Positions 1 to 64,000 of a stretch of 64,000 bases of DNA are shown here, piece after piece. The stretch spans positions 27,273 to 91,272 of the IMG/VR virus record IMGVR_UViG_3300021387_000681. One strand, 5' to 3'. Made by a program: the position numbers and the translations under genes. The notes under the pieces were generated by a model that saw only the letters and a list, made by a program, of their open reading frames with translations, did not search any database and was not told where the DNA came from. Numbering within the stretch: the first letter of the stretch is position 1; each line of letters begins with the position of its first letter. This stretch comes from a virus (taxonomy: Duplodnaviria; Caudoviricetes).

Positions 1-3000
1 GTTAGAGGTATACGAGCCGGAATAATGTTAGGCTCTATGACTAAGGATGGTGTCAATAGACCTATAGCTATGTATTTTGATAGAGGTAATTTAATGTTTA
101 GTCCTGATGCTAAGCAGTCACCAATTAGACAAATGATTGCAGATGAACTTTATTCTATATTGTATAAGAAAGCTGCAAATATAAAAACTGATCCAAATGA
201 AATTTATGAACAATTAAATGCTTTAATAGGTAAGACTGGTTTGGTTTACGGATTACATGTTCATAAGAGCGATGATAGAATATTTATAACAGATATAGAT
301 GGTAATTCTATTTTAAATATATATTCTAGTGCTAATAATGGAACAGTTAAAACTAATCAGATGTTAATTACTTATGAGGATGATAGTGGAAGACATAGTT
401 TTTATTTACAACCTTTTAAAGATCAAAAAGGATTTATTCCAGAAGCTACTAGTGATAAACCTATAGGAGATTATATAAGTAATAGTATAAAATCATTAGT
501 AAATCTTCTCCTTACGGGGGAACACAATGGTGTTAAAGTTAGGGAAGGAGTTAGATATAACTTAAATTATGCTATGCTTAGTAATCAATATTCTCCAAAT
601 ATGTATGTTGAAAGAGGGTTAGATGATAAAGGAATAACATTTAAATTTAAAAATCTTGCTGAAGATGGTAAAGTTAGTACATTAACATATAACAGTTTAC
701 TTGATTATGTTGTAGATAATGAAGCATTTAGTACTAATTTTCAACAACAAGAAGTTGGATTTACCAATGGAACTACAGCTAAGACTGTAATAGACATAAC
801 TGAAATTCCTATAGGAAGTGTAAATGGAAAAGGACTTTATTTAAGACTACCTCAAAATGCTCCAAAACGTACTAAAGCTATAGCTGAAGGAAAACGACAG
901 CCTAAAAGATGGGGTGAAAAGTTATCTGTAGATGGTACTGGAGAAAATAGTTTAAGAGATTTTATGCGTACCCCTTTAGAGGAAGGTGGATTAGGTTTAA
1001 GTGAAACTTCTGTTAATACATTATTTGGAAATGGTACTAGTAAAGTTCCTAGATTAATTCCTGATGAAATAACTATATTAGGTAAAGGTAATGTTAGACA
1101 AATACAAGGAACTACAGGACATTATGATGATAAAACAAAACGAATTTATATATCTGCTCTTGGTTTATCTGAAGGAGACCATACTCAAGGTTGGGATGTT
1201 TTAAGAACAATTCTTCATGAAGGTATTCATCAAAAACTTAGAAGTAGATATGGAGTTAATTATAGAACTAGAATACAAAGAAATTCTGAAGAAATAATAA
1301 ATGTTATTAAACAAGCTCAAGATTTCTTGATTGAAAATTATGATGAAAATAATGTAAATCATCAACATTCAAGATATTTAATAAACATACTTTCAGATGT
1401 AGATAGATATTTTGCTAATTATAAAGAACAAATAGATAAAACTATAAAGGATAGAATGTCTGATGATTATGACAAATATAATACTGAGATAAAAAAACTT
1501 AATAGTGAATTAAATGAAAATAAAATAACTAGAGAAGAATATGATAATGCTGTAGCTAAAGAAAAGGAAAATATAGAAAATAAAAAGAGTAAATTAAAAA
1601 AAGAATATAAGTCTTTATATGATATTATAAATTCTGATGAAGCTACAAAGAAAGCAGTATTAGCTGAAGAAATTATTGTTGAGTTAATGACAGATAAATA
1701 TCTCGCTAATACTCTTAATGATATAGAGTATATAGGTGATATCGATTTAAGATATACAAATAAACGTCAAACTTTATTTCAAAGAATTGTTCATGCTCTT
1801 ATTGATTTCTTTGGTATAAAAATTAAAGATGATAGTATATTAGCTAAAGAACTTGAATTATTATCGAAAGATATAACTGATAAAGGTGAAATTAAAGATA
1901 AGAAAGTAAAAGATACACTAAAGCCTCCAACTAGTGAAGATGGTGTGGAAAAGGGAAATATAACTCCCGAAAAAATAGCTGAAATACCTAATTTATTTAC
2001 TGATGTTAAACAATCAGAAGATTTTGATGAAAGTCATAAGTATATTGTTGATGGTAAAGAAGTAACAACTAGTGTTACTGGAAAACTTAATGGTTCAACT
2101 AGAAATGAAGAACTTGGTCCTGACGGTAAACCTATAGATGGTCCTTCTAAAATAATATCAACTAGTGGCGGTAATTCTGTTGATAAGTTAGCTAGGGAAT
2201 ATTATCGTAAAAATCCATTTGACTATGACAATGGTGAAGGTAGAGATTTCGATGAAGATCCTTTGTTAACAAGAGATAATATAGAATCTACACTTATTAG
2301 TATTAATAATGGAGAAGGAGCATTTGAAGATTTAAGAAGAAAGATTGCTAATATGGTTAATGAAGCTAATGGAGGTACTCCTACAGGATTTAGAATAATT
2401 ACGGATGAAACTCCAATAGCTGCTAGATGGACTAATAAAACTGATCCTACAGATTCTGAAATAGTTGCTGGTACTCCAGATATGATAGTTATAGATAATA
2501 ATGGAAATTATTATATAATTGATTTTAAAACTAAAAGAAATCTTCTTGAAAAAGGCGGACTTGATAATCTAACAAAGAGTGCATATTTTGCTCAAGTTAA
2601 TCATTATAGAATGATGATTGAAAGTAAAAATCCAGCACTTAGAGGAAAGTTTAAAGGATTAAAACTTGCTGTATTTAGTGCTAATCCTTATCCTCTTAAA
2701 GATAAATCGGATAATGATATAAAGTATGAAAGAGGAACAAATAAGGGCCAAGTAATGCTAGAAGGAAGAGATATTAAAGGTGATGACACTTATGGATATT
2801 ATATTGATAGTAATGAAGCATTATTTATAGATGTACCTATAAGTGATGCATCTAAGTACAATATAACATCATATAAAGATGAAGTTATTAAAAAATCAGA
2901 AGTTAAACCTGAGGAACCTAAAGTGGAGGTTAAACCTGAAGAGATTAAGAAAGAAGAAATACCTTCCAAGAAGGATGAAGTGATTGACGAAGAACCTGAT

Positions 3001-3258
3001 ATAGACGATATTGATATAGATAATGTTGATATGAGATTAAGTATAGCAAGACCTAAGATTATTAGCGATGATAAAATAGATATTTCAAATATAGACGCTG
3101 ATAAAGTTGATTTATATAAAAGAAATCCTACTATTAATATAAATGGTATTAGAAGAACATTTAGTATGGAAAATCTAAGTAGTGGATTTCCAAAGGATGT
3201 TAAGCTATTAATAGCTGATGCAGTAAACAGGGGAATATTTAATTCTTACTGTGAGTAA
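1..3258 (+). CDS. Large virion cargo (polyvalent) protein, 5'-truncated; zincin metalloprotease plus PD-(D/E)xK nuclease domain
   Basis: Frame is open from base 1; HExxH (HEGIH, nt 1216-1230) with downstream EE; GTPD..IIDFKT..Q..Y nuclease motif (nt ~2470-2610); lies next to the giant RNAP as in crAss-like phages. Confidence 0.75.
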   Translation, partial: VRGIRAGIMLGSMTKDGVNRPIAMYFDRGNLMFSPDAKQSPIRQMIADELYSILYKKAANIKTDPNEIYEQLNALIGKTGLVYGLHVHKSDDRIFITDIDGNSILNIYSSANNGTVKTNQMLITYEDDSGRHSFYLQPFKDQKGFIPEATSDKPIGDYISNSIKSLVNLLLTGEHNGVKVREGVRYNLNYAMLSNQYSPNMYVERGLDDKGITFKFKNLAEDGKVSTLTYNSLLDYVVDNEAFSTNFQQQEVGFTNGTTAKTVIDITEIPIGSVNGKGLYLRLPQNAPKRTKAIAEGKRQPKRWGEKLSVDGTGENSLRDFMRTPLEEGGLGLSETSVNTLFGNGTSKVPRLIPDEITILGKGNVRQIQGTTGHYDDKTKRIYISALGLSEGDHTQGWDVLRTILHEGIHQKLRSRYGVNYRTRIQRNSEEIINVIKQAQDFLIENYDENNVNHQHSRYLINILSDVDRYFANYKEQIDKTIKDRMSDDYDKYNTEIKKLNSELNENKITREEYDNAVAKEKENIENKKSKLKKEYKSLYDIINSDEATKKAVLAEEIIVELMTDKYLANTLNDIEYIGDIDLRYTNKRQTLFQRIVHALIDFFGIKIKDDSILAKELELLSKDITDKGEIKDKKVKDTLKPPTSEDGVEKGNITPEKIAEIPNLFTDVKQSEDFDESHKYIVDGKEVTTSVTGKLNGSTRNEELGPDGKPIDGPSKIISTSGGNSVDKLAREYYRKNPFDYDNGEGRDFDEDPLLTRDNIESTLISINNGEGAFEDLRRKIANMVNEANGGTPTGFRIITDETPIAARWTNKTDPTDSEIVAGTPDMIVIDNNGNYYIIDFKTKRNLLEKGGLDNLTKSAYFAQVNHYRMMIESKNPALRGKFKGLKLAVFSANPYPLKDKSDNDIKYERGTNKGQVMLEGRDIKGDDTYGYYIDSNEALFIDVPISDASKYNITSYKDEVIKKSEVKPEEPKVEVKPEEIKKEEIPSKKDEVIDEEPDIDDIDIDNVDMRLSIARPKIISDDKIDISNIDADKVDLYKRNPTININGIRRTFSMENLSSGFPKDVKLLIADAVNRGIFNSYCE
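506..522 (-). repeat. Dispersed CCCCGTA motif copy 1 (in CDS)
   Basis: + strand TTCTCCTTACGGGGGAA. Confidence 0.85.
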
Positions 3259-3273
3259 TTAATAAGTAAATAT

Positions 3274-3323
3274 ATTTGAATTATTTCGGAGCTTTTATTA
3301 GCTTCGGAATAATTCAAATTTTT
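3274..3323 (+). terminator. Long stem-loop followed by T-run between the two giant genes
   Basis: 19-bp inverted repeat ATTTGAATTATTTCGGAGC / GCTTCGGAATAATTCAAAT with two G-U wobbles on the + RNA, followed by a T-run. Confidence 0.6.
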
Positions 3324-3370
3324 CCGAAATTAAATTTAATTATATTGTTAAATCTTATAATTAATTTATT

Positions 3371-6300
3371 ATGGCAGATTGTATAACGCAAGGCACTAAT
3401 TATGGTGAAAAAATTGACAATGTTCTAGATGAAATAAGTCAACAAGTAGATGTATTTCATGGCGATGCCGATAAACTAGTTTTAGAAGCTCAACTTACAA
3501 GCGGAGAATTTCTTAAAGAACTTACAAAGTTCGTTAGAAATAATAAAGATGTTGCTGAAATATTTGATAGTAGAAATGTACCTTATAATAATTTTAGAAA
3601 AATAACTATAAGTGATTTAGAGAAAATAATACAAGTTAATCAAGTAAAGAAATTTATAAAAGATTATTATATTGATAGTCATCCATCGGTTAATAATTCT
3701 ACTACTGATGGAATAGAGTTTGATACAGTTGGATTCACTTCTGGAAAAATTAAAAATCTCGCATATAAAAATGTAGCTCAAACTATTCTAAGAACTCATG
3801 TTGAAAATATGAGTAGACCTATAGAAAGTCGCAGAGATAAAGATGGTGTCATGGCTGAGACTGTACAAAGACTTACTGATGAATTTTTTGATAATATTGT
3901 ACAAATAAAATTAAATAATAAAGGAAAAAAACTAGATAGAATACCTACTTTAGTTAGTGCATATAAACAAGCTACTAGTTCATTTAATTCTCTAGCATCA
4001 GCTATAAAAAAGAATATAGATGAAATTAATAGACTTAGAGAATTAGGTAAAAACTTTCCAACTAAATTTAAAGAATTTACTCAAGAACAATTATCTGAAT
4101 TTAATAAATATAAAAATAAAATAGCAGAACTTGAAAGAACTAATATTGATTTAAAAAATCAATTAACTCAAAAATATAATACTAGATTTATATTAGGCTA
4201 TTCAATTATACAAAATGTTGCTGATAGTGGAAATAGTGTAGATATAAGAGCTAAGAACTGGGCTAATATGATTTATAAGTTAAGGTCTGATTATTATGGT
4301 TTTATAAGAAGAAGTCTAAGTATTGGAGGATATCAAGAATTATTGAAAGAATATAGTGATACTTTAGATGAAACTGATTATAAAGAATTTCAAGACAATA
4401 ATATAATTATAGATGAAGAATATTTTAAAATAGATGATTCTAGAGATACAACTACAAAAAATTGGAATGATGCTATTCCTAGAGATTTTAATAGTTTAGT
4501 TAAAACTGAAAATGAATTATATCTTAGAGCTATTCCTAAATTAAATAGCGTTATAGAAATTAAAGATAATAATAGATTAATTGATTATGATACAAATAAT
4601 GATTTAGGTATAAATGAATTCATGGATTACGATGTTGTTAAAAATAATATTATATCCAATGTTGATATTTCTAGTAGAGAAGCATTTTTGGATTCATTAA
4701 TGAAACGTGCTACATCTGTTCCTGAACTTGCAGGTTTATCAAAAATATATTATGATTGTATAGATGATCCTATTCTTCTAAATAGATTAATGAAGCAATT
4801 TGAATATCATTTGTATGAAAAAACTAGAGTTAGTACATTAAATGGAAACTCAATTAATCGTTCTAATAATAGGTCTAATAATTTAAATACTTTATATTGG
4901 GATTTAACCAATCAAGTTAGATTTAGTAAATATCATGCTTATGATTCTTATAATGTTAATAGATTAGCTCCATTAGTTAGACTAAAAATAATAAATGGTA
5001 AATTAAATGATAGTAAGTTATTTGATAAATCTAATATAAAAGAAGGAAATACTGTATTTGACGATGGAGTGCAATTAATAAAAGATATGATGCTTGCAGT
5101 ATTTAATAATTTTGATACTAGAATTATAGATAATTATTTAAATGAAGTAAAAACTGAGGCTGAAAAAGGTGAAAGACTTGGTAAATTAGCTACATCTGTT
5201 AACAGATTATATGATGAAATAAAAGATTGGGCTAATATATATGCGGATGAAGCTGCAAAAGTTAAAGCTAGTCAACAATTAAAAGTTAGTGGTCAAGATT
5301 TGGCCAATAAATCATTATATGAAATATTTACTGATGAAGGTGAAACAGAAACTGAATTATATGAAATAGACCAAGATAGAATAAATCAAGCTAATCAAAG
5401 AATAGAAAGTACTGTTTTATCCATATGTCAAATGATTTCAGAATATAGTATTAGTAAAAATGAATATACTAGTATTGGGGTTGAAGGTAATCGTTCATCT
5501 GATATTATTAAAAATTCTTGGATTAGTAGATTTAATGATACTATGCAATATGGAACTAAAGAAGATCCAAATAAAGGTGTTCATGATTTAATAAATACAT
5601 TTAGAAAAGGAGATCCTGATTCTAATCAATATGCATATAATCCTTTATTATATGGTTCATTTTTATATAATGATTCTGGAACTGTAAATAGAGATAGTAT
5701 AGTTCCTGGAATGTTTAATAAAAATACTAATAAACTCCATAAAAATGTAAGAGATTTCTTAGTTCCAAGATTATTTGATGGTGTAGATACAGGAAGTAAA
5801 TATAGAAATGTTACTTATAATAGTATGTCTGGTAATGATTATCTTATTACTAAATTTATGAACTTCCATTATCCAATGTATAGTTTGGAAGGAGGTATAC
5901 ATCATCAACTAGTTACTGGAGAAAGATTAGCTAATTATTTCCTTAGAGTTCCATCTGATGCTACTCATAATTATACAGTTCAATATTGCAGACTTTCAGA
6001 TATTCAAATAGAATCTGCTTTAACATCTCATTTGAAACAAGAACTATGTAATTTTATAGCAAATTTAACAAATGTTTTTGAGTTTAATAAAACTAAAGGT
6101 GTTTATGAAATTACAACTGATAAAAATAAAATAAACAGATTATTTAAATTTGCTCATCTAAGTAAAGATGGCAATATTGTAGAAAATAAACAACTTGCTG
6201 GTAATTTCTTTAATTTTATTAAATTTTTTAATACTGGAGGTAAAGACTATAATGATATTATAAAAAGGACACTTTCCCTCTACGGGGATGGAACAATAGA

Positions 6301-9300
6301 CTCACTTATTAAAGTTAGTAGAGGTAAACTATATTTAGATCCAAATAGTCGTTTATTTAAATTATATATAAATGAAATAAATAATGGTAATGATGGAGTA
6401 AAAAGATTTCAACTTAAAGATAGTGTAGAACTTACTAAACAGCTACACGAAATAGTTAAAGAATGGAAAAAAGATTATTTAGCAGAACAAAAGGAACTAC
6501 TTAAAGATAAATTAGATAGGCTTAGAGAAACTGATGGATATTATAGTGATGAAAGTAAAACTAAAGAAAATGGAAAAGAAAATAAAGTTGTTGGTGATTA
6601 TACTGAAAAAGATATAGATGAGTTCTTATTAAATGATTTAAATATGTTTATGACAATGGATGAATTCTTTGATGGAAATGGTGGTTATTATAAAAATTCT
6701 CAAGATTATTTAAAGAGAGCTAAACAAGTTCAAGCTGGTGGTGAATCATATGCTGTTGGTGATAAATTTGGTAGTGATTTTACAGGATTGCAAAATATAA
6801 AAGCTATAGGAACTCAAGATAATATTAAAATTGTTACAAAAAATGGAGTTCAATTAAATATAGGAGCTACTAATAAACCAATAGAAATAAGAAATGGATT
6901 TAGAGGGATTATAATAAAAAATACTAATAAACCTGCTGATAGATATCAATCATATGAAGATGAGATGTTTAAAATATTTAAAAATGAATTGCTTAAATTA
7001 AATAAAGTTATATCTAATCCACTGACTGAAGAACAAATAAATGATAAAGCTAGAATTAGAGCACAAAGAAGTGTATCTGCATTTAAGGAAGATACTACTG
7101 TAAATGATGCTCAATCATATATAACTCTTGATGAATTCATTAGACGCACTTGGATTGATGGAACATTTAATGATTATGCTCCATTATTTGAACGTCTTAA
7201 AGATATAGAAAAGGCATATGCTAAAGTTAAAAGTCTTAGAGAAAATGGTGATGCTGAACAACTTAAACAAGCTAGTGATGAATTAGAAAAATTAAGAAAT
7301 AATATCGATGTAGCAGCTTTAGGAGCTAGAATACAAGTTCAAAAGAATTTTTATTTTGACCATCAATTTGATGAAGTACTTAACAATTATTATAGTAGAC
7401 AAATAAAAAATGCTGAATTTGTTTTAATAAAAGGTTTACTTGGTGAAGGTAGTGATTTAGATAAACTATATGATTTAATGATTAAAAATGGGATTGACCA
7501 AGTTAATACAGCTGAGACTAGTAAAGCGTCTAATAGAACTCCATTAGTATATTGGGATAATGAAGGTAAAGTTGATGAGGCATTTGAAAAGAATTTAACT
7601 AGTGATTCTAAATATATTGAAAATTATTACTATAAATATCTTTATAAACAACAAGATAATCCTCAACATATGGAAAATGCTAGAAATAAATTTGGATTGC
7701 AAATTCAAGTTAAAATTCCTGATAATATTAGATTAGATAATGAATATGTTAGAGGTAAATTACAAAATTATTTTGATGCATATAGAACTAAAATAGATAA
7801 AACTCATAATGAAATGCTTAATGATATGGGTTATAAATATAAAGATGGTAAAATTGTAAATATATCTAATGAAAGTGAAGAACTTGATCCTTATGATTTT
7901 TATAAATTAGCATTAGAAGAAGCTACTCGATTAGGAGTTAATAGCCAATTTATGGAATATCTTGAACCAGATCCTATAACTAGATATCCTAAAATGCCTA
8001 ATTATATGAATCTTGTTTCGACTAAAATTGAAAATGTTATTCAAGCTTTATATAATAGCAGAATTACTCGTCAAAAAATGCCTGGTTGGCATGCTGTTCA
8101 AGTTACTAGTATGGGTACTGATAAAAAACTTCAATATCATCCTGAAGGATGGTATAACGCTAAGGAACATAAATATATTGATAATGATGAATATAATAAA
8201 TTAGAAGATAAAACTGGTTGGGAAAAATCAAATATGCCAATAATTGATATTCGCATACCTAGATGGGATAAATCAATACCTAGAGATATGCCTGAAGAAG
8301 AACTTATTAATAAACTTAAAGAAGCTGGACTTGACCAGCAAATTATAAATCGTATTCCAACTGAAGGTAAACAATCAATAGCTGTTGCTAGGGTTGTAGG
8401 ATTTATAGATGATATTTATGGTTCAACAATTCTTCTTCCTGATGAATGGGTTACTCAGACAGGTGCTGACTTTGATACAGATAGTGTTTATAGTATGTAT
8501 CATCATATGAGATATGATAAGAAAAAGAAAATGTTTATTAAAGAAAAATTCTTTAATCCAAATGATTATAAAGGAGAAGATAAAGAAAAAGCTTTTAGGA
8601 AACAATATACTAAATTTGTAAGAGAAGCTGTTAGAGAAAAAATTGAAAGAAAAAGAATAACTGCTGATGACCATGATGCTAAATGGAAAGAAGCATATGA
8701 TGAATTTAATAATACTCAAGAGAAAAATGAACTACAATTACAATTTGATAGTATTGAGTTTGCTAAATCTGGAAAAGTTGAAGACAGTGATACTGGAGAA
8801 TTAAATATTAAAAAGTCAGGAGTTTATTATAGATTACCTAGAGAAGCTCAAGACGTATTACGTTCTGTAAAACATGATAAATCTAAATATAATGGAGACA
8901 GAAAAGCATCGTATAAAGATAGACTTAAAAAAGAAATAGATGCTCTTATTGATTATACAAAAACTACAGGTAAATGGACTGCTTCTATTCAGAAATATAT
9001 AAATTATTGTAATGATTTACTAGATATATTTGCTAAACAAGAAGAATTGCTTTCTGATAGATTTGAACTTGAGGATGTTAAAGAACGATATAAAGAATTA
9101 ATGAAAGAAGTTGCTGGAGAAGTATCTGAAGAAAATTTTAAAGCAATACAAGCTAAAGCAGCTGAATTAGGAATTGTAGATTTTGAAACTTTTAAGACTC
9201 TCCCCGTAGAGGAAATGAATACTAATAAGGCACTTGATAATAGAGTTATTGATAGTCTTATGGAAATACTTAAAGACCCTAGTTCTCGTGAGGAAAATTA

Positions 9301-12300
9301 TGCTACTAGTAACTTCATTGATATTAGTGAAGCTATGAGAATTATGAGTGATACTATGGGTATGTCTAGTCAGTTGGCTACTATGTATGATACTAATTCA
9401 CAAATTAGAAATTTTGTTAATGCTATGAGTGGTACTAAATTAAAAGGTATGTCTGTTAATTTAGATACATTTTTATCAAAAACTTCTATGGGTAGAGCAA
9501 GAATAGGTGGAGATTTTTATAAAAAGATTAGAATAAAATATGATTTAACTAGAAAAGATGATAAAGGAAATCCAATATATGATAAAGATGCTATAAAATA
9601 TTCTTTTGGTTCTGAAAATGTAGAAGATTATGGAGATTATATAATAGTAACTCATCATAATATGGGTTGGTCTAATGATAATAAAAACGTAGCTGGAAAA
9701 ATTATAAGTATGTATAGTTCTGAAACTACTGCTCATACACTTGATGCAATGAAAGTAGGTAGTGCATATAATGTAAATGAATTTACATTTAAAGCATATA
9801 AACTTATGCCTATGATTGGTTCAGATTATTATACAACTATGGCATTTATTTATCAACCTGCAATTAGTAGACTAAATGTAGAACATGATAAATTAAATTC
9901 TGCTTATAATAATTCAAGTGGCAACGAAATTAGAAATGCCACTAAAAATATAATAAAAGAAATATTAACAGCTTTAGATGATAAAGAAGGATTAAAATTA
10001 CATGGATATTTTGATTTAATTAAATATATAAGTACTAACGAAAAAGTTAAACCTATTTTTGAGCAATTATTAGGAACAACTATAGACGGTGGCAAAAATA
10101 CATATCAAAATGTTGATAAAATATTTGATATATCTTTAATGATTGAAAGACTTGATCATGTGAAAGATTTTAATAATGAATTTAATTACAAGTTTAATGT
10201 AGATGATGGGAGAGATATAAATGACAAGCTTAGAGATGCTTGTATAGATTTAATAATGCTTTCTCAATATGATGTGTTATCGAATTTAGGAAATCATATA
10301 AATAAAATAGCCCAAGTTTCTAAACCTGAAAAAATAGGTGCTGCTCAAACTATTTATGAAACGAAAAGAATTATAAGGAGAATAAATGATATAACTGGAA
10401 GAACTGAACTTTTAAGAGATTCTGAAGGATATGTTGATAGTAGAAGTGAAGATGAAATAAAAGAAGATAAGGCTACTGCTAAATGTTTATTGGTTGATAT
10501 AAAAGATTCTGAAGGTAAATCTACTCCAGTTGGATTTTTAAATGCTTTATTTCCAACAGAATCGGATAATAAAACTATAATACCGGAAAATTCATTTTAT
10601 CCATTTATTGCACAAATGTATAAAAGTTCAACTATTGCTAGTGTTGAAATAAATTCTAGATTATTTAGATTAGAAGATGAAAAGTATTATAGAATAATTG
10701 CAGATGTTGAACAGAAAATTGGTAGAAGATTAAATCCAGATCAAGCTAAAGAATTTAAAAAATATTTAATGGGATATGTTTATACTAGAGTTCCTGCATT
10801 AGCTTTACCATTAGATATTGATGAAAATGGAAAAATTAGTAGTAAATATGGAATGGATGATTTAGATATTAGAGATGAAGAAATTAGAAGAGTAAATGGA
10901 TTTGCTACTAGGAGTGGGTCTCTCAGAATAAAAAATGTAAATAATCCTACTGAAGCTGAAATAGAAGAATATAAGAAATTAACTCCTGCTCAAAAAGTTT
11001 TATTTGTTCAAAGAAGTTTCAGAGATGGTAAAGGTATATTTGGTCTAATATCTGCTGAGTCTGCAAGACCTCAAGATGTTGTTCTTGGAAAAGGTTCTGG
11101 ACAAAGAATATCTTTTAATGATGAAGCTGTAGATATAGAAACTATGTTTGAGGAATTTACAAAGTCATTTAGTAATAAAAATCCTCTTATAAGACTTGCT
11201 GCTATAGATTTAGTTAAATATGCGTTACTTGTAGAAAATCATAATTTTGGAAAAAATAAAGTAAGTAAATTTATTATAAATGATGCGTTATATAATGGAA
11301 CAAATAATTATGGTTTAAATGTAGTTGAAGAATCTAGTAGAATACTTGATAATGAAATAGGTAAAGATTTAATATCGGATGAATTTATAAGAAGATTTAT
11401 TCGTTCTCATTCAGAAATAGCTCCTACGGTTAGAATATTCTATAAAACTAAAAATGAAATAGGAGAATCTGATGTTACTGCTGAACAAAAAGGATTAATA
11501 AAATGTTTAAAACATGCTAACGGAATAATAATAATTCCTAAAGTAGAATCTAAAGAAGGTGTAAAATTAAATGATGTTGATAATAATATACAAGCATTTA
11601 GAGAAAAAATTGAAGAATTTGGTGATAAATATATAAACTTATCATATAGAAGATATTCTGAAGATGCTATGGGCTCTTCAATAGAAAGAAGAGCAAATGT
11701 ATTATATGAAGTAAGAATGTTAGACGATGGAACTTATTTTCTGATTCCTCATACTAGACTTGATAGAAATGAACAACAAAAATATAGCTATATTAAAGAT
11801 AATAATAATAGAGAAACATATACTGATACAGATCCTGCTACAGGAATTACAAAAAATACTGCTAATAAATTCTTTATAGAAGAATATTATGAATCTATTT
11901 TTGATGAATTTAAAAGAGATATAAATCCTGTAGATGATGATGGTCAATTTGTTTCATCGGATTCTAAAACAGTATTTAGTTTAATAAAGAAACATATAGA
12001 CAATGTTAATAAAGAAATTGCTAAGAAAGTAGAAGCCCCTAGACAAATTAAAAGTGAAAATGATGCTGTAAATGATAGAAATTTATTAGATAAATTATCT
12101 ACAAATCCTGATATTAACAGGCCATATTTAAAACCTCAAGTTGATAAGTTTATAGAAGCAATAAATGGAGGAAATCCTAGAATTGCTAAATTTAGAGAAA
12201 ATAAATATGGAATAAATGGTTCTGAAAATATTCAAAATAAAGTATATGTGTATAATGTATCTCCTGATATTAGAAATATGTTCCCTGTAGGTAAATGGGT

Positions 12301-15300
12301 TATACAAAGAATTAAAGATAGAGATGGTAATAAAATGTATGTAAAAATAAAAAAATTAGAACATAGTAATATTAAGTTAGGAAGTGACAAAATAACTAAT
12401 CCTTCATTGATGGTTGCTAAAGACCAATATGATAGAGAACTTAAAACATTCTCATATGCAAAACATATGTATATAGTTAAAGTTGCTACTAAAGATGAAA
12501 TTAGAGAATTAGATAAAAAGAATGAAGTTGATGACAATACAACTCCAATTATGATGTCTGTTGCGAGAAGAATTGAAGGAAGAAATTATGATGCTACAGC
12601 TACAGATGTATTTGATAAATTTATGCCTGCTATATTAAATAAAATATCAACTGATGCAAAAAGAGATGATATTAGAGCAACTGAATTTATGGACTTTGTT
12701 CGTCAATATGGAATAAATACTAGATTAATGAGTAGTGTTGCTAAAGATGCAAAAGCTGTATATAGAAATCTAGATTACTATACTAGACAAATGGTTAATT
12801 ATTATAAAGAACAACTAGATAAATTTGAATTGTCAAACGGAGAAATATACAGTGTAGATGATAAAGAATTATATAGAAAACTTGGAGAAGCTGATATATT
12901 AGACCAACAAAGTGATTATAATAGATTAATAAAACTTTTATTAGATGTTAAAAATATGGGAGAATATTATTCTATGATTGGTCACTTAGAAGGTCAAGAT
13001 GAAATTAATAAATATGTTGATAGTATGTTAGCAAATGTTAAGTCTTTAGCTGCTCATAAAATATATACTGCATTTGACCATTTATTTAATATTTATTTTG
13101 CTCAATTTAGTACTGACCCGCTAATAAAAGAAGGTATTATAAAACTTCGTGAACAATTTGGAGATTTAAATGCTTTAGATGCATCATTGACTGATGTTAC
13201 TCATATACGTTCAAAAGAAGTTCAAGTTGTTACTAAGATAATTAATGATACTTTGGCTAGAGTTGAACGAATAACTGCTCCTAGAGCCCAAGCTGAATTT
13301 GAAAGTAAATATGATAATATTGTTAAAAAAGCATCTACTCCTATTGATTTTACAAAAATAATAAATAAGGATGGATATTTTGTCAAAGACTACACTGAAG
13401 ATTTCATAAAAGAAAAAAGAAGAATAGATAATGAATTAGATGCTTATGTTGATGAAAATAAAAGAGACAGTGAAGGTTATTATAGAAAATGGATAGAAAA
13501 AGAAAGGTTTTATATAAATAATGTAAATCGCGAAGTTGTATCTCAATACTATAAAGATAAAGTTGATAACTTAGAAAGAGCATTAAATGAAGGAGGAAAT
13601 ATATTTATAGAATATAAGAGATTATCTAGACAGTTATATGATACAGTATATGATTATAATACTGATGAAGAAAGTAAAAGAAGAGCAAATATACAAGCTC
13701 AAATAAATGAATTACTTGAGGAATATAATGAAGAAGCCGGAGCTAAAAAATCTGATAGTATAATACTTAAAATTCGTGCTGTACAAGAATTTAGAAAACG
13801 TGAGATGGAAATTAATAAAAAGTATTATGATTATCAAGCATATGATGGATGGAAAAGTGATGTTGAACATTATACTAATATAATAAAAACTTATGATGAA
13901 ACTCATACATTACAACCTCATGATATTAAAATGAAAAATGCTGAATATGCTGAAGCTTGGAATTGGATACATAGCAATACTTATAGAACTATTTCTCAAG
14001 AAACTAAGGCTACTATAAATAATTTGCGTAGAAGTGTATATGGAGATGCAGATTATAAAGGTAGTGTTGCAAGAAGATTAGCTAAAGAAAGAGAAGGAGT
14101 TCTTGGTGAAAATAACAGAATGGATGCTAGAAACTTTACTGATGATGATATAAGAAAAATTAAACAAGACTTTGTAGCTAAACATTCTAGATATAGTACA
14201 GTTGATGGAACGAATAAATCGCTATTAAAATATGTTCCAGAGCAACCAATTCTAACCGATGCTTTTTGGAATGAGTTTAATAAGTTATATAATCCAAATA
14301 TATCTAGAGCTGATAAACATAGAACTCATCTAATTATAAATAAAATAATAGAGCCATATTTTGATAAGAATACAGGTAAATTAGATACCATTAGTTTAGT
14401 AAAATATTTGGAAAATCATTTAGATGTATATAATGAACTCAAAAACGCTTATGAATCATTGAGAGCTAGAAAAGGTGGAGGTAAACAAAGTAGAGCGTTT
14501 ATTGAACATTTTAAGAATACTATGGAAATGGCTTATAATAAACAGGCTTATGATGAAGAAAAAGCTATATTAGATGATGGATATAATAATATTTCCTCTA
14601 CGGGGAAAAAGTCAATTAGCAAAAAAGCATATAATATTTGGATGGATTTATTTACAGTTCTTGATAAAGATAATTCATTAGTTCCTAGATTTGAAGTATT
14701 TGGATATTTTAAAATTAAAGATGAAAAATACATAAACAAAGCAAAAACTGAAGCTAGAGATAAACTTAGAAGAAATGTTAGATACACTCCTAATGAATAC
14801 TATTACGATGCTAGAGCAAAAGCTATTGCTGAAGGTAAATATGATCAATGGTTTGAATTAAATCATGTATATAATACAGATACTGGTAATTGGGAGCCTC
14901 TTAGAATATGGACACAGATGGAACTAAGAGAAGATAATGAATTTGGTGATGAATATCAATATGTTCCTACTTTTGATAATTCTAGAAAATTAGTTAAAGA
15001 TGAATTTAAAAATAAAAATTGGAAGAAAGGACAACTCAGATATAATTCAACTACAGGAAATTATAATAACGGAATACAATTAACAGCTGATGAACAAAGA
15101 ATGAAAGAATTTCTTCAAGAAACTGTTAAAAGTGCGGCTTATAATATTGCTACAAGGAGAGCTGCTGAATCAGGTATGGCACCAAGAATGATTGCTGCTG
15201 AACCATGGAATACTGTTAAGATATTTAAAGAGATTTTCAATACTGTAGGATTAACAATAGACAAAAGTTGGAAACTTCCAAATGATAATAGAGGAATGGT

Positions 15301-17560
15301 AACATACAATGATGATAGACAAGTAGAAAATGGAATGCTTCAACTTATAAAGACTAAAGGTTGGGAAAAGGAAAAGAAAATAGAACAGCAAACTGCTGCT
15401 CAAACTGATGAACAATATAGACAATATGTTAGAAGTATTCAAGCTGAAAATGAAGAAATAAGAAAACGAAACTTAGAACGAGAAAGAGCTGTTAGAAGTA
15501 ATGATTGGAGAAAAGTATTTAGTGAATTTGTAAAAGCTAGTACTTTATTTAAAGGAAAAGAACTTGCTAAAAATACTGCTCATATATTATTAGAAGAATT
15601 AAATATGAATAATGCTTATGCAATAAGTAGTAGAGGAGGTATATCTAGAAATAGTAAAGAGTCTGCTTTAGATTACAACGCTCCTAATACTGAAATGCAA
15701 AGACATATTTATGATGTTGTTAATAATTGGGTCAAAAGAAGAATATTTGATGATTATCATGATAGAAGTAAAGCTCGTTCATTTGCAAATAGTATTCAAC
15801 AGTTTACTAGTGCTAAATTTATGATTGGTAATATGTGGTCAGGTATAACCAATGTTACTATGGGTTGGACTAATATGGCTATGGAAACTTTTGCGGGTGA
15901 ATATTTTGAAAAGAAAGATTGCTGGGATGCAAGTTGGGAATATGCTGGTGGAGCTTTGAGTTATGTTCAAGGATTAATTGGTGGAGAACGTACTAGATTT
16001 ACAAATAAAGCTGATGCATTAATTCATTATTTTAATGTGATAGAATATGACAGATTATTAGAACGTAGAGATAATGAAAATATTGATGAATATTCTCAAA
16101 GACTTCGCAAAATACTTTATCTTAATCAATCTGGAGGTGAACATTTAATGCAAAATAGCGTTTTACTTGCTGCACTTAAAGGAACTAGAATTTGGTTTGA
16201 TAGAAGTAGAAATAAAGCTCAATTAGTTTCTAAACAACAATTAAGATATGAATATGAACACAAAGCACTAAGTAAAGTTCTAGATCGTTTTCCTGTTTAT
16301 AAACAAGCATTTGAAGCATTTAAGCAATCTATTAGTGAAAATAAATATGAACTATTTCAATATGATAAACGTAAGAAAGATTTAGCTTCAGAATTTATTA
16401 GATTAATATATCATAATGATGTTCCAGGTCATACTATAGAAAAAACTATAGGAGAACAAATAAAGAACGCATTTATTGAAGAACGTAAGAAAGCTGTAGA
16501 AGAAGCAGATGCTAAATTTGAAACTTTAAATACAGTATATGACCAAATTCAATTTATTGATGGCAAAATAGAAATAAAAAATCAAACTGATAATGATGGA
16601 AATATAATAACTCATTCTGGAGATGTTGGTTATTTAACTGAGCAACTAGTAGGAGATATGGCAAATAGAGTTATATCAATTAATAAAAAGATTCATGGTG
16701 TATATGATAAAGATGGAGCTGCTATGTTGGAACGTAAATGGTATGGAAGTCTTTTAATGCAATATCATAAGCATATTTGGCCTGGTATTATGAAACATTG
16801 GCGAAATAGAGGATATTGGAATGAATATAGAGGTACTAGAGAAAGAGGTATGTATACTGATTTATTTTCTTATTTCAACCATAGTTTGCATTTAGTTGAT
16901 GAATGGAAAAAATCTGCTAAAGTTCCTGAAAATGGATTTGTGGATAATTTTGTTAATTCATTAAAATCTCTTGGAACTATAGGTTCAGAACTTAAACTTA
17001 ATTGGCAATTAATGCCTACTGAACAACGAAATAATATGGCTAGAATATTTGGTGAACTTGCTGGATTAAGTGCTGTATTCTTAACAGGCATGCTTGTGTA
17101 TGCATTATATGATGATGAAGAAGAAGTACATAATAGTGGATTTGCATCTAATGCTATATATTTGGCTGATAGATTAGCATCTGAAATTATAATGTATAAT
17201 GGCTATGGTACATGGCAAGAAGTACAAACTCTTTGGAGTAATCCTGTTGCAGGTGGAGCTTTCTTTGCGGATGCTTTAAAAGCTGCTACTCTTACAATGG
17301 AATTTATGATAGATCCAGACTTTGATAGTACTTATGATAAAGGTCCATATAAAGGTATGTCTAAATGGGAAGTTCTTGCTAGACGTAACTTCTGGCTTAC
17401 TAGACTTGGACTTAGATTTACTACTATTGGTGCTAATAATAAGTATTATAGAATTGGAAATAAATCTATTATTCTTAATGCTGCTAAAAAAGCTGTTGGA
17501 TTTGATAATCCTAATGATGAAGATACAGATTTTAATACTGGTACACGTTTTGAACAATAA
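3371..17560 (+). CDS. Giant virion-associated DNA-dependent RNA polymerase (two-barrel, crAss type) with a long C-terminal cargo region
   Basis: 4729 aa; catalytic GADFDTD (DFDTD at nt 8468-8482) preceded by NRIPTEGKQS; DAQSY and QIKNAE motifs; hydrophobic helix near the C-terminus. Confidence 0.9.
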   Translation: MADCITQGTNYGEKIDNVLDEISQQVDVFHGDADKLVLEAQLTSGEFLKELTKFVRNNKDVAEIFDSRNVPYNNFRKITISDLEKIIQVNQVKKFIKDYYIDSHPSVNNSTTDGIEFDTVGFTSGKIKNLAYKNVAQTILRTHVENMSRPIESRRDKDGVMAETVQRLTDEFFDNIVQIKLNNKGKKLDRIPTLVSAYKQATSSFNSLASAIKKNIDEINRLRELGKNFPTKFKEFTQEQLSEFNKYKNKIAELERTNIDLKNQLTQKYNTRFILGYSIIQNVADSGNSVDIRAKNWANMIYKLRSDYYGFIRRSLSIGGYQELLKEYSDTLDETDYKEFQDNNIIIDEEYFKIDDSRDTTTKNWNDAIPRDFNSLVKTENELYLRAIPKLNSVIEIKDNNRLIDYDTNNDLGINEFMDYDVVKNNIISNVDISSREAFLDSLMKRATSVPELAGLSKIYYDCIDDPILLNRLMKQFEYHLYEKTRVSTLNGNSINRSNNRSNNLNTLYWDLTNQVRFSKYHAYDSYNVNRLAPLVRLKIINGKLNDSKLFDKSNIKEGNTVFDDGVQLIKDMMLAVFNNFDTRIIDNYLNEVKTEAEKGERLGKLATSVNRLYDEIKDWANIYADEAAKVKASQQLKVSGQDLANKSLYEIFTDEGETETELYEIDQDRINQANQRIESTVLSICQMISEYSISKNEYTSIGVEGNRSSDIIKNSWISRFNDTMQYGTKEDPNKGVHDLINTFRKGDPDSNQYAYNPLLYGSFLYNDSGTVNRDSIVPGMFNKNTNKLHKNVRDFLVPRLFDGVDTGSKYRNVTYNSMSGNDYLITKFMNFHYPMYSLEGGIHHQLVTGERLANYFLRVPSDATHNYTVQYCRLSDIQIESALTSHLKQELCNFIANLTNVFEFNKTKGVYEITTDKNKINRLFKFAHLSKDGNIVENKQLAGNFFNFIKFFNTGGKDYNDIIKRTLSLYGDGTIDSLIKVSRGKLYLDPNSRLFKLYINEINNGNDGVKRFQLKDSVELTKQLHEIVKEWKKDYLAEQKELLKDKLDRLRETDGYYSDESKTKENGKENKVVGDYTEKDIDEFLLNDLNMFMTMDEFFDGNGGYYKNSQDYLKRAKQVQAGGESYAVGDKFGSDFTGLQNIKAIGTQDNIKIVTKNGVQLNIGATNKPIEIRNGFRGIIIKNTNKPADRYQSYEDEMFKIFKNELLKLNKVISNPLTEEQINDKARIRAQRSVSAFKEDTTVNDAQSYITLDEFIRRTWIDGTFNDYAPLFERLKDIEKAYAKVKSLRENGDAEQLKQASDELEKLRNNIDVAALGARIQVQKNFYFDHQFDEVLNNYYSRQIKNAEFVLIKGLLGEGSDLDKLYDLMIKNGIDQVNTAETSKASNRTPLVYWDNEGKVDEAFEKNLTSDSKYIENYYYKYLYKQQDNPQHMENARNKFGLQIQVKIPDNIRLDNEYVRGKLQNYFDAYRTKIDKTHNEMLNDMGYKYKDGKIVNISNESEELDPYDFYKLALEEATRLGVNSQFMEYLEPDPITRYPKMPNYMNLVSTKIENVIQALYNSRITRQKMPGWHAVQVTSMGTDKKLQYHPEGWYNAKEHKYIDNDEYNKLEDKTGWEKSNMPIIDIRIPRWDKSIPRDMPEEELINKLKEAGLDQQIINRIPTEGKQSIAVARVVGFIDDIYGSTILLPDEWVTQTGADFDTDSVYSMYHHMRYDKKKKMFIKEKFFNPNDYKGEDKEKAFRKQYTKFVREAVREKIERKRITADDHDAKWKEAYDEFNNTQEKNELQLQFDSIEFAKSGKVEDSDTGELNIKKSGVYYRLPREAQDVLRSVKHDKSKYNGDRKASYKDRLKKEIDALIDYTKTTGKWTASIQKYINYCNDLLDIFAKQEELLSDRFELEDVKERYKELMKEVAGEVSEENFKAIQAKAAELGIVDFETFKTLPVEEMNTNKALDNRVIDSLMEILKDPSSREENYATSNFIDISEAMRIMSDTMGMSSQLATMYDTNSQIRNFVNAMSGTKLKGMSVNLDTFLSKTSMGRARIGGDFYKKIRIKYDLTRKDDKGNPIYDKDAIKYSFGSENVEDYGDYIIVTHHNMGWSNDNKNVAGKIISMYSSETTAHTLDAMKVGSAYNVNEFTFKAYKLMPMIGSDYYTTMAFIYQPAISRLNVEHDKLNSAYNNSSGNEIRNATKNIIKEILTALDDKEGLKLHGYFDLIKYISTNEKVKPIFEQLLGTTIDGGKNTYQNVDKIFDISLMIERLDHVKDFNNEFNYKFNVDDGRDINDKLRDACIDLIMLSQYDVLSNLGNHINKIAQVSKPEKIGAAQTIYETKRIIRRINDITGRTELLRDSEGYVDSRSEDEIKEDKATAKCLLVDIKDSEGKSTPVGFLNALFPTESDNKTIIPENSFYPFIAQMYKSSTIASVEINSRLFRLEDEKYYRIIADVEQKIGRRLNPDQAKEFKKYLMGYVYTRVPALALPLDIDENGKISSKYGMDDLDIRDEEIRRVNGFATRSGSLRIKNVNNPTEAEIEEYKKLTPAQKVLFVQRSFRDGKGIFGLISAESARPQDVVLGKGSGQRISFNDEAVDIETMFEEFTKSFSNKNPLIRLAAIDLVKYALLVENHNFGKNKVSKFIINDALYNGTNNYGLNVVEESSRILDNEIGKDLISDEFIRRFIRSHSEIAPTVRIFYKTKNEIGESDVTAEQKGLIKCLKHANGIIIIPKVESKEGVKLNDVDNNIQAFREKIEEFGDKYINLSYRRYSEDAMGSSIERRANVLYEVRMLDDGTYFLIPHTRLDRNEQQKYSYIKDNNNRETYTDTDPATGITKNTANKFFIEEYYESIFDEFKRDINPVDDDGQFVSSDSKTVFSLIKKHIDNVNKEIAKKVEAPRQIKSENDAVNDRNLLDKLSTNPDINRPYLKPQVDKFIEAINGGNPRIAKFRENKYGINGSENIQNKVYVYNVSPDIRNMFPVGKWVIQRIKDRDGNKMYVKIKKLEHSNIKLGSDKITNPSLMVAKDQYDRELKTFSYAKHMYIVKVATKDEIRELDKKNEVDDNTTPIMMSVARRIEGRNYDATATDVFDKFMPAILNKISTDAKRDDIRATEFMDFVRQYGINTRLMSSVAKDAKAVYRNLDYYTRQMVNYYKEQLDKFELSNGEIYSVDDKELYRKLGEADILDQQSDYNRLIKLLLDVKNMGEYYSMIGHLEGQDEINKYVDSMLANVKSLAAHKIYTAFDHLFNIYFAQFSTDPLIKEGIIKLREQFGDLNALDASLTDVTHIRSKEVQVVTKIINDTLARVERITAPRAQAEFESKYDNIVKKASTPIDFTKIINKDGYFVKDYTEDFIKEKRRIDNELDAYVDENKRDSEGYYRKWIEKERFYINNVNREVVSQYYKDKVDNLERALNEGGNIFIEYKRLSRQLYDTVYDYNTDEESKRRANIQAQINELLEEYNEEAGAKKSDSIILKIRAVQEFRKREMEINKKYYDYQAYDGWKSDVEHYTNIIKTYDETHTLQPHDIKMKNAEYAEAWNWIHSNTYRTISQETKATINNLRRSVYGDADYKGSVARRLAKEREGVLGENNRMDARNFTDDDIRKIKQDFVAKHSRYSTVDGTNKSLLKYVPEQPILTDAFWNEFNKLYNPNISRADKHRTHLIINKIIEPYFDKNTGKLDTISLVKYLENHLDVYNELKNAYESLRARKGGGKQSRAFIEHFKNTMEMAYNKQAYDEEKAILDDGYNNISSTGKKSISKKAYNIWMDLFTVLDKDNSLVPRFEVFGYFKIKDEKYINKAKTEARDKLRRNVRYTPNEYYYDARAKAIAEGKYDQWFELNHVYNTDTGNWEPLRIWTQMELREDNEFGDEYQYVPTFDNSRKLVKDEFKNKNWKKGQLRYNSTTGNYNNGIQLTADEQRMKEFLQETVKSAAYNIATRRAAESGMAPRMIAAEPWNTVKIFKEIFNTVGLTIDKSWKLPNDNRGMVTYNDDRQVENGMLQLIKTKGWEKEKKIEQQTAAQTDEQYRQYVRSIQAENEEIRKRNLERERAVRSNDWRKVFSEFVKASTLFKGKELAKNTAHILLEELNMNNAYAISSRGGISRNSKESALDYNAPNTEMQRHIYDVVNNWVKRRIFDDYHDRSKARSFANSIQQFTSAKFMIGNMWSGITNVTMGWTNMAMETFAGEYFEKKDCWDASWEYAGGALSYVQGLIGGERTRFTNKADALIHYFNVIEYDRLLERRDNENIDEYSQRLRKILYLNQSGGEHLMQNSVLLAALKGTRIWFDRSRNKAQLVSKQQLRYEYEHKALSKVLDRFPVYKQAFEAFKQSISENKYELFQYDKRKKDLASEFIRLIYHNDVPGHTIEKTIGEQIKNAFIEERKKAVEEADAKFETLNTVYDQIQFIDGKIEIKNQTDNDGNIITHSGDVGYLTEQLVGDMANRVISINKKIHGVYDKDGAAMLERKWYGSLLMQYHKHIWPGIMKHWRNRGYWNEYRGTRERGMYTDLFSYFNHSLHLVDEWKKSAKVPENGFVDNFVNSLKSLGTIGSELKLNWQLMPTEQRNNMARIFGELAGLSAVFLTGMLVYALYDDEEEVHNSGFASNAIYLADRLASEIIMYNGYGTWQEVQTLWSNPVAGGAFFADALKAATLTMEFMIDPDFDSTYDKGPYKGMSKWEVLARRNFWLTRLGLRFTTIGANNKYYRIGNKSIILNAAKKAVGFDNPNDEDTDFNTGTRFEQ
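6274..6288 (-). repeat. Dispersed CCCCGTA motif copy 2 (in RNAP CDS)
   Basis: TTCCCTCTACGGGGA. Confidence 0.9.
9201..9214 (+). repeat. Dispersed CCCCGTA motif copy 3 (in RNAP CDS)
   Basis: TCCCCGTAGAGGAA. Confidence 0.9.
14592..14608 (-). repeat. Dispersed CCCCGTA motif copy 4 (in RNAP CDS)
   Basis: TTTCCTCTACGGGGAAA. Confidence 0.9.
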
Positions 17561-17571
17561 TATTGTGCAAT

Positions 17572-17620
17572 AAAAAATGCCCACACAAGCTAATTAAAGC
17601 TCAGTGTGGGCATTTGTTTT
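17572..17620. terminator. Bidirectional intrinsic terminator where the two gene blocks converge
   Basis: AAATGCCCACAC...GTGTGGGCATTT stem flanked by an A-run and a T-run, between convergent genes. Confidence 0.85.
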
Positions 17621-17646
17621 ATGCAATGACTAACTATATTAGATTA

Positions 17647-18051
17647 TTATTTATCTTCAGAAGTAGCTTTATTTAGCTTACTCTTAGATGTCTTTTTAGC
17701 AGGTTTAAGTCTAGCAACAAGTTTATCAATATCAGCATCACTTAATTCTAAAGTAGCAGAACCTTTTATAGAACTATTAACAAAGTTAGCAATCGTTTTA
17801 ATAATTTCAAGTTGATTTTTCTTTATTGTACTAAGATCATTAAAGATATAATCTTCATTCTTGTAAACATTATCTCTGTACTTAACAAGAATATCTCTAT
17901 TCTTTTTTATTTCATCTACTATACATTTTAAATACTCTTCTGTTTGATGATTAAAATTATTAGTATATTGTTTTAAATTAGATACTCTTGCTGTTAGAGC
18001 AATATTTAAAACAACTAAAATAACTAATACAGCTAAAATTAAAGTTTCCAT
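17647..18051 (-). CDS. Hypothetical membrane-anchored coiled-coil protein
   Basis: N-terminal hydrophobic helix (METLILAVLVILVVL); ATG at 18051 preferred over the GTG that sits inside the repeat motif. Confidence 0.7.
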   Translation of the reverse strand: METLILAVLVILVVLNIALTARVSNLKQYTNNFNHQTEEYLKCIVDEIKKNRDILVKYRDNVYKNEDYIFNDLSTIKKNQLEIIKTIANFVNSSIKGSATLELSDADIDKLVARLKPAKKTSKSKLNKATSEDK

Positions 18052-18078
18052 TTTGTCAAACGTTTGATAAATTAATAA

Positions 18079-18093
18079 TTCCACTACGGGGAA
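18079..18093 (-). repeat. Dispersed CCCCGTA motif copy 5 (intergenic)
   Basis: TTCCACTACGGGGAA. Confidence 0.9.
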
Positions 18094-18109
18094 AACATTA
18101 ATTAAGCTC

Positions 18110-18123
18110 TCCCCGTAGATGGA
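18110..18123 (+). repeat. Dispersed CCCCGTA motif copy 6 (intergenic, inverted relative to copy 5)
   Basis: TCCCCGTAGATGGA. Confidence 0.9.
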
Positions 18124-18127
18124 TAAA

Positions 18128-18316
18128 TTAAGCTAAAATTACTTTTAAAGCATTACCACAATGAGGACAACTTGTACTAATTGCATAACCAGATTCTATA
18201 TTCCATTCATCTTCTATACTGAAATTAAATTGAATATTCTCTTCGCATCTAGGACATTCACCTTCATAAATAGATAATACTTGATTAAATGTTACATAAC
18301 ATTCTTGCTCATTCAT
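18128..18316 (-). CDS. Small zinc-ribbon protein
   Basis: CPRC...CPHC. Confidence 0.7.
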   Translation of the reverse strand: MNEQECYVTFNQVLSIYEGECPRCEENIQFNFSIEDEWNIESGYAISTSCPHCGNALKVILA

Positions 18317-18599
18317 AGTCGCCTACTAAATCACTTGTAACAGCTGTAAGATATACATCTTTTACTCTATCATCATAAGATAACTCAATTTCTTCTTTAA
18401 ATGAACGAATAATAAGTATTTTAAGATAATCAGTCATGAAATCAAGTTGATACTTTAATAATGTTAAAGGACAAGAAAGTTCAAAATCTAGTTCACAATT
18501 ATTAGCTTTAGCAATCATAAGTCTAAGTTTAATAACTTTTTCTTCTAGCTGATAATACTCATTTATAAATCTTTTTTGATAATCTTTTAAAACTGCCAT
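18309..18599 (-). CDS. crAss001_48-like helical hairpin protein
   Basis: RFINEYYQL..KL...LL..QL..M..YL.IL..R pattern typical of that family (from memory). Confidence 0.65.
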   Translation of the reverse strand: MAVLKDYQKRFINEYYQLEEKVIKLRLMIAKANNCELDFELSCPLTLLKYQLDFMTDYLKILIIRSFKEEIELSYDDRVKDVYLTAVTSDLVGDYE

Positions 18600-18602
18600 A
18601 AT

Positions 18603-18848
18603 TTAAAGTTTTAAATTGTCTGCTGTAGGTTCAATTTTACTACCAGTATTTGGATCTTTACTACTCGGATAAGGATTAGGTTGATTAAGACGTTTTAAAT
18701 CCATACCCAACCACATTACTGCTTCTTGAAGTTTAGTTATTGCTATACTAACTTCTCTACAAGAATCAAGACATTTAACTTCTTGAATCTTCTCATCAAT
18801 GTCTTTTCTTAGTTGTTTAATTTTTACAACTTCATTATACAAATCCAT
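18603..18848 (-). CDS. Acb2/Tad1-hairpin-like protein (candidate cyclic-nucleotide sponge)
   Basis: SCREVSIAITKLQEAVMWL resembles the Tad1/Acb2 hairpin signature; start placed at MDLYNE. Confidence 0.55.
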   Translation of the reverse strand: MDLYNEVVKIKQLRKDIDEKIQEVKCLDSCREVSIAITKLQEAVMWLGMDLKRLNQPNPYPSSKDPNTGSKIEPTADNLKL

Positions 18849-18894
18849 AATATTTACTTTTAATATTAGTTTGTCTAAATTATCATTAAACCAT

Positions 18895-19329
18895 TTATTT
18901 ACCAGTACTACCGTGACCTCCTTCACCTCTTTCAGTTTTAGATAGTTCGGTTGTTTCTTCTAATTCAATAGAAGGATAAGGAAGTATAATTAATTGAGCT
19001 ATTTTATCACCAATATAATATGGCTGAGCGCCATTAATCATATCTCTATTTTTAAATGTTACGAATATTTCTCCTCTATATCCACTATCAATTACTCCTA
19101 CATGATTCGTCATATAAGCAAAAGTTTTTCTATTAGAACTTCTAGGAAAAATTAAACCTACATGACCTTCTGGAATTTCAATGGCTAGTCCAGTACCATA
19201 AATATGATTGTCTTTATCATCTTTTTCATGAGAAATAGCAATCAAATCCATACCAGCATCGCCAGGTTTAGCATACTTTGGAATAACAGCTCTTTCGTCT
19301 AATTTTTTAATTTTAATTTTAAGTTTCAT
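18895..19329 (-). CDS. dut: dUTPase (trimeric)
   Basis: GDAGMDL, PRSS, GVIDSGYRGE, KIAQL and RGEGGHGSTG motifs. Confidence 0.97.
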   Translation of the reverse strand: MKLKIKIKKLDERAVIPKYAKPGDAGMDLIAISHEKDDKDNHIYGTGLAIEIPEGHVGLIFPRSSNRKTFAYMTNHVGVIDSGYRGEIFVTFKNRDMINGAQPYYIGDKIAQLIILPYPSIELEETTELSKTERGEGGHGSTGK

Positions 19330-19332
19330 AGT

Positions 19333-20331
19333 TTAAACTGTTAATAAATAATTACCTACTCTTTCAATCTTGTTAGCCTTATCCCCGTAGAGAAGACTAT
19401 CAAATCGTTTCTCACCAGATACATTGTCAACATTTGAATAATATCCAGTAACAGCATTATATACACCCCAGGCTGTACCTCTAATATCATCTTGAGCTAT
19501 ACCACCATGATAGTAGCTATTCATATCAGTTATAATATTAACTTTCTTTGTGCTAATATTAGCATCTTGCATAGCATTATAATCTCTATGTACTATTTGT
19601 TTAATAGTATGTCCTGTAGTAAATAAATCATCAATTTCTTTATCTGATAAAATAAGTCTAGCAAAAGCCTCAGAAGCTTGATCATCAGTCATTTTCTTTT
19701 TAGCAAGTTGTTCCCAAGTGTTTTTCAAAGCAGATATTTTTACTTTACTAATTCCGAGAATATCACTTGCTAAATCTAAATTACTATGAACACTCTGAGT
19801 ATGCCTAAAACTTATATATTTATCAGCACCTTTAATTGCAGCATTAAGACAATTAGTACAAAATATTCTAACTGGAGTTAGCATAATTTTAAGTCCTGTA
19901 CTGCCATCATGACTATTCATAATAACAAGATAATTATCAACAGGGTCTCCATCAACAAGTATTGTATCTGGTAATTTAGCAGCAACAAATACTCTTTCTC
20001 CATATCCTAAACTTCCAGCTGTATACCATATAGCTTTATCTTTACCTATAGCATTATCAAAGAAATTAAAAGCATCAATATTTTGAACTGGGGTGTATCT
20101 TCCTTTTACTATACCTAATGGTTGTCCAATATCAGTACGATATGTAGCATAAGCATTAGGTACTTGTTTATATTTTTGAATTAAATCATCTTTAGTGGTC
20201 ATTTGGCCATATACTTCACACTTTGCGACTGACCAATTCAATTTAGCTTTTTCCATTACTTGAGCTGCTGTAGTACAATCTCCAACTGCAACAGTTCCTG
20301 GAAACGTAAATGGTAATCCTTTTTGTGTCAT
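19333..20331 (-). CDS. DUF932 domain protein
   Basis: LGIVKGRYTPVQN, NSHDGS, TPVRIFCTN, RHT and GTAWGVYNAVT motifs. Confidence 0.9.
   Translation of the reverse strand: MTQKGLPFTFPGTVAVGDCTTAAQVMEKAKLNWSVAKCEVYGQMTTKDDLIQKYKQVPNAYATYRTDIGQPLGIVKGRYTPVQNIDAFNFFDNAIGKDKAIWYTAGSLGYGERVFVAAKLPDTILVDGDPVDNYLVIMNSHDGSTGLKIMLTPVRIFCTNCLNAAIKGADKYISFRHTQSVHSNLDLASDILGISKVKISALKNTWEQLAKKKMTDDQASEAFARLILSDKEIDDLFTTGHTIKQIVHRDYNAMQDANISTKKVNIITDMNSYYHGGIAQDDIRGTAWGVYNAVTGYYSNVDNVSGEKRFDSLLYGDKANKIERVGNYLLTV
19382..19395 (+). repeat. Dispersed CCCCGTA motif copy 7 (in CDS)
   Basis: TCCCCGTAGAGAAG. Confidence 0.85.
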
Positions 20332-21014
20332 TTGTATAACTTGTTTCTTATATTATAATAAACATCTTGTGCTTCTTCATAATGATAATCATAAATATCT
20401 AAAAGTTCTTTTAGTGCTTTAGATTTATGGTCTACTGCAAATATAATTTCATTTTTAACTACATTATTTATCATAGTTACAGGAATTTCTTTTCTAATTA
20501 GTTCAGGTTCCAAATAAGTTTCAGAAGGATATTTTCTAAAACTATCAATTACAATATATTCTTTATTTATTATACCTCCTTTATTTATAAATAATTGTAT
20601 ATGATCTCCATTAAATCTAGAAGTAGGATTTGTATGCTTAACAAATAGATTATCAGTAATAGTATATTCATTAGTTACTAATATTTTATATGGTCTAAGA
20701 TTAATAAGTTTCTTATTACCATTTTTATCAGTAAATTTAATTAATTCTTTGCATCTATTACATATAAATCTTTCTCCATCCATTGTATACCAATTATCAT
20801 CTAGCATATTTATTGGGCTAAGTCTAAATCCATGTTTTATATAATCATGAAGAAATTCAGCAAATATAAATAGTTCATCATTATTAATTATCTTAGTTTT
20901 CCCTTCTAGTTGTTTAGCAAACTTTTCTATAGCCTTAAAATAATTGTGATTGTCTTTATAATAACTTCGGGCTAATTCAACTTCAGCCCGAAGTCTATCA
21001 ATAGCTTCACTCAT
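20328..21014 (-). CDS. Hypothetical protein
   Basis: 228-aa ORF translationally coupled to its neighbours. Confidence 0.7.
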   Translation of the reverse strand: MSEAIDRLRAEVELARSYYKDNHNYFKAIEKFAKQLEGKTKIINNDELFIFAEFLHDYIKHGFRLSPINMLDDNWYTMDGERFICNRCKELIKFTDKNGNKKLINLRPYKILVTNEYTITDNLFVKHTNPTSRFNGDHIQLFINKGGIINKEYIVIDSFRKYPSETYLEPELIRKEIPVTMINNVVKNEIIFAVDHKSKALKELLDIYDYHYEEAQDVYYNIRNKLYK

Positions 21015-21760
21015 TACTTAATAGTTAATGATTTATTTTCTTCAATATGAGCAACAGATAAATCCGGATTAAAAGATTCTATATATTGCTTAGTTTCAGA
21101 TTTATTTATACTAGCATCTATATGACCAAATACATCATCACCAAATGCTTCAAGATATTTAATATCATTTTTTACTAAGTCTTTAACAGAATTTTCTTTA
21201 CTAATATTTATTTTAATGTTAGATAAGTCTGATAAAGTATAAGGAACAAAGTCGTCAGGATTTTCTAATTCAGATTTAATTCCTGCATTAATAACATCAA
21301 TCATTCCTTGAAAATCAACATCATCATCTATATCCAACATTCCATTCTTTTGCATTTCTACTATAAATTCTGCAAAAGCTAATTTAAACGCATTGATTCT
21401 ATCTTCATTTACAACTACAGATTTACTTTTTCTAGAACTAATTCTAAATGTACCAGTTTCTATAAATTTTCCATCAGTTCCAAACATTTCTACTGCTTCA
21501 AGCATCATTTTCTTAAGTCTTTCTATTCTATTTTCATATACTTTACGTCTAGCACGAATTCTTTTTTCTTCCTCTTTACAGTTATCTACGAAAGACTCAA
21601 AAGTTTTAACTGCTTTAGCATATTTGTCTAATTTATCTCTAAAATTCTTTTCTGTAACTGCAAGATATTGTTCTTGTTCTGGAGTAATTTCTCCTTCTTG
21701 ATCTTCAATTGCTTGAAATACTCCAAGTAATTGTTCTTCTATATCATATAAACTAAGCAT
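21014..21760 (-). CDS. Siphovirus Gp157-family protein
   Basis: MLSLYDI start, coiled coil, EEEKRI..RRK..ENRIERLK..M, F.IS.RKSKSV, C-terminal ENKSLTIK. Confidence 0.85.
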   Translation of the reverse strand: MLSLYDIEEQLLGVFQAIEDQEGEITPEQEQYLAVTEKNFRDKLDKYAKAVKTFESFVDNCKEEEKRIRARRKVYENRIERLKKMMLEAVEMFGTDGKFIETGTFRISSRKSKSVVVNEDRINAFKLAFAEFIVEMQKNGMLDIDDDVDFQGMIDVINAGIKSELENPDDFVPYTLSDLSNIKINISKENSVKDLVKNDIKYLEAFGDDVFGHIDASINKSETKQYIESFNPDLSVAHIEENKSLTIK

Positions 21761-21959
21761 GATAAATAAAATTTAATCTATTAATATCTAATTTTTTATT
21801 ACTAGTCATATAATGAATTTCATCTAAATTATAATTTAAATTAAAATCCAATATAGCTTCAATTTCTTCATTAGATAGAAAATCTCTAACATGGTCTATT
21901 TCAACTTGATCTATTCTACATTTAGAATAATCAAATATATAAACATAAGTAGTATTCAT
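21753..21959 (-). CDS. Hypothetical protein
   Basis: 68-aa coupled ORF. Confidence 0.6.
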   Translation of the reverse strand: MNTTYVYIFDYSKCRIDQVEIDHVRDFLSNEEIEAILDFNLNYNLDEIHYMTSNKKLDINRLNFIYHA

Positions 21960-22147
21960 TGTTTTCTATAATACCATTGAACATTTTCACTATTAACAGT
22001 AGTACTATATTTAATAACCTTTATCTTACCACAACAAGTACATCTGCTAACTATTGCTTTTCCAACTGGTTCATCAAAACATTTAATATCTTCTTCTTTT
22101 ATAACTTCATATTTATGAAGTCCAAGCCAACATAATAATCTTTTCAT
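21956..22147 (-). CDS. Small Cys/His protein (DUF1660-like)
   Basis: LLCWLGLHKY...CTCCGK. Confidence 0.6.
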   Translation of the reverse strand: MKRLLCWLGLHKYEVIKEEDIKCFDEPVGKAIVSRCTCCGKIKVIKYSTTVNSENVQWYYRKQ

Positions 22148-22174
22148 ATTAAATTAATTTAGTTAAACAATGCT

Positions 22175-22834
22175 TCAATATAATAATTCATCTTCTTCAC
22201 GATTAGACTTCTTACCTTTATTTTCAATCAGATATTTATGTAATCTATCAGCAGCATCTTTAGGAGTATGGCCATCCCATTCATCTGCTACTTCCTTTTC
22301 TGGAATTTGAAACAAATCCCAATCTTTTAGTTCATAATGATTACTAATTTGTCCTGTAGGAAGATTAGCCATAACAATAAACCATCCACCACCAAAACAT
22401 TCCTCATCATCATGATGTTTCTTACTTTTATGTACCCATTCCTTTGGCAGTAGATTAAAGAAAGCAGCATTATAAAGCATACGATAATAATAAAGTTCAT
22501 TAAAAGTATGATAACCATCAGATATTTCTCCTTTATCTTCAGGTTCTTTTTGTTTTTCAAGCCAATTAAGAACATCATCTATAGGAAATCCCCCAAAATT
22601 ATCACACCCATAGTCATCTTTCATTTCTTTTACAACTTCTATTATGGCTTCAGGCATTATAGCATCTTCAATCTTTTTAAGTTCTGGAAAGATATTAGTA
22701 AGAGTATTCTTAAAACATTCTACTCCTATTTTAGAACCATTACACAAATCTTGTGCAGTTTCATAGTTTTTCTTTGCTATTTCTAAAGCCTCGTCGTAGG
22801 CTTTTGCTTTTTGTTCTATAGTAAGTTCTTTCAT
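22175..22834 (-). CDS. WDGH-domain protein with an N-terminal extension
   Basis: SDGYHTFNELY..R, KSKKHHD, GWFIV, GQISNHY, WDGHT. Confidence 0.7.
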   Translation of the reverse strand: MKELTIEQKAKAYDEALEIAKKNYETAQDLCNGSKIGVECFKNTLTNIFPELKKIEDAIMPEAIIEVVKEMKDDYGCDNFGGFPIDDVLNWLEKQKEPEDKGEISDGYHTFNELYYYRMLYNAAFFNLLPKEWVHKSKKHHDDEECFGGGWFIVMANLPTGQISNHYELKDWDLFQIPEKEVADEWDGHTPKDAADRLHKYLIENKGKKSNREEDELLY

Positions 22835-22852
22835 AATTACAATAATTTAAAT

Positions 22853-23080
22853 TCATTCTTTTACAGGTGCAATAGTTGTTACACTTTTAGATGATTTTCT
22901 TCTAATCATTTCGCCTTTATCATTTCTTAATAATTCTCCTTGATCTTTAAGTGTATTAAGAAGTTCATTAGGAAACAGTTCATCTGGTATATCAACAATA
23001 TATGCTTCATAAGCAGAATTTACACCCATGTAAAATTCTTCAACACATGGTATATTACAAATATGGAAGCTAAGTTTCAT
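22853..23080 (-). CDS. Hypothetical protein
   Basis: Short ORF within the operon. Confidence 0.55.
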   Translation of the reverse strand: MKLSFHICNIPCVEEFYMGVNSAYEAYIVDIPDELFPNELLNTLKDQGELLRNDKGEMIRRKSSKSVTTIAPVKE

Positions 23081-23450
23081 AATCTTCATCTCCTTTCAAA
23101 TAATCCTCAATGCAAGCACCAATCCAACCTATAAGATAAGCATATGCTTCTTCTGTTGCATCACAAAAAGGAACATTAAGACCTACGTCAAGCATCATTC
23201 TTACAGCATGTAAAGATTCATGTAGTATTGTTCTAAAAGTAGGTCTTCCATTAAAAATTATTCCAACTGCCATTGCATAATAATCACTTGTTCTTCTTGT
23301 TAAAAACAGTGTTTTTGCTTTTACAGTAGGATCATATTTAATTTCATTATCTTCATTTGGTGCAGCATTAAAGTATTCTTTATTAACACTTTCTGCATCA
23401 TAAGAAAGAACTAAAGCTATTGGATAAATATCATTTTCATAGTATTTCAT
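23070..23450 (-). CDS. Small zincin-like metallopeptidase
   Basis: HESLH followed by EEAYAYL. Confidence 0.7.
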   Translation of the reverse strand: MKYYENDIYPIALVLSYDAESVNKEYFNAAPNEDNEIKYDPTVKAKTLFLTRRTSDYYAMAVGIIFNGRPTFRTILHESLHAVRMMLDVGLNVPFCDATEEAYAYLIGWIGACIEDYLKGDEDYET

Positions 23451-23453
23451 AAT

Positions 23454-23558
23454 TCAATTTTTATTTTTCTTTTCAATACAAATACTTATAATAATATAAA
23501 TAATTCCAATTAATAATATAGATAAACCAATTATATCTTTAAAATCAATTATAATCAT
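23454..23558 (-). CDS. Small membrane protein (34 aa, not in the ORF track)
   Basis: MIIIDFKDIIGLSILLIGIIYIIISICIEKKNKN; fills the intergenic gap. Confidence 0.5.
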   Translation of the reverse strand: MIIIDFKDIIGLSILLIGIIYIIISICIEKKNKN

Positions 23559-23572
23559 ATTTTAATATTTTC

Positions 23573-24418
23573 TTATTTAAAATTATATCCTTCAGATTCT
23601 AATATTTCTTTAACTTTTCCAATAACTTCAACACAATTTGGATGAGGTTTTCCAGTTTTACCAAAATATCTTTTGTCTATAATCTCTCTCCATTCTTGTA
23701 TTGTATATGTATATACAACATGAGTACAAGTATCTAATGGTAATACTCCTCTTGCATCTTCTTTTGGTAAATTATTTTTAATTAAATAATTATAATCATT
23801 AAATCCTTTTTCACAGCTATCATAATAATTTTTTCTTACGCTATGAAGTTCAAGATGATTACGTATATAATTAAAATCACACCACCAAGGTCTACATAGA
23901 GTTCCTTCTTCTACATATCTTGTACTTTCTTCTAGAATATTATTAGGACTAACTCTGTTAAGTTCTCTAGTTGTACTTATTTGAGTTTGTATATAAAAAG
24001 TATATCTAAATATATTTTTATGTATAGTTTGAATATTAAAAGCTTCTATTTCATCAATTTCATATTGTTTTAATTCTTCAAATAATTCACTTGCTTCATA
24101 ATATTGTTGCATATTTACAGCAATAAACATATAATTACTGTCGCATACATATTTAACATAATGAAGTCTATCCATTATATTACTAATCTCTACAAATGCC
24201 ATATATTCATTAGAATATATATTTTTAGGTATAGGTATTTTGTAGTATTTAGTACCATGTCTTAATATACTTTTATGACCTTGTTTTATTCTAGCTTTTA
24301 TAAATTCCTCAGAATTAACTTCTCTATCACTTCTATAACAAACTTGAGCACATCTTGTAATATGGTCGTTAATATTAACTTGACACCATAATTCTACTTT
24401 TGGTTCTACAATCTTCAT
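23573..24418 (-). CDS. thyX: Flavin-dependent thymidylate synthase
   Basis: CAQVCYRS, GHKSILRH, RELNR...ESTRY, EDARGVLP, PHP. Confidence 0.9.
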   Translation of the reverse strand: MKIVEPKVELWCQVNINDHITRCAQVCYRSDREVNSEEFIKARIKQGHKSILRHGTKYYKIPIPKNIYSNEYMAFVEISNIMDRLHYVKYVCDSNYMFIAVNMQQYYEASELFEELKQYEIDEIEAFNIQTIHKNIFRYTFYIQTQISTTRELNRVSPNNILEESTRYVEEGTLCRPWWCDFNYIRNHLELHSVRKNYYDSCEKGFNDYNYLIKNNLPKEDARGVLPLDTCTHVVYTYTIQEWREIIDKRYFGKTGKPHPNCVEVIGKVKEILESEGYNFK

Positions 24419-25131
24419 AATTCATTTTGTATTATATTTAACACCTGGTAATAAAGATTCATTAAAGTTTTATTATTCTTTATATGAATATCATATTCGA
24501 AATCTATACATTCACTTTCATGAGGATCTGTCTGTTCACCTCTATCAACGTATATGATTTTTCCCTCATTAATATGAATAAAATTGGCTTCATTTTGAAA
24601 TCTTACATCAGGTATTATACAATATCCATAATTTTCTATTATTTTACTAACTCTTTTTCTAGTAGAGTCAATCCAAACAGACTTATATAATTGATATCTA
24701 CCTATAGTAGTTCCAACATACTGCATTAAATGTCTTATATAAAAACAATTTCTACTAGGTTTTAGTACAAAACTTAAACCATTTTCTATCATATCATCAA
24801 TAGATATAATATTATAATTCCCTCTTTCACAATCAATCTTAGTCATAAACAATCCACTATCACAACAGTATAAAGTTTTATCTTTACGAAATTCATCATC
24901 TAAATAATCTCTAGGTATATTAAATAATGCAGAAATAACATCTTTAACTGGATCAGCAAAATGAGTTATTCTTAACTTTCTAATAGATGTATTAGATGTA
25001 TCAAATTGGGTATCAACCCAATCATTAAAACTTCTAGTTATACCATTACTTATAATAAACGATATTATATTAGCAACAGTATCTTTGCCAGAATGTTTAT
25101 GTCCACAAATTCCAATAAGTCTTGTTTTCAT
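24415..25131 (-). CDS. Deoxynucleoside monophosphate kinase
   Basis: P-loop GHKHSGKDT, FADPVK, R.LMQYVGT, PDVRFQNE, HESE. Confidence 0.9.
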   Translation of the reverse strand: MKTRLIGICGHKHSGKDTVANIISFIISNGITRSFNDWVDTQFDTSNTSIRKLRITHFADPVKDVISALFNIPRDYLDDEFRKDKTLYCCDSGLFMTKIDCERGNYNIISIDDMIENGLSFVLKPSRNCFYIRHLMQYVGTTIGRYQLYKSVWIDSTRKRVSKIIENYGYCIIPDVRFQNEANFIHINEGKIIYVDRGEQTDPHESECIDFEYDIHIKNNKTLMNLYYQVLNIIQNEL

Positions 25132-25370
25132 TTTATTAAGTTTAATGCTATAAAGTTTTTAATTTCATCTATATTTTCATTACACTGTCTTTTTATTTCT
25201 TCTACAATAGCTAAAATTATAGCATCTTTAACTTTATTTCCAGTTTCTTGAACACAAAAATGTTTTTTAAAATCTTCAAGAAATACAACCAAATCACTAT
25301 AAACAATACATCTATCAACTCTACTATAATCAGTTTCTTCAATACGTTGTAAAATATCTGTAATATTCAT
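25128..25370 (-). CDS. Hypothetical protein
   Basis: 80-aa ORF downstream of a promoter. Confidence 0.6.
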   Translation of the reverse strand: MNITDILQRIEETDYSRVDRCIVYSDLVVFLEDFKKHFCVQETGNKVKDAIILAIVEEIKRQCNENIDEIKNFIALNLIK

Positions 25371-25395
25371 ATAATTTTATATATTATTTACTTTG

Positions 25396-25427
25396 CAAAT
25401 ATATAATATTTTTCTGAAATATGCAAA
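25396..25427 (-). promoter_or_regulatory. Bacteroidota primary-sigma promoter
   Basis: TTTG-N20-TATATTTG on the minus strand. Confidence 0.75.
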
Positions 25428-25534
25428 ATAAAATAAAGCTAAAATTAGCTATCTAACAATATTTAACATATTGCACGTGTATTACTCATTTGTGGAAAAA
25501 TTATTACTGAGATAGCTAAAATTAGCTTTATATC

Positions 25535-25888
25535 TTATTCTACTGAATATACATCATAATTATTTATCGTTTCTACATATTCAATATTAAAATTACCACT
25601 ATCAATATCATAATATTCAATAAGCCAATCTTTAAATTCATCACTTACACTTAATCTATATTTTCCAAAATCATCTTTATGACATTTAAAAGCTGTATCA
25701 CAAAACTTTTCTTTACTAAAAAGTAAATAATAATCATAACATCCGGTTTCATTATTAAACAATTTAGCTTGACACCACCAATTATAATTACCTTTTAGTT
25801 TAAAAATAAAAAGACCCTTCTTTTTATCAAAGAAAGGTCTATTTTTATTTGTATGTTTTCCTATAATTTCATATCTATATACTTCCAT
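25535..25888 (-). CDS. Hypothetical protein
   Basis: 117-aa ORF. Confidence 0.65.
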   Translation of the reverse strand: MEVYRYEIIGKHTNKNRPFFDKKKGLFIFKLKGNYNWWCQAKLFNNETGCYDYYLLFSKEKFCDTAFKCHKDDFGKYRLSVSDEFKDWLIEYYDIDSGNFNIEYVETINNYDVYSVE

Positions 25889-27115
25889 TTATTTTTCATA
25901 TAATCTAACTTCTTTTACATGAAATGGTAAATAATTAACTCCGCTACGTTCACCAAATGTAATAAATAATTTTCTTCCAATATATTTATCTTTATTTATT
26001 AGATATTTAGATTGGTCTGCTAAAGTACCATTTATATGAACTTCAAAAACACTATCATTAATATCATTTTTACACAAGAACAACGGAACATCTTTTCTAG
26101 CGGTTCCCTCAGGATATATATCTATTATTTCAAATACTCCATCAACACTTCTTTTAAATTTAATCATAGAAGAATTACGTTTTCCAAATTGATATTCAGC
26201 TGAAGGATCTCTCATTATAAGTCCTTCAAATCCCATTTTAATAAATTTATCTCTATACATAACAGCTTGGTCTTCACTTTCAACATCATAAGTTGGAAGA
26301 ATAACAAATCTACTACAAGTACCTAAATGAGATATTTTAGAATCAGCATCAGAAATAAATTCTTCAAATAAATCAGTTAATAAATTAATTCTAGAATATT
26401 GAATTATATCTTCTACTGCAATATCATAACACCAAAATTGCAATATTTTATTACCTCTAGAATTAGGATCTTTAACAAAATGATTTATTTCATTAACTGA
26501 ATATCCTGGAGCATAAAGCTCTCCATCAAGAACTAAATGCTCTTCATACATTCTATCTAAAACTTTATTATCAATCTTTTCTAAAAGATATTCTTCTAGA
26601 TTACTAAGACTATTCCATAAAGTACCTTCTCTAGATTGGAATATTAGCTTATAAGGTTTAAATAAATCTTCTTCATTCTTTTCTACTTTAATAAAACAAC
26701 GAAGTCCATTTATTTTCCATTGACCTATATAAGTATAGCGTCTTTTAAATATTTTATTATTTGTATTATCAAATACTTTTGCTAGCATAGCAAGTAATCT
26801 ACCATCAACTGTAGTTCTATTATTAGGTAGATAAGTAGTGAGCCAATTAATCAATTCTCCCTCTACGGGGAGGGTTTGAGCATCTCTAATTTCACTCAAA
26901 TATTTATAACCTTGTTTTTGTTTTGCTTTAGCTCTACTGTTACATTCTTCTTTTGGAATACGATCAACTGGAGTTATCTCATGTTTAATCTTTTTACCAA
27001 GAATACCATAATATACTTCAATATTCACATCATCAAATGGCATAGCAATCCAAACGCAGGGTTCACCATAATTATTTTTTCTGTATAGAGCTAACTGATA
27101 CGGAAACTTCAGCAT
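25889..27115 (-). CDS. ATP-dependent DNA ligase
   Basis: KINGLR (KxDG-like), LDGELY, YDI, EGLIMR, KFK, OB-fold C-terminus. Confidence 0.92.
   Translation of the reverse strand: MLKFPYQLALYRKNNYGEPCVWIAMPFDDVNIEVYYGILGKKIKHEITPVDRIPKEECNSRAKAKQKQGYKYLSEIRDAQTLPVEGELINWLTTYLPNNRTTVDGRLLAMLAKVFDNTNNKIFKRRYTYIGQWKINGLRCFIKVEKNEEDLFKPYKLIFQSREGTLWNSLSNLEEYLLEKIDNKVLDRMYEEHLVLDGELYAPGYSVNEINHFVKDPNSRGNKILQFWCYDIAVEDIIQYSRINLLTDLFEEFISDADSKISHLGTCSRFVILPTYDVESEDQAVMYRDKFIKMGFEGLIMRDPSAEYQFGKRNSSMIKFKRSVDGVFEIIDIYPEGTARKDVPLFLCKNDINDSVFEVHINGTLADQSKYLINKDKYIGRKLFITFGERSGVNYLPFHVKEVRLYEK
26857..26872 (-). repeat. Dispersed CCCCGTA motif copy 8 (in ligase CDS)
   Basis: CTCCCTCTACGGGGAG. Confidence 0.9.
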
Positions 27116-27371
27116 CTTTATTTGGTTTTAAAATATAACTAGCTTTCTTAAACTTTTTCCAATATTTACTATTTACAACAAAGCATCCGAAATCACCATA
27201 CCTACTACGATGACCAAATATATATTTAATAGCATGAACTATTCTTACATACCATGGATACTCATTATTTAAATGAACATTTATATAAATTTCTTTTTCT
27301 TCTTCATTATAAGTCCATATCATAATATGCTCCATATCACAACATGAACATAATATTAAATCATCTTTCAT
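27072..27371 (-). CDS. Hypothetical protein
   Basis: CSCC..EH; RI..AIKYIFG..SRYG motif seen in phage proteins. Confidence 0.65.
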   Translation of the reverse strand: MKDDLILCSCCDMEHIMIWTYNEEEKEIYINVHLNNEYPWYVRIVHAIKYIFGHRSRYGDFGCFVVNSKYWKKFKKASYILKPNKDAEVSVSVSSIQKK

Positions 27372-27940
27372 TTCTTTTTAAAACTAAATGTCATATTATC
27401 AAGAGAAACAACTTTTGTTTTCTTACGTTTAGCATTAAGAGTTTCTAATAGATTTGGATCATCACTTTGTATTACTTCACCAGTTTTAGAATTAGTATAA
27501 ATATATGTTAGATTACCAAATATATCATATTGTTTTTCTTGATAAAATTTATTTTTTGTTTTACTACTTTTCTTTTTAGTTGGCTTTATATTCCTAAATT
27601 TAGCAGCTTCTTTTTCATTTTCATATATTACAATATTTTCCTTATGAACATTAATAATTTTTCTAATAATTTTATTAAACACAAAGGGATTAGTAATCCT
27701 AAGTATATAATATAATATCGGAATAATGAAATTTTTTTCATAAGAAAAACTTGTATAATCTGTTTCATGATTAAGACCTTTAAGTTTGGCACTATGCCAA
27801 TCTAATACACTATCTATAGAATTGTTTCTAAATTTAGAAATAATGGTTTTCCAATCATCGTAGGTTATCCTATCTGTATTACATTTTATATAATCTTCTT
27901 CATTACTTATAGGATTTAGAAATGATATTGAAAATATCAT
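27368..27940 (-). CDS. Hypothetical protein
   Basis: 190-aa ORF. Confidence 0.65.
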   Translation of the reverse strand: MIFSISFLNPISNEEDYIKCNTDRITYDDWKTIISKFRNNSIDSVLDWHSAKLKGLNHETDYTSFSYEKNFIIPILYYILRITNPFVFNKIIRKIINVHKENIVIYENEKEAAKFRNIKPTKKKSSKTKNKFYQEKQYDIFGNLTYIYTNSKTGEVIQSDDPNLLETLNAKRKKTKVVSLDNMTFSFKKK

Positions 27941-28412
27941 AATAATTTCTAGGTTTAATTTTATAAATAATTATTTTCTTAGGTTTACCTATTAGACAAT
28001 GATTATATTTAAACCATTTAATATTATCCCAAGTATTAAACCACTTAAGCATTCCATCATCTCCAGTACTACAAATTCCTTTATTATAATCAAAATTAGA
28101 AGGCATCCAATTAGAAGATGGAAATACATCAGGATTACATATATCAAGTTCTTTTATAGTTTCATAGTCATCTTTATCATTAATATTAATATCTCCGTAT
28201 GCTAATATTTCTTTACCTTGACATATTATATTATTGTCTTTATAAAATATTGGCATTTTGCTAATATTTTCTTTAATACTTCTATCTATATTATGCTCAT
28301 CTTCTTCAGTTATTTTGTGCATCAGTATTATATAATTTTCTTTAGCTCCGTTATTAATACGGGATAATACTGCTATCTTTCTTATTTTTAATAAACTGTA
28401 TTCTTTTTTCAT
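27903..28412 (-). CDS. Hypothetical protein
   Basis: 169-aa ORF; start uncertain. Confidence 0.6.
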   Translation of the reverse strand: MKKEYSLLKIRKIAVLSRINNGAKENYIILMHKITEEDEHNIDRSIKENISKMPIFYKDNNIICQGKEILAYGDININDKDDYETIKELDICNPDVFPSSNWMPSNFDYNKGICSTGDDGMLKWFNTWDNIKWFKYNHCLIGKPKKIIIYKIKPRNYYDIFNIISKSYK

Positions 28413-29535
28413 CTACCCACATTAAAAATTGTGTTATTAAAGTAGCTAAAGACTTATTGTCTGTTATTTTAACAAGTTCACTAAAATCTTTTGCTTTATA
28501 AGTTTTAGGAATAATGAATGGAGTTATATTTAATTTATCACGAAGCCATTTAGCTTCTAACTTTCCAGTATTATCATTATCCATAAAACTAATCATAAAT
28601 CCATCTTTAGTTTTGGATTCTAACCAAACATATTCATTAGGTTTTAAATGATATGTTTCATGAGGAATATTGATTACACCAATGTTTATTTTTAAACCCT
28701 CCCCGTAAAGGGAATTATATCGTTTAATAGCACTGTTCATTGCAATTCTATCTTTTGTAGACTTAGTTATAATTATAACATCATAATCATTTCTTTCTAA
28801 TTGATATATTCCTTCAAGATGATTACAATTACAAATAAATCTAGTATATGATTTATCTCTATTTGGAAAATATAGTTTTATATTATATATTCCTTGTTTA
28901 TCTTGTCCAAGTATATAGCCATAGCAAGGATCATCTTCATCATAATTATATTTAGGTTGAGGATTAATTTTTCTATTTATATAAAATTGGTCAACAGGAA
29001 CTACAAAATTTATATTTAAATCTTTAAGAGTAATACCAAATTGACCCCAATAGTTTTCATCATCCTTATTCCAATTCCTGCTAACAATTTCTATTATATT
29101 TTTACTACTTTTAATCTTAGAAATAGAATTGTCAATGTCAGATAAAAGATTTATATCTTTTTCTTTTCCGTAAAATATATCTTTAAATACAAATGTAATA
29201 TGGGTTAGAATTTTAATAAAATCTTTTTTGTTATTAACATCAATAGGTTTATTATAATTGTAACTTATTATATAAGCTACTAAATCAAAACAATCTCCCC
29301 AAAAATATCCAGCAAAATCCCTAAATTTAAGTTTTCCTTTTTTATCATAACGAAAACCACAAGTAGGATGTATATCATTTCTTAATGGGGATTTTATTAA
29401 ATCTCCAGTATCTATACAATATTTAATTATTTTATCAGAAATATTTAGATAAGTACTAAAGATGGTAATTTGACTAACATTGGAAAGTATATAATCTTTA
29501 GTTAACTTACCATAATTTTTTATACTTCTACCCAT
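28354..29535 (-). CDS. DNA primase (crAss-type, DnaG/TOPRIM)
   Basis: SPLR.D.HPTC, FRDF, GDCFD, ITKSTKD, MDNDNTG, KDFSE. Confidence 0.85.
   Translation of the reverse strand: MGRSIKNYGKLTKDYILSNVSQITIFSTYLNISDKIIKYCIDTGDLIKSPLRNDIHPTCGFRYDKKGKLKFRDFAGYFWGDCFDLVAYIISYNYNKPIDVNNKKDFIKILTHITFVFKDIFYGKEKDINLLSDIDNSISKIKSSKNIIEIVSRNWNKDDENYWGQFGITLKDLNINFVVPVDQFYINRKINPQPKYNYDEDDPCYGYILGQDKQGIYNIKLYFPNRDKSYTRFICNCNHLEGIYQLERNDYDVIIITKSTKDRIAMNSAIKRYNSLYGEGLKINIGVINIPHETYHLKPNEYVWLESKTKDGFMISFMDNDNTGKLEAKWLRDKLNITPFIIPKTYKAKDFSELVKITDNKSLATLITQFLMWVDEKRIQFIKNKKDSSIIPY
28700..28713 (+). repeat. Dispersed CCCCGTA motif copy 9 (in primase CDS)
   Basis: TCCCCGTAAAGGGA. Confidence 0.9.
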
Positions 29536-29536
29536 A

Positions 29537-29586
29537 CAAATAAAAGTCCTAGATGATGATAATAGTTACCACCAACTAGGACTTTA
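29537..29586 (-). terminator. Intrinsic terminator
   Basis: AAAGTCCTAG...CTAGGACTTT stem with a T-rich tail on the minus strand. Confidence 0.75.
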
Positions 29587-29600
29587 TAATTAGTTAATTA

Positions 29601-30533
29601 TTAAAAAGTATCAAATGGCATATCTTCAGCAGCGGCTGTAAACATATCATCCATAGGATCTACACCACCACCTAGCATAGGATCTGCAACAGGAATACCA
29701 CTATTAATACCTCCAGGAATACCTACATTGGGAGTCTTAGCTTCAGCTTCTTTACGAGGAATAATACTTTCTGTAATTGGATTCAAACGAATAGCAGGAG
29801 CAACATTCTGCTTGAAAATCTCAATACAACCTTCACCTACAATATTTGGTAAAGCAAGTTCTCCGTTATTAACTTTCTTCCAAGTAGCGTTCTTCTTAGA
29901 AGAACCTTTAACATAACGAAGAAGTTTCATCCAAATAGTAATAGGCTTTTTATTAGCATCCATAAATACAGGATTTCCATTATTTCCAGTATTCATAATA
30001 GATGCAAAATTCTCAAATAATGTTTTCCAACCTTCAACAACAGTTTCAGGCTCTACACTTACATAATTTCCTTCTTCATCAACATCATCAAAAGGAAGAG
30101 TAAGAGCAGCAATTTCTTCATCATTGAGTTCGCGAAGACCTTTAGTTACAAATACATCTAAAAGATGCTTCATCCAATTAAATATACTATCAACAGTCCA
30201 AGCCTTACTTCCGCCAGGAATAGTTTCAATATTACTCTCTTGAGCATTAAATGTTAAATTAGTATATTTACGACGATTAGGTTCTTTTTCATTAGAAGCA
30301 AAATTAATAACTAAACGAGGAATTGTAAGTCCATTAAAACTTGGCATACCAGTTGTATCTTCGCCAATCTTAACCTCACGAACTTCAACACTTTCAATAT
30401 GACCTAAAAACAAGCCATTAGGTTTAGCATCTTTGTCTGAAAATTTGAGACGATTAGTACCCCGGGCAGTACCAATACCTCTACCAACCTTTACAGGTTC
30501 TGTAGCTTTAGAAGTTTTCTTTTCTTCTGCCAT
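29601..30533 (-). CDS. Putative single-stranded DNA-binding protein
   Basis: Gly/Pro linker and acidic EDMPFDTF tail; located in the replication cluster. Confidence 0.6.
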   Translation of the reverse strand: MAEEKKTSKATEPVKVGRGIGTARGTNRLKFSDKDAKPNGLFLGHIESVEVREVKIGEDTTGMPSFNGLTIPRLVINFASNEKEPNRRKYTNLTFNAQESNIETIPGGSKAWTVDSIFNWMKHLLDVFVTKGLRELNDEEIAALTLPFDDVDEEGNYVSVEPETVVEGWKTLFENFASIMNTGNNGNPVFMDANKKPITIWMKLLRYVKGSSKKNATWKKVNNGELALPNIVGEGCIEIFKQNVAPAIRLNPITESIIPRKEAEAKTPNVGIPGGINSGIPVADPMLGGGVDPMDDMFTAAAEDMPFDTF

Positions 30534-30570
30534 GTTAAAAAACGTTTTTTAAAATGTTGATAATTAGTTA

Positions 30571-30613
30571 CAAAAATGGGTGCAGTAGATATTAAAGCAC
30601 CTACCGCACCCAT
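30571..30613 (-). terminator. Intrinsic terminator
   Basis: ATGGGTGCGGTAG...CTACTGCACCCATTTTTG on the minus strand. Confidence 0.8.
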
Positions 30614-30641
30614 AGTTTACTTATGAGTAAATAACAATCAA

Positions 30642-31445
30642 TTAATCCTCAGCTTCATCAGCGTTTTTACCTCTTTGGATAGGAGCCTTATCTTCAAACT
30701 CACCAAGTTGATAAGCGATAACCTTAACATTTTCATAACCATTAGTTATCTCAAATTCACAAGGCTGAGTCAAATCAATAGCAAAAGCACGATTTACAGA
30801 CTCCTTATCATCAATGTCAGCTTTAAGCTGATTCCAAACATTACTGTCAGTACCAGTAAGACTTGTTCCTACACCAGTAAGTTGAGCAGGATTAGCTAAC
30901 TTACATCCTTGATACTTAACAACTTCACGAGGAGTTACAAACTCAGAAAGAATGTCAAGCTGTTCATCCTTAGTGATACCATCACGAGTAAGAGCAGCCT
31001 TAACTTCATCATCTGCATCTTCCATAGCAGCAGCCATCATAGCATCGAAATTCTGATTTGCATAAGTCAGCTTATCTTTCTTAGTAAGACGCTCGCTAGC
31101 CATCTGATAATTACCCTTTGTAGTCTTGAGAGCAATACCCTTAGCAACATACCATTCATCAAATTCATTGTGAATAAGAGTAGCAGCTTCTGCTGTGCCA
31201 AGTTCTACACCATTTTCTTCACAGAACTGAACCAACTCCGGCATATTGTTCTTAATTGCCATATCAATCTCGTTGATATTATTCAAGAACATCAGATAAT
31301 CACCATGAGCCAAACCCAAAGCTTTACTTACTGGAGGAGTAATACGAAAACCACCATTAGTACTTGAAGCGATAACTTCGGGATTAACTACTACGTTACG
31401 CTGACCTGCGTTTACTGCTGAAACTGAAAAATTAATCTTTTTCAT
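30642..31445 (-). CDS. Conserved crAss replication-module protein, probably highly expressed
   Basis: 267 aa; host-like codons (AAG, CGT, GAG); acidic C-terminus. Confidence 0.7.
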   Translation of the reverse strand: MKKINFSVSAVNAGQRNVVVNPEVIASSTNGGFRITPPVSKALGLAHGDYLMFLNNINEIDMAIKNNMPELVQFCEENGVELGTAEAATLIHNEFDEWYVAKGIALKTTKGNYQMASERLTKKDKLTYANQNFDAMMAAAMEDADDEVKAALTRDGITKDEQLDILSEFVTPREVVKYQGCKLANPAQLTGVGTSLTGTDSNVWNQLKADIDDKESVNRAFAIDLTQPCEFEITNGYENVKVIAYQLGEFEDKAPIQRGKNADEAED

Positions 31446-31526
31446 AATCTTAAAAATTTTTAAGTTAATAATTAAATGAAAATACGATGCAATAGCATCT
31501 TAATGTTCTTCATTTTAGTTAATAAA

Positions 31527-32492
31527 TTAATTTACTTCTTCTGCCGATATTTCTTCCACATCAGCATCATTTAAATCTTTACCAGCGACTATTTTCAATT
31601 CAGTTGTTTCCATAACACCAAACAAAATGTCGCTAGCAATATCTCTGGCAGCATAAGTGAAAGCTCTATGACCTATTAAGATTCTAGCATATTTAAGATA
31701 AGTATCTTTCTCAAATAAGCCTGCATCTTGAGCTTCACTATAACTGAAATGTCCAATAGCTGTTTTTTCTTTTCCATTAATAGTTCTACATAACTTATAT
31801 TCAGTTACATAATCTACCGGATTATTAGGAACTCTATAGACAGGTATTTTACCTTCTTTAGAAACCTCAGCTATTTGCTGTCGAGTAACAGCAACACCAA
31901 ACTTACTAGAATTTAGTTGATACTCCTTATAGAGATTACCTTTTAAATCCTTATACCATTTAACAGGATAAACATAAATAAGGTCATCAGAATCATTATT
32001 ATTTTTCTCATTAGCCTCTTTAGCATCTCTACATCGACGAACATAGTCGGGAAATTTTCCGTCAACATAAACATTAATGCCGTCTGTATATTCATACAGA
32101 GGAGTATAATCTTTAACTAAATCCCATGTAACTCCTGCCCTCAACAATAATGCTTTGATAACATGAATATCAGTACCAGTTTTACCATTAATAACATGAA
32201 CGTGTTCAAGACAAGCACTAAATGGAAGATTATAATCTTTAGCTCTCATCATAATAGCTAAACCATCTTCCACAGTTTTAATACCTCCTTTATCACTTCT
32301 CATTATTCTTTTGAGAAATGTTTCAGCAGCTATTAATTGATCTGGATCAAGAAAATTAACACTATTCATTCCATTATCACTAATGGTAATTTGTTTAGCT
32401 TCATGTTTAACAACGGCTTTGTTAGTACTATGTTCATCATTTGGAACATTAGCATCAACACTAGTTGCTACTTCTTGATTATCTTTACTCAT
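31527..32492 (-). CDS. RecT/Sak-like ssDNA-annealing protein
   Basis: HVINGK, FSYSEAQDAGL, Y.R.LI.HRAFTYAARDI.SD.L.G motifs. Confidence 0.7.
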   Translation of the reverse strand: MSKDNQEVATSVDANVPNDEHSTNKAVVKHEAKQITISDNGMNSVNFLDPDQLIAAETFLKRIMRSDKGGIKTVEDGLAIMMRAKDYNLPFSACLEHVHVINGKTGTDIHVIKALLLRAGVTWDLVKDYTPLYEYTDGINVYVDGKFPDYVRRCRDAKEANEKNNNDSDDLIYVYPVKWYKDLKGNLYKEYQLNSSKFGVAVTRQQIAEVSKEGKIPVYRVPNNPVDYVTEYKLCRTINGKEKTAIGHFSYSEAQDAGLFEKDTYLKYARILIGHRAFTYAARDIASDILFGVMETTELKIVAGKDLNDADVEEISAEEVN

Positions 32493-32516
32493 ATTGTCAA
32501 AGAACTAATTACATTG

Positions 32517-32547
32517 CAAATATACATTGTTTAGTCCAAACTACAAA
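32517..32547 (-). promoter_or_regulatory. Bacteroidota primary-sigma promoter
   Basis: TTTG-N19-TATATTTG on the minus strand, upstream of 32492. Confidence 0.7.
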
Positions 32548-33923
32548 ATTATATCCAAATTATTTTCACTGAATTTTGCATTTTTAGCATTTACTTTCTC
32601 TATTTCTACATTTTTCAATTTAATTATATCTATCAGTGCATTTTCTTCTATTATTTCATCACATATTATATAATGTATTTCAATAGGACTTTTAGTCACT
32701 TCAACATTTTCAAATCTAGCCATAAAGTCATTAATATTCGGACACAAAGTAGTAGTGAAAATGATTGTGTCACAAGCTATTTTTAGCTTGCTATTTGACG
32801 ATGATTTTATAGATAGTACATTGATAATGTTATTATTAAACTGCTCTTCTGACAGGCTTGAAATAGCCTGCGATTTAAGAACTTTTTGTTTACCTTTATT
32901 AACTCCACTTTTAACTAATATAGGTTCTCCATATAAAGTAGTAGCTAATTTATCAGGTATTTCATCATGATAATCTCCACAATCTATTTCATTATATTTA
33001 AGTGTGGATGTGACTAAATTTGCAAACTCATCAGTTTTGTTAACAACAACAACTTTTTCTCCTTGATCAACCATATTTATAACTAAATTAACAAGTTTAT
33101 CTAGTTTAGCAGTATTATCAGTTATAAGTTTTCTTCTTTTATTAGCAATAGAGAAAAAATTACAAGCACGTTCATAAAGAGCATTTGGATTATACATATC
33201 ATCAACAGCTTTATAAAATTCTAAACTTGTGTCCATAGTATTAGACCAACCGTTAAGTGCAGCAAGTTCTTCTCTATATTCAGCTGATGATTTATTGTTA
33301 CGACCAATCCTACAATTATTAATTGTATCTATATCTCCAAATATTTTAATAGTATCATTTATATATTCAGTATAATTATTATATAGCTCTTTATCATCGG
33401 CAGACAGACTCACATAATGAACATATCCCTTTACGGGGAAAACTCTATTGAAATCCTTAGGAACAATTATTCCAGCATCTTTATATTTATTTCTAATAGC
33501 TATTATTTTATCAAAATCATATATAGGATTCCTTAATATAACAAGACCAAATTTACATTCATCTTTTATTTTAGTTATAATATTAATATTATCAACACCA
33601 TAAAATATACATAAGTCATAAGCATAATGATATTTAGGATTAATATAATTTTTTGTAATTATTGTAAAATCATTATAATTTAATCCTGTTGAATCCATTA
33701 GATTTTTAATATCTACTCTATCATTATAAGTATCAATAATTATTAATATTCTACTATTAGGTCTCGCTAATTTAAATCTATTTATAATATCAATTATTGT
33801 TCCTAAAGCAGTCTTTTTATCAAAACAATAAAAAGACATATTGCCATGTAGTTCTTGAAACTTTTTAGCAATATCTTGAAGCAATCTTTTATTAGTCATC
33901 AAATAAAGTATTAAATTGTCCAT
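32541..33923 (-). CDS. SF2 helicase-like protein, apparently degenerate
   Basis: RRKLI...KLDKL..LV..GEKVVV, YHD, EQFNN..INVL C-terminal RecA-like pattern; no clear Walker A or DExH. Confidence 0.55.
   Translation of the reverse strand: MDNLILYLMTNKRLLQDIAKKFQELHGNMSFYCFDKKTALGTIIDIINRFKLARPNSRILIIIDTYNDRVDIKNLMDSTGLNYNDFTIITKNYINPKYHYAYDLCIFYGVDNINIITKIKDECKFGLVILRNPIYDFDKIIAIRNKYKDAGIIVPKDFNRVFPVKGYVHYVSLSADDKELYNNYTEYINDTIKIFGDIDTINNCRIGRNNKSSAEYREELAALNGWSNTMDTSLEFYKAVDDMYNPNALYERACNFFSIANKRRKLITDNTAKLDKLVNLVINMVDQGEKVVVVNKTDEFANLVTSTLKYNEIDCGDYHDEIPDKLATTLYGEPILVKSGVNKGKQKVLKSQAISSLSEEQFNNNIINVLSIKSSSNSKLKIACDTIIFTTTLCPNINDFMARFENVEVTKSPIEIHYIICDEIIEENALIDIIKLKNVEIEKVNAKNAKFSENNLDIIL
33426..33439 (-). 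repeat. Dispersed CCCCGTA motif copy 10 (in CDS)
   Basis: TCCCTTTACGGGGA. Confidence 0.9.
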
Positions 33924-36261
33924 TATATTTCTTTAATAAAGCTTTTCCGCTTTTAGCACCTTTTTTATTAGGCTTTTGATTTGGACTAATTTGTAGTTTA
34001 ATAGGATTTATTATTTTCATACACTCTTCATAATAATAATTATAATTTATATTTCTTAAAGTAATATATTTATCATCGAGTGTATTTAATATTGTAACTT
34101 TCTTTCCAGCAGCAAGTCCTGTCTTAGCACCTCCAACATTTCTTACTTTATATAAATTAAGCCCATCAATAGATACATAAAATCTAACATTTCTTTGCAT
34201 CATTTCATTAGTTTCTGGAATAGAACGAAATCCGTAATGTGAATCATTTTTATTAGCATTATATTCATCTTCATCAACTATTTTACAATTATTAGTATCG
34301 TCTATAAAATAATATTCTTTTCTAAACTTTCCACTACTTGTAGCAACATGGAATTGTTTTCCTATATTTTCAGTTTTACAAAACATCAATATATTTTCTT
34401 CTTCATATAATGTATCAAGCACTGGTTTACCTTCAAGAAAATAATTAACTACAGCTTTAGCAACTATAGGCATATTATATCCTTTACTTAAATCAGATAG
34501 ATACATTTCAGGATTTAATGCACCTTTATAACTTATTTTACCATTAAGTTCTCTAATAACATAATTATTTATATCTCTATTTATATACCTATCATATTCT
34601 TCACTATCTGCATCTAATCCTGTATATTCTTTCCATCTATCAGCTATTTCATTAAATAATTCTCTTTTACTATTTTCTAGTTTTACTACTATACCATCTG
34701 TATTAGCAGATACAACTTCTATACCATTAAGTTCAAGTTCTTCGCAAAGCATCATAATCATTAATTGTCCATTAATAGTTACTTTTAATACAGCTAATCT
34801 ATCACAAATATCTCCATATTCATAACCCAATTTACCATATATACTATTAATCACAATCTTTAATGCACCAGCAACAAGATCTTTTGGTATTCCATCAATA
34901 AGAGGTTCTGCACTATGTTTAGCTGCAATTCTTGTATCTTTAAGCCATGTAATAAGTTTAACAAAAGTAAACTCATCCATATGCTTAGGAGCAATTTTAT
35001 ATACACTCATAATACTTGGATAAAAACTACTTATATCCCAGTGCACATAAATATACTCATCAGGTTTACTTATTAGTTCTCTTGGTATATCTTGACTATG
35101 TAAACCGCCTGTAGCTATAGTATATTTAAGATTACCTAATTTAACTTCACGTTTAAAAGCATCCTTACCTATACTATATATAACTACATTTTTCATATCT
35201 TCAAGAAGTTCTTGAAGTTCTGGGGTTTTAAATTTAATATTATCAAATATAACTTTCTTAAAAGCCATAGCTTTTCTTTCAGTTTTCTTTCCACCCCATC
35301 TTGTATAATCAAGACCACTAAATTCACTATAAAATTTAATAAATAATTTATCAGCTATATTACTTCGAGAACTATTAAGTAAATTTACATCATAAGCTCT
35401 ACTAAGATTATATCTTAATAATATTTCGTCCATAAACAGTCTAATTATTTCACAGACGATATAATCATCATTAAGATTATAGTGCATAGTAGGCTCAATC
35501 CATTCATCAATTATATATCTATCCCATTTACTTATATATTTATTTAAAGCATCTGTTCCTCTATCAAGCCAATTTTCAGAGACTTTTTCATAGAAATGGG
35601 CATCTTTTTCACTTATTGGAGGAAGTTCATATTCCAATAATTCATACCATTGTATATTAATACTAGTTTGTTTAAGACTTTTACCAAAATAAGTTTTTTC
35701 TCCATTTTCATTCATCATACTACCAACTTTATTAAGAGCAAATATCTTCATTACATCAATATCTCTATAAGGTAATTTATATTTACTTAGCATATTTAGC
35801 ATATAATCATTCTTACGATTATCATCTTCACTTTGAGAAGCTATTATCTTTTTACTAGTTTCATATAATTTAGTAATAAGCTCTTTAGTAGTATTAGTTT
35901 GAAATGCGTTCATCAATAAACAAGCAACCATAAGTTTATCATAAGACATACTATTATAACCAAATAAATCATTGATTAAAACAGTTCCATTTTCTAGTCT
36001 TTTAGGTCGCATATTATTAATAAATCCCATTAATTGTAACAGTTGTGAATCATCAGTATCTGTAATATAAAACTGATGTTTCACAACTGTTTCTAATTTT
36101 TTTTCTATCTCAGCAACTTTAAATTTTTGAGTTAAAGGAATAGGTTTACCTTTTTCATTTTTACAATCTTTAAAAGTCTTAAGATAAGAATTAACATCAA
36201 CAAATGATATGCTAAAGAAATTTGGAAGAACTTCTACATCATATACATAAGGTTGTATCAT
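33892..36261 (-). CDS. DNA polymerase family B
   Basis: YDVE and GYN..YD exonuclease motifs; DISSFYPS, KIVINSIYG, NTDG. Confidence 0.95.
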   Translation of the reverse strand: MIQPYVYDVEVLPNFFSISFVDVNSYLKTFKDCKNEKGKPIPLTQKFKVAEIEKKLETVVKHQFYITDTDDSQLLQLMGFINNMRPKRLENGTVLINDLFGYNSMSYDKLMVACLLMNAFQTNTTKELITKLYETSKKIIASQSEDDNRKNDYMLNMLSKYKLPYRDIDVMKIFALNKVGSMMNENGEKTYFGKSLKQTSINIQWYELLEYELPPISEKDAHFYEKVSENWLDRGTDALNKYISKWDRYIIDEWIEPTMHYNLNDDYIVCEIIRLFMDEILLRYNLSRAYDVNLLNSSRSNIADKLFIKFYSEFSGLDYTRWGGKKTERKAMAFKKVIFDNIKFKTPELQELLEDMKNVVIYSIGKDAFKREVKLGNLKYTIATGGLHSQDIPRELISKPDEYIYVHWDISSFYPSIMSVYKIAPKHMDEFTFVKLITWLKDTRIAAKHSAEPLIDGIPKDLVAGALKIVINSIYGKLGYEYGDICDRLAVLKVTINGQLMIMMLCEELELNGIEVVSANTDGIVVKLENSKRELFNEIADRWKEYTGLDADSEEYDRYINRDINNYVIRELNGKISYKGALNPEMYLSDLSKGYNMPIVAKAVVNYFLEGKPVLDTLYEEENILMFCKTENIGKQFHVATSSGKFRKEYYFIDDTNNCKIVDEDEYNANKNDSHYGFRSIPETNEMMQRNVRFYVSIDGLNLYKVRNVGGAKTGLAAGKKVTILNTLDDKYITLRNINYNYYYEECMKIINPIKLQISPNQKPNKKGAKSGKALLKKYNGQFNTLFDD

Positions 36262-36755
36262 AATGATTCCATTTCTTTAAGTTGTTCCTTAAATTGATTC
36301 TTAACATAATCATTTCCTACAACAAGACAATAAGGATTATAGTATCTTTTTATCTTGTATCTATTTAATATAAGTTTATGAACATAACTTAAATCAACAT
36401 CTCCAAAGGCAAATATATATTTAGCTTGTAATCTAGCAAGTTGTTTATTTAGTATACTAGAACAATATTTACCTATATCATTATTTATATCATATTGAGG
36501 AATATAACATTTAGCATCTCTAGTTATATAATAATTTTCCTCAATATTTGGTAAATAGTCTTTTAATATATTTATAGAACTAATATAAGTTCCAGTTTTC
36601 TTATAATCTACACTATAAGTTGGAACTATTATTATTTTATTTGCATATAGATTTCCAAAACCTAAGTTTAGTTCAGTATCATTTTTAGCATATAATCTAG
36701 CAGGACAATTTACACAATAAACACAATTAGTTATTTTTACTCTATTTACTATCAT
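36258..36755 (-). CDS. Uracil-DNA glycosylase-like protein (family 4-like, degenerate)
   Basis: CxxC, G.GNLYA, YIT...KC, C...L..Q, I.AFG, YYNP. Confidence 0.55.
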   Translation of the reverse strand: MIVNRVKITNCVYCVNCPARLYAKNDTELNLGFGNLYANKIIIVPTYSVDYKKTGTYISSINILKDYLPNIEENYYITRDAKCYIPQYDINNDIGKYCSSILNKQLARLQAKYIFAFGDVDLSYVHKLILNRYKIKRYYNPYCLVVGNDYVKNQFKEQLKEMESL

Positions 36756-37056
36756 CTTTAAGATGTCTTAAAAGTAAAGCAATAGGTTTACTACCATAAT
36801 GTTTACTACCAAGATAGCCTCTATGAAAAGTAAATTTACAAGACAAACTATAAAATGATTTAATAATACTATTATATCTATTATTATTAATTTTGTCAAC
36901 TAATGGCATTTCACGTTTACCTATACGACTTGTATCTTTACGCCATCCACTATCAGTTCCAATACCTTTATATGTATTAGCGTTACGACGACGAATACGA
37001 CTATTTGGTCTTTTTGGATTTAAATTTATATTATTCATAATTTTATTATTTTCCAT
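36742..37056 (-). CDS. Hypothetical basic protein
   Basis: 104-aa coupled ORF. Confidence 0.55.
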   Translation of the reverse strand: MENNKIMNNINLNPKRPNSRIRRRNANTYKGIGTDSGWRKDTSRIGKREMPLVDKINNNRYNSIIKSFYSLSCKFTFHRGYLGSKHYGSKPIALLLRHLKDDSK

Positions 37057-38497
37057 AACACAAAATTAATTGTTTTCTAGCTCTACTACAACCAACATAA
37101 AGCCTACGAAGCATTTCATCAGCATTTGTATACATTTTACCATCTCTAGTATAAACCATATCATTAATGTCTACAAATACTATATCATAAGTACTTCCTT
37201 GAGCTTTATGAGATGTTAAAGCAAATCCATAACTTATACTTGCTTGTACTTTTATAGATTTATCTCTATTTAATATATTACAAGGAATAAGATATTTCTT
37301 TTTAAAATCATAATATTCTTTCCATTTAGATACTCTTGTACCTCCAGTTGCATTAAATGCAGCTTTTTTAAGTTCGCTTAAAACATTATCATATAATTTA
37401 ATACTATTAATATCTTTAGCATCTATAACGAATATAGGTTGTGTTATTCTTCCGCCGTGTATCATTTGGAATTTAACCATAAATCCTTTAAACCCATATT
37501 TATTATCAACATAATTAACAATGTCATGAACTATATATTCTTCACTATTTATTATTATAGTAGAAAGAAAATCATCAACTATAGTTTCATTGGACATTAT
37601 TAAATCATTTTTAGTAAGCATAGATTTATCAGCATCTTTAATAATTTTATTCCTTATATAAGTATTCCAATTAGACACAGCTATATTCGTATAAGCTATC
37701 ATTCTGTATTTATCAACATTTCTAGTAAATTCTTCATCATTAAAACTCATATCAACTATACTCTTAAATACTGAAGGATTAGTTATCAAATAACCTTCTT
37801 CATCTTCATTAAATATATTTTCTCCAACATGAGAAGAAACATAATGTAGAAAATTGAAAGTTTTATTTGATATATCATCTCTAAGTATTTGTAATAAATC
37901 TCTAATAGGATTATCTACTTCTTGTCTAACAATTTCATTTAAATAGAATACTTTACTACAAATATCAAAAGCTATAGATTTTCTTTGATTAACAGGAGGT
38001 AATTGAGAAGCATCTCCAACAAATATAAGTTTAATTTGTTGATCTCTACAAGTTTTAGTTACATAAGTAACAATTCCTGCAGGAAGCATACTACTTTCAT
38101 CAATTATAAGAAGTTTGGCTTGTTCTAGTTTTGGTTTAGCTTTTGGATTAAATTGTGGTCTATCTGGATTAAAATCCTCAAGTTTTAAATCTAATCTAAA
38201 ACCAAATAAACTTTGAATAGTTTCAACTTTTCTACCCCCAATCGCTTGGGATAGAACTCTACATGCCTTATGAGTTGGGCTAGCACATTTAATAACAGAA
38301 TTACTATATTTACAATTTTCAATAATGTAATTAGTTACAAATGTCTTACCGACTCCACCTGGTCCACATAATCCAACAATATATTTATTAGGATTAAATG
38401 GAGCATTAATAAACTCAATGATGCCTTCCACAGCAACTTTTTGGTCGTTTGTGAAAGAAACATCACTGAGTTTACTATTTGCTACCTGAATACTCAT
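37046..38497 (-). CDS. SF1B (Dda/RecD-like) DNA helicase
   Basis: GPGGVGKT, SPTHKA, IDESSM, GDASQLPPV, HKAQGSTY, YVGCSRAR. Confidence 0.95.
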   Translation of the reverse strand: MSIQVANSKLSDVSFTNDQKVAVEGIIEFINAPFNPNKYIVGLCGPGGVGKTFVTNYIIENCKYSNSVIKCASPTHKACRVLSQAIGGRKVETIQSLFGFRLDLKLEDFNPDRPQFNPKAKPKLEQAKLLIIDESSMLPAGIVTYVTKTCRDQQIKLIFVGDASQLPPVNQRKSIAFDICSKVFYLNEIVRQEVDNPIRDLLQILRDDISNKTFNFLHYVSSHVGENIFNEDEEGYLITNPSVFKSIVDMSFNDEEFTRNVDKYRMIAYTNIAVSNWNTYIRNKIIKDADKSMLTKNDLIMSNETIVDDFLSTIIINSEEYIVHDIVNYVDNKYGFKGFMVKFQMIHGGRITQPIFVIDAKDINSIKLYDNVLSELKKAAFNATGGTRVSKWKEYYDFKKKYLIPCNILNRDKSIKVQASISYGFALTSHKAQGSTYDIVFVDINDMVYTRDGKMYTNADEMLRRLYVGCSRARKQLILCYGK

Positions 38498-38934
38498 TTC
38501 TTCATTTTCTCTCTAAAGTGTCTTGCAGCTTGCATACTTTCTTCATTATCTAAAGAACAATCAGCTACAGACTTTATTTTAAAAAATTCTTGTTTAATAA
38601 CGTTATTAATTACTACGTTACCCTTTACAATACAACCAGCGGTAAATGGCAAATATCCTTTTGCATGAGGAAAACCATAGAAAGGATCTCTAATTAATCT
38701 AAATCTTTTATTATCTAGAAGATTTTTAGAATAAATAATCTTACATCCTTTAGTTTCATAACTATCAGGATGAATAAAATATTGCACATTATTATAAGAA
38801 ACATAGAAATTTAAGTTATCATCAATGTGTACAACTCCAATACAATCTTTTTGGAGTATTTTAACATTACTAATAACTTTATATTTCTTTTTATTTATTA
38901 GTTTTTGTGCAACACTAAAACTAAATGCTGGCAT
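38494..38934 (-). CDS. Hypothetical protein
   Basis: 146-aa ORF. Confidence 0.65.
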   Translation of the reverse strand: MPAFSFSVAQKLINKKKYKVISNVKILQKDCIGVVHIDDNLNFYVSYNNVQYFIHPDSYETKGCKIIYSKNLLDNKRFRLIRDPFYGFPHAKGYLPFTAGCIVKGNVVINNVIKQEFFKIKSVADCSLDNEESMQAARHFREKMKK

Positions 38935-39244
38935 GACGTTTACCTACTTTAAAATTGTCATCAAATCCTAACTTAGGCGCAGCCACTCTTTTAGTTTTAG
39001 TTTTCTTAGTTTCAATAGAAACTACATCATCTTTTTTACTAATAGTTGGAACACTAGCAATAAAAGTCTGAAAATATCCACAATAATGGCAAAGATAATC
39101 AATCTTACCCCAGCTTCCATTGCCTACATCGGTGGCATCCTTAGCAACTTTAATACATTTAGATGCTACGTCAACTTTAATGCTCTTTTTTTTAGTTAGT
39201 GCCCTAACGACACTAACTTCATCATAAGATTTTTTCTTACTCAT
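38921..39244 (-). CDS. Hypothetical protein (crAss-conserved type)
   Basis: GNGSWGKIDYLCHYCGY. Confidence 0.65.
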   Translation of the reverse strand: MSKKKSYDEVSVVRALTKKKSIKVDVASKCIKVAKDATDVGNGSWGKIDYLCHYCGYFQTFIASVPTISKKDDVVSIETKKTKTKRVAAPKLGFDDNFKVGKRHASI

Positions 39245-39265
39245 TTTACGTTAGTTTTAAAAGGT

Positions 39266-39448
39266 TTATTTAAATAATTTATTTGAACACTCTGGACAGT
39301 AATGTTTGTTATTATTTACTGTCCAATGATAATAAATGGCTATTATTTTAGCTTTAACAGGATCTTCAAAGAGACCATTTCCATGTTGTAGTTGTTTATG
39401 ACAATTATCACAAACAACAGCATAACAACTTTTAACAATAAATGCCAT
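39266..39448 (-). CDS. Small zinc-finger protein
   Basis: CDNC...HYCPEC. Confidence 0.7.
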   Translation of the reverse strand: MAFIVKSCYAVVCDNCHKQLQHGNGLFEDPVKAKIIAIYYHWTVNNNKHYCPECSNKLFK

Positions 39449-39472
39449 AGTTTTATTAACTTATTATTCTTC

Positions 39473-39486
39473 TCCCCGTAGAGGGA
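39473..39486 (+). repeat. Dispersed CCCCGTA motif copy 11 (intergenic)
   Basis: TCCCCGTAGAGGGA. Confidence 0.9.
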
Positions 39487-39562
39487 ATGGATTGGTTATA
39501 TTACCTCTTATAGACACTAAATGCTAAAACAGCAAGAGGACATACTGCTTTAGCATTATAAG

Positions 39563-39635
39563 TGGTCCCACTAGGACTTGAACCTAGAACCTTTTGATTA
39601 TGAGTCAACTGCTCTAACCATTGAGCTATAGGACC
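39563..39635 (-). tRNA. tRNA with CAT anticodon (probably Ile2, otherwise elongator Met)
   Basis: Full cloverleaf GGTCCTA..GTTGA-CTCATAA-TCAAA..TTCAAGT..TGGGACCA; C4-G69 and C5-G68 present. Confidence 0.9.
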
Positions 39636-39750
39636 TAATGGATGAAGATAATTAAAAAGATATATACGCAAATTCAAAAAATCACAAGCTACTTATCTTA
39701 TTATTGATTAATTGATAGAATAGTTACTATATCTTCATCCATATTTGTTA

Positions 39751-39981
39751 TTATTTGCGCAGGTCTTTTGGTGTTAGATTATTCCGATAAACAGCACGTC
39801 CATCAGATGGAAAACACCAAACATCACTTATTTCACGAAGAGGTTTAAAATCTTCTTCACCTTTTTGAAGAATAATTTTATTAACTCTTCTATGAAGACG
39901 ATTTGCTCTACTACGTGCAAGTTTATTAGATACATTTCCTGCACATTTCATTTTATGAGTTTTCCTTACACTTCTACTCAT
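39751..39981 (-). CDS. Small basic protein
   Basis: MSRSVRK...RANRLHRR..DVWCFPSDG. Confidence 0.65.
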   Translation of the reverse strand: MSRSVRKTHKMKCAGNVSNKLARSRANRLHRRVNKIILQKGEEDFKPLREISDVWCFPSDGRAVYRNNLTPKDLRK

Positions 39982-40028
39982 TTTATTATAAATAAATGTA
40001 AGTTTAACAATAAGTTAATTATCTCTTG

Positions 40029-40101
40029 TGTTTCAAGAGGGATTCGAACCCTCAACCTACAGCTTAGAAGGCTGTTGCTCTATCCGTTGAGCTATTGAAA
40101 C
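40029..40101 (-). tRNA. tRNA-Arg(TCT)
   Basis: Cloverleaf with ACAGC-CTTCTAA-GCTGT and GGTTCGAATCC. Confidence 0.95.
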
Positions 40102-40110
40102 TTTATAAAC

Positions 40111-40370
40111 AGTACTACTTTCACAAGCAGTACTGTGAGAACAAACCTTTCCATATTTATTAAAACTACTTTCACAAGTAGAGTTAATACATACAATTAA
40201 CATAAAAACCTTATTAATAACATAACCAAAAACAATACAATCAGAGTAGTACCGAGAGTGGGACTTGAACCCACACGAACTTTATCAGTTCAACAGATTT
40301 TAAGTCTGTCATGTCTACCTATTCCATCATCCCGGCGATTATTAGTACTACTTTCACAAGCAATACTAAT
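40111..40370 (-). repeat. Three copies of a GUGA-tetraloop hairpin (40111-40134, 40164-40182, 40341-40370)
   Basis: Shared core ACTACTTTCACAAG(C/T)A; minus-strand stem AGTACTGCTT-GTGA-AAGTAGTACT. Confidence 0.8.
40250..40336 (-). tRNA. tRNA-Leu(TAA)
   Basis: Cloverleaf with ACAGA-CTTAAAA-TCTGT, long variable arm, GGTTCAAGTCC. Confidence 0.95.
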
Positions 40371-40390
40371 ATTAAAAACTATGAGAAAGT

Positions 40391-40681
40391 TTACCGCTTT
40401 ATAAATTTTGTGCTAACAGTCTTTGCAAGTTTATTAGCCAAATCAATAACTATAGCTTTCTTTTTAATACAAACTATAACGTTTTTACCTTTGTTATAAA
40501 ACATGGATGTAAAACATTGTAGTCCAGTTTTATGTTCTACACCTTTTTTATCTAGAACAAAAATATGTTTGCGATTGTCATCAAAGATAACACCTATAGC
40601 ATTACTTTTGTTCTTTATTTCAGAAAGACCCGCAAAATCATTAACAAGTCCATTAAAATCCTTTTTAAGAATAGTTACCAT
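40391..40681 (-). CDS. Hypothetical protein
   Basis: 96-aa ORF. Confidence 0.6.
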   Translation of the reverse strand: MVTILKKDFNGLVNDFAGLSEIKNKSNAIGVIFDDNRKHIFVLDKKGVEHKTGLQCFTSMFYNKGKNVIVCIKKKAIVIDLANKLAKTVSTKFIKR

Positions 40682-40794
40682 ATTTAATATTTTTATGAAA
40701 TTTAGCTTTTAAAAGCTCAGTGTGAAAATAGTCATTGTAGTAAGGTAAACAATTAAAACAATAATTACTCATCACACTGAAGCTATTATCAGCT

Positions 40795-40914
40795 TTATAT
40801 GTTATTTACTCCGTCTTTAATATCTCTAAATATACGAATTGCTATGTGCATAATATAAACTGTACCAGCAGCTACAAGCACATCAACAATATATAAAAGA
40901 ATTTTCCACCACAT
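40795..40914 (-). CDS. Small membrane protein (39 aa, not in the ORF track)
   Basis: MWWKILLYIVDVLVAAGTVYIMHIAIRIFRDIKDGVNNI. Confidence 0.55.
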   Translation of the reverse strand: MWWKILLYIVDVLVAAGTVYIMHIAIRIFRDIKDGVNNI

Positions 40915-40917
40915 AGT

Positions 40918-41268
40918 TTAATATTCAAAATCTTCTTTATAATCTTCATAGCTAACGACTTCATCATCGTTATCTTCAAGATAATTCATATAAGAATATT
41001 TAATGTAACTCTCGGGTTTAATCTCTTCAACATATGGAAAAATGTTTTTATCATAAACAACATCTTTTATTAAATTGTCAGCTGCTTCGATATATTCAGT
41101 TTTAAATTGAAGAGTATTATAATTGGCATATTCAATATCATTTAGATAGTGAGAATTGTGTTTAGCAATATAATTACCTACACCAAATCCAATCATAAAA
41201 ACTATTAATATAGTAAATATATTTTTCCACATAACTTTATAATGTTTAGTGGTTAATAGATTTGCCAT
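40918..41268 (-). CDS. Membrane-anchored hypothetical protein
   Basis: N-terminal TM helix, acidic tail. Confidence 0.65.
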   Translation of the reverse strand: MANLLTTKHYKVMWKNIFTILIVFMIGFGVGNYIAKHNSHYLNDIEYANYNTLQFKTEYIEAADNLIKDVVYDKNIFPYVEEIKPESYIKYSYMNYLEDNDDEVVSYEDYKEDFEY

Positions 41269-41280
41269 TTAACTCTCAAG

Positions 41281-41322
41281 AAAACTTAGAGCGACTGAAA
41301 CGGCACTAACAGCCGCTCTAAG
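41281..41322 (-). terminator. Intrinsic terminator
   Basis: CTTAGAGCGGCTG...CAGTCGCTCTAAGTTTT. Confidence 0.85.
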
Positions 41323-41349
41323 ACCAATAAAAATATGAAGAAAACAGAT

Positions 41350-41919
41350 TTAATCCTCACTTTCCATAGCAGCTTTAGCAGCATCTCTAGCTCTAGCAGC
41401 TACTTTCAACACTTCTTCATCAACAATACTCTGTGCAGCTTTTTCTGCAATTTCATTAAGATCCTTAACATCTTTGTCAAGGTCAAACTCAGGTTCATTA
41501 TTCGTATAATAAATACTGAGATTATTAGCAATCATTCTAATGAGAATGTTAGGAACAGCCATCATAGCTACGTAAAATTCCTTACTTGTGTAAGGATAAT
41601 CGGTTACTGTTGCTAAAGGATGTGTATTATTATCAGTCCGTTTGTAATGTCCGACTTGATAAACTCCAGGCTTTACTTCTTCATCAAACTTAACCCATAC
41701 TACATTATCTTTGGGTATTGTTCCATTCTCTTTGAGAATAGCTTGAATTACAAAAGAAGCATAACGCCTAAAATCTGCATTAGACTTCAAGAAATTATAA
41801 ACATCTAAAACATTTTGCGGAACTTTTGTTAAATTCGGTTTATTACTTCTAAAACTATTACGTTTGTTAAAACGAGGTTTATTAAAAAAGTTTCTGTTGT
41901 TAAAATTATTTCTATACAT
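41350..41919 (-). CDS. Hypothetical protein with an N/R/F-rich N-terminus
   Basis: 189 aa; has its own promoter and terminator. Confidence 0.75.
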   Translation of the reverse strand: MYRNNFNNRNFFNKPRFNKRNSFRSNKPNLTKVPQNVLDVYNFLKSNADFRRYASFVIQAILKENGTIPKDNVVWVKFDEEVKPGVYQVGHYKRTDNNTHPLATVTDYPYTSKEFYVAMMAVPNILIRMIANNLSIYYTNNEPEFDLDKDVKDLNEIAEKAAQSIVDEEVLKVAARARDAAKAAMESED

Positions 41920-41952
41920 AGTTGTAAAATTTATTAGTTATTAATTTCACTG

Positions 41953-41983
41953 CAAATATATAATATTATTCTCGAATAACAAA
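41953..41983 (-). promoter_or_regulatory. Bacteroidota primary-sigma promoter
   Basis: TTTG-N19-TATATTTG on the minus strand. Confidence 0.75.
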
Positions 41984-42130
41984 AATAATTCACAAATTTT
42001 TTATGTCATATTGTGAATTTGGTATTATTGTAGTAAGAACTTTATCAAAATTTGCAATTTCGGCAGTTATATTATAATTATTATAAATTATTTGTTATCA
42101 TCTACGTAATAGCAGTAACAAATATATTTA

Positions 42131-42173
42131 TAAAAGCAAGTGCTGCTGGTAGTACAATACTATCAGCAGCACT
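42131..42173 (-). terminator. Intrinsic terminator
   Basis: AGTGCTGCTGATAGTA-loop-TACTACCAGCAGCACT then TGCTTTT. Confidence 0.8.
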
Positions 42174-42185
42174 ATTATTAGGTTA

Positions 42186-42830
42186 TTAGAGCATGACGGC
42201 TTGAACTGCAATGAGAAGAGCTTGTTTACCAGTCGGTCCGAATTGTATATTAGTAATATGACTAATATATTGGTCATGATCGAATACTGTAGCCTCAGGA
42301 TCTTCTTGTTGACTGAAAGGATTAATATATTCTGTTTCAGCAGGAACAAGTTCTTGCAGAAACTCTACGTTAGCACCACCCAATAGTAGCACAATCCTCT
42401 TCAATTTCTCTTCCGTCGGAAGCTCTACTGCTTCCTTAATGAGAGTAGCAGCGAATACTCCCATTTCGGTTTTTTCTTTGAGAACTGCGTTCACTCCGAT
42501 ATGAGTTGTAAAGATGATGTTACTCATTTTCTCTTCGTAATCTCCATCTTCATTCTCAATAAAACGAGGAACTTTACGGTCAAGAGTAAAAGAAATCATA
42601 GCATAGTCTTGATTAAGACTATTTATCTTTTTTGTAACCGTTACATTCTTAATACGTGCCTTATATTTCTTGCAACCTTTAGCAACAAGATTTTTAATGA
42701 CAGCGTCTACACTCACTTCTCCACCAGTAGTAACATCTTCTGTTTCTATTACTACATTTGCAGGTTCTTCAGCTGGAGATTCAATATTCTCAACAACTGG
42801 TTCATCAACGTTTGTTCTGTTACGTCCCAT
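42186..42830 (-). CDS. Early hypothetical protein (paralog of 45070-45696)
   Basis: 214 aa; shares a motif pattern with the 45070 ORF. Confidence 0.75.
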   Translation of the reverse strand: MGRNRTNVDEPVVENIESPAEEPANVVIETEDVTTGGEVSVDAVIKNLVAKGCKKYKARIKNVTVTKKINSLNQDYAMISFTLDRKVPRFIENEDGDYEEKMSNIIFTTHIGVNAVLKEKTEMGVFAATLIKEAVELPTEEKLKRIVLLLGGANVEFLQELVPAETEYINPFSQQEDPEATVFDHDQYISHITNIQFGPTGKQALLIAVQAVML

Positions 42831-42984
42831 AATTCAATACGTATTAAAAATTAATAATAAATTTATTTCCAACTGCTATATCTCGAGTTGGCAGAGTAAT
42901 TAGAATATTATTACGGACAATTAAACTCCTCCTGTTAAAATTTTAGGACGTTTGTCGGCAATAATATTTATAGGTTCTATAAGT

Positions 42985-43179
42985 TTATTTATTAGGTAAT
43001 AAACTTTTATCTTTAAGTATGATATATGGCTTACCTATAAACTCAGTAGCTTCAACTACATTAAAATTGTCTGAGGTAATATACATCTCTGTATCAAACT
43101 GAACTTCTAATTCTACTTGAACATTACCAAGTTTAGAACGAGCTTCTTTTAGTTTTTTTATCAGTTTATTTACTTTCAT
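42985..43179 (-). CDS. Hypothetical protein
   Basis: MKVNKLIKKL..G..V pattern common in small phage proteins. Confidence 0.6.
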   Translation of the reverse strand: MKVNKLIKKLKEARSKLGNVQVELEVQFDTEMYITSDNFNVVEATEFIGKPYIILKDKSLLPNK

Positions 43180-43448
43180 ACTAATACTTCTTCATGTTTA
43201 GCTGATGGAATGTTAATAGTACCTGTAAATAGTTTATTACCAATAATTATTTCAATTTTTGGCATAACTCCATCATAAATAATAATATGAAAATCATCAA
43301 CTTTTCTTAAGTCTACGCTATTAGGAAGTATCCTGTCAAAACAAAGTCTTTTATTTCCAAATTGTATAGTATTGGAATAATTTGGATTAATTTTAACTTT
43401 GCAATCAATACTTCCAAGTGTTGCGGTCACAAATGTAATTGTTTTCAT
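43176..43448 (-). CDS. Hypothetical protein
   Basis: Start placed at MKTITF, just after the upstream stop. Confidence 0.6.
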   Translation of the reverse strand: MKTITFVTATLGSIDCKVKINPNYSNTIQFGNKRLCFDRILPNSVDLRKVDDFHIIIYDGVMPKIEIIIGNKLFTGTINIPSAKHEEVLV

Positions 43449-43449
43449 A

Positions 43450-43902
43450 TTAATCATAATAATGGTTCGGTTCGATGTCTGTCCAAGCAAATTCACCACT
43501 TGTTTTCTTTGTACGGATTCCCATATATGGATATACGTCAGATTTGCTTGAACTACTATCGTAATAGTCGTAATCGCCGGTGTTCATGAAGTTAATCATA
43601 TCATCGGTAGTTTTAAAGTAACGGCGAATTTGAGTATCATATTCAACTACTGCATAGAGATTAGCTTGGTTTACACCCACAACAATACCCTCAGTCGGTT
43701 TACTATTAACATTAACGATTACCCGTTCCCCGATAATAGGCTCATACATTGGTACTCCCAATAAATAAGCCTTAACTTCATCAGTTAAGCAACTAAAGAA
43801 CTCCACAAAACGTTCCTTGTTTACTAGCTCAAAGGAGTTTTGCAACAAGATTTTGTGCATTTCCTTTACCACATCCGAATTTTGTTTTACTTTTCTTGCC
43901 AT
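43450..43902 (-). CDS. Early hypothetical protein
   Basis: Start placed at MARKVK, downstream of the 44041 motif. Confidence 0.7.
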   Translation of the reverse strand: MARKVKQNSDVVKEMHKILLQNSFELVNKERFVEFFSCLTDEVKAYLLGVPMYEPIIGERVIVNVNSKPTEGIVVGVNQANLYAVVEYDTQIRRYFKTTDDMINFMNTGDYDYYDSSSSKSDVYPYMGIRTKKTSGEFAWTDIEPNHYYD

Positions 43903-44040
43903 AATCTTATCATATTTTAAAGGCAACAACTCCTGCTTTATTTACATCACGATTAGTAGCAGCAGTATCTACTAATCGATATAGAGCTGATTTGGCTTTA
44001 GATTTCCAAAGCGCAATCCCACCAACTCAAATTCACTTAT

Positions 44041-44060
44041 ATCTATTTAATTGAGGTCTT
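44041..44060 (-). promoter_or_regulatory. Candidate phage-RNAP early promoter, copy C
   Basis: AAGACCTCAATTAAATAGAT immediately after a terminator. Confidence 0.65.
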
Positions 44061-44067
44061 GTGTGCC

Positions 44068-44109
44068 AAAAAGCATTGCCACTGCCAATATTAGCAGCAG
44101 CAACACTTT
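44068..44109 (-). terminator. Intrinsic terminator
   Basis: AAAGTGTTGCTGCTGC...GCAGTGGCAATGCTTTTT. Confidence 0.75.
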
Positions 44110-44121
44110 ATACATTATGAT

Positions 44122-44571
44122 TTAGTCCGTAAAATAATTTTCTTCTAATGGAAATTTTCTCCTAGTCCACCATTCAGAACCATCATATTCATCTCTTTCG
44201 AGCCAAGTATTATCTTTGAATACAATTATACCAAAGAGTTCTTGACCACCATAACCGTCATCATAATTTATTTCAGATAAAGTACGCAAGAACTTAAGTT
44301 CATCCTCTTCAGTTCTATCGCTTCTTAAAATAGCTCGGATTATATATTCTTCTCCCCAATCATTATCCTTTTTAACTTTGGCAAACTTAATAGTTTTTAC
44401 CCATTCAATACAGCATGGTGCATCATAATGAGGAGTAATCTTATATTTTCCTAAAGAACACTGATTTGTATTATCCTCAACCTCATAATTAGAAATACTA
44501 CCAGTTTTCACAAGTTCATCATAAGCATCTTGCTCTATGACATCACCAAGTAATTCAAATAATGCATTCAT
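44122..44571 (-). CDS. Conserved phage hypothetical protein
   Basis: YDDGYGGQELFG.I.FKD.TWLER.EYDGSEWW. Confidence 0.75.
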   Translation of the reverse strand: MNALFELLGDVIEQDAYDELVKTGSISNYEVEDNTNQCSLGKYKITPHYDAPCCIEWVKTIKFAKVKKDNDWGEEYIIRAILRSDRTEEDELKFLRTLSEINYDDGYGGQELFGIIVFKDNTWLERDEYDGSEWWTRRKFPLEENYFTD

Positions 44572-44580
44572 AATAAGTTT

Positions 44581-44907
44581 TTATTTTAAATTATTATCTT
44601 CTTTTTGTTTTTTACTTAAATAACGTCTTTGAGGCTTACCATTCTTATCAGTTTTACCTGTAAGATAATAATAACCTCCTTTTTTCCCTCTATAAAGGTC
44701 ATACGTTTTCTTAGTACCATCTTTCTTTTCGACAGTAATAATACCTACTTTTTCCGCTTTAGCAGTAGTAGTATCACGCTCTACAATAGTAGCGTGAATT
44801 TGTGGAACAGTAGCGGCTTTAGCTTCACAAGCTCCTACGGTAGCTGCTGCTATAAATAGCGCAACTATCATAACCCAAATAAGGTTTTCTTTTGTTTTGT
44901 TGCTCAT
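44581..44907 (-). CDS. Exported or membrane-anchored basic protein
   Basis: Signal-like hydrophobic N-terminus (..AVGAC/AKA); C-terminal RGKKGGYYY...RRYL. Confidence 0.7.
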   Translation of the reverse strand: MSNKTKENLIWVMIVALFIAAATVGACEAKAATVPQIHATIVERDTTTAKAEKVGIITVEKKDGTKKTYDLYRGKKGGYYYLTGKTDKNGKPQRRYLSKKQKEDNNLK

Positions 44908-44991
44908 AGTTATGTTAGTTTAATAGTTATTATTAAGTCCATTTAGAAGTCCATAGTGATTTCTATAGTCCTCTTCATCAATATCATCTAT

Positions 44992-45011
44992 ATCTATTTG
45001 ATTGAGGTCTT
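44992..45011 (-). promoter_or_regulatory. Candidate phage-RNAP early promoter, copy B
   Basis: AAGACCTCAATCAAATAGAT immediately after a terminator. Confidence 0.65.
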
Positions 45012-45018
45012 ATTGTGC

Positions 45019-45057
45019 AAAAAAATATCCCCCAACACTAAGCTGAGGGATATTTTT
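45019..45057 (-). terminator. Intrinsic terminator
   Basis: AAAAATATCCC...GGGATATTTTTTT. Confidence 0.75.
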
Positions 45058-45069
45058 AATCGTGTACGC

Positions 45070-45696
45070 TTATGCTTGAGCAGCTTCAGCAGCAAGACGA
45101 TTTCTACGTCTTGTCTCGGCAGCTCGACGAGCAGCGATTTGACGAGGAGTCAATTCAGGCTCAGCAGGAGCTTCAGCAGACTCTTCAAGAGCAGGAGCTT
45201 CAGTAGGTTCTTCATGAGCCTCAGTAGAAGTTTCAAACTCCTCTGCCATAGCAGCCATAGCTGCTTTAGCAGCAGCCATAGCTTTAGCAGCGTTACGCTC
45301 AGCTCTACGCTCTCTCGATTTAGCATCAAGAACAGCCATAATACTATCCTCAGCAAGCATTTCAATACCTGCATCAGACAGCATTAGCTTGTCAATGCTG
45401 AAGTTGGTGAACTCCTCATCATCACTAAGAGCAACATTAATAGTTGCTTTAGCACCACGAAGAGCAGCGGCTAGTTGTGTAGGCGTAAGCCGCATAATGT
45501 CCATAGGAACATTAGCAGCAAACGCTTCAATTAGCTGACTCGGGAAGATAAATATGTCTTTCGACATGATTTCTTCGCCATTCTTCAACTGCGAAATTTC
45601 ATCCTTGAGATGCAATTTCACCTTGAATCCACCCTTCTTAAGAGTTACAACACAAGCGTAAACAATTTCTGCAAGGATAATAATAGTATTTTCCAT
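45070..45696 (-). CDS. First early protein; Ala/Glu-rich linker and basic RQIAARRAAETRRRNR tail
   Basis: 208 aa; GC-richer codon usage; first ORF after motif copy A. Confidence 0.8.
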   Translation of the reverse strand: MENTIIILAEIVYACVVTLKKGGFKVKLHLKDEISQLKNGEEIMSKDIFIFPSQLIEAFAANVPMDIMRLTPTQLAAALRGAKATINVALSDDEEFTNFSIDKLMLSDAGIEMLAEDSIMAVLDAKSRERRAERNAAKAMAAAKAAMAAMAEEFETSTEAHEEPTEAPALEESAEAPAEPELTPRQIAARRAAETRRRNRLAAEAAQA

Positions 45697-46050
45697 ACAG
45701 TAAAACGGTGGCTGAACACCTGTATTATCCAGTTACTCCAACATTGGAATAACTTCGTCAGCAATTGTAGGATTAATACTTACATCATCAACACCTACAA
45801 TAGAATGATGTAACACTTGTATTCATACACTTTGAGCATAAGCTGGAGCCGTATGTACTCCCGTGCCGTTACTATCGTAACTCACGCCGCAGCAGAACTA
45901 AGCGGTTTGTCATCTACACGATTGTAGAACAAGTACAACTACAATCGTATCAACAATGAGACGTAGATTCATATCTAGAACTATGACATCATCATTGCTA
46001 CAAAGCACTGAGTCACGTCTAAATAATCCTCTACAGTCAATAGCACTTTA

Positions 46051-46070
46051 ATCTATTTTATTGAGGTCTT
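46051..46070 (-). promoter_or_regulatory. Candidate phage-RNAP early promoter, copy A
   Basis: AAGACCTCAATAAAATAGAT at the head of the minus-strand block. Confidence 0.65.
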
Positions 46071-46375
46071 CTAAAACACATTGACGGGGGTAGTGGTCTC
46101 TAGCTTCAGCAACCGGGGGACTTCTAGTGCTACACCCCCTCTTACAATCATGTACCAAATTTACACTATAACCTCAAGTTCACTTATACAAAAACATTCA
46201 ATAACATTAATACTAAAACATTCAACTCAACTTACATAAAAATCTTTAATATCTTATATATTATCACTTATTTAATCATATACAATACAACATTGTTCGT
46301 CTTTAGTATAATAATTATATAATTATATTTTTATATCTATTAATAAATTAATATCTATAAAAATATAATTAATAA

Positions 46376-46419
46376 TAACGCGCGTATGCGTATATACATT
46401 ATTAACGCACATATGCGTA
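46376..46419. repeat. Two 17-bp imperfect-palindrome direct repeats in AT-rich DNA
   Basis: TAACGCGCGTATGCGTA (46376) and TAACGCACATATGCGTA (46403). Confidence 0.7.
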
Positions 46420-46472
46420 CATTATATAATATATAATATATAATAAGGTGTATTAAAATTAATATTTTTTAA

Positions 46473-46504
46473 CTTGTATTTGAACTATAAATGCACTATA
46501 TTTG
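46473..46504 (+). promoter_or_regulatory. Bacteroidota primary-sigma promoter for the + strand block
   Basis: CTTG-N20-TATATTTG. Confidence 0.65.
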
Positions 46505-46526
46505 CACTGTAAATTATAAACAAGTT

Positions 46527-46955
46527 ATGGATATTAGAGTAGATGAAGCTATTAAGAATGGTGTTTATTTAGATAAAGAAACTAATACACTAGTTGATAA
46601 TACAGAAAGTATTAATTTAGTTATTAATAGTAATAATTATCTTAAAACTATTAAAGTTACAGATATTATTGCTACTCTATTAGAACTTAATGATAGTGAA
46701 GCTGCTGTTTATACTAGTTTAATTGAAGCTAGACTTGCAAATAAAAATATGCTAAATGTTGCAGAAAGTGTAGCTAGAATTGCTAAAGTTTATGATAAAT
46801 CTGAAAGATCTATTTACAAAGCTATTAAAAGTCTTAATGATAAAAGAATTATTACTTATAGAGGTGTTAACGCCATTCAATTAAATCGAGGTTATGATTT
46901 CATTAGAAGTGTAATGAATGAACCTAAGTTTATTATAATACGTTTAACAAATTAA
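46527..46955 (+). CDS. RepL-like winged-helix DNA-binding protein
   Basis: IAKVYDKSERSIYKAIKSLNDKRII HTH; start moved to MDIRV because the promoter overlaps the upstream ATG region. Confidence 0.65.
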   Translation: MDIRVDEAIKNGVYLDKETNTLVDNTESINLVINSNNYLKTIKVTDIIATLLELNDSEAAVYTSLIEARLANKNMLNVAESVARIAKVYDKSERSIYKAIKSLNDKRIITYRGVNAIQLNRGYDFIRSVMNEPKFIIIRLTN

Positions 46956-46959
46956 TATT

Positions 46960-47496
46960 ATGATTACTCTTACAAGTAAAACAAAAGATTTTGCAATAAA
47001 TTTGCCAACTAATTTTGAAGAAATTACTCCAGAATATTTAACTAATATAACAAGCAATATTAAACTTGCAGAACATTATAGTATAGTGGCTATATGTAAA
47101 CATGTAGATATTGCTCAATTTATATTAGCTAATACTGGAAATAAAAATGCTAATACTCTAGTGAATTATACTGCAATATTAGCTAAAGGAAGTAAAGATT
47201 CTCCTATAGGTTCTAAATTACTAATTGATAAACAAGGACTTGATTATTCACAAACTATATATATTAATACAGCTATTTCTGATAATTTTGTATTTAATTA
47301 TATAGAAAGTGATCCTGATATGAGAAAAGCTCTCATTACTAATTTAAAGAGTTGTAAAGTTTATCTATTAAGTTTTAAACTAGTTCCTAATTCATCTATA
47401 CATGGATATGTTATTGGGGATTTAGATATTAATAAAGATAACTTTTATAGAACAGCAGCTGACAAATCCATGAATATTCCCTTTACGGGGAAATGA
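46960..47496 (+). CDS. Conserved crAss hypothetical protein
   Basis: NLPT..EIT.EYL...T..I.LA..YSIVA...FKLVP...IHG. Confidence 0.7.
   Translation: MITLTSKTKDFAINLPTNFEEITPEYLTNITSNIKLAEHYSIVAICKHVDIAQFILANTGNKNANTLVNYTAILAKGSKDSPIGSKLLIDKQGLDYSQTIYINTAISDNFVFNYIESDPDMRKALITNLKSCKVYLLSFKLVPNSSIHGYVIGDLDINKDNFYRTAADKSMNIPFTGK
47477..47492 (-). repeat. Dispersed CCCCGTA motif copy 12 (3' end of CDS)
   Basis: TTCCCTTTACGGGGAA. Confidence 0.9.
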
Positions 47497-47512
47497 CGAA
47501 TGATATACAATT

Positions 47513-47998
47513 ATGAAAGTTAGTCCAGAATTAGTTATTAAAGAAATATCTGATATTCTATTGGATATTGATGAAGATGATAGAGCGTTATGTGATGATA
47601 TAATAACTAATTTAGAAAAAACTGCTGTAGATTATATTAGAAAGAATAAAGTAATAAAAATTCCTTATATAGGAAATTATGCTTTTAATAGATTATATTT
47701 AAACTTAAAAGAACATCATAAGGAACTTAAAGCTTATAGAAAAACAGTTGATATAGGTACTTATAAAGATACTGTTAGAAATTTAGTTAAAGATGAAAAA
47801 GAAAAATTAAATAGAGAAATTAAAACTGAACTTCATCTTAATAAATTCAGAACTAAAAATAAGAAAAGATATTATGAACTTGCTACTAAACATGGAGTTA
47901 CTTATGCTAAAGTTTGGTTAATTTTTCATTATAAAGCAACTCCTGTTCCTTTTGATGAAGAAGTACAACGTATGTTTGAAGTATATGAAGAATGTTAG
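47513..47998 (+). CDS. IHF/HU-like DNA-binding protein
   Basis: Helices then K.IKIPYIGNY (HU-like strand); typical crAss position. Confidence 0.5.
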   Translation: MKVSPELVIKEISDILLDIDEDDRALCDDIITNLEKTAVDYIRKNKVIKIPYIGNYAFNRLYLNLKEHHKELKAYRKTVDIGTYKDTVRNLVKDEKEKLNREIKTELHLNKFRTKNKKRYYELATKHGVTYAKVWLIFHYKATPVPFDEEVQRMFEVYEEC

Positions 47999-48602
47999 TT
48001 TAAATATAGATAAAATGCTTACGATTGATGAAACTGGGATGCCTCAAGCTCCTAATATTCGTCAATTACAAGATAAAGATTTACTTCAGCTGTATCAAAG
48101 AGATTTAAGTAAAGATAAACAAAAATTTATTAAAGAATGTGGAATTATATATTATCTTGGAGATCCTAAAAGTCCTGCTAAACAACAAGGACTTAATGAT
48201 AGAGAAAGTCTTAAACTTGCTATAGAAAACTACGATTTACCAAAAGATTATGAACCTGATGCTCTAATAAAACGATTGATTGATAAGTATTATGTTAGTA
48301 ATATAACTGAAGCTGGAATGGCACTTGACGCTTTAAGGAAATCTATTCATTTAGTTTCTATAGGTGCTAATAAAATAAATGATTTATTAAATCAGAAATT
48401 ACAAGGCGCCATAAGTGTTGAAGATGCTCAACAAATACTTAATTTAATTAGAAGTGTTCAAGACTATGTTAAACTAATTCCGGATTTAACTAAATCAATT
48501 AATACAGCTTACGATAATCTTCGTAATGAGGAGGAAGAACAACTTGCACGAGGTGGTAGACAAATATTGTCTAGTATGAATGCAGATGAAGATATAATAT
48601 AA
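47985..48602 (+). CDS. Conserved crAss protein (possible terminase small subunit)
   Basis: Helical, LARGG C-terminus, upstream of packaging genes. Confidence 0.45.
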   Translation: MKNVSLNIDKMLTIDETGMPQAPNIRQLQDKDLLQLYQRDLSKDKQKFIKECGIIYYLGDPKSPAKQQGLNDRESLKLAIENYDLPKDYEPDALIKRLIDKYYVSNITEAGMALDALRKSIHLVSIGANKINDLLNQKLQGAISVEDAQQILNLIRSVQDYVKLIPDLTKSINTAYDNLRNEEEEQLARGGRQILSSMNADEDII

Positions 48603-49597
48603 TGTTACATTTAAACGATACAAGATATAACGAAGTTAAACTTATATTTGAAGAAGAAGGACATAAATATCATGATAGTTTAGGTAATGAGTATCTTAGT
48701 ACCACTACTTTACTTCATGAATATGTTCCTAAATTTCAACGTGATTATTGGCTTAAAAAGAAAGCTAAAGAATTACATATAAGTGTAAAACAATTAGAAA
48801 AGCAATGGCAAGATATAACTGATGAAGCTTGTATTAGAGGAACTAAAACTCATAACGCATTAGAGGATGCCATTAAAATTAATAGTTTATTTAAGGATGC
48901 TGTTAGATTTCTTAAAAGAGATAGTGGAGAAATGATAACTATAGCTGATATTCCTGACATAAATCTAAATATAAAAGAATTAGATGTTGAAGCGTTTAAA
49001 GAAATTACTGAAAATAAATATGATAAAATATATAAAGTATTTGATTATTATAAAAGTGCTGGATATAAGATATATTCTGAGATTGGTGCTTTTTTAATTG
49101 ATTATCTTGTATCTGGAACAATTGATGTTCTATGTATTCGAGACGATCAGTTTGTTATAGGTGATTGGAAAACGAACAGAGGAGGGCTTAAATTTGAAAG
49201 TGGATATTATAAAAAAGATAAATCTACAAAACCATCACAATTAACTGATGTTTGGGTTAGTAAAGATGAAAGATTACTAGCACCTTTAAATCATTTACAA
49301 AATTGTAATGGAAATATATATAATCTACAATTAAGTTTATATGCTTATTATGTTGAATATGTATTAGGAATCCCATGTGCTGGTCTTTGGCTTTGTCATA
49401 TCGACCACGATTTTATTCTTAATGAATATGGGCAACCAAAAAGATTTCCTGATGGTTTATATCGTATAAAAGATAATCCAATAGAGAAAGTTACTCTACA
49501 TCGTATGCCTTATTTAAAGAAAGAAGTTAATAGTATATTGGCAGATAGAAAACGTATTATTTCTGCTAATATTAACAAACAAAAAAGTTTATTTTGA
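48602..49597 (+). CDS. PD-(D/E)xK exonuclease
   Basis: HKY, STTT, RGTKTH, SGTIDV, GDWKTN, YNLQLSLYA. Confidence 0.88.
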   Translation: MLHLNDTRYNEVKLIFEEEGHKYHDSLGNEYLSTTTLLHEYVPKFQRDYWLKKKAKELHISVKQLEKQWQDITDEACIRGTKTHNALEDAIKINSLFKDAVRFLKRDSGEMITIADIPDINLNIKELDVEAFKEITENKYDKIYKVFDYYKSAGYKIYSEIGAFLIDYLVSGTIDVLCIRDDQFVIGDWKTNRGGLKFESGYYKKDKSTKPSQLTDVWVSKDERLLAPLNHLQNCNGNIYNLQLSLYAYYVEYVLGIPCAGLWLCHIDHDFILNEYGQPKRFPDGLYRIKDNPIEKVTLHRMPYLKKEVNSILADRKRIISANINKQKSLF

Positions 49598-49980
49598 AGA
49601 AGCTATTATTATCAATATTGTTATTATTGGTGTGTATGAATACGTTAATAACTAATGGTTGCACACCTAAAACTGTTACAAATGATACAGTTATTGAAGT
49701 TGTTGATTCTTCCCCCGTAGAGGGAATGATTACGTATATATTAGTTAAAGACTCTATAGATAGTATTAAACTAGATAGTATTATCAATAAAATAGCTGTT
49801 GATTCTGTTGCATATAATAATGAAATAAATAGATTAAAGAAATCTAATGATAGTCTTAATATTCAGTTATTTAATGCTAATTATAAATTAAATAAAATAG
49901 CTGAATATAATAAAATAGCTGCTAAAGGTAATAATATAAAATATTTGCGTGGTTGGATTAATCGTACGTTATCACAATGA
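49594..49980 (+). CDS. Putative lipoprotein or secreted coiled-coil protein
   Basis: TTG start overlapping the upstream TGA; hydrophobic signal, ITNGC. Confidence 0.6.
   Translation: MKKLLLSILLLLVCMNTLITNGCTPKTVTNDTVIEVVDSSPVEGMITYILVKDSIDSIKLDSIINKIAVDSVAYNNEINRLKKSNDSLNIQLFNANYKLNKIAEYNKIAAKGNNIKYLRGWINRTLSQ
49710..49726 (+). repeat. Dispersed CCCCGTA motif copy 13 (in CDS)
   Basis: TTCCCCCGTAGAGGGAA. Confidence 0.9.
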
Positions 49981-50222
49981 AGAAGTTAATAGAGTGGTTG
50001 AAGTACTCCAATAACTATAAACACATACTTGCCTGTATGGGAGTTGCTATTATTTGTGGATTTGTTCCTGCAATGTTTATGGGAATTGGTGTTGAAGTTA
50101 AAGATAGTAAATGGAGTGGTAAATTTAATTGGAGAGATGTATGGGTTGATTTTATAGGTGCTTTTGTTGGTACTATAATAAGACTTATATTCATACGAGA
50201 TTGGTGTAGACTATTATGCTAA
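49977..50222 (+). CDS. Small membrane protein
   Basis: KH, E.KD, F.W.D...D..G with hydrophobic helices. Confidence 0.65.
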   Translation: MKKLIEWLKYSNNYKHILACMGVAIICGFVPAMFMGIGVEVKDSKWSGKFNWRDVWVDFIGAFVGTIIRLIFIRDWCRLLC

Positions 50223-50533
50223 ACATATTTGAATTTGGTGCAGATTGGTGTTCCGGCTGTAGAATATTAAAACCTATAGTTGAGGAAGCAGTTAAAGGTT
50301 ATGATGATGTATATTTGAAACAAATAAATGTAGATGAAGATGATGATGACTTATGTGAAAAATATAAAGTTATGTCTTTACCTACATTAGTTTTTGAAGA
50401 TACATCTATTGGTTTTATTAGGAAAATTGTTGGTACTGTTCCTAAGGAAATTATTAAAGATGTTATAAACATTTATAAAGAACTTAAATATGGCGAACTT
50501 CCGAGAAGCGTTAAAGAAAGTACTAGTTTATGA
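50216..50533 (+). CDS. Thioredoxin
   Basis: FGADWCSGCR, INVDE, MSLPTLV. Confidence 0.92.
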   Translation: MLNIFEFGADWCSGCRILKPIVEEAVKGYDDVYLKQINVDEDDDDLCEKYKVMSLPTLVFEDTSIGFIRKIVGTVPKEIIKDVINIYKELKYGELPRSVKESTSL

Positions 50534-50915
50534 AGGGGGATATGTAAATGATAAAGATGATGCTGGGGGTGAAACGTATAAGGGTATTGCTCGACGTTAT
50601 AATAAAAATAGTATAATGTGGCTTGAAGTTGATAAAGTAACTAGAGCTACTAAAAATGTTAAGCAAATTAATCTTATACTTGAACAAAATAAAATTGTAC
50701 AATGTGAAGTTGCTAGAATTTACAAAAAGAATTATTGGGATAAACTTCATTTGGATGAAGTTAAAAGTCAAACAATAGCTTATCAATTATTTGATACTGC
50801 TGTTAATATGGGAGTTAGTAAAGCAATTAAACTAGCTCAACAGACTGTGGGTCAGCCACAGACTGGTTCATTTAATTATTCATGGTTTACTTTAATTAGA
50901 GATTGGAATGAGTGA
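50490..50915 (+). CDS. Endolysin, glycoside hydrolase family 108
   Basis: EGGYVNDKDDAGGETYKGI, YKKNYW, FDTAVNMG. Confidence 0.92.
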   Translation: MANFREALKKVLVYEGGYVNDKDDAGGETYKGIARRYNKNSIMWLEVDKVTRATKNVKQINLILEQNKIVQCEVARIYKKNYWDKLHLDEVKSQTIAYQLFDTAVNMGVSKAIKLAQQTVGQPQTGSFNYSWFTLIRDWNE

Positions 50916-51102
50916 AACTAATCCTTTCAACCCTAGTAAGCCGAGCAAAATTTGGCTTGCTTGTATGGTGCTAGTTGTAATTATTAGTTTAGTGTGTACA
51001 CATTATGCTGATAAAAAGTATTATGAAAAGCATCCAATTAATCCTGTTGTTCCTACTGAAATTGTAGATTCTGTTCACAATGCAGCAAGCGCAGCTAGAT
51101 AA
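50908..51102 (+). CDS. Small membrane protein (lysis cassette)
   Basis: Single TM helix. Confidence 0.55.
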   Translation: MSETNPFNPSKPSKIWLACMVLVVIISLVCTHYADKKYYEKHPINPVVPTEIVDSVHNAASAAR

Positions 51103-51364
51103 ATGGATGAAACTATTGATGGTTGTAGGAATGATAATTGTATTAATTTGTATGATTAATATGATGAAAAATATTTTTCCTCAGCCGTTAACTAAGGGTA
51201 CTATTGTTGATACAACAAAGTTGATTACTATCAATGATAGTATCCTTTTTTATAAGAATGAGGTTATTATTTATCAAGATAGTTTACATAATGAAATTAA
51301 AAAAGCTGATTATATTAGTAACGATAGTGCTATTAAATTGTTTAAGCGTCTCATCAAAGAATAG
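51080..51364 (+). CDS. Putative i-spanin-like membrane protein
   Basis: N-terminal TM helix; overlaps the next gene. Confidence 0.5.
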   Translation: MQQAQLDKWMKLLMVVGMIIVLICMINMMKNIFPQPLTKGTIVDTTKLITINDSILFYKNEVIIYQDSLHNEIKKADYISNDSAIKLFKRLIKE

Positions 51365-51665
51365 TTTTATTGAAAGTTCTGATACTACTATAACTATTTC
51401 TATTGATGAAGTTAGAGCAATTAATAAAAAACTTATCGAGCGTAAATATTTATTGGATATAGTTAGCAAGAAAGATAGCATTATTAAATATCAAGATAAT
51501 TATATAAATGAAGAAAAAATAATAGTTAGAGAACTTCAAGACAAATTAACTACTAGTAATAACATCAGTAAACAAATGAACGAATCACTGAAGAAACATA
51601 AAGTTGTAAGTGTTTGTCTTGGAAGTGCTCTAGCTGTCTCTTTATTATTATTTTTTATAAAGTAA
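51291..51665 (+). CDS. Putative spanin-like protein (signal/lipobox, coiled coil, C-terminal TM)
   Basis: MKLKKLIILVTIVLLNC; C-terminal VCLGSALAVSLLLFF. Confidence 0.5.
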   Translation: MKLKKLIILVTIVLLNCLSVSSKNSFIESSDTTITISIDEVRAINKKLIERKYLLDIVSKKDSIIKYQDNYINEEKIIVRELQDKLTTSNNISKQMNESLKKHKVVSVCLGSALAVSLLLFFIK

Positions 51666-53902
51666 TGGAATCGTATCCTTTTCTTGATTATATAAATGAA
51701 GATAAAAGTCACTATAAAACTGCTTCCGAATGTGGATTTGTAGATCCTGATAATCTTTTTTTAGTTGGAGAAAGTGGTGGATTTTTAATGAATATTAATC
51801 CTACACATAAGTTTGTAAATACAGAGCTTTTATATGAAGTTGCTGATTATTATAGAAAATATGGAGTATTTACAAATTATAAAGTAGATAGTATCCCACA
51901 TAGACAGTTTAGAAGAAGAGAGCAATATAGAAGGATTCATGGGTTTACTGCTCCTTGTTTAAGTACTCCTGAAGGAATTAAAGATGTTAGAATAACAGGA
52001 GCTCATTATAATTTTCTTAATTATATTAGAATAGAACAGCTTGATGAAAGAACTGTAAAGAAAGGAGTTACTAATACTGCTAAAAAGTTTTATGATTTTC
52101 CAAAGTTTTTTGATAGTCAGTTTTGGATGTTTCATGTAATGGAATTTGCTGAAAATAATGGTTTCCATCTTCTTATAGATAAAACTCGTCGTGGAGGATT
52201 CTCTTATATGATGGCTTCTGATAGTGCCAATAGAGTTAATAATCAATCAAGAAAAGTTGTAATTCATGTTGCTTTTGATAAAAAGTATTTAACTCAGACT
52301 GGAGGTCTTACTGATTTTGCTGTTAATGATTTGAAATTTTATGAAGAAAATTCTCCATTTGTTAGAGGAATCTATAGTACTGTTAAAACTGACTTTAGAT
52401 TAGGTTATAAACTTCCAAATGGAGTTGAAGCTGATAAATCCTGGAGAAGTTCTTTATTATCCGTGTCTGCTTTGAATAATCCAGATTGTGCTATTGGTAA
52501 AGATGCAGTAGCAGTAAAAGTTGAAGAGGTTTCTACTATGGATAACTTTGATTCTTTTATGGAAGTTACTGAACCAGCAATGAGAACTGGTGCTTATACT
52601 ACAGGTATTCTTATGGCATGGGGAACTGCTACTAGTGGTAATATGCAAGTTTTTGAACAAAACTTTTATAATCCTAAAGCATATCACTTTATGCCATTTG
52701 AAAATGTTTGGGATAAAGATTCTAGAAATGAGGTATGTGGATTTTTTAAACCTTATTGTTGGGGACTTCAAGGAGAGATTGGTGGAATTAAAGGAGTTGA
52801 TAAAGAAGGTAACAGTAATATAGAAATAGGACTTGAAATTGCTAGACAAGAACGAATAAGAAAAAAAGAAACAAGTAAGACTTATGCAGAATATATAAAT
52901 TATCTAGGGCAGTATGCTAATATGCCAAATGAATCTTTTAGTAATGCTAGCGAAAATATTTTTAGTAGTGAAGAATTAAATGAATGGGAAGCTAGATTAA
53001 GAACTGATGATGATTTGAAATTTTATATTGATGGTATGTTTGTTAAAAATGCTATTGATGGAGTTGAATTTAGAAGTAATGAACGTTTAGCAAATGAAGG
53101 TAAAAAAGTATATGATTACATATATGGGGTTCCTAGAAGAAGTAATGAAGACCCTCATGGTTGTGTTCGTATGTTTTTTAGACCGGAGAAAATAGAAGTT
53201 AAAACTGAGTTTGGAGTTAGACGAGAAGTGCCTGCAGGACTATATAGTATAACTTATGACCCTGTTGGTGTTGATAAAACTAAACAAGAGATTACTGATA
53301 AACATTCTCATAATAGTATTAAAGTATGGATGAACCCACATTATTTAAATGGTTTTAAACAAAAGTTGGTTGCATCTTATTATGGTCGTCCAGATACTCT
53401 AGAAGAAGCTGATTGGATATGTTGGGCATTAGCTGTTTATTATAATTGTGTTGGTACAACTAATGTTGAAATTAATAGAGGTGAAACTGTAAGTAATTTC
53501 CGTAAATGGAAAGCACTTAAATATTTAAGTTTTGAACCATTATTTGTTTGGGATCCTACTTTTAAAGGTAAATATGCAAGTAGTTATGGATATAATATAT
53601 CTGGCGCAACTAGGAAACTTGATTGTGTTAGACTATTAAAAGAGTTTCTTTATGAAGAAATTGGTAAAGATGAAAATGGAAATCCTATTAGAAATTTTCA
53701 TCGTATATATGATTATCAATCAATTTTGGAGTTAAAGAAATGGAATAATTTAGGTAATTTTGATCGTGTTTCTGAAATGATTCTTCGTGGTATTGAGTGG
53801 AAGTCATTTAAACTTAAAGATGAATATGCTCTTTCTCATAGAAAGCCATTAGACGAAGATAATCTTGATGAGAACGATATTTTAAATAGAGATTGGTTTT
53901 AA
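51665..53902 (+). CDS. terL: Terminase large subunit
   Basis: KTRRGGFSY (Walker A variant), VKVEE, GT, TYDP RNase H-like motif, EINRG, NFDRVS. Confidence 0.9.
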   Translation: MESYPFLDYINEDKSHYKTASECGFVDPDNLFLVGESGGFLMNINPTHKFVNTELLYEVADYYRKYGVFTNYKVDSIPHRQFRRREQYRRIHGFTAPCLSTPEGIKDVRITGAHYNFLNYIRIEQLDERTVKKGVTNTAKKFYDFPKFFDSQFWMFHVMEFAENNGFHLLIDKTRRGGFSYMMASDSANRVNNQSRKVVIHVAFDKKYLTQTGGLTDFAVNDLKFYEENSPFVRGIYSTVKTDFRLGYKLPNGVEADKSWRSSLLSVSALNNPDCAIGKDAVAVKVEEVSTMDNFDSFMEVTEPAMRTGAYTTGILMAWGTATSGNMQVFEQNFYNPKAYHFMPFENVWDKDSRNEVCGFFKPYCWGLQGEIGGIKGVDKEGNSNIEIGLEIARQERIRKKETSKTYAEYINYLGQYANMPNESFSNASENIFSSEELNEWEARLRTDDDLKFYIDGMFVKNAIDGVEFRSNERLANEGKKVYDYIYGVPRRSNEDPHGCVRMFFRPEKIEVKTEFGVRREVPAGLYSITYDPVGVDKTKQEITDKHSHNSIKVWMNPHYLNGFKQKLVASYYGRPDTLEEADWICWALAVYYNCVGTTNVEINRGETVSNFRKWKALKYLSFEPLFVWDPTFKGKYASSYGYNISGATRKLDCVRLLKEFLYEEIGKDENGNPIRNFHRIYDYQSILELKKWNNLGNFDRVSEMILRGIEWKSFKLKDEYALSHRKPLDEDNLDENDILNRDWF

Positions 53903-53908
53903 ATTAAT

Positions 53909-56320
53909 ATGGAAGGATTTGTACAAACTCAGGATTTTCCTCGTCAAAGAATACCTACTTCTAAGAAAGATATTACTTGGGCTGCTCAATGTGCGGATTG
54001 GATTATTTCTCAAGCACAGGCTATTAAAAGAGAAGAGGAACTTATAGAACTTTATAAAGTTTCTCATGGGGAAATTCCTGACAAATTTTATAAGAAAATA
54101 CTTAATCCTTATAATTCTACTCAAGAGAAATTTAAACGGTTTCCTGCAACAATGAGAAACTATGATATGATTCAAGGAGTTATAAGGAGATATGTTGGAG
54201 AATATTCAAAAAATCCACATGAGTTTATAGTTGGCGCTAATAATCCAGAAGTTGTATTTGCTAGAGATGCTAAACTTCGTAAAGAAGTTTCTATGATGAT
54301 ACAAAATGAAATAGCAGCTAAACTTCAAGAGTTATTTAATCAATTTGTCCAAGAAGGTGGAGATCCTAAAGAATTTGATCCTAGTAGTCAATTAGATATT
54401 AATGCTTTTGTAGAAGAATTTAATGAGAATTATATCGATGAAATAAGTGCTCAAGGACAAGAGATTCTTAAAGTAATTAAAGATTTAACAAATGATGAAC
54501 TTTTATATATAGAAGCTTTCAGTGATTTTTGTAGTTTTGGTGAATGTTATACATATACCGATATAGCTGGGGATAAATTAATAAAAAGAGTTATTCATCC
54601 TTTAGATGCTTATCCTATACCTAATAATAATAGGTTTGTTGAAGATTTTGATATGTTTGCTGAAAGACGTAAAATGACATATCAAGAAATATGTGATGAG
54701 TTTTATGATGTTATGAGTAAAAAGGATATTAAGTTTTTAGAAACTTGGTATGCTAAAGGTGGAGTTGAAGCTCCAACTGAACTAATGTTTAGAGAATATG
54801 AAAAGACTTATCCTGATGTATGTAAAAAGTTTACTCAAGAAGATAGAAAATTCTTTGAGGATAGACCTTTATATGTAAGAGATGTTAATGCTGATTTATA
54901 TGATGTATGGCACGTAGTATGGAGAGGAAATGTTAGAGTAGCAATAGTTCAATTTGTTAATGAAGCAGGTTTAATAGATAATAGAATTGAAACTGATGAT
55001 TATAAACTTAATCCTGAAATTGGAGATATAGATATAAGCTATGAATATAAGACACAAGTTTATGAAGCTGTTCGTATTGGTACTAGAGAAATGGCTATTT
55101 ATCCCTATGGGGCTAGAGCTATTGCTTACGAAAGGGAAGGCAAGTTGCCATATAATGGTGTAATGGAACTACTTCCTGGACTTGGTAAGTTTAGTATTAT
55201 AGAAACAGTTCTTCCATATCAAATATTTTATAATATTGTTGCATATCATCGTGAAATGGTGATAGCAAAGAACAAGTTAAATATATTACTTCTTGCTAAA
55301 TCTCTTCTTGGTAGTAATAAAGAAGAAACAATATATAGAATGATTGCTGATGGTATATTACTTTTTGATGATAGTGATGATCAGGGTATGCTTCGTGCTC
55401 AACAAATTAGAATGGTAAATGCTGATATGGGTCAATATATTAAGCAACTTACTGATTTGCTTATGGAGATTAAAAATGATGCAAATATGCAAGTTGATAT
55501 GACCCCACAACGATTTGGAGAAATTGCTACAAGTGCTGGTAAAGCAACTACAGAAGAAGCTATTGCAAGAGGTTCTATGGGTTCAGTAATACTTGAGTAT
55601 ATGATAGATGCTATGCGCGAACGAGATTATGCTAGAGATATGGATTATTCTAAATTGGCTTGGATAGATGGTCTTGATACATCTTATAGAGATGGGGATG
55701 ACAAATTAAAATATATAAGTCTTAATATAGATAATCACGTTTATGCTAATTATGTAATTAAGGCAAAGAACTCTATTATAGAAAGAGATAAACTTATGCA
55801 ACTTAAACAGTTTGCATTTAATGCCGGTCAGAATGATAATCCTATGATGGCAATTGCAGCTATTACTGGAGATAATATAGCAAGTATTAAAAAACTTATA
55901 AAGAAGTTCGATGAAGTAAACAAGCAGCATGAAGCTCAGATGGAGCAAATGAAGCAACAGACCTTGCAAATGCAGCAGGAATATGAGTTGCAGAAGATAC
56001 AGGCTAAGGGTGAAATTGATATGCAAATTGCAGAACTTGAAGGTACAATTAAGAAAGAAATTGAACTTATTAAGGCTGATGCAAATATGATTTCATTTAA
56101 TGCAGAAGTTGGTCGTGAGAACCAAGAAGCTGGTATTGATAGACTTAATGCAGAGCGTGCTCAAGTTGATCAACAACGTCTTTCGTTAGATAGACAAAAG
56201 ATGATGATTGATGCAATTAGTAAAGAGCGAGATAGACAAGTTAAACGTGAAGATATTAAGTCTAAAGAAAAGATAGCTCGTATGAATAAAAATAGATATG
56301 ATTTTAAAGGTAAGAAGTAA
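53909..56320 (+). CDS. Portal protein
   Basis: 803 aa after terL; FPATMRNYD, LPYNG, QRFGEI, Q-rich coiled-coil tail. Confidence 0.88.
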   Translation: MEGFVQTQDFPRQRIPTSKKDITWAAQCADWIISQAQAIKREEELIELYKVSHGEIPDKFYKKILNPYNSTQEKFKRFPATMRNYDMIQGVIRRYVGEYSKNPHEFIVGANNPEVVFARDAKLRKEVSMMIQNEIAAKLQELFNQFVQEGGDPKEFDPSSQLDINAFVEEFNENYIDEISAQGQEILKVIKDLTNDELLYIEAFSDFCSFGECYTYTDIAGDKLIKRVIHPLDAYPIPNNNRFVEDFDMFAERRKMTYQEICDEFYDVMSKKDIKFLETWYAKGGVEAPTELMFREYEKTYPDVCKKFTQEDRKFFEDRPLYVRDVNADLYDVWHVVWRGNVRVAIVQFVNEAGLIDNRIETDDYKLNPEIGDIDISYEYKTQVYEAVRIGTREMAIYPYGARAIAYEREGKLPYNGVMELLPGLGKFSIIETVLPYQIFYNIVAYHREMVIAKNKLNILLLAKSLLGSNKEETIYRMIADGILLFDDSDDQGMLRAQQIRMVNADMGQYIKQLTDLLMEIKNDANMQVDMTPQRFGEIATSAGKATTEEAIARGSMGSVILEYMIDAMRERDYARDMDYSKLAWIDGLDTSYRDGDDKLKYISLNIDNHVYANYVIKAKNSIIERDKLMQLKQFAFNAGQNDNPMMAIAAITGDNIASIKKLIKKFDEVNKQHEAQMEQMKQQTLQMQQEYELQKIQAKGEIDMQIAELEGTIKKEIELIKADANMISFNAEVGRENQEAGIDRLNAERAQVDQQRLSLDRQKMMIDAISKERDRQVKREDIKSKEKIARMNKNRYDFKGKK

Positions 56321-56353
56321 AGATTTCTTTAGTAGTTAATAAATTGGTTTATT

Positions 56354-56392
56354 ATTCCCATTTTAGTTGTGAAACTTGAATGGGAATTTTTA
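56354..56392 (+). terminator. Intrinsic terminator
   Basis: ATTCCCATT..GTGA..AATGGGAAT-TTTTT. Confidence 0.8.
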
Positions 56393-56402
56393 TTAGTATA
56401 AA

Positions 56403-56420
56403 TTCTCCACTACGGGGGAA
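56403..56420 (-). repeat. Dispersed CCCCGTA motif copy 14 (intergenic)
   Basis: TTCTCCACTACGGGGGAA. Confidence 0.9.
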
Positions 56421-56482
56421 AGAATAAAAATTTCGGTAATATTATATTGGTTAATATTTTCAATTATAGATATAATTATAAT

Positions 56483-56513
56483 TTTGTTTTTACGAATATA
56501 AGTATTAATTTTG
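56483..56513 (+). promoter_or_regulatory. Bacteroidota primary-sigma promoter for the capsid operon
   Basis: TTTG-N19-TAATTTTG. Confidence 0.7.
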
Positions 56514-56545
56514 TAGTGTTTTATTAATCAATAAAAATTAAGATT

Positions 56546-57802
56546 ATGCCTATTGAAGATTTTGGATACGGTGAAGAACCTATTACTGGGGCGCCGGCAA
56601 ATGGAGAAGAAGGAAGTGTTACAGATTTGAACACAGGTAATCAAACAGACCCTAATTCTGATGAAAATGTTGATGATTTGAATGGTAATAATTCTACATC
56701 TGAACATAATGATGATAATAATGGGGAAGATGAAACTGGTGAAGAAACAAATGATAATTTACCTGAGGGTACTAAATTAGAAGTTGGAGATAAAACATAT
56801 ACTGTTGATAAAGATGGTAACATTGTAGATGATAATGGAAATATATTTAAAAAGAAAGAAGAAGTAGGTGAATGGAGAAAGAGTTTTGAAGGAGAAGAAG
56901 ATGTTACTGATGAGATAACATTAGATTCTATTCAGAAAGCTTTAGATATTCAGATTACTGATGAAAATGATAAGCCTGTTCAATTTGAAAATACTCCTGA
57001 CGGAATTAAGTCTTATGTTGAGGCTGTTATAGAAACTGGTAGAGAAGAGTTACAAAGAGATGCTATTAATGCTCTTATGGCTAAGTATTCTTTTTTACCT
57101 GATATTATTAATTATTATACTGCTAATGGAAACTCTCTTGAGGGTTATGGAAGAAGACCTGACCGTAGTGGTATAACAATTGATTCTCAAAATGAAGAAC
57201 AACAAATAGCTATTATTAAGGCTGCATGGAAAGAAAGAGGTCAACGTGGTGATGTTAATGGATATATTGATTATCTTAAAAATAGCGGAACCCTATTGAC
57301 TACCGCTGAAGCTGAATTACAAGGCTTAAAAGATTCAGATAAAGCTGCTAAAGATGAAATAGCAAGAAAAGCTGCTGAAGTTGAAAAACAACAACAAGAA
57401 GAAATTAAAAATTATTGGAGTGGTGTTAAATCAGTTATTGACAATAGAGAGATAGCTGGTTATAAGATTCCAGAACAAATTGTTGTTAATAGAAATGGAC
57501 AAAAAACTACAGCAACTCCTGATGATTTCTTTAGATACCTTTATCTTGTTGACAAAGAAGGACATTCAGCTTATGAACGAGACCTACTTAGATCAAAACC
57601 AGAAGATAGACTTAATGATGAGCTTTTAAAAGCTTTTCTTACTTTTACTGGAGGTAATTATTCTAATCTCGTTGATTATGCAATTAATGAGAAACAAGTT
57701 AAAACACTTCGACTTAAAGCTAAACAAAGTAGCAAAGGTGGAACTTTAAGAATTACCAAACCTGCTAAGAAAGAAAGTAAAGATATTGATTTTGGTTATT
57801 GA
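56546..57802 (+). CDS. Putative capsid scaffolding protein
   Basis: Acidic disordered N-terminus; lies between portal and major capsid gene. Confidence 0.6.
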   Translation: MPIEDFGYGEEPITGAPANGEEGSVTDLNTGNQTDPNSDENVDDLNGNNSTSEHNDDNNGEDETGEETNDNLPEGTKLEVGDKTYTVDKDGNIVDDNGNIFKKKEEVGEWRKSFEGEEDVTDEITLDSIQKALDIQITDENDKPVQFENTPDGIKSYVEAVIETGREELQRDAINALMAKYSFLPDIINYYTANGNSLEGYGRRPDRSGITIDSQNEEQQIAIIKAAWKERGQRGDVNGYIDYLKNSGTLLTTAEAELQGLKDSDKAAKDEIARKAAEVEKQQQEEIKNYWSGVKSVIDNREIAGYKIPEQIVVNRNGQKTTATPDDFFRYLYLVDKEGHSAYERDLLRSKPEDRLNDELLKAFLTFTGGNYSNLVDYAINEKQVKTLRLKAKQSSKGGTLRITKPAKKESKDIDFGY

Positions 57803-57841
57803 ACATTAAATTATTGTTGAACTTAAAAAATTAGATTAGTT

Positions 57842-59311
57842 ATGTATAAGATGCACGTTGTATCTAAGGGTAAATTTGATGATAGAGGTTATTCTAATGA
57901 AGAAAGTATTGCTTATCTTCAAATTCAGAAGCCTGATCAAATTAATTCTTTTCTGACTTATAATTATGGAATGGATGATGATAGATTTCCATTAACATTC
58001 CTTACAGAAGGTCAAGGTAAACGAGGTGTTGTAGAGTGTAATTCTGTACAGTGGACTTGGCCTGTTATGGGTCGTATGAAATTTACAGATATGCTTACTA
58101 ATGCTCCTACTGGTGATAATATCGGTATTGGCGGAAGTGAATTTGTAGTTTCTTTTGCTACTCATTGGTTTATTGAACAGCATACTCTTATTGCTCCTGA
58201 TGGTAAAACTCAATTCCGTATTCAGAAGGATTTAGGTGAAGGAGTTAATGGTTATGAATACTTGCTTAAGTTAATGGATCCAAATCCAAATGCTTATGTA
58301 TCTGCGGAGAATTTAGTTCTTGGTAAATATTGGAGCATTGGTGCTTCGGTTGTGGAAGAGTCTTACTCTAAGGGTAACCGTAGCAATGTTATGGGACCTG
58401 GTAAGATGACTAGCCAACTTGAAATTTATCGTTATTCTAAGGAGATTGCTGGTAATCTTGCAAATACTGTTGTTGAATATGAATTCAAGAATAATGCAGG
58501 TGCTTCTCAGAGATTATGGATTAATGAAGAAATGCGTCAGTTTAATATTCAGAATAGAGTAAAGAACGAAGAGCGTCTTTGGATGGCTGAATATAATAGA
58601 ACTGAAACTGGTGAAGTAACTCTTCGTAGCCGTGATACAGGTAAGCCTATTCCTACTACCGCTGGTATGCTTCAAATTTGTAGAGAAAATAACTATGACA
58701 CTTATGGTGAAATTCTTACTCTGAATAAGATTAAGAGAACTATCGGTGATGTTATGGATAGAGATACTGATAATGGCAAGATGGACATTGTTCTTATGGG
58801 TGGCAAGGGATTCCTTGAGGACTTTGACGATGCTATTAAGCAGGATGCTAAAGAGAATGGTTTCTTAACTCCTCTTGGCGAGAAGGAAATTACAGGTACA
58901 GGTTATGGTCTTGAATATGGTGCTTACTTCCGTAAGTATAAGACTGTAGATGGTCATACTGTTACAGCTAAGCATTGTGCTTTCTTTGACAAGGGTACTA
59001 TTGCTGAGGCTGCTAAGATGAATGGTAATGTACATCCTAGAACTGGTTATCCTATTACTTCGCATCAAGCTGCATTTATTGACTTTAGCTCTTATGATGG
59101 ACATCAGAATGTTCGTTTAGTACATCAGAAAGGTCGTAAGTTTATGGCTAAGGTTTATAAGGGAATGGCTCCTATTCCTGCATCTTGGGGACTTGGTGAC
59201 ACTAACTTTATTTCTACTGATATTGATATGAGTCGTTATGAAGTTATGGGTACAATTGGATTACAGGTTGATAACTCAACTAAGATGTTCTTAATGGAGT
59301 GCAAGCTCTAA
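57842..59311 (+). CDS. Major capsid protein
   Basis: DDRGYSNEE...MDDDRFPLTFLTEGQG N-terminus recalled from crAssphage-like MCPs; strongly biased codons. Confidence 0.9.
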   Translation: MYKMHVVSKGKFDDRGYSNEESIAYLQIQKPDQINSFLTYNYGMDDDRFPLTFLTEGQGKRGVVECNSVQWTWPVMGRMKFTDMLTNAPTGDNIGIGGSEFVVSFATHWFIEQHTLIAPDGKTQFRIQKDLGEGVNGYEYLLKLMDPNPNAYVSAENLVLGKYWSIGASVVEESYSKGNRSNVMGPGKMTSQLEIYRYSKEIAGNLANTVVEYEFKNNAGASQRLWINEEMRQFNIQNRVKNEERLWMAEYNRTETGEVTLRSRDTGKPIPTTAGMLQICRENNYDTYGEILTLNKIKRTIGDVMDRDTDNGKMDIVLMGGKGFLEDFDDAIKQDAKENGFLTPLGEKEITGTGYGLEYGAYFRKYKTVDGHTVTAKHCAFFDKGTIAEAAKMNGNVHPRTGYPITSHQAAFIDFSSYDGHQNVRLVHQKGRKFMAKVYKGMAPIPASWGLGDTNFISTDIDMSRYEVMGTIGLQVDNSTKMFLMECKL

Positions 59312-59343
59312 TAAATTTTATTAACTTTAAATACGTATAAGAT

Positions 59344-60459
59344 ATGGATAATAGTGAAGGTGTACAAGCTAGCTTTAGCAAACCTAAAATTAAAACTAGT
59401 GAAGAAGCTGAAAATAAAGTAGGAACTGAACAACCTAAAGAAGATTTGGAACTTTATAAAGAATATGTTCATAAATCTAGTGTAACAATAGCTTTGATAA
59501 ATAACTATAGTTTATATAGAAAAGCTAATTCTAAAGTTCTTCAAAAAAGAATAGGTTACATAGGTTCTTCTATTAATAGTACAAGAATTTTATCTTCTAA
59601 TAAAGCTGAAATTGAGGCTTACTTCCCAGCACTTATAGGTATAGCTTCTAATAATGAAAACTTCATTACTAGAGTTAGGCAATATCTTAGCAATATTAGA
59701 ATACAAGTTGATGAATTAGGCAAAACCTTTGATACTTCTTTTCATTACAATACTAAGAAAGATTATTATGATATTCAAGAACAAATTGAAAAGGTTGAGA
59801 ATGAATATAATCTTGTAGATAAGCGTGATGAAAATGCTCTCAAAAAAGCTTTATATCAAAAGTGTTTGAGAATAAATGAAATTGAAAGTACTAAATGTAA
59901 GGTTGGTTATCCTTTGAATGTAGAAGATTATCTTATGTATCGTCATTGTCTTTTGTATAATGATGTATGCAAAGAAATGAGTTTAATTAATAGTGATATT
60001 AATTATCGTTTCTACTTTAAAGATGATAATAAAGAGAAAGAACGTATCAATAAACATAGACTTGCAGTCAATAAAGCTAAAGGTAACTACATTAGAGCTA
60101 TTGAAGATGATAAGTTGTTCGATGATGTATTTATTCAGTATTGTGTTTTAATGGGTTATCCTGTTACACAATATCTCGCTAAGGATTCTATTGAAAAACA
60201 AAATCTTCTTGATAAATTTAGTTCTGATGAGCCTGAAAAGTTTAATAAGATATTTAGTAATAAAAATCTAAAACTTGTAAGTACAATAGAAATGCTTATC
60301 GCTCGTAATGAATTATCTAGATTACCAAATAGTCAGAATATTGTTATGAGTGATGGTACATTTATTGGTTCCAATATGAATGAAGCTGTTGCTTGGTTTA
60401 CAGACCCTGCAAATAGTTCTTACGTCAATGCTTTTTATAATAAATTAAAGAATATTTGA
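59344..60459 (+). CDS. Conserved crAss virion/assembly protein following the major capsid gene
   Basis: Synteny; GYPLNVEDYL.YRHCL.Y motif. Confidence 0.65.
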   Translation: MDNSEGVQASFSKPKIKTSEEAENKVGTEQPKEDLELYKEYVHKSSVTIALINNYSLYRKANSKVLQKRIGYIGSSINSTRILSSNKAEIEAYFPALIGIASNNENFITRVRQYLSNIRIQVDELGKTFDTSFHYNTKKDYYDIQEQIEKVENEYNLVDKRDENALKKALYQKCLRINEIESTKCKVGYPLNVEDYLMYRHCLLYNDVCKEMSLINSDINYRFYFKDDNKEKERINKHRLAVNKAKGNYIRAIEDDKLFDDVFIQYCVLMGYPVTQYLAKDSIEKQNLLDKFSSDEPEKFNKIFSNKNLKLVSTIEMLIARNELSRLPNSQNIVMSDGTFIGSNMNEAVAWFTDPANSSYVNAFYNKLKNI

Positions 60460-60460
60460 T

Positions 60461-61186
60461 ATGTTAGTAGCTGATATGCTTAAAATGTTTAAAATCACTG
60501 CTCAAACTAAAGGATTAGATACTTTTAGATTTATAAGTGATGAAGACATTTGTGTGTATATCAATCAGGCTATTGTTGATAAAGTTAGAGCTGTTGTAGG
60601 ACAATCTTCTTTAATGCAGTATCCTGGTAAAAGTTATATTAATGATAATTCGATAAGTGGTACCAATATTTTAAAGAACTTACATTATATTGTTGATTGT
60701 GAAATTGATACTTCGCAAGATACAAATAATAATCAATTAATAAATGGAACTCCTGAGTTTTTTAATGCTATAGCTATGTTTATAACTGCTATAGATATTA
60801 AATATGTAAAAGATAATGACGAAACGGTAGTTCCTTGTAGATTAGTTGATCCTGATAAGTTTTATAATTTAAGTAGAGATTACTGCAATACTGCTAGTTG
60901 GGATAATCCTATAGTTACTTATTTTAAAGATAATGATGGTGAATATAGATTATTAGGAATGTATGGAAGTAAAGAATTTCCAACTGCTAAAACTCCTAAT
61001 GGTTTAAACATTCATTATATAAAGCATCCTAATAAAGTTACTGTGGATTTTGAAGGGCAATATTATGATTTGCCAGATTATGCTTTTCCTGAAATAGTTA
61101 ATATTGCAGTTAACTCTTACTTTAAATCTGTTGGTGCTACAAGTCAACAATTAGAAAATATTAAACAAGTAAACAACGATGATTAA
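60461..61186 (+). CDS. Head-tail ring/adaptor protein
   Basis: I..YINQA...YIKHP..V...DLPD...EIVNIAV pattern. Confidence 0.65.
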   Translation: MLVADMLKMFKITAQTKGLDTFRFISDEDICVYINQAIVDKVRAVVGQSSLMQYPGKSYINDNSISGTNILKNLHYIVDCEIDTSQDTNNNQLINGTPEFFNAIAMFITAIDIKYVKDNDETVVPCRLVDPDKFYNLSRDYCNTASWDNPIVTYFKDNDGEYRLLGMYGSKEFPTAKTPNGLNIHYIKHPNKVTVDFEGQYYDLPDYAFPEIVNIAVNSYFKSVGATSQQLENIKQVNNDD

Positions 61187-62510
61187 ACACGTTATATTAG
61201 TTGGAAAAGGAATCTTTTTTGCTGATGGTGTTGAAAACGCTGGAAAAAATGAGTTTCTTTCTTATGACGGAACAGCTATAATGCTTTCTGATAATGAGAG
61301 TAACGGAACTCTTTTTTCTAAGGATTTAACATTTAAGCATAAGAATATGGTAACAGTATTTCCGCTTCCTCCTAGAAGTAGAGATTATCTTTCTGTTACA
61401 GTATATCCTTTATACAATTTGATTAAAGGTGGAGTTAGAACTAATATTTCATTTACTGCAAATGAATCTTTTACTCTTCCTGTTTCATATCTTACTAACG
61501 GAATGTTTGCTTCAACAACTATAGATACTGAAGGAAAAATAATTCCTGGTATTTATGGTTTTATGTTAGTGAAAAAGAATGTTGATTTCAATAGAAGAAA
61601 CAAATGGTATGTTGAAGTAATTGTAAAAGAAGATACTAGTTATTCTGATTTTGCTACCTTACTTGATTCTAAGTTCAAAGCTATAGATAAGAATTTAACT
61701 TTGACTGAAAATAGAGGAACGTTTACTTTAGTTACTTCTTCTGTTACAGACCACGCTTATGAACTTATGTTAGCAGATGTTGCAGAGTTTGCATTTACAA
61801 AACCTGTAAATAGTGGAGTTAACAATAGAATTAAAGCGTTTGTTAAGAAATTGTGTAGAGAAGCTGATGGTAATTATGGATTTGATTATACTACAGTTGA
61901 AGGTGCTGAACTTTATAAGAACAGAACTGATGAAATGTATAATGAATTAATTTCCGTAGTTAAGTCTGAAGATATTTCTACTTTATATGCTCTTAATTTA
62001 CAGTTTAACGAGCCTAGCTATTATAGAACTGTAGATGAAAAGATTAACAAAGTTATAACTATAATTGCTGATTATACAGTAATTAATGCTTTATTAACAG
62101 GTATTGGTGTAGATATTAACAATGTATTGGATTCTGGTTCAGCAGGAACTGAGAAATCTGATAGAGTTATTGGAGATGCAAATAATGATGGTAAAATTGA
62201 TGTAGAAGATGTAAACGCATTAATAAACGCAATATTGGATACATCTACTTTAGAACCTGGCGAACTTACATATTATGATGCCAACGGAGACGGTAAGGTG
62301 GATGTAGCCGACGTTAATAACATAATTAACTTTATATTAAAAAGTGGAGGATATGGAAATGCTGGCAGTGTTCCAATTAAGTCATTAACTAGTGAATTAT
62401 CTATTGCCATTGAGAATATATTAGATTCTAAGACTATGCCTGATGCAAAGAAGCAATATGGAGTAGATGATGCAGATTCTGGCACTCAAGGGCCAGCTAT
62501 TGGTGGATAA
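61179..62510 (+). CDS. Putative virion (auxiliary capsid-like) protein with a C-terminal dockerin domain
   Basis: Duplicated Ca-binding repeat GDANNDGKIDVEDVNALINAIL / DANGDGKVDVADVNNIINFIL (nt ~62172-62342). Confidence 0.7.
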   Translation: MIKHVILVGKGIFFADGVENAGKNEFLSYDGTAIMLSDNESNGTLFSKDLTFKHKNMVTVFPLPPRSRDYLSVTVYPLYNLIKGGVRTNISFTANESFTLPVSYLTNGMFASTTIDTEGKIIPGIYGFMLVKKNVDFNRRNKWYVEVIVKEDTSYSDFATLLDSKFKAIDKNLTLTENRGTFTLVTSSVTDHAYELMLADVAEFAFTKPVNSGVNNRIKAFVKKLCREADGNYGFDYTTVEGAELYKNRTDEMYNELISVVKSEDISTLYALNLQFNEPSYYRTVDEKINKVITIIADYTVINALLTGIGVDINNVLDSGSAGTEKSDRVIGDANNDGKIDVEDVNALINAILDTSTLEPGELTYYDANGDGKVDVADVNNIINFILKSGGYGNAGSVPIKSLTSELSIAIENILDSKTMPDAKKQYGVDDADSGTQGPAIGG

Positions 62511-62565
62511 TATTCTCTTAAAGAAGGACAATAAGATGAATAAGTATATTAAATAAATTTGAATT

Positions 62566-63501
62566 ATGAGAACTAATATATTTTGTACAAATGAGTATCT
62601 AAATATTGATACTTCTATTAGAGATTCATATCTTAATATTGATGGAAATTTAGGTATTGTTAAAGCTGATAGCAATGGAATAGTATTAGATAAATTTTTG
62701 AATCTTATTATGATGACTCGTAATGATGCTGGTATTGAAATTTCTAGAGTTATTCCTATATCTTTATGCAATTTAAATATTAAAGCACATTCATTTAATA
62801 TTGTAAATAAGTATAAAGATGCAGCTAAACTTATCTATGATTTTGATACAACTAAATTAGTAAATGAAGAAATAGGATTTAGATTAACTATTCCTGCAGG
62901 ATTTAATCATAGACATAGTTGGACATTTAGTTATAAAATAAAATCGGGTGATGTTTTCGTTGATGTTATTAAGAAGTTTAATAATATGATACTCAACAGT
63001 TCAATAAAAGAACATGTAGGAGTATATATAATCCGAGGAGAAATTGTTTTCTTATTAAATGAAGAACATAATGCTGTATTAGTTCAGCCTTTAGATGCTA
63101 TGCCATCTGATGGTGTTACTACTATAAGACAGAGTTCTGATGAAAATAATAATTCTCTTTTTTCTACCGTAGCAGCAGTTAGAAACTATCTTATTAAGTT
63201 AGCTGTAGATGCTGATGCAAATTATGGTTTTGATTATGTAGATAACGCATTTCATGAATTATATCCTAATCAATCATCTTATAAAGATATTGAGAAATAT
63301 ATAGCTCGTGAAATGGCAGGTAATGAAACGAGTGAATATACAGTATTTCATATAACATTTACAGAACCTCGTAATGTTGAAACTACAGGAGATGTTGTAA
63401 AACAAGTTATTAATATAATATGCACTTCAGGAAGTGATATGCTTACTTTAATGCAAGCTCTTGCTTCAGCTGGTGGAATTACTGTAGATTCTAATGATTA
63501 A
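62566..63501 (+). CDS. Paralog of the preceding virion protein, without dockerin
   Basis: ADANYGFDY and FTEP..T..V.QVINII match ADGNYGFDY and FNEP..T..I.KVITII. Confidence 0.7.
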   Translation: MRTNIFCTNEYLNIDTSIRDSYLNIDGNLGIVKADSNGIVLDKFLNLIMMTRNDAGIEISRVIPISLCNLNIKAHSFNIVNKYKDAAKLIYDFDTTKLVNEEIGFRLTIPAGFNHRHSWTFSYKIKSGDVFVDVIKKFNNMILNSSIKEHVGVYIIRGEIVFLLNEEHNAVLVQPLDAMPSDGVTTIRQSSDENNNSLFSTVAAVRNYLIKLAVDADANYGFDYVDNAFHELYPNQSSYKDIEKYIAREMAGNETSEYTVFHITFTEPRNVETTGDVVKQVINIICTSGSDMLTLMQALASAGGITVDSND

Positions 63502-63572
63502 GTAGTTCTTCAACATAAGAAAATAGGTTGAGATATAGAGTATCAAGAAGTTAATTAATGTTGTAATGTAAT

Positions 63573-63613
63573 ATAGCAACAGTGACTTTAATGTTGCTGT
63601 TGCTATTTCTTTT
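63573..63613 (+). terminator. Intrinsic terminator
   Basis: ATAGCAACAGTGAC...GTTGCTGTTGCTAT-TTCTTTT. Confidence 0.8.
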
Positions 63614-63616
63614 ATT

Positions 63617-64000
63617 ATGGAATTTATTATTGAAGCTTTAGGTCAAGGAATAATACCAGCTATAGTTGTTGCTATTTATTTAATTATAATAAAAATTATT
63701 GACAGTAAAAAAGAAGAAAAACGTGCTGAGTTAAATTCTAATGTAATTAATCTTATTACAGATATAAATAAATTCTTAAAATATGTTACTGAAGATATTA
63801 TAGCAAAAGAACCTGATAGACTTGAATTAGCTTTAAAAGATTCTTTTGATAGCTTTAGTTATAAACTTTCTAATTTAGTTATATATACTTTAGTTAATAA
63901 CCATATAATTAAAAACAAAAAGTCTATATTAGAAAATATTAGAAAAACTATTGATAAAGCATATTATGATGTATATACTGTAATATCATTATATAATAAT
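63617..64000 (+). CDS. Membrane protein (holin-like?), 3'-truncated
   Basis: MEFIIEALGQGIIPAIVVAIYLIIIKII...; frame is open to the window end. Confidence 0.6.
   Translation, partial: MEFIIEALGQGIIPAIVVAIYLIIIKIIDSKKEEKRAELNSNVINLITDINKFLKYVTEDIIAKEPDRLELALKDSFDSFSYKLSNLVIYTLVNNHIIKNKKSILENIRKTIDKAYYDVYTVISLYNN

Follow-up and report, generated by a model that had tools for sequence, protein, structure and literature searches.

The genome of this crAss-like rumen phage (91,272 bp, 28% GC) carries recurrent copies of a GC-rich word, many of them inside essential genes, which raises the question of what kind of signal this word is and what reads it. The most abundant virus of the human gut belongs to the Intestiviridae, a family in which replication, packaging and protection of the DNA are barely known. 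From the analysis of a window of 64,000 nucleotides, the complete genome and its relatives, the best explanation of the copies is a cis-acting DNA signal that is kept by selection across the crAss-like phages of this family. No description of the word was found in the literature searched, as the earlier note on this DNA had anticipated.

In the window, CCCCGTA occurs 14 times against 0.38 expected from dinucleotide shuffles (maximum 2), in line with the previous estimate of fewer than one chance copy, and the longer YCCCCGTAR is also found 14 times against 0.11 expected. The 14-mers start within 0-2 nt of the places given in the earlier note, and all 14 of its copies were recovered. Genome-wide, CCCCGTA is the most over-represented 7-mer (n=17). 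Ten of the window copies are located in ORFs, as had been reported, and four are intergenic. The coding copies are read in three registers, x-T-G (ACG GGG), L-Y-G (TAC GGG) and x-P-V-E/K (CCC GTA), and employ codons that are rare within their synonymous families (ACG 3%, GGG 4%, and 2% each for CCC, CTC and TCC), so both of these observations hold. Codon-preserving shuffles yielded a mean of 0.235 copies in ORFs (maximum 2) compared to the 13 observed; accordingly, the proposal that selection acts on the DNA and not on the protein is borne out.

The first copy (CCCCCGTAAGGAGA, 507..520, minus strand), a weak spelling, is antisense in the gene for a 2848-aa virion protein. Three copies fall in the gene for a 4729-aa RNAP: TCCCCGTAGAGGGA (6275..6288, minus), antisense, with an orthologous site in 10 genomes (aa 970); 9201..9214 (plus), sense, encoding LPVEE and replaced by CCCCGTG at the aligned place in G001 and G002; and 14593..14606 (minus), antisense. 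An intergenic gap accommodates a back-to-back inverted pair at 18079-18092 (minus) and 18110-18123 (plus). The copy at 19382..19395 (plus), antisense near the 3' end of the DUF932 gene, has a weak 3' half (GAGAAG) and is missing at the aligned place in 7 relatives. Two copies keep the same place and orientation in 21 of the 22 genomes, namely that at 26858..26871 (minus), sense in the ATP-dependent DNA ligase gene (aa 83-84, PVEG), and that at 28700..28713 (plus), antisense in the primase gene (aa 274-276). The copy at 33426..33439 (minus) is sense at aa 163 of a 460-aa ORF, which by gene order occupies the position of p-crAssphage gp17 (SNF2-type ATPase), and is found at the same place in 20 of the 22 genomes. 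The remaining copies are intergenic (39473..39486, plus); antisense, 6 nt ahead of the stop of ORF 46960-47496 (47478..47491, minus); sense in ORF 49594-49980, encoding SPVEG and common to 5 relatives (49712..49725, plus); and intergenic between the portal gene and the next gene, with the 3' half GTGGAG (56405..56418, minus). As single-stranded DNA, the inverted pair at 18079..18123 can form a 13-bp hairpin (-11.6 kcal/mol, z -4.8). For single copies, the predicted energies lie between -1 and -3.8 kcal/mol (z from -2.4 to +0.4), with registers that differ among the copies, and since these lack a significant fold, a hairpin of the N4 promoter type or of the HUH nicking type was rejected.

The scan of relatives that the earlier note had suggested showed that a lineage spelling of the motif is the top enriched word in all 21 relatives fetched and in the prototype crAssphage, which supports a genome-wide system of sites; the word is about 15-25 nt long and is present in 17-45 copies per genome. 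The spellings CCCCGTA, CCCTGTA, GCCCGTA, CTGCCYGTA and CCCCGTG substitute for one another at orthologous sites, and the signal is respelled in concert within a lineage. In relatives, the conserved span of 18-25 nt consists of a T/C run, GTA and a purine run and is asymmetric; GT is invariant across all spellings and the 5' C/Y run varies. In about 20 of the 22 genomes, several copies occupy an identical codon of the corresponding gene, so the suggested check for conservation was also positive. At the ligase site, rare codons are kept in about 20 genomes, and in G024 the DNA word is preserved but shifted by 1 nt, which changes PVEG to PRRG. The CG-to-TG spelling difference is not explained by CpG loss, given that observed/expected CpG is no lower in the T-spelling genomes.

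The word could also have arisen passively or selfishly, as footprints of a miniature mobile element or as a mutational, compositional or assembly artefact, an idea that could be entertained given the close inverted pairs (26-130 bp apart) found in spacers. This origin is hardly credible because across 22 genomes, in which protein identity falls to about 45-60%, site positions are orthologous and orientation is fixed, without insertion-sized indels, the spacing is even and the word recurs in independent assemblies from many studies. A REP or MITE-like mobile repeat was rejected on the same grounds, the sites being orthologous, in frame and free of such indels in about 20 of the 22 genomes.

The layout of the sites is strand-specific. 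In this genome, the coefficient of variation of the minus-strand spacing is 0.354 (P=0.001), in p-crAssphage the per-strand values are 0.31 and 0.43 (P<=0.0014), and altogether spacing is even at P<0.05 on 29 of the 44 strands; the evenness holds on each strand and is lost when both strands are pooled. Most genomes have similar numbers of plus and minus copies, and their orientation does not depend on transcription: 73% of the copies are inside ORFs, and the split of 30 sense to 54 antisense fits the expected 2:3 because TAG or TAA in the word blocks one sense frame. The strict alternation of orientations previously noted is seen from 26.8 kb onward but is not significant genome-wide (10 switches among 17 sites, P=0.35). 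Similarly, 39.5-47.5 kb is the largest gap within the window, but the largest in the genome (10.1 kb) lies elsewhere; the coincidence of that window gap with the early genes is not general either, because p-crAssphage carries sites in the equivalent region.

With respect to the reader, CCCCGTARAGG shows no enrichment across 401 genomes of Bacteroidota type (0-23 per genome, similar to a reversed-word control), a sample drawn from the phylum of G031 that may not include the true host (SusD genes were present in 16 of 31 of the phylum-level sample). Given this lack of enrichment, the reader is more likely phage-encoded than a host factor, one of the candidates previously named and now disfavoured. 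We infer that the reader is encoded by the phage and co-evolves with its sites, and that the signal is read strand-specifically, most simply on single-stranded DNA. The two phage proteins proposed earlier are not supported either: an orthologue of the RepL-like HTH_36 protein (46491-46955) could be detected in just 5 of the 21 genomes, all 21 of which bear the motif, and the 'IHF-like' protein (47513-47998) has no match in Pfam, PHROG or NCBIfam. The neighboring conserved ORFs 46960-47496 and 47513-47998 do not stand out in the covariation test. For ORF 47952-48602, an atlas look-up gave a weak small-terminase-like lead (score 0.75), and for ORF 30642-31445 it gave none.

In partial Mantel tests, which are liberal, spelling distance follows the proteins of the replication module and TerL better than structural proteins (TerL 0.50, PolB 0.48, ligase 0.42, SSB-like 0.33). 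The strongest covariation is with the C-terminal third of TerL (residues 501-762; 0.535, P=0.001), where we presume the nuclease domain to lie; the values for the primase are 0.37 for residues 101-250 and 0.23 for the whole protein, and for the exonuclease the covariation is weak (0.18, P about 0.1). These values are confounded by phylogeny and may show no more than that TerL and PolB are the proteins most faithful to vertical descent, so the identification of the reader by covariation was abandoned, no protein being singled out.

The leading position of TerL, the dispersal of sites over genes and spacers and the phage-plasmid lifestyle proposed for p-crAssphage (PMC10983915) would all suit a double-stranded site of the parS, matS or NBS kind, at which a protein with an architectural role, or one for partition or packaging, would organise, condense or segregate the genome, the model of the earlier note. 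The pseudo-dyad on which that note relied is present in the spelling of this genome but folds weakly and is not kept in other spellings. A dimeric dyad-binding protein is not supported, given the asymmetry of the conserved part and the evenness per strand only, and with the poor conservation of the candidate HTH protein and the unsupported IHF-like assignment, this explanation appears improbable.

What the strand-specific evidence tentatively favors is that the phage replisome starts preferentially at the motif, which would be a single-strand initiation signal. The phage encodes a stand-alone primase of the DnaG/T7 gp4 type with zinc-binding and TOPRIM domains (28354..29535, minus; PHROG 12622, E 3.8e-82), in which the conserved motifs are present and whose AF2 model (pLDDT 81.5) matches DnaG cores in Foldseek (2au3, E 2.7e-7; 1nui; 3b39; 8dvf); we infer that it is a candidate reader. 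This primase would start an RNA primer at the word, or a primosome would load there, such that any strand turned single-stranded would obtain a guaranteed start each 4-10 kb. At a GC content of 28%, short primers would be unstable without such sites. On the template 5'-CCCC-GT-A/G-3', a G-rich primer, pppACGGGG, would be produced, the template being laid out in the manner of T7-type sites as primer-coding bases, invariant bases and a cryptic 3' base. Known primases recognise about 3 nt, and T7-type sites are 5'-GTC-3', extended 5'-GGGTC-3'. Selection at the DNA level, family-wide lineage spellings, even per-strand spacing, orientation independent of transcription, the invariant GT, the covariation with replication-module proteins and TerL and the lack of enrichment in the sampled host phylum are all compatible with initiation at the word. 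However, the conserved 18-25 nt and the purine-only 3' flank are left unexplained, the spacing of 4-10 kb is long for Okazaki fragments, concerted respelling of the primer-coding C run demands extra specificity, and the covariation is not primase-specific. Furthermore, the plus strand of this genome has no canonical copy over 50 kb, and a search allowing up to 4 mismatches found no hidden copies on this strand; CCTGTARRRR has 8 matches in the genome against 1.7 expected, 4 of them in the plus-strand gap, but these were taken as background because they lack the flanks and are mostly on purine-rich sense strands. A broader formulation, that the crAssphage family possesses a lattice of strand-initiation points in which a long (18-25 nt) signal co-evolving with the replisome sets the starts of synthesis or programmed breaks every 4-10 kb per strand, is more doubtful than the start-site reading itself; if true, it would represent an undescribed way of organising the replication of a dsDNA virus.

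Programmed breaks alone could also generate such a pattern: a phage nuclease, possibly the nuclease domain of TerL at packaging, would nick one strand per copy, so that virion DNA would contain regularly spaced nicks on alternating strands (cf. T5 and tf/LUZ24-like phages). A conserved, asymmetric, strand-specific motif in multiple copies shared by relatives would be expected of nick sites, all genomes retain the ATP-dependent ligase, and the spelling covaries with the ligase and the C-terminal third of TerL. Nevertheless, we consider this possibility unlikely: no dedicated nickase was identified among the ORFs scanned, inverted pairs 26-130 bp apart, such as that at 18079-18123, risk double-strand breaks, and the covariation is confounded with phylogeny. 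In T5, nicks are on one strand only and not evenly spaced. The true ends of 66 fragmentary IMG/VR contigs show no enrichment near sites (1 within 60 bp against about 3% expected), a comparison that is uninformative on nicks.

A Chi-like signal private to the phage would instead be read on the tracked strand by a phage helicase-nuclease or recombination machine, which would switch from degradation to recombination, or stop. Within a few kb of a break, phage DNA would then escape degradation or undergo repair, unlike host DNA, which is devoid of the word. Such coverage logic suits even spacing on both strands, indifference to gene context and the absence of enrichment in the sampled host phylum, and the phage has genes for an SF1 helicase and a PD-(D/E)XK exonuclease, as well as a gene in the RecT position and one for Gp157, which is Gam-like according to the p-crAssphage annotation. 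Still, no RecBCD/AddAB-like enzyme is encoded, the covariation with the exonuclease is weak and a word of 18-25 nt is too long for Chi, which makes this scenario quite unlikely.

The T7-group promoters are 23 nt long, with TATA directly followed by GGGAGA, and the crAss word, with its 18-25 nt, variable upstream part and common GTA plus purine run, resembles them. As a promoter-like start, the word might serve the virion RNAP on single-stranded templates, or else some other RNA polymerase, in the synthesis of short or non-coding transcripts such as primers or R-loops. Some G009 copies have an ATG within 10-20 nt downstream, and gp66, the crAss-like virion RNAP, accepts single-stranded DNA as a template for transcription but not double-stranded DNA (bioRxiv 10.1101/2020.03.07.982082). 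Against this stand the orientation unrelated to genes, the location of most copies in ORFs, two thirds of them antisense, and the absence of a T7-like single-subunit RNAP among the ORFs scanned. In addition, the early transcripts of phi14:2 lack a common preceding motif, and its middle and late genes use the host RNAP (bioRxiv 10.1101/2020.03.07.982082). A promoter function is accordingly distinctly improbable.

Whatever its reader, a signal that survives deep divergence at identical codons, at the price of rare codons and a restricted choice of amino acids, marks a step that is essential and strand-specific. Relatives in culture make the signal directly testable; the GenBank matches include crAss002 and phages of B. 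cellulosilyticus. The lineage-specific spelling provides a practical marker to classify crAss genomes. ΦcrAss001 has its own enriched word, CTCCAGAAG, which is new here; this suggests that analogous but unrelated words may occur in other families of the Crassvirales and offers a second, well-studied model.

Among known systems, the parS, matS, NBS and SBS sites are palindromes bound by dimers, and their orientation is irrelevant, whereas the crAss consensus is asymmetric and its orientation matters. Chi and the DUS/USS are likewise oriented, over-represented words on which selection acts as DNA, within coding sequence too, and DUS also form inverted pairs between genes. However, known Chi sites are 5-8 nt long, are read by the host RecBCD or AddAB and are over-represented in the host genome; the crAss word is much longer, its reader would have to be phage-encoded given the lack of enrichment in the sampled host phylum, and the phage has no uptake process comparable to that served by DUS/USS. 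With T7-group promoters, the word shares a similar length, a lineage-variable upstream block and a common TA plus purine run, but its copies do not precede genes or follow their orientation. The nick motifs of T5, phiKMV-like and tf/LUZ24-like phages are also conserved, asymmetric, multi-copy, located in genes and spacers of virulent phage genomes and strand-specific in meaning; the crAss word, a putative nick site at most, differs in its balance between strands, even spacing and close inverted pairs. Finally, the sites of DnaG and T7 gp4 primases are similarly strand-specific, with an invariant GT, 5' bases that in the crAss word would encode the primer and a variable cryptic 3' base, and the phage encodes a primase of that fold. 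Those sites are 3-5 nt long, frequent and not evenly spaced, unlike the crAss word, for which a priming role is only predicted and which extends over 18-25 nt, in 17-45 copies per genome and in the spelling of its lineage.

The crAss-like phage genome (G000; 91,272 bp, 28% GC, rated 97% complete), which is contained in public runs originating from bovine and sheep gut, carries multiple copies of an oriented word with a CCCCGTA core. An earlier note had placed 14 copies in the window (genome bases 27273-91272); its positions are confirmed, and 14 is the count of both CCCCGTA and the longer YCCCCGTAR, for which dinucleotide shuffles yield expectations of 0.38 and 0.11, respectively. In the complete genome, CCCCGTA (17 copies) is the most over-represented 7-mer, every CCCGTA word is a member of the motif family, and scanning with up to four mismatches yielded no additional copies. 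When synonymous codons were shuffled within each ORF, the mean number of copies in ORFs was 0.235 (maximum 2), compared to 13 in the actual sequence; the copies are read in three registers and use rare codons, as previously described.

Mapping of the sites through protein alignments in 22 genomes showed that, in about 20 of these genomes, several copies coincide in both residue and orientation. Such sites are located in the ligase (aa 83-84, sense), the primase (aa 274-276, antisense), ORF 32541-33923 (aa 163, sense), which by gene order occupies the position of gp17, an SNF2-type ATPase, of p-crAssphage (the prototype human-gut crAssphage), and the ORF at genome positions 9925-10821 (about aa 95, antisense), a tail tubular protein by position, from p-crAssphage gp50. 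The PolB site (about aa 398) and others are present in 15-18 genomes but have been lost from G000. Within the window, the lost copies are those in PolB (33892-36261), ORF 51234-51665 (aa 40-48) and ORF 59344-60459 (aa 12-31), each of which persists at fixed residues in 14-18 genomes out of 22. Although CCC accounts for 2% of proline codons, the ligase site retains the codons CCC GTA GAG GGA; the T-spelling lineages have CCT GTA, and in the related genome G024 the word is intact but lies one base out of frame, changing PVEG to PRRG (LPVEG to LPRRG). In nucleotide alignments, each lineage has its own spelling at orthologous sites, without insertion-sized indels. Taken together, these features exclude both a mobile element and protein-level selection, in agreement with the previous proposal that selection acts on the DNA. 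They also imply a putative reader that co-evolves with its sites.

Thirty related genomes, collected via the major capsid protein, each contain 2-40 copies of CCCCGTA and 0-2 copies of the reversed word used as a control; in the genomes with low counts the top word is a different spelling, namely CCC(C)TGTAGAG in G003, G014 and G018, CTGCCYGTA in G008, and GCCCGTAGAGG in G019 and partly in G001 and G002. The loose pattern CC[CT]GTA followed by RRRR has 16-45 matches, roughly balanced between the plus and minus strands, in all 21 genomes scanned, compared to 0-4 for the control, and p-crAssphage (BK010471) contains 31 copies of gaCYCCCCGT[A/G]GAGGATGGA; the word is thus present family-wide in lineage spellings. 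Conservation extends over about 18 nt in G000, compared to 22-26 nt in G009, G025 and p-crAssphage; GT is the sole part invariant across all spellings, and the 3' flank is purine-rich in every one. With regard to other words, GATC is nearly absent (0-6 per ~90 kb) from G004, G005, G008, G009, G010, G012, G013, G016, G019, G020, G023, G024, G025 and p-crAssphage, compared to 84 in G000 and 268 in G011, which looks like lineage-specific restriction avoidance; bases 1-27272 of G000 contain two copies of the palindrome CCGGATCCGG, with essentially zero expected in an AT-rich genome.

A full-text literature search, including papers on crAss biology, found no description of the word. ΦcrAss001 (MH675552, bases 1-100000), a member of the family Steigviridae with a PolA/DnaB/DnaG replication module, lacks CCCCGTA; its top enriched word is CTCCAGAAG, with 27 copies over both strands and a z-score of 23.8; in 12 shuffled genomes, the highest-scoring word reached 8-12.8. 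In ORFs, there are 13 sense and 13 antisense copies, whereas shuffling that preserves codons yields 2.4 and 1.8; along each strand, the regularity of spacing is weak (P=0.02-0.04). The presence of this word suggests that the phenomenon may be broader than one family. It also weakens the argument against primase as the reader which holds that ΦcrAss001, despite encoding a primase, contains few CCCCGTA-type copies.

In five genomes, the copies inside ORFs include 30 sense and 54 antisense ones, matching the 2:3 ratio expected because TAG/TAA in the word blocks one sense frame, so orientation is unrelated to transcription; 27% of the copies are intergenic, compared to ~7% non-coding DNA. Along either strand taken alone, the copies are evenly spaced, which is not the case when the strands are pooled: the gaps between the 11 minus-strand copies of G000 show a CV of 0.354 (P=0.001), G001, G002, G009 and G025 behave similarly, the values for the two p-crAssphage strands are 0.31 and 0.43, and 29 of 44 strands are at P<0.05 in spite of the noise of the loose pattern. 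Strand alternation, noted previously for part of the window, is more frequent than expected at random in three relatives (G001, G002 and G009), but not in G000, where plus-strand copies are confined to genome positions 36-77 kb. The plus strand of G000 has a 50-kb stretch without any canonical copy; within this gap, CCTGTA plus purine-run matches at bases 8404, 17761, 17806 and 25293, at roughly lattice spacing, could represent weak or decayed sites, or simply purine-rich coding background. Overall, the requirement seems to be for one correctly oriented copy per few kb of either strand. Programmed nicking at the copies appears unlikely.

Back-to-back pairs less than 300 bp apart number 31 against 15 expected, an approximately twofold excess. 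The window pair 18079-18123 folds into a 13-bp hairpin, and single copies show no significant folding. Separately, in contigs from two public runs representing close strains (X2 and X3), a longer stretch of unrelated sequence takes the place of the spacer between the inverted copies (window 18078-18103), with the flanks aligning.

The genome-wide DNA-site system put forward in the earlier note stands, but the dimeric dyad and the readers named there are not supported; a double-strand architectural or packaging site is a very improbable alternative. A host factor is disfavored within the sampling, given that CCCCGTARAGG is not above the control level in 401 sampled genomes of the phylum with SusD-gene members. 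Of the candidates named in the note, the HTH_36 protein has orthologues in 5 of 21 genomes, and no family matches the 'IHF-like' ORF. A phage-private Chi-like signal is quite doubtful. A 216-aa ORF without a family (window 47952-48602) is present in all 21 relatives at ~60% identity; among named protein-atlas clusters, small terminase subunits come closest, at a weak score of 0.75.

The replication module includes PolB, SF1 helicase, ATP-dependent ligase, ThyX, dNMP kinase, dUTPase, DUF932 and Gp157 and, judging from the annotation of p-crAssphage, also SNF2-, RecT- and SSB-like proteins. Given its conserved Cys/His N-terminus, DNDRTG motif and AlphaFold model (pLDDT 81.5), which matches the Aquifex primase, T7 gp4 primase, DnaG cores and T4 gp61, the product of ORF 28354-29535 is a stand-alone primase that combines zinc-binding and TOPRIM domains. 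Covariation between spelling distance and protein distance, with the average distance across 26 core proteins as the control, is highest for TerL (0.50; C-terminal third, 0.54), followed by PolB (0.48), ligase (0.42), the SSB-like protein (0.33), and helicase and primase (0.23 each; primase residues 101-250, 0.37), and is negative for capsid-module proteins. This says that spelling tracks the genes for DNA handling and not those of the capsid module, a trend that is confounded with phylogeny and singles out no reader.

The crAss-like virion RNA polymerase transcribes single-stranded DNA only, which speaks for a promoter-like element, but in phi14:2 its early transcripts are not preceded by a motif (bioRxiv 10.1101/2020.03.07.982082), and such a role appears remote. 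We tentatively favor, as a possibility, a replisome start signal read on single-stranded DNA, even though the conserved word is long, the purine flank is not accounted for and the spacing is wide. With 5'-CCCC-GT-R-3' as the template, the site shares its architecture with T7-type primase sites and would encode a G-rich primer, which would be of use in AT-rich DNA.

Follow-up and report, generated by a model that had tools for sequence, protein, structure and literature searches.

Repeated boxes at the head of the replication arm of an Intestiviridae phage as candidate promoters of its earliest genes

Introduction

No viruses of the human gut are more abundant than the crAss-like phages, whose infection starts with an injected RNA polymerase (RNAP) that is related to the polymerases of eukaryotic RNA interference. 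Early promoters of phages take several forms. Those of coliphage N4 are small DNA hairpins with a short stem and a 3-nt loop, and phage T7 has three strong early promoters, A1–A3, at the leading end of its early region, followed by a terminator. Two blocks 23–29 nt apart are the hallmark of sigma-dependent bacterial promoters; for the primary sigma factor of Bacteroidetes, Bayley et al. are said to have described, in 2000, a promoter composed of a -33 TTTG and a -7 TAnnTTTG.

The N4 early promoters P1–P3 are read by an injected virion RNAP (PMC4496689), and gp96, the two-barrel virion RNAP of Thermus phage P23-45, uses a conserved motif that is concentrated at the pre-early genes (PMC10770324). 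phi14:2 is the only crAss-like phage with mapped early 5' ends; its virion RNAP transcribes the replicative module in a rifampicin-resistant manner, and a tripartite motif marks middle and late genes that the host RNAP transcribes, lying before the RNAP, IHF, portal, and tRNA genes (10.1101/2020.03.07.982082). In crAss001, a small early operon fires at <10 min and the replication genes follow at 10–30 min (PMC8375218; reviewed in PMC10136315). Our literature search found no description of a promoter for a crAss virion RNAP and no transcript map of crAss002.

Here, we describe three boxes in a 64,000-nt stretch of phage DNA (the window; bases 27273–91272 of a 91,272-base virus record estimated to be 97% complete) and compare them with these systems. 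As in N4, about three near-identical copies stand at the head of the putative earliest genes and are absent elsewhere, and the phage encodes a giant RNAP of the injected kind; unlike the hairpins and T7-like single-subunit enzyme of N4, the window has a linear two-block box and a two-barrel crAss-type polymerase with a DFDTD motif. The likeness to P23-45 lies in a two-barrel virion enzyme and a conserved motif that is clustered before the first-entering genes and kept in related phages with a virion RNAP, but in P23-45 start-site mapping and ChIP-seq have linked the motif to the enzyme whereas the boxes are known from sequence. The genome layout resembles that of phi14:2, in which the virion RNAP transcribes the equivalent of the box-headed arm early in infection (10.1101/2020.03.07.982082); in contrast to the window, no common early motif was found in phi14:2, and its tripartite motif is not at the head of the replicative arm. 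The timing in crAss001 matches the order found here of a box-headed 4-kb head followed by replication genes with host-type promoters. The three copies also recall T7 A1–A3, that is, three promoters and then a terminator, but the T7 promoters are consensus host sigma-70 promoters at the leading end whereas the boxes deviate from the host consensus. Finally, the boxes share with Bacteroidetes promoters a similar geometry and a TTG-containing block near the start codon; they differ in having neither an exact TAnnTTTG at about -7 nor TTTG at about -33, which is replaced by CCTCA, and in a 5' block that is better conserved than the 3' block, the reverse of the host pattern.

Results

The preliminary description of this DNA had taken the phage to be crAss-like and to have a virion RNAP. 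This premise holds because the window encodes a 4729-aa fusion protein that includes such a polymerase (Table 1) and the neighbours of its terminase belong to the Intestiviridae. Within the 4729-aa protein, the central 1000 residues are similar to a crAss002 protein annotated as "putative RNAP catalytic subunit" (3e-96) and to one annotated as "putative RNAP" in another crAssphage; a PDB sequence search with this protein and PHROGs searches with its two halves gave no match. The named phages with the most similar terminases are cr3_1 (74% identity), the prototype crAssphage Carjivirus communis (61%), and crAss002 (55%), all of them Intestiviridae, and by its sequence the window phage is a member of this crAss family. 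Megablast of the box region against named phages gave no match.

The replication arm is a minus-strand block that runs from 46070 to 17647 and contains three tRNAs, a Dda-like helicase, DNA polymerase, primase, ligase, thymidylate synthase, and small ORFs without recognisable function. The plus-strand block of the opposite arm starts at 46491 with the gene for an HTH_36 protein, which as a neighbour of the boxes is a candidate regulator or initiator, and later encodes an exonuclease, the terminase, the portal, and the major capsid protein. Rfam models matched only the three tRNAs over 39–47 kb, and a search for relatives by means of a 208-aa early protein returned none. Nine exact TAnnTTTG motifs of the window fall in intergenic gaps with the right orientation. 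The five on the minus strand, four of which read TATATTTG, are at 42126, 41987, 41960, 32524, and 25403. The arm is therefore split into a 4-kb head with the three boxes and seven small ORFs and a remainder made up of replication genes with host-type promoters. With exact host-type promoters beginning only at 42126, it is plausible that the boxes delimit the early regulon.

The 20-bp core AAGACCTCAATnAAATAGAT is present three times without a mismatch in a window-wide search, always on the minus strand (44041–44060, 44992–45011, and 46051–46070). The search pattern AAGACCTCAATNAAATAGAT gave the same number of matches, each exact and on the minus strand, and no further match at ≤3 mismatches; chance matches to the pattern had a mean of 0.12, and three copies were reached in none of 100 shuffles. 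The entire record contains only the same three copies, and scanning it with a 34-nt box consensus gave nothing else above background. The preliminary observation is thus confirmed: the placement on the minus strand about 1 kb apart is borne out by spacings of 1059 and 951 nt, and the statement that the motif is found nowhere else in the window extends to the full record. The 20 bp given as the length of the box apply to its exact core; in a flank-inclusive alignment, the conserved stretch is really ~45 nt and reaches through ...ATAaGTGnnaTTGA...GAGGAT, with the consensus AAGACCTCAAT-n-AAATAGAT-aTAaaGTG-nnaTTGA-...-GAGGAT. Counted from the first C of the 5' block, the first T of TTG follows at a fixed 26 nt in this genome.

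Each box lies upstream of a gene and in the orientation of that gene, and genes and terminators lie between the copies. As proposed, box 1 heads the minus-strand block and boxes 2 and 3 start 7 nt after intrinsic terminators. Their intergenic location is correct in general, except that the last bases of box 1 form the stop codon of a possible 36-codon frame with a TTG start (46048–46158). Also in agreement with the preliminary description, no exact TAnnTTTG is found inside or adjoining any of the three boxes, although all three have the near-miss TGnnWTTG, with a G where the host motif has an A. The copies do not form clustered direct repeats within a few hundred bases and free of intervening genes, the arrangement typical of iterons. 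An N4-type hairpin promoter was considered and rejected because the boxes fold no better than shuffled sequences (z of -0.57, -1.31, and -0.81; none significant).

Table 1 Features of the window discussed in the text
Feature	Position	Strand	Remarks
Box 1, extended (~45 nt)	46026..46070	-	heads the replication/early arm
Box 2, extended	44968..45011	-	ATG at 44907, 100 nt downstream
Box 3, extended	44016..44060	-	ATG at 43902 downstream
Terminator-like hairpin, 16-bp stem and U7	45019..45057	-	-21.5 kcal/mol, z -6.8; ends 7 nt before box 2
Terminator-like hairpin and T run	44067..44109	-	-23.8 kcal/mol, z -4.6; ends 7 nt before box 3
Conserved GC-rich element	46081..46145	-	ACTACCCCCGTCAA at its end; 11 nt before box 1
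Exact host-type -7 motif TAAATTTG	46156..46163	-	precedes the GC-rich element; ~90 nt before box 1
ORF-less leader, box 1 to first long ORF	45697..46025	-	predicted to be structured
Putative early genes	42186..45696	-	seven small ORFs, 64–214 aa, without recognisable function
First exact host-type TAnnTTTG downstream of the boxes	42119..42126	-	~4 kb downstream of box 1
HTH_36 DNA-binding protein	46491..46955	+	first gene of the opposite arm, adjoins the boxes
4729-aa fusion protein including crAss-type virion RNAP	3371..17560	+	GADFDTD near residue 1702

No coding gene precedes box 1. The GC-rich element in front of it is present in a single copy per genome and conserved family-wide. It was rejected as a structured RNA: RNAalifold found no consensus pairs on the minus strand, to which the element belongs, and no more than a 4-bp stem on the opposite one, and the single-sequence z scores range from +0.8 to -2.8 and are mostly above -1.7 (-0.6 for the window). 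An element ATACCCCCGTCAAG just upstream of box 1 is found family-wide. The exact TAAATTTG on the far side of the GC-rich element may be a promoter in front of the entire arm; at the same alignment columns, relatives have nAnnTTTGG. The predicted fold of 45697–46040, which covers the leader, has an energy of -106.4 kcal/mol (z -3.35), and alignment of the leader with those of three relatives (L006, L007, and L009) showed no clear nucleotide conservation.

We collected 54 related loci by means of their terminase (67–84% identity). At ≤4 mismatches, the exact box of the window gave only chance matches in these loci. Elsewhere, the exact 20-mer had one match in IMG/VR, inside a coiled-coil ORF and taken as chance, and 27 single matches in a metagenome scan, with flanks lacking similarity to those in the window. 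As judged from these searches, the relatives have box versions of their own and none has the exact box of the window. Motif discovery in syntenic regions of relatives, a check suggested in the preliminary description, revealed such versions without a seed: in five loci (L006, L007, L018, L027, and L029) boxes are a top repeat family, with three or four copies that agree with those of the window in syntenic position and in strand. The shared plan is a 5' block (A)CCTCA(T/A)A, at the position where the host promoter has its -33 TTTG, an A-rich middle often containing ACATAA, and a 3' (T)TTG(G/C/A).

A collection seeded with CCT[CA]A comprises 32 boxes in 12 non-redundant genomes, the window included, with 2–5 copies per relative. 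Because this seed fixes positions 1–5, the invariance of the 5' block in the seeded counts is partly by construction, and the independent evidence for this block is the unseeded search. All 32 boxes are on the replication strand, close to where the arm begins. From the first C to TTG, the spacing is constant within each genome at 23–24, 26, or 29 nt, and the copies within a genome are near-identical; the box already differs in a relative with an 84% identical terminase. Most of the non-first boxes in relatives are preceded by a strong hairpin, and many boxes have no T run upstream. The nearest ATG downstream of a box in relatives is only 38–39 nt from the first C, which would place the transcription start no more than ~13 nt beyond the TTG. 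An exact TAnnTTTG is absent from all 32 boxes; 12 of them have ≤1 mismatch to it vs. ~19% expected by chance, and in several relatives TCCG, TTCG, or ATCG replaces TTTG. Tandem box pairs 26–36 nt apart are found in several relatives and in crAss002. There is no dyad symmetry common to the boxes across relatives; an inverted repeat CCTCAAT...ATTGA is present in the window and L006 and absent from L027, L029, and L031. Two relatives have complete genomes. In one (G001), the scan found three copies, and a further box-like copy directly follows the GC-rich element; in the other (G002), it found four copies in addition to one with different spacing. In both, all boxes lie within 3 kb, with none elsewhere in 93–97 kb.

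Boxes of the same kind are present in two named phages. The cultured phage crAss002 (MN917146) has exactly three perfect 23-mers ACCAAATGACTTTAAACATATTG on the replication strand (92469–92491, 92071–92093, and 92035–92057), and none elsewhere in its genome at ≤3 mismatches. Its box has CCAAAT instead of CCTCA, and the 5' block is hence not universal. In the prototype crAssphage (BK010471), the box reads CTCATTATCAACATTAAATA-nn-TTG and occurs exactly three times, at 121–145, 366–390, and 1296–1320, and none elsewhere; an SSB gene lies 64 nt downstream of the second copy, and a RepL-like gene adjoins the boxes. Because crAss002 and the prototype crAssphage each have exactly three boxes of their own, the sequences indicate that having about three private boxes where the replication arm starts is a family trait rather than a peculiarity of the window. 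A quick repeat search of the early region of crAss001 found no obvious equivalent box. In that phage, there is only a 5-copy repeat, located in an ORF-less stretch beside a TROVE gene.

Discussion

The position and strand of the boxes, the terminator–box–gene layout, their confinement to the start of the arm, and the conservation of this arrangement in relatives support that they form a special promoter class, and we consider it highly probable that the boxes are early promoters specific to the phage. We suggest, at a likelihood a little short of even, a model whereby the boxes are the core promoters of the earliest units and are read by the injected crAss-type virion RNAP. In this model, each transcription unit would consist of a box, one to four small genes, and a terminator; the 5' block (A)CCTCA(A/T) would lie near -33 and the TTG-containing 3' block near -10 to -7. 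The injected virion RNAP would recognise the box directly after DNA entry, and the host polymerase would take over later at the exact TAnnTTTG promoters from ~4 kb downstream. T7/T3/SP6-type polymerase–promoter pairs are uniform within a genome and differ between phages, as do the boxes. That the copies are uniform within a genome and different between close relatives suggests that the recogniser is encoded by the phage itself. Against recognition by the virion RNAP, the exact TAAATTTG could already drive the arm, crAss002 has a box with CCAAAT, 12 of 32 boxes are near TAnnTTTG, and no shared motif was found before the early transcripts of phi14:2 (10.1101/2020.03.07.982082). Thus, of the original proposal of a virion RNAP promoter, the special early promoter class stands, while the assignment of the enzyme is weakened because two blocks ~23–29 nt apart and a degenerate -7-like TTG are about equally compatible with a host polymerase of the sigma type aided by a phage factor.

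In such a scheme, the host RNAP would read the boxes with an alternative sigma factor, or with the primary sigma factor and a phage activator or appropriator that binds CCTCA in place of the -33 TTTG. The two blocks, the TTG-containing 3' block at a -7-like distance with an ATG as near as 13 nt after it, and the enrichment of near-consensus 3' blocks agree with this idea, as do the host-type late promoters of relatives, which also accept TAnnATTG variants. Moreover, the early 5' ends of phi14:2 showed no shared motif, and a strong motif may therefore mark something besides the virion enzyme; an exact TAAATTTG is also at hand upstream of box 1. We nevertheless regard recognition by the host RNAP as the less likely of the two readings. 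None of the boxes has the exact TAnnTTTG even though the same genomes use exact copies elsewhere, the A at the base-flipped -11 position is a G in all three window copies, and the replacement of TTTG by TCCG, TTCG, or ATCG in several relatives points the same way. In addition, a box that varies among close relatives and is uniform within a genome is unexpected for a host sigma factor that does not change.

Two further explanations dispense with promoter function. The boxes could be operators or iteron-like sites for a phage protein, e.g. of the HTH_36 or RepL-like type, acting in early shut-off or replication control. An HTH gene flanks the region, a RepL-like gene lies beside the boxes of the prototype crAssphage, the tandem copies in several relatives and crAss002 are of the kind expected for binding sites, and uniform copies private to a genome are also compatible with a phage-encoded binding protein. 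On the other hand, genes and terminators separate the window copies, which are ~1 kb apart, dyad symmetry is not common to the relatives, and the finding that every copy precedes a gene in matching orientation is better explained by promoters than by an origin, making binding sites of this sort improbable. Still less probable, to the point of being a marginal option, is that the boxes act in RNA or in termination, as a processing or stabilising 5' element or as part of a composite terminator of the virion RNAP. The virion RNAP of P23-45 does have a sequence-specific 26-nt terminator motif near the pre-early genes (PMC10770324), and boxes 2 and 3 abut terminators; box 1, however, has no upstream coding gene to terminate, the upstream T run is missing at many boxes of relatives, and the boxes show no significant fold (z of -0.6 to -1.3).

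The preliminary description had also raised the idea that transcription from the boxes pulls the leading genome end into the cell. This idea finds no support, as nothing places a physical DNA end at the boxes, and the records of two relatives that IMG/VR classes as having terminal repeats are not cut at one place but 4 kb away in one case and tens of kb away in the other. Contigs of several relatives break in the AT-rich divergent region, which is of low complexity and rich in tandem repeats and could by this alone break assemblies.

Returning to the virion RNAP as the recogniser, we speculate, with rather less than even confidence, that the boxes are its promoter, that the CTCA(T/A) block is the specificity determinant and co-evolves with the enzyme, that ATACCCCCGTCAAG is the site of first engagement, and that infection across the Intestiviridae, the prototype crAssphage among them, is launched from about three such boxes. 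With a box that is sharply defined and has exactly three copies each in the prototype crAssphage and crAss002, the promoter question can be tested directly. If the host enzyme reads the boxes, they would represent a non-canonical class of Bacteroides promoters reprogrammed by a phage factor; if the virion enzyme reads them, they would be the promoter long sought for the crAss-type two-barrel virion RNAP.

GC-rich element upstream of the first early box

The first of the three candidate early promoters of the window, box 1, is preceded by a conserved GC-rich element that is present in one copy per genome. In the window, in most of 14 element-carrying relatives, in prototype crAssphage and in the cultured phage crAss002, the first box lies 2-26 nt downstream of this element; the distance to the first recognisable box is larger in the related loci L011, L018 and L041, where the box is still downstream. 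A consensus RNA fold was not found for the element. One of its reading frames encodes ...(T/S)PPxVEVRLEYPRQ, with the Arg codon varying between AGA, CGT and CGA. In five relatives (L008, L011, L012, L018 and L043), a GGAGG-type Shine-Dalgarno-like sequence is located 7-8 nt ahead of an ATG, and a start codon is absent in other relatives; in crAssphage, the end of the annotated gp01 overlaps the element in a different frame. The element may be a micro-ORF, may specify a leader peptide or may serve as a protein-binding site.

Features around box 1 in the window and their counterparts in other genomes
Feature	Window	Strand	Other genomes	Remarks
ORF-less stretch from box 1 to first long ORF (leader)	45697-46025	minus		~330 nt
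GC-rich conserved element	46081-46145	minus	L008 1688; L011 3085; L012 4350; L018 2425; L027 3346; L029 2025; L031 2556; L041 3642; L043 3761; L050 2092; L054 2829; BK010471 (crAssphage) ~60-100; MN917146 (crAss002) ~92490-92560	~65 nt; 3' end (A)TACCCCCGTCA(A/T)(G)
Exact TAAATTTG	46156-46163	minus	nAnnTTTGG in relatives	same columns of alignment A2
AT-rich tandem repeats filling the divergent region between the arms	46305-46490		L006 4428-4495; L007 4457-4586

Divergent region and further repeats

In several relatives, a contig starts or ends 4.4-5.5 kb upstream of the terminase gene, approximately at the position of the divergent region, and these contig ends may represent assembly breaks at low-complexity DNA. 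The divergent region of crAss002 also contains, upstream of the GC-rich element, two minus-strand copies of TATTTTTCGTGAGTATATTTT (~92579 and ~92746; 23/24 identical).

Repeats were also observed elsewhere. Prototype crAssphage carries GTCTGTGAAGATAGTGCTA three times in the gp08-gp09 gap (4282-4590), and this repeat is distinct from its three early boxes. In crAss001 (L072), a 900-nt ORF-less stretch adjoining the early TROVE-domain gene contains a tRNA-like segment and a repeat, TTGAAGTAAnTnT...ACAC, that occurs five times (6170-6765); these may represent Y-RNA-like or tRNA-like genes. In the window, CTACGGGGAA and TCCCCGTAG form an inverted pair separated by 16 nt (18079-18123), the ACGGGG core of which is similar to the ACCCCCGT element when the latter is read in reverse complement; the related locus L020 contains repeats of CTACGGGGGAAC.

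Leader and host-type motif

Folded as 45697-46040, the leader following box 1 is far more stable than shuffled sequences (-106.4 kcal/mol, z -3.35); nucleotide conservation of the leader was not found in comparisons with L006, L007 and L009. The leader is reminiscent of the early non-coding RNAs which phi14:2, a phage of the crAss-like group, produces in abundance from long intergenic regions heading its replicative arm. On the other side of box 1, TAAATTTG, or nAnnTTTGG in relatives, is placed 8-10 nt upstream of the conserved GA(G/T)TGAGAGGGG with which the GC-rich element begins. This motif may be a host-type promoter that heads the entire early arm.
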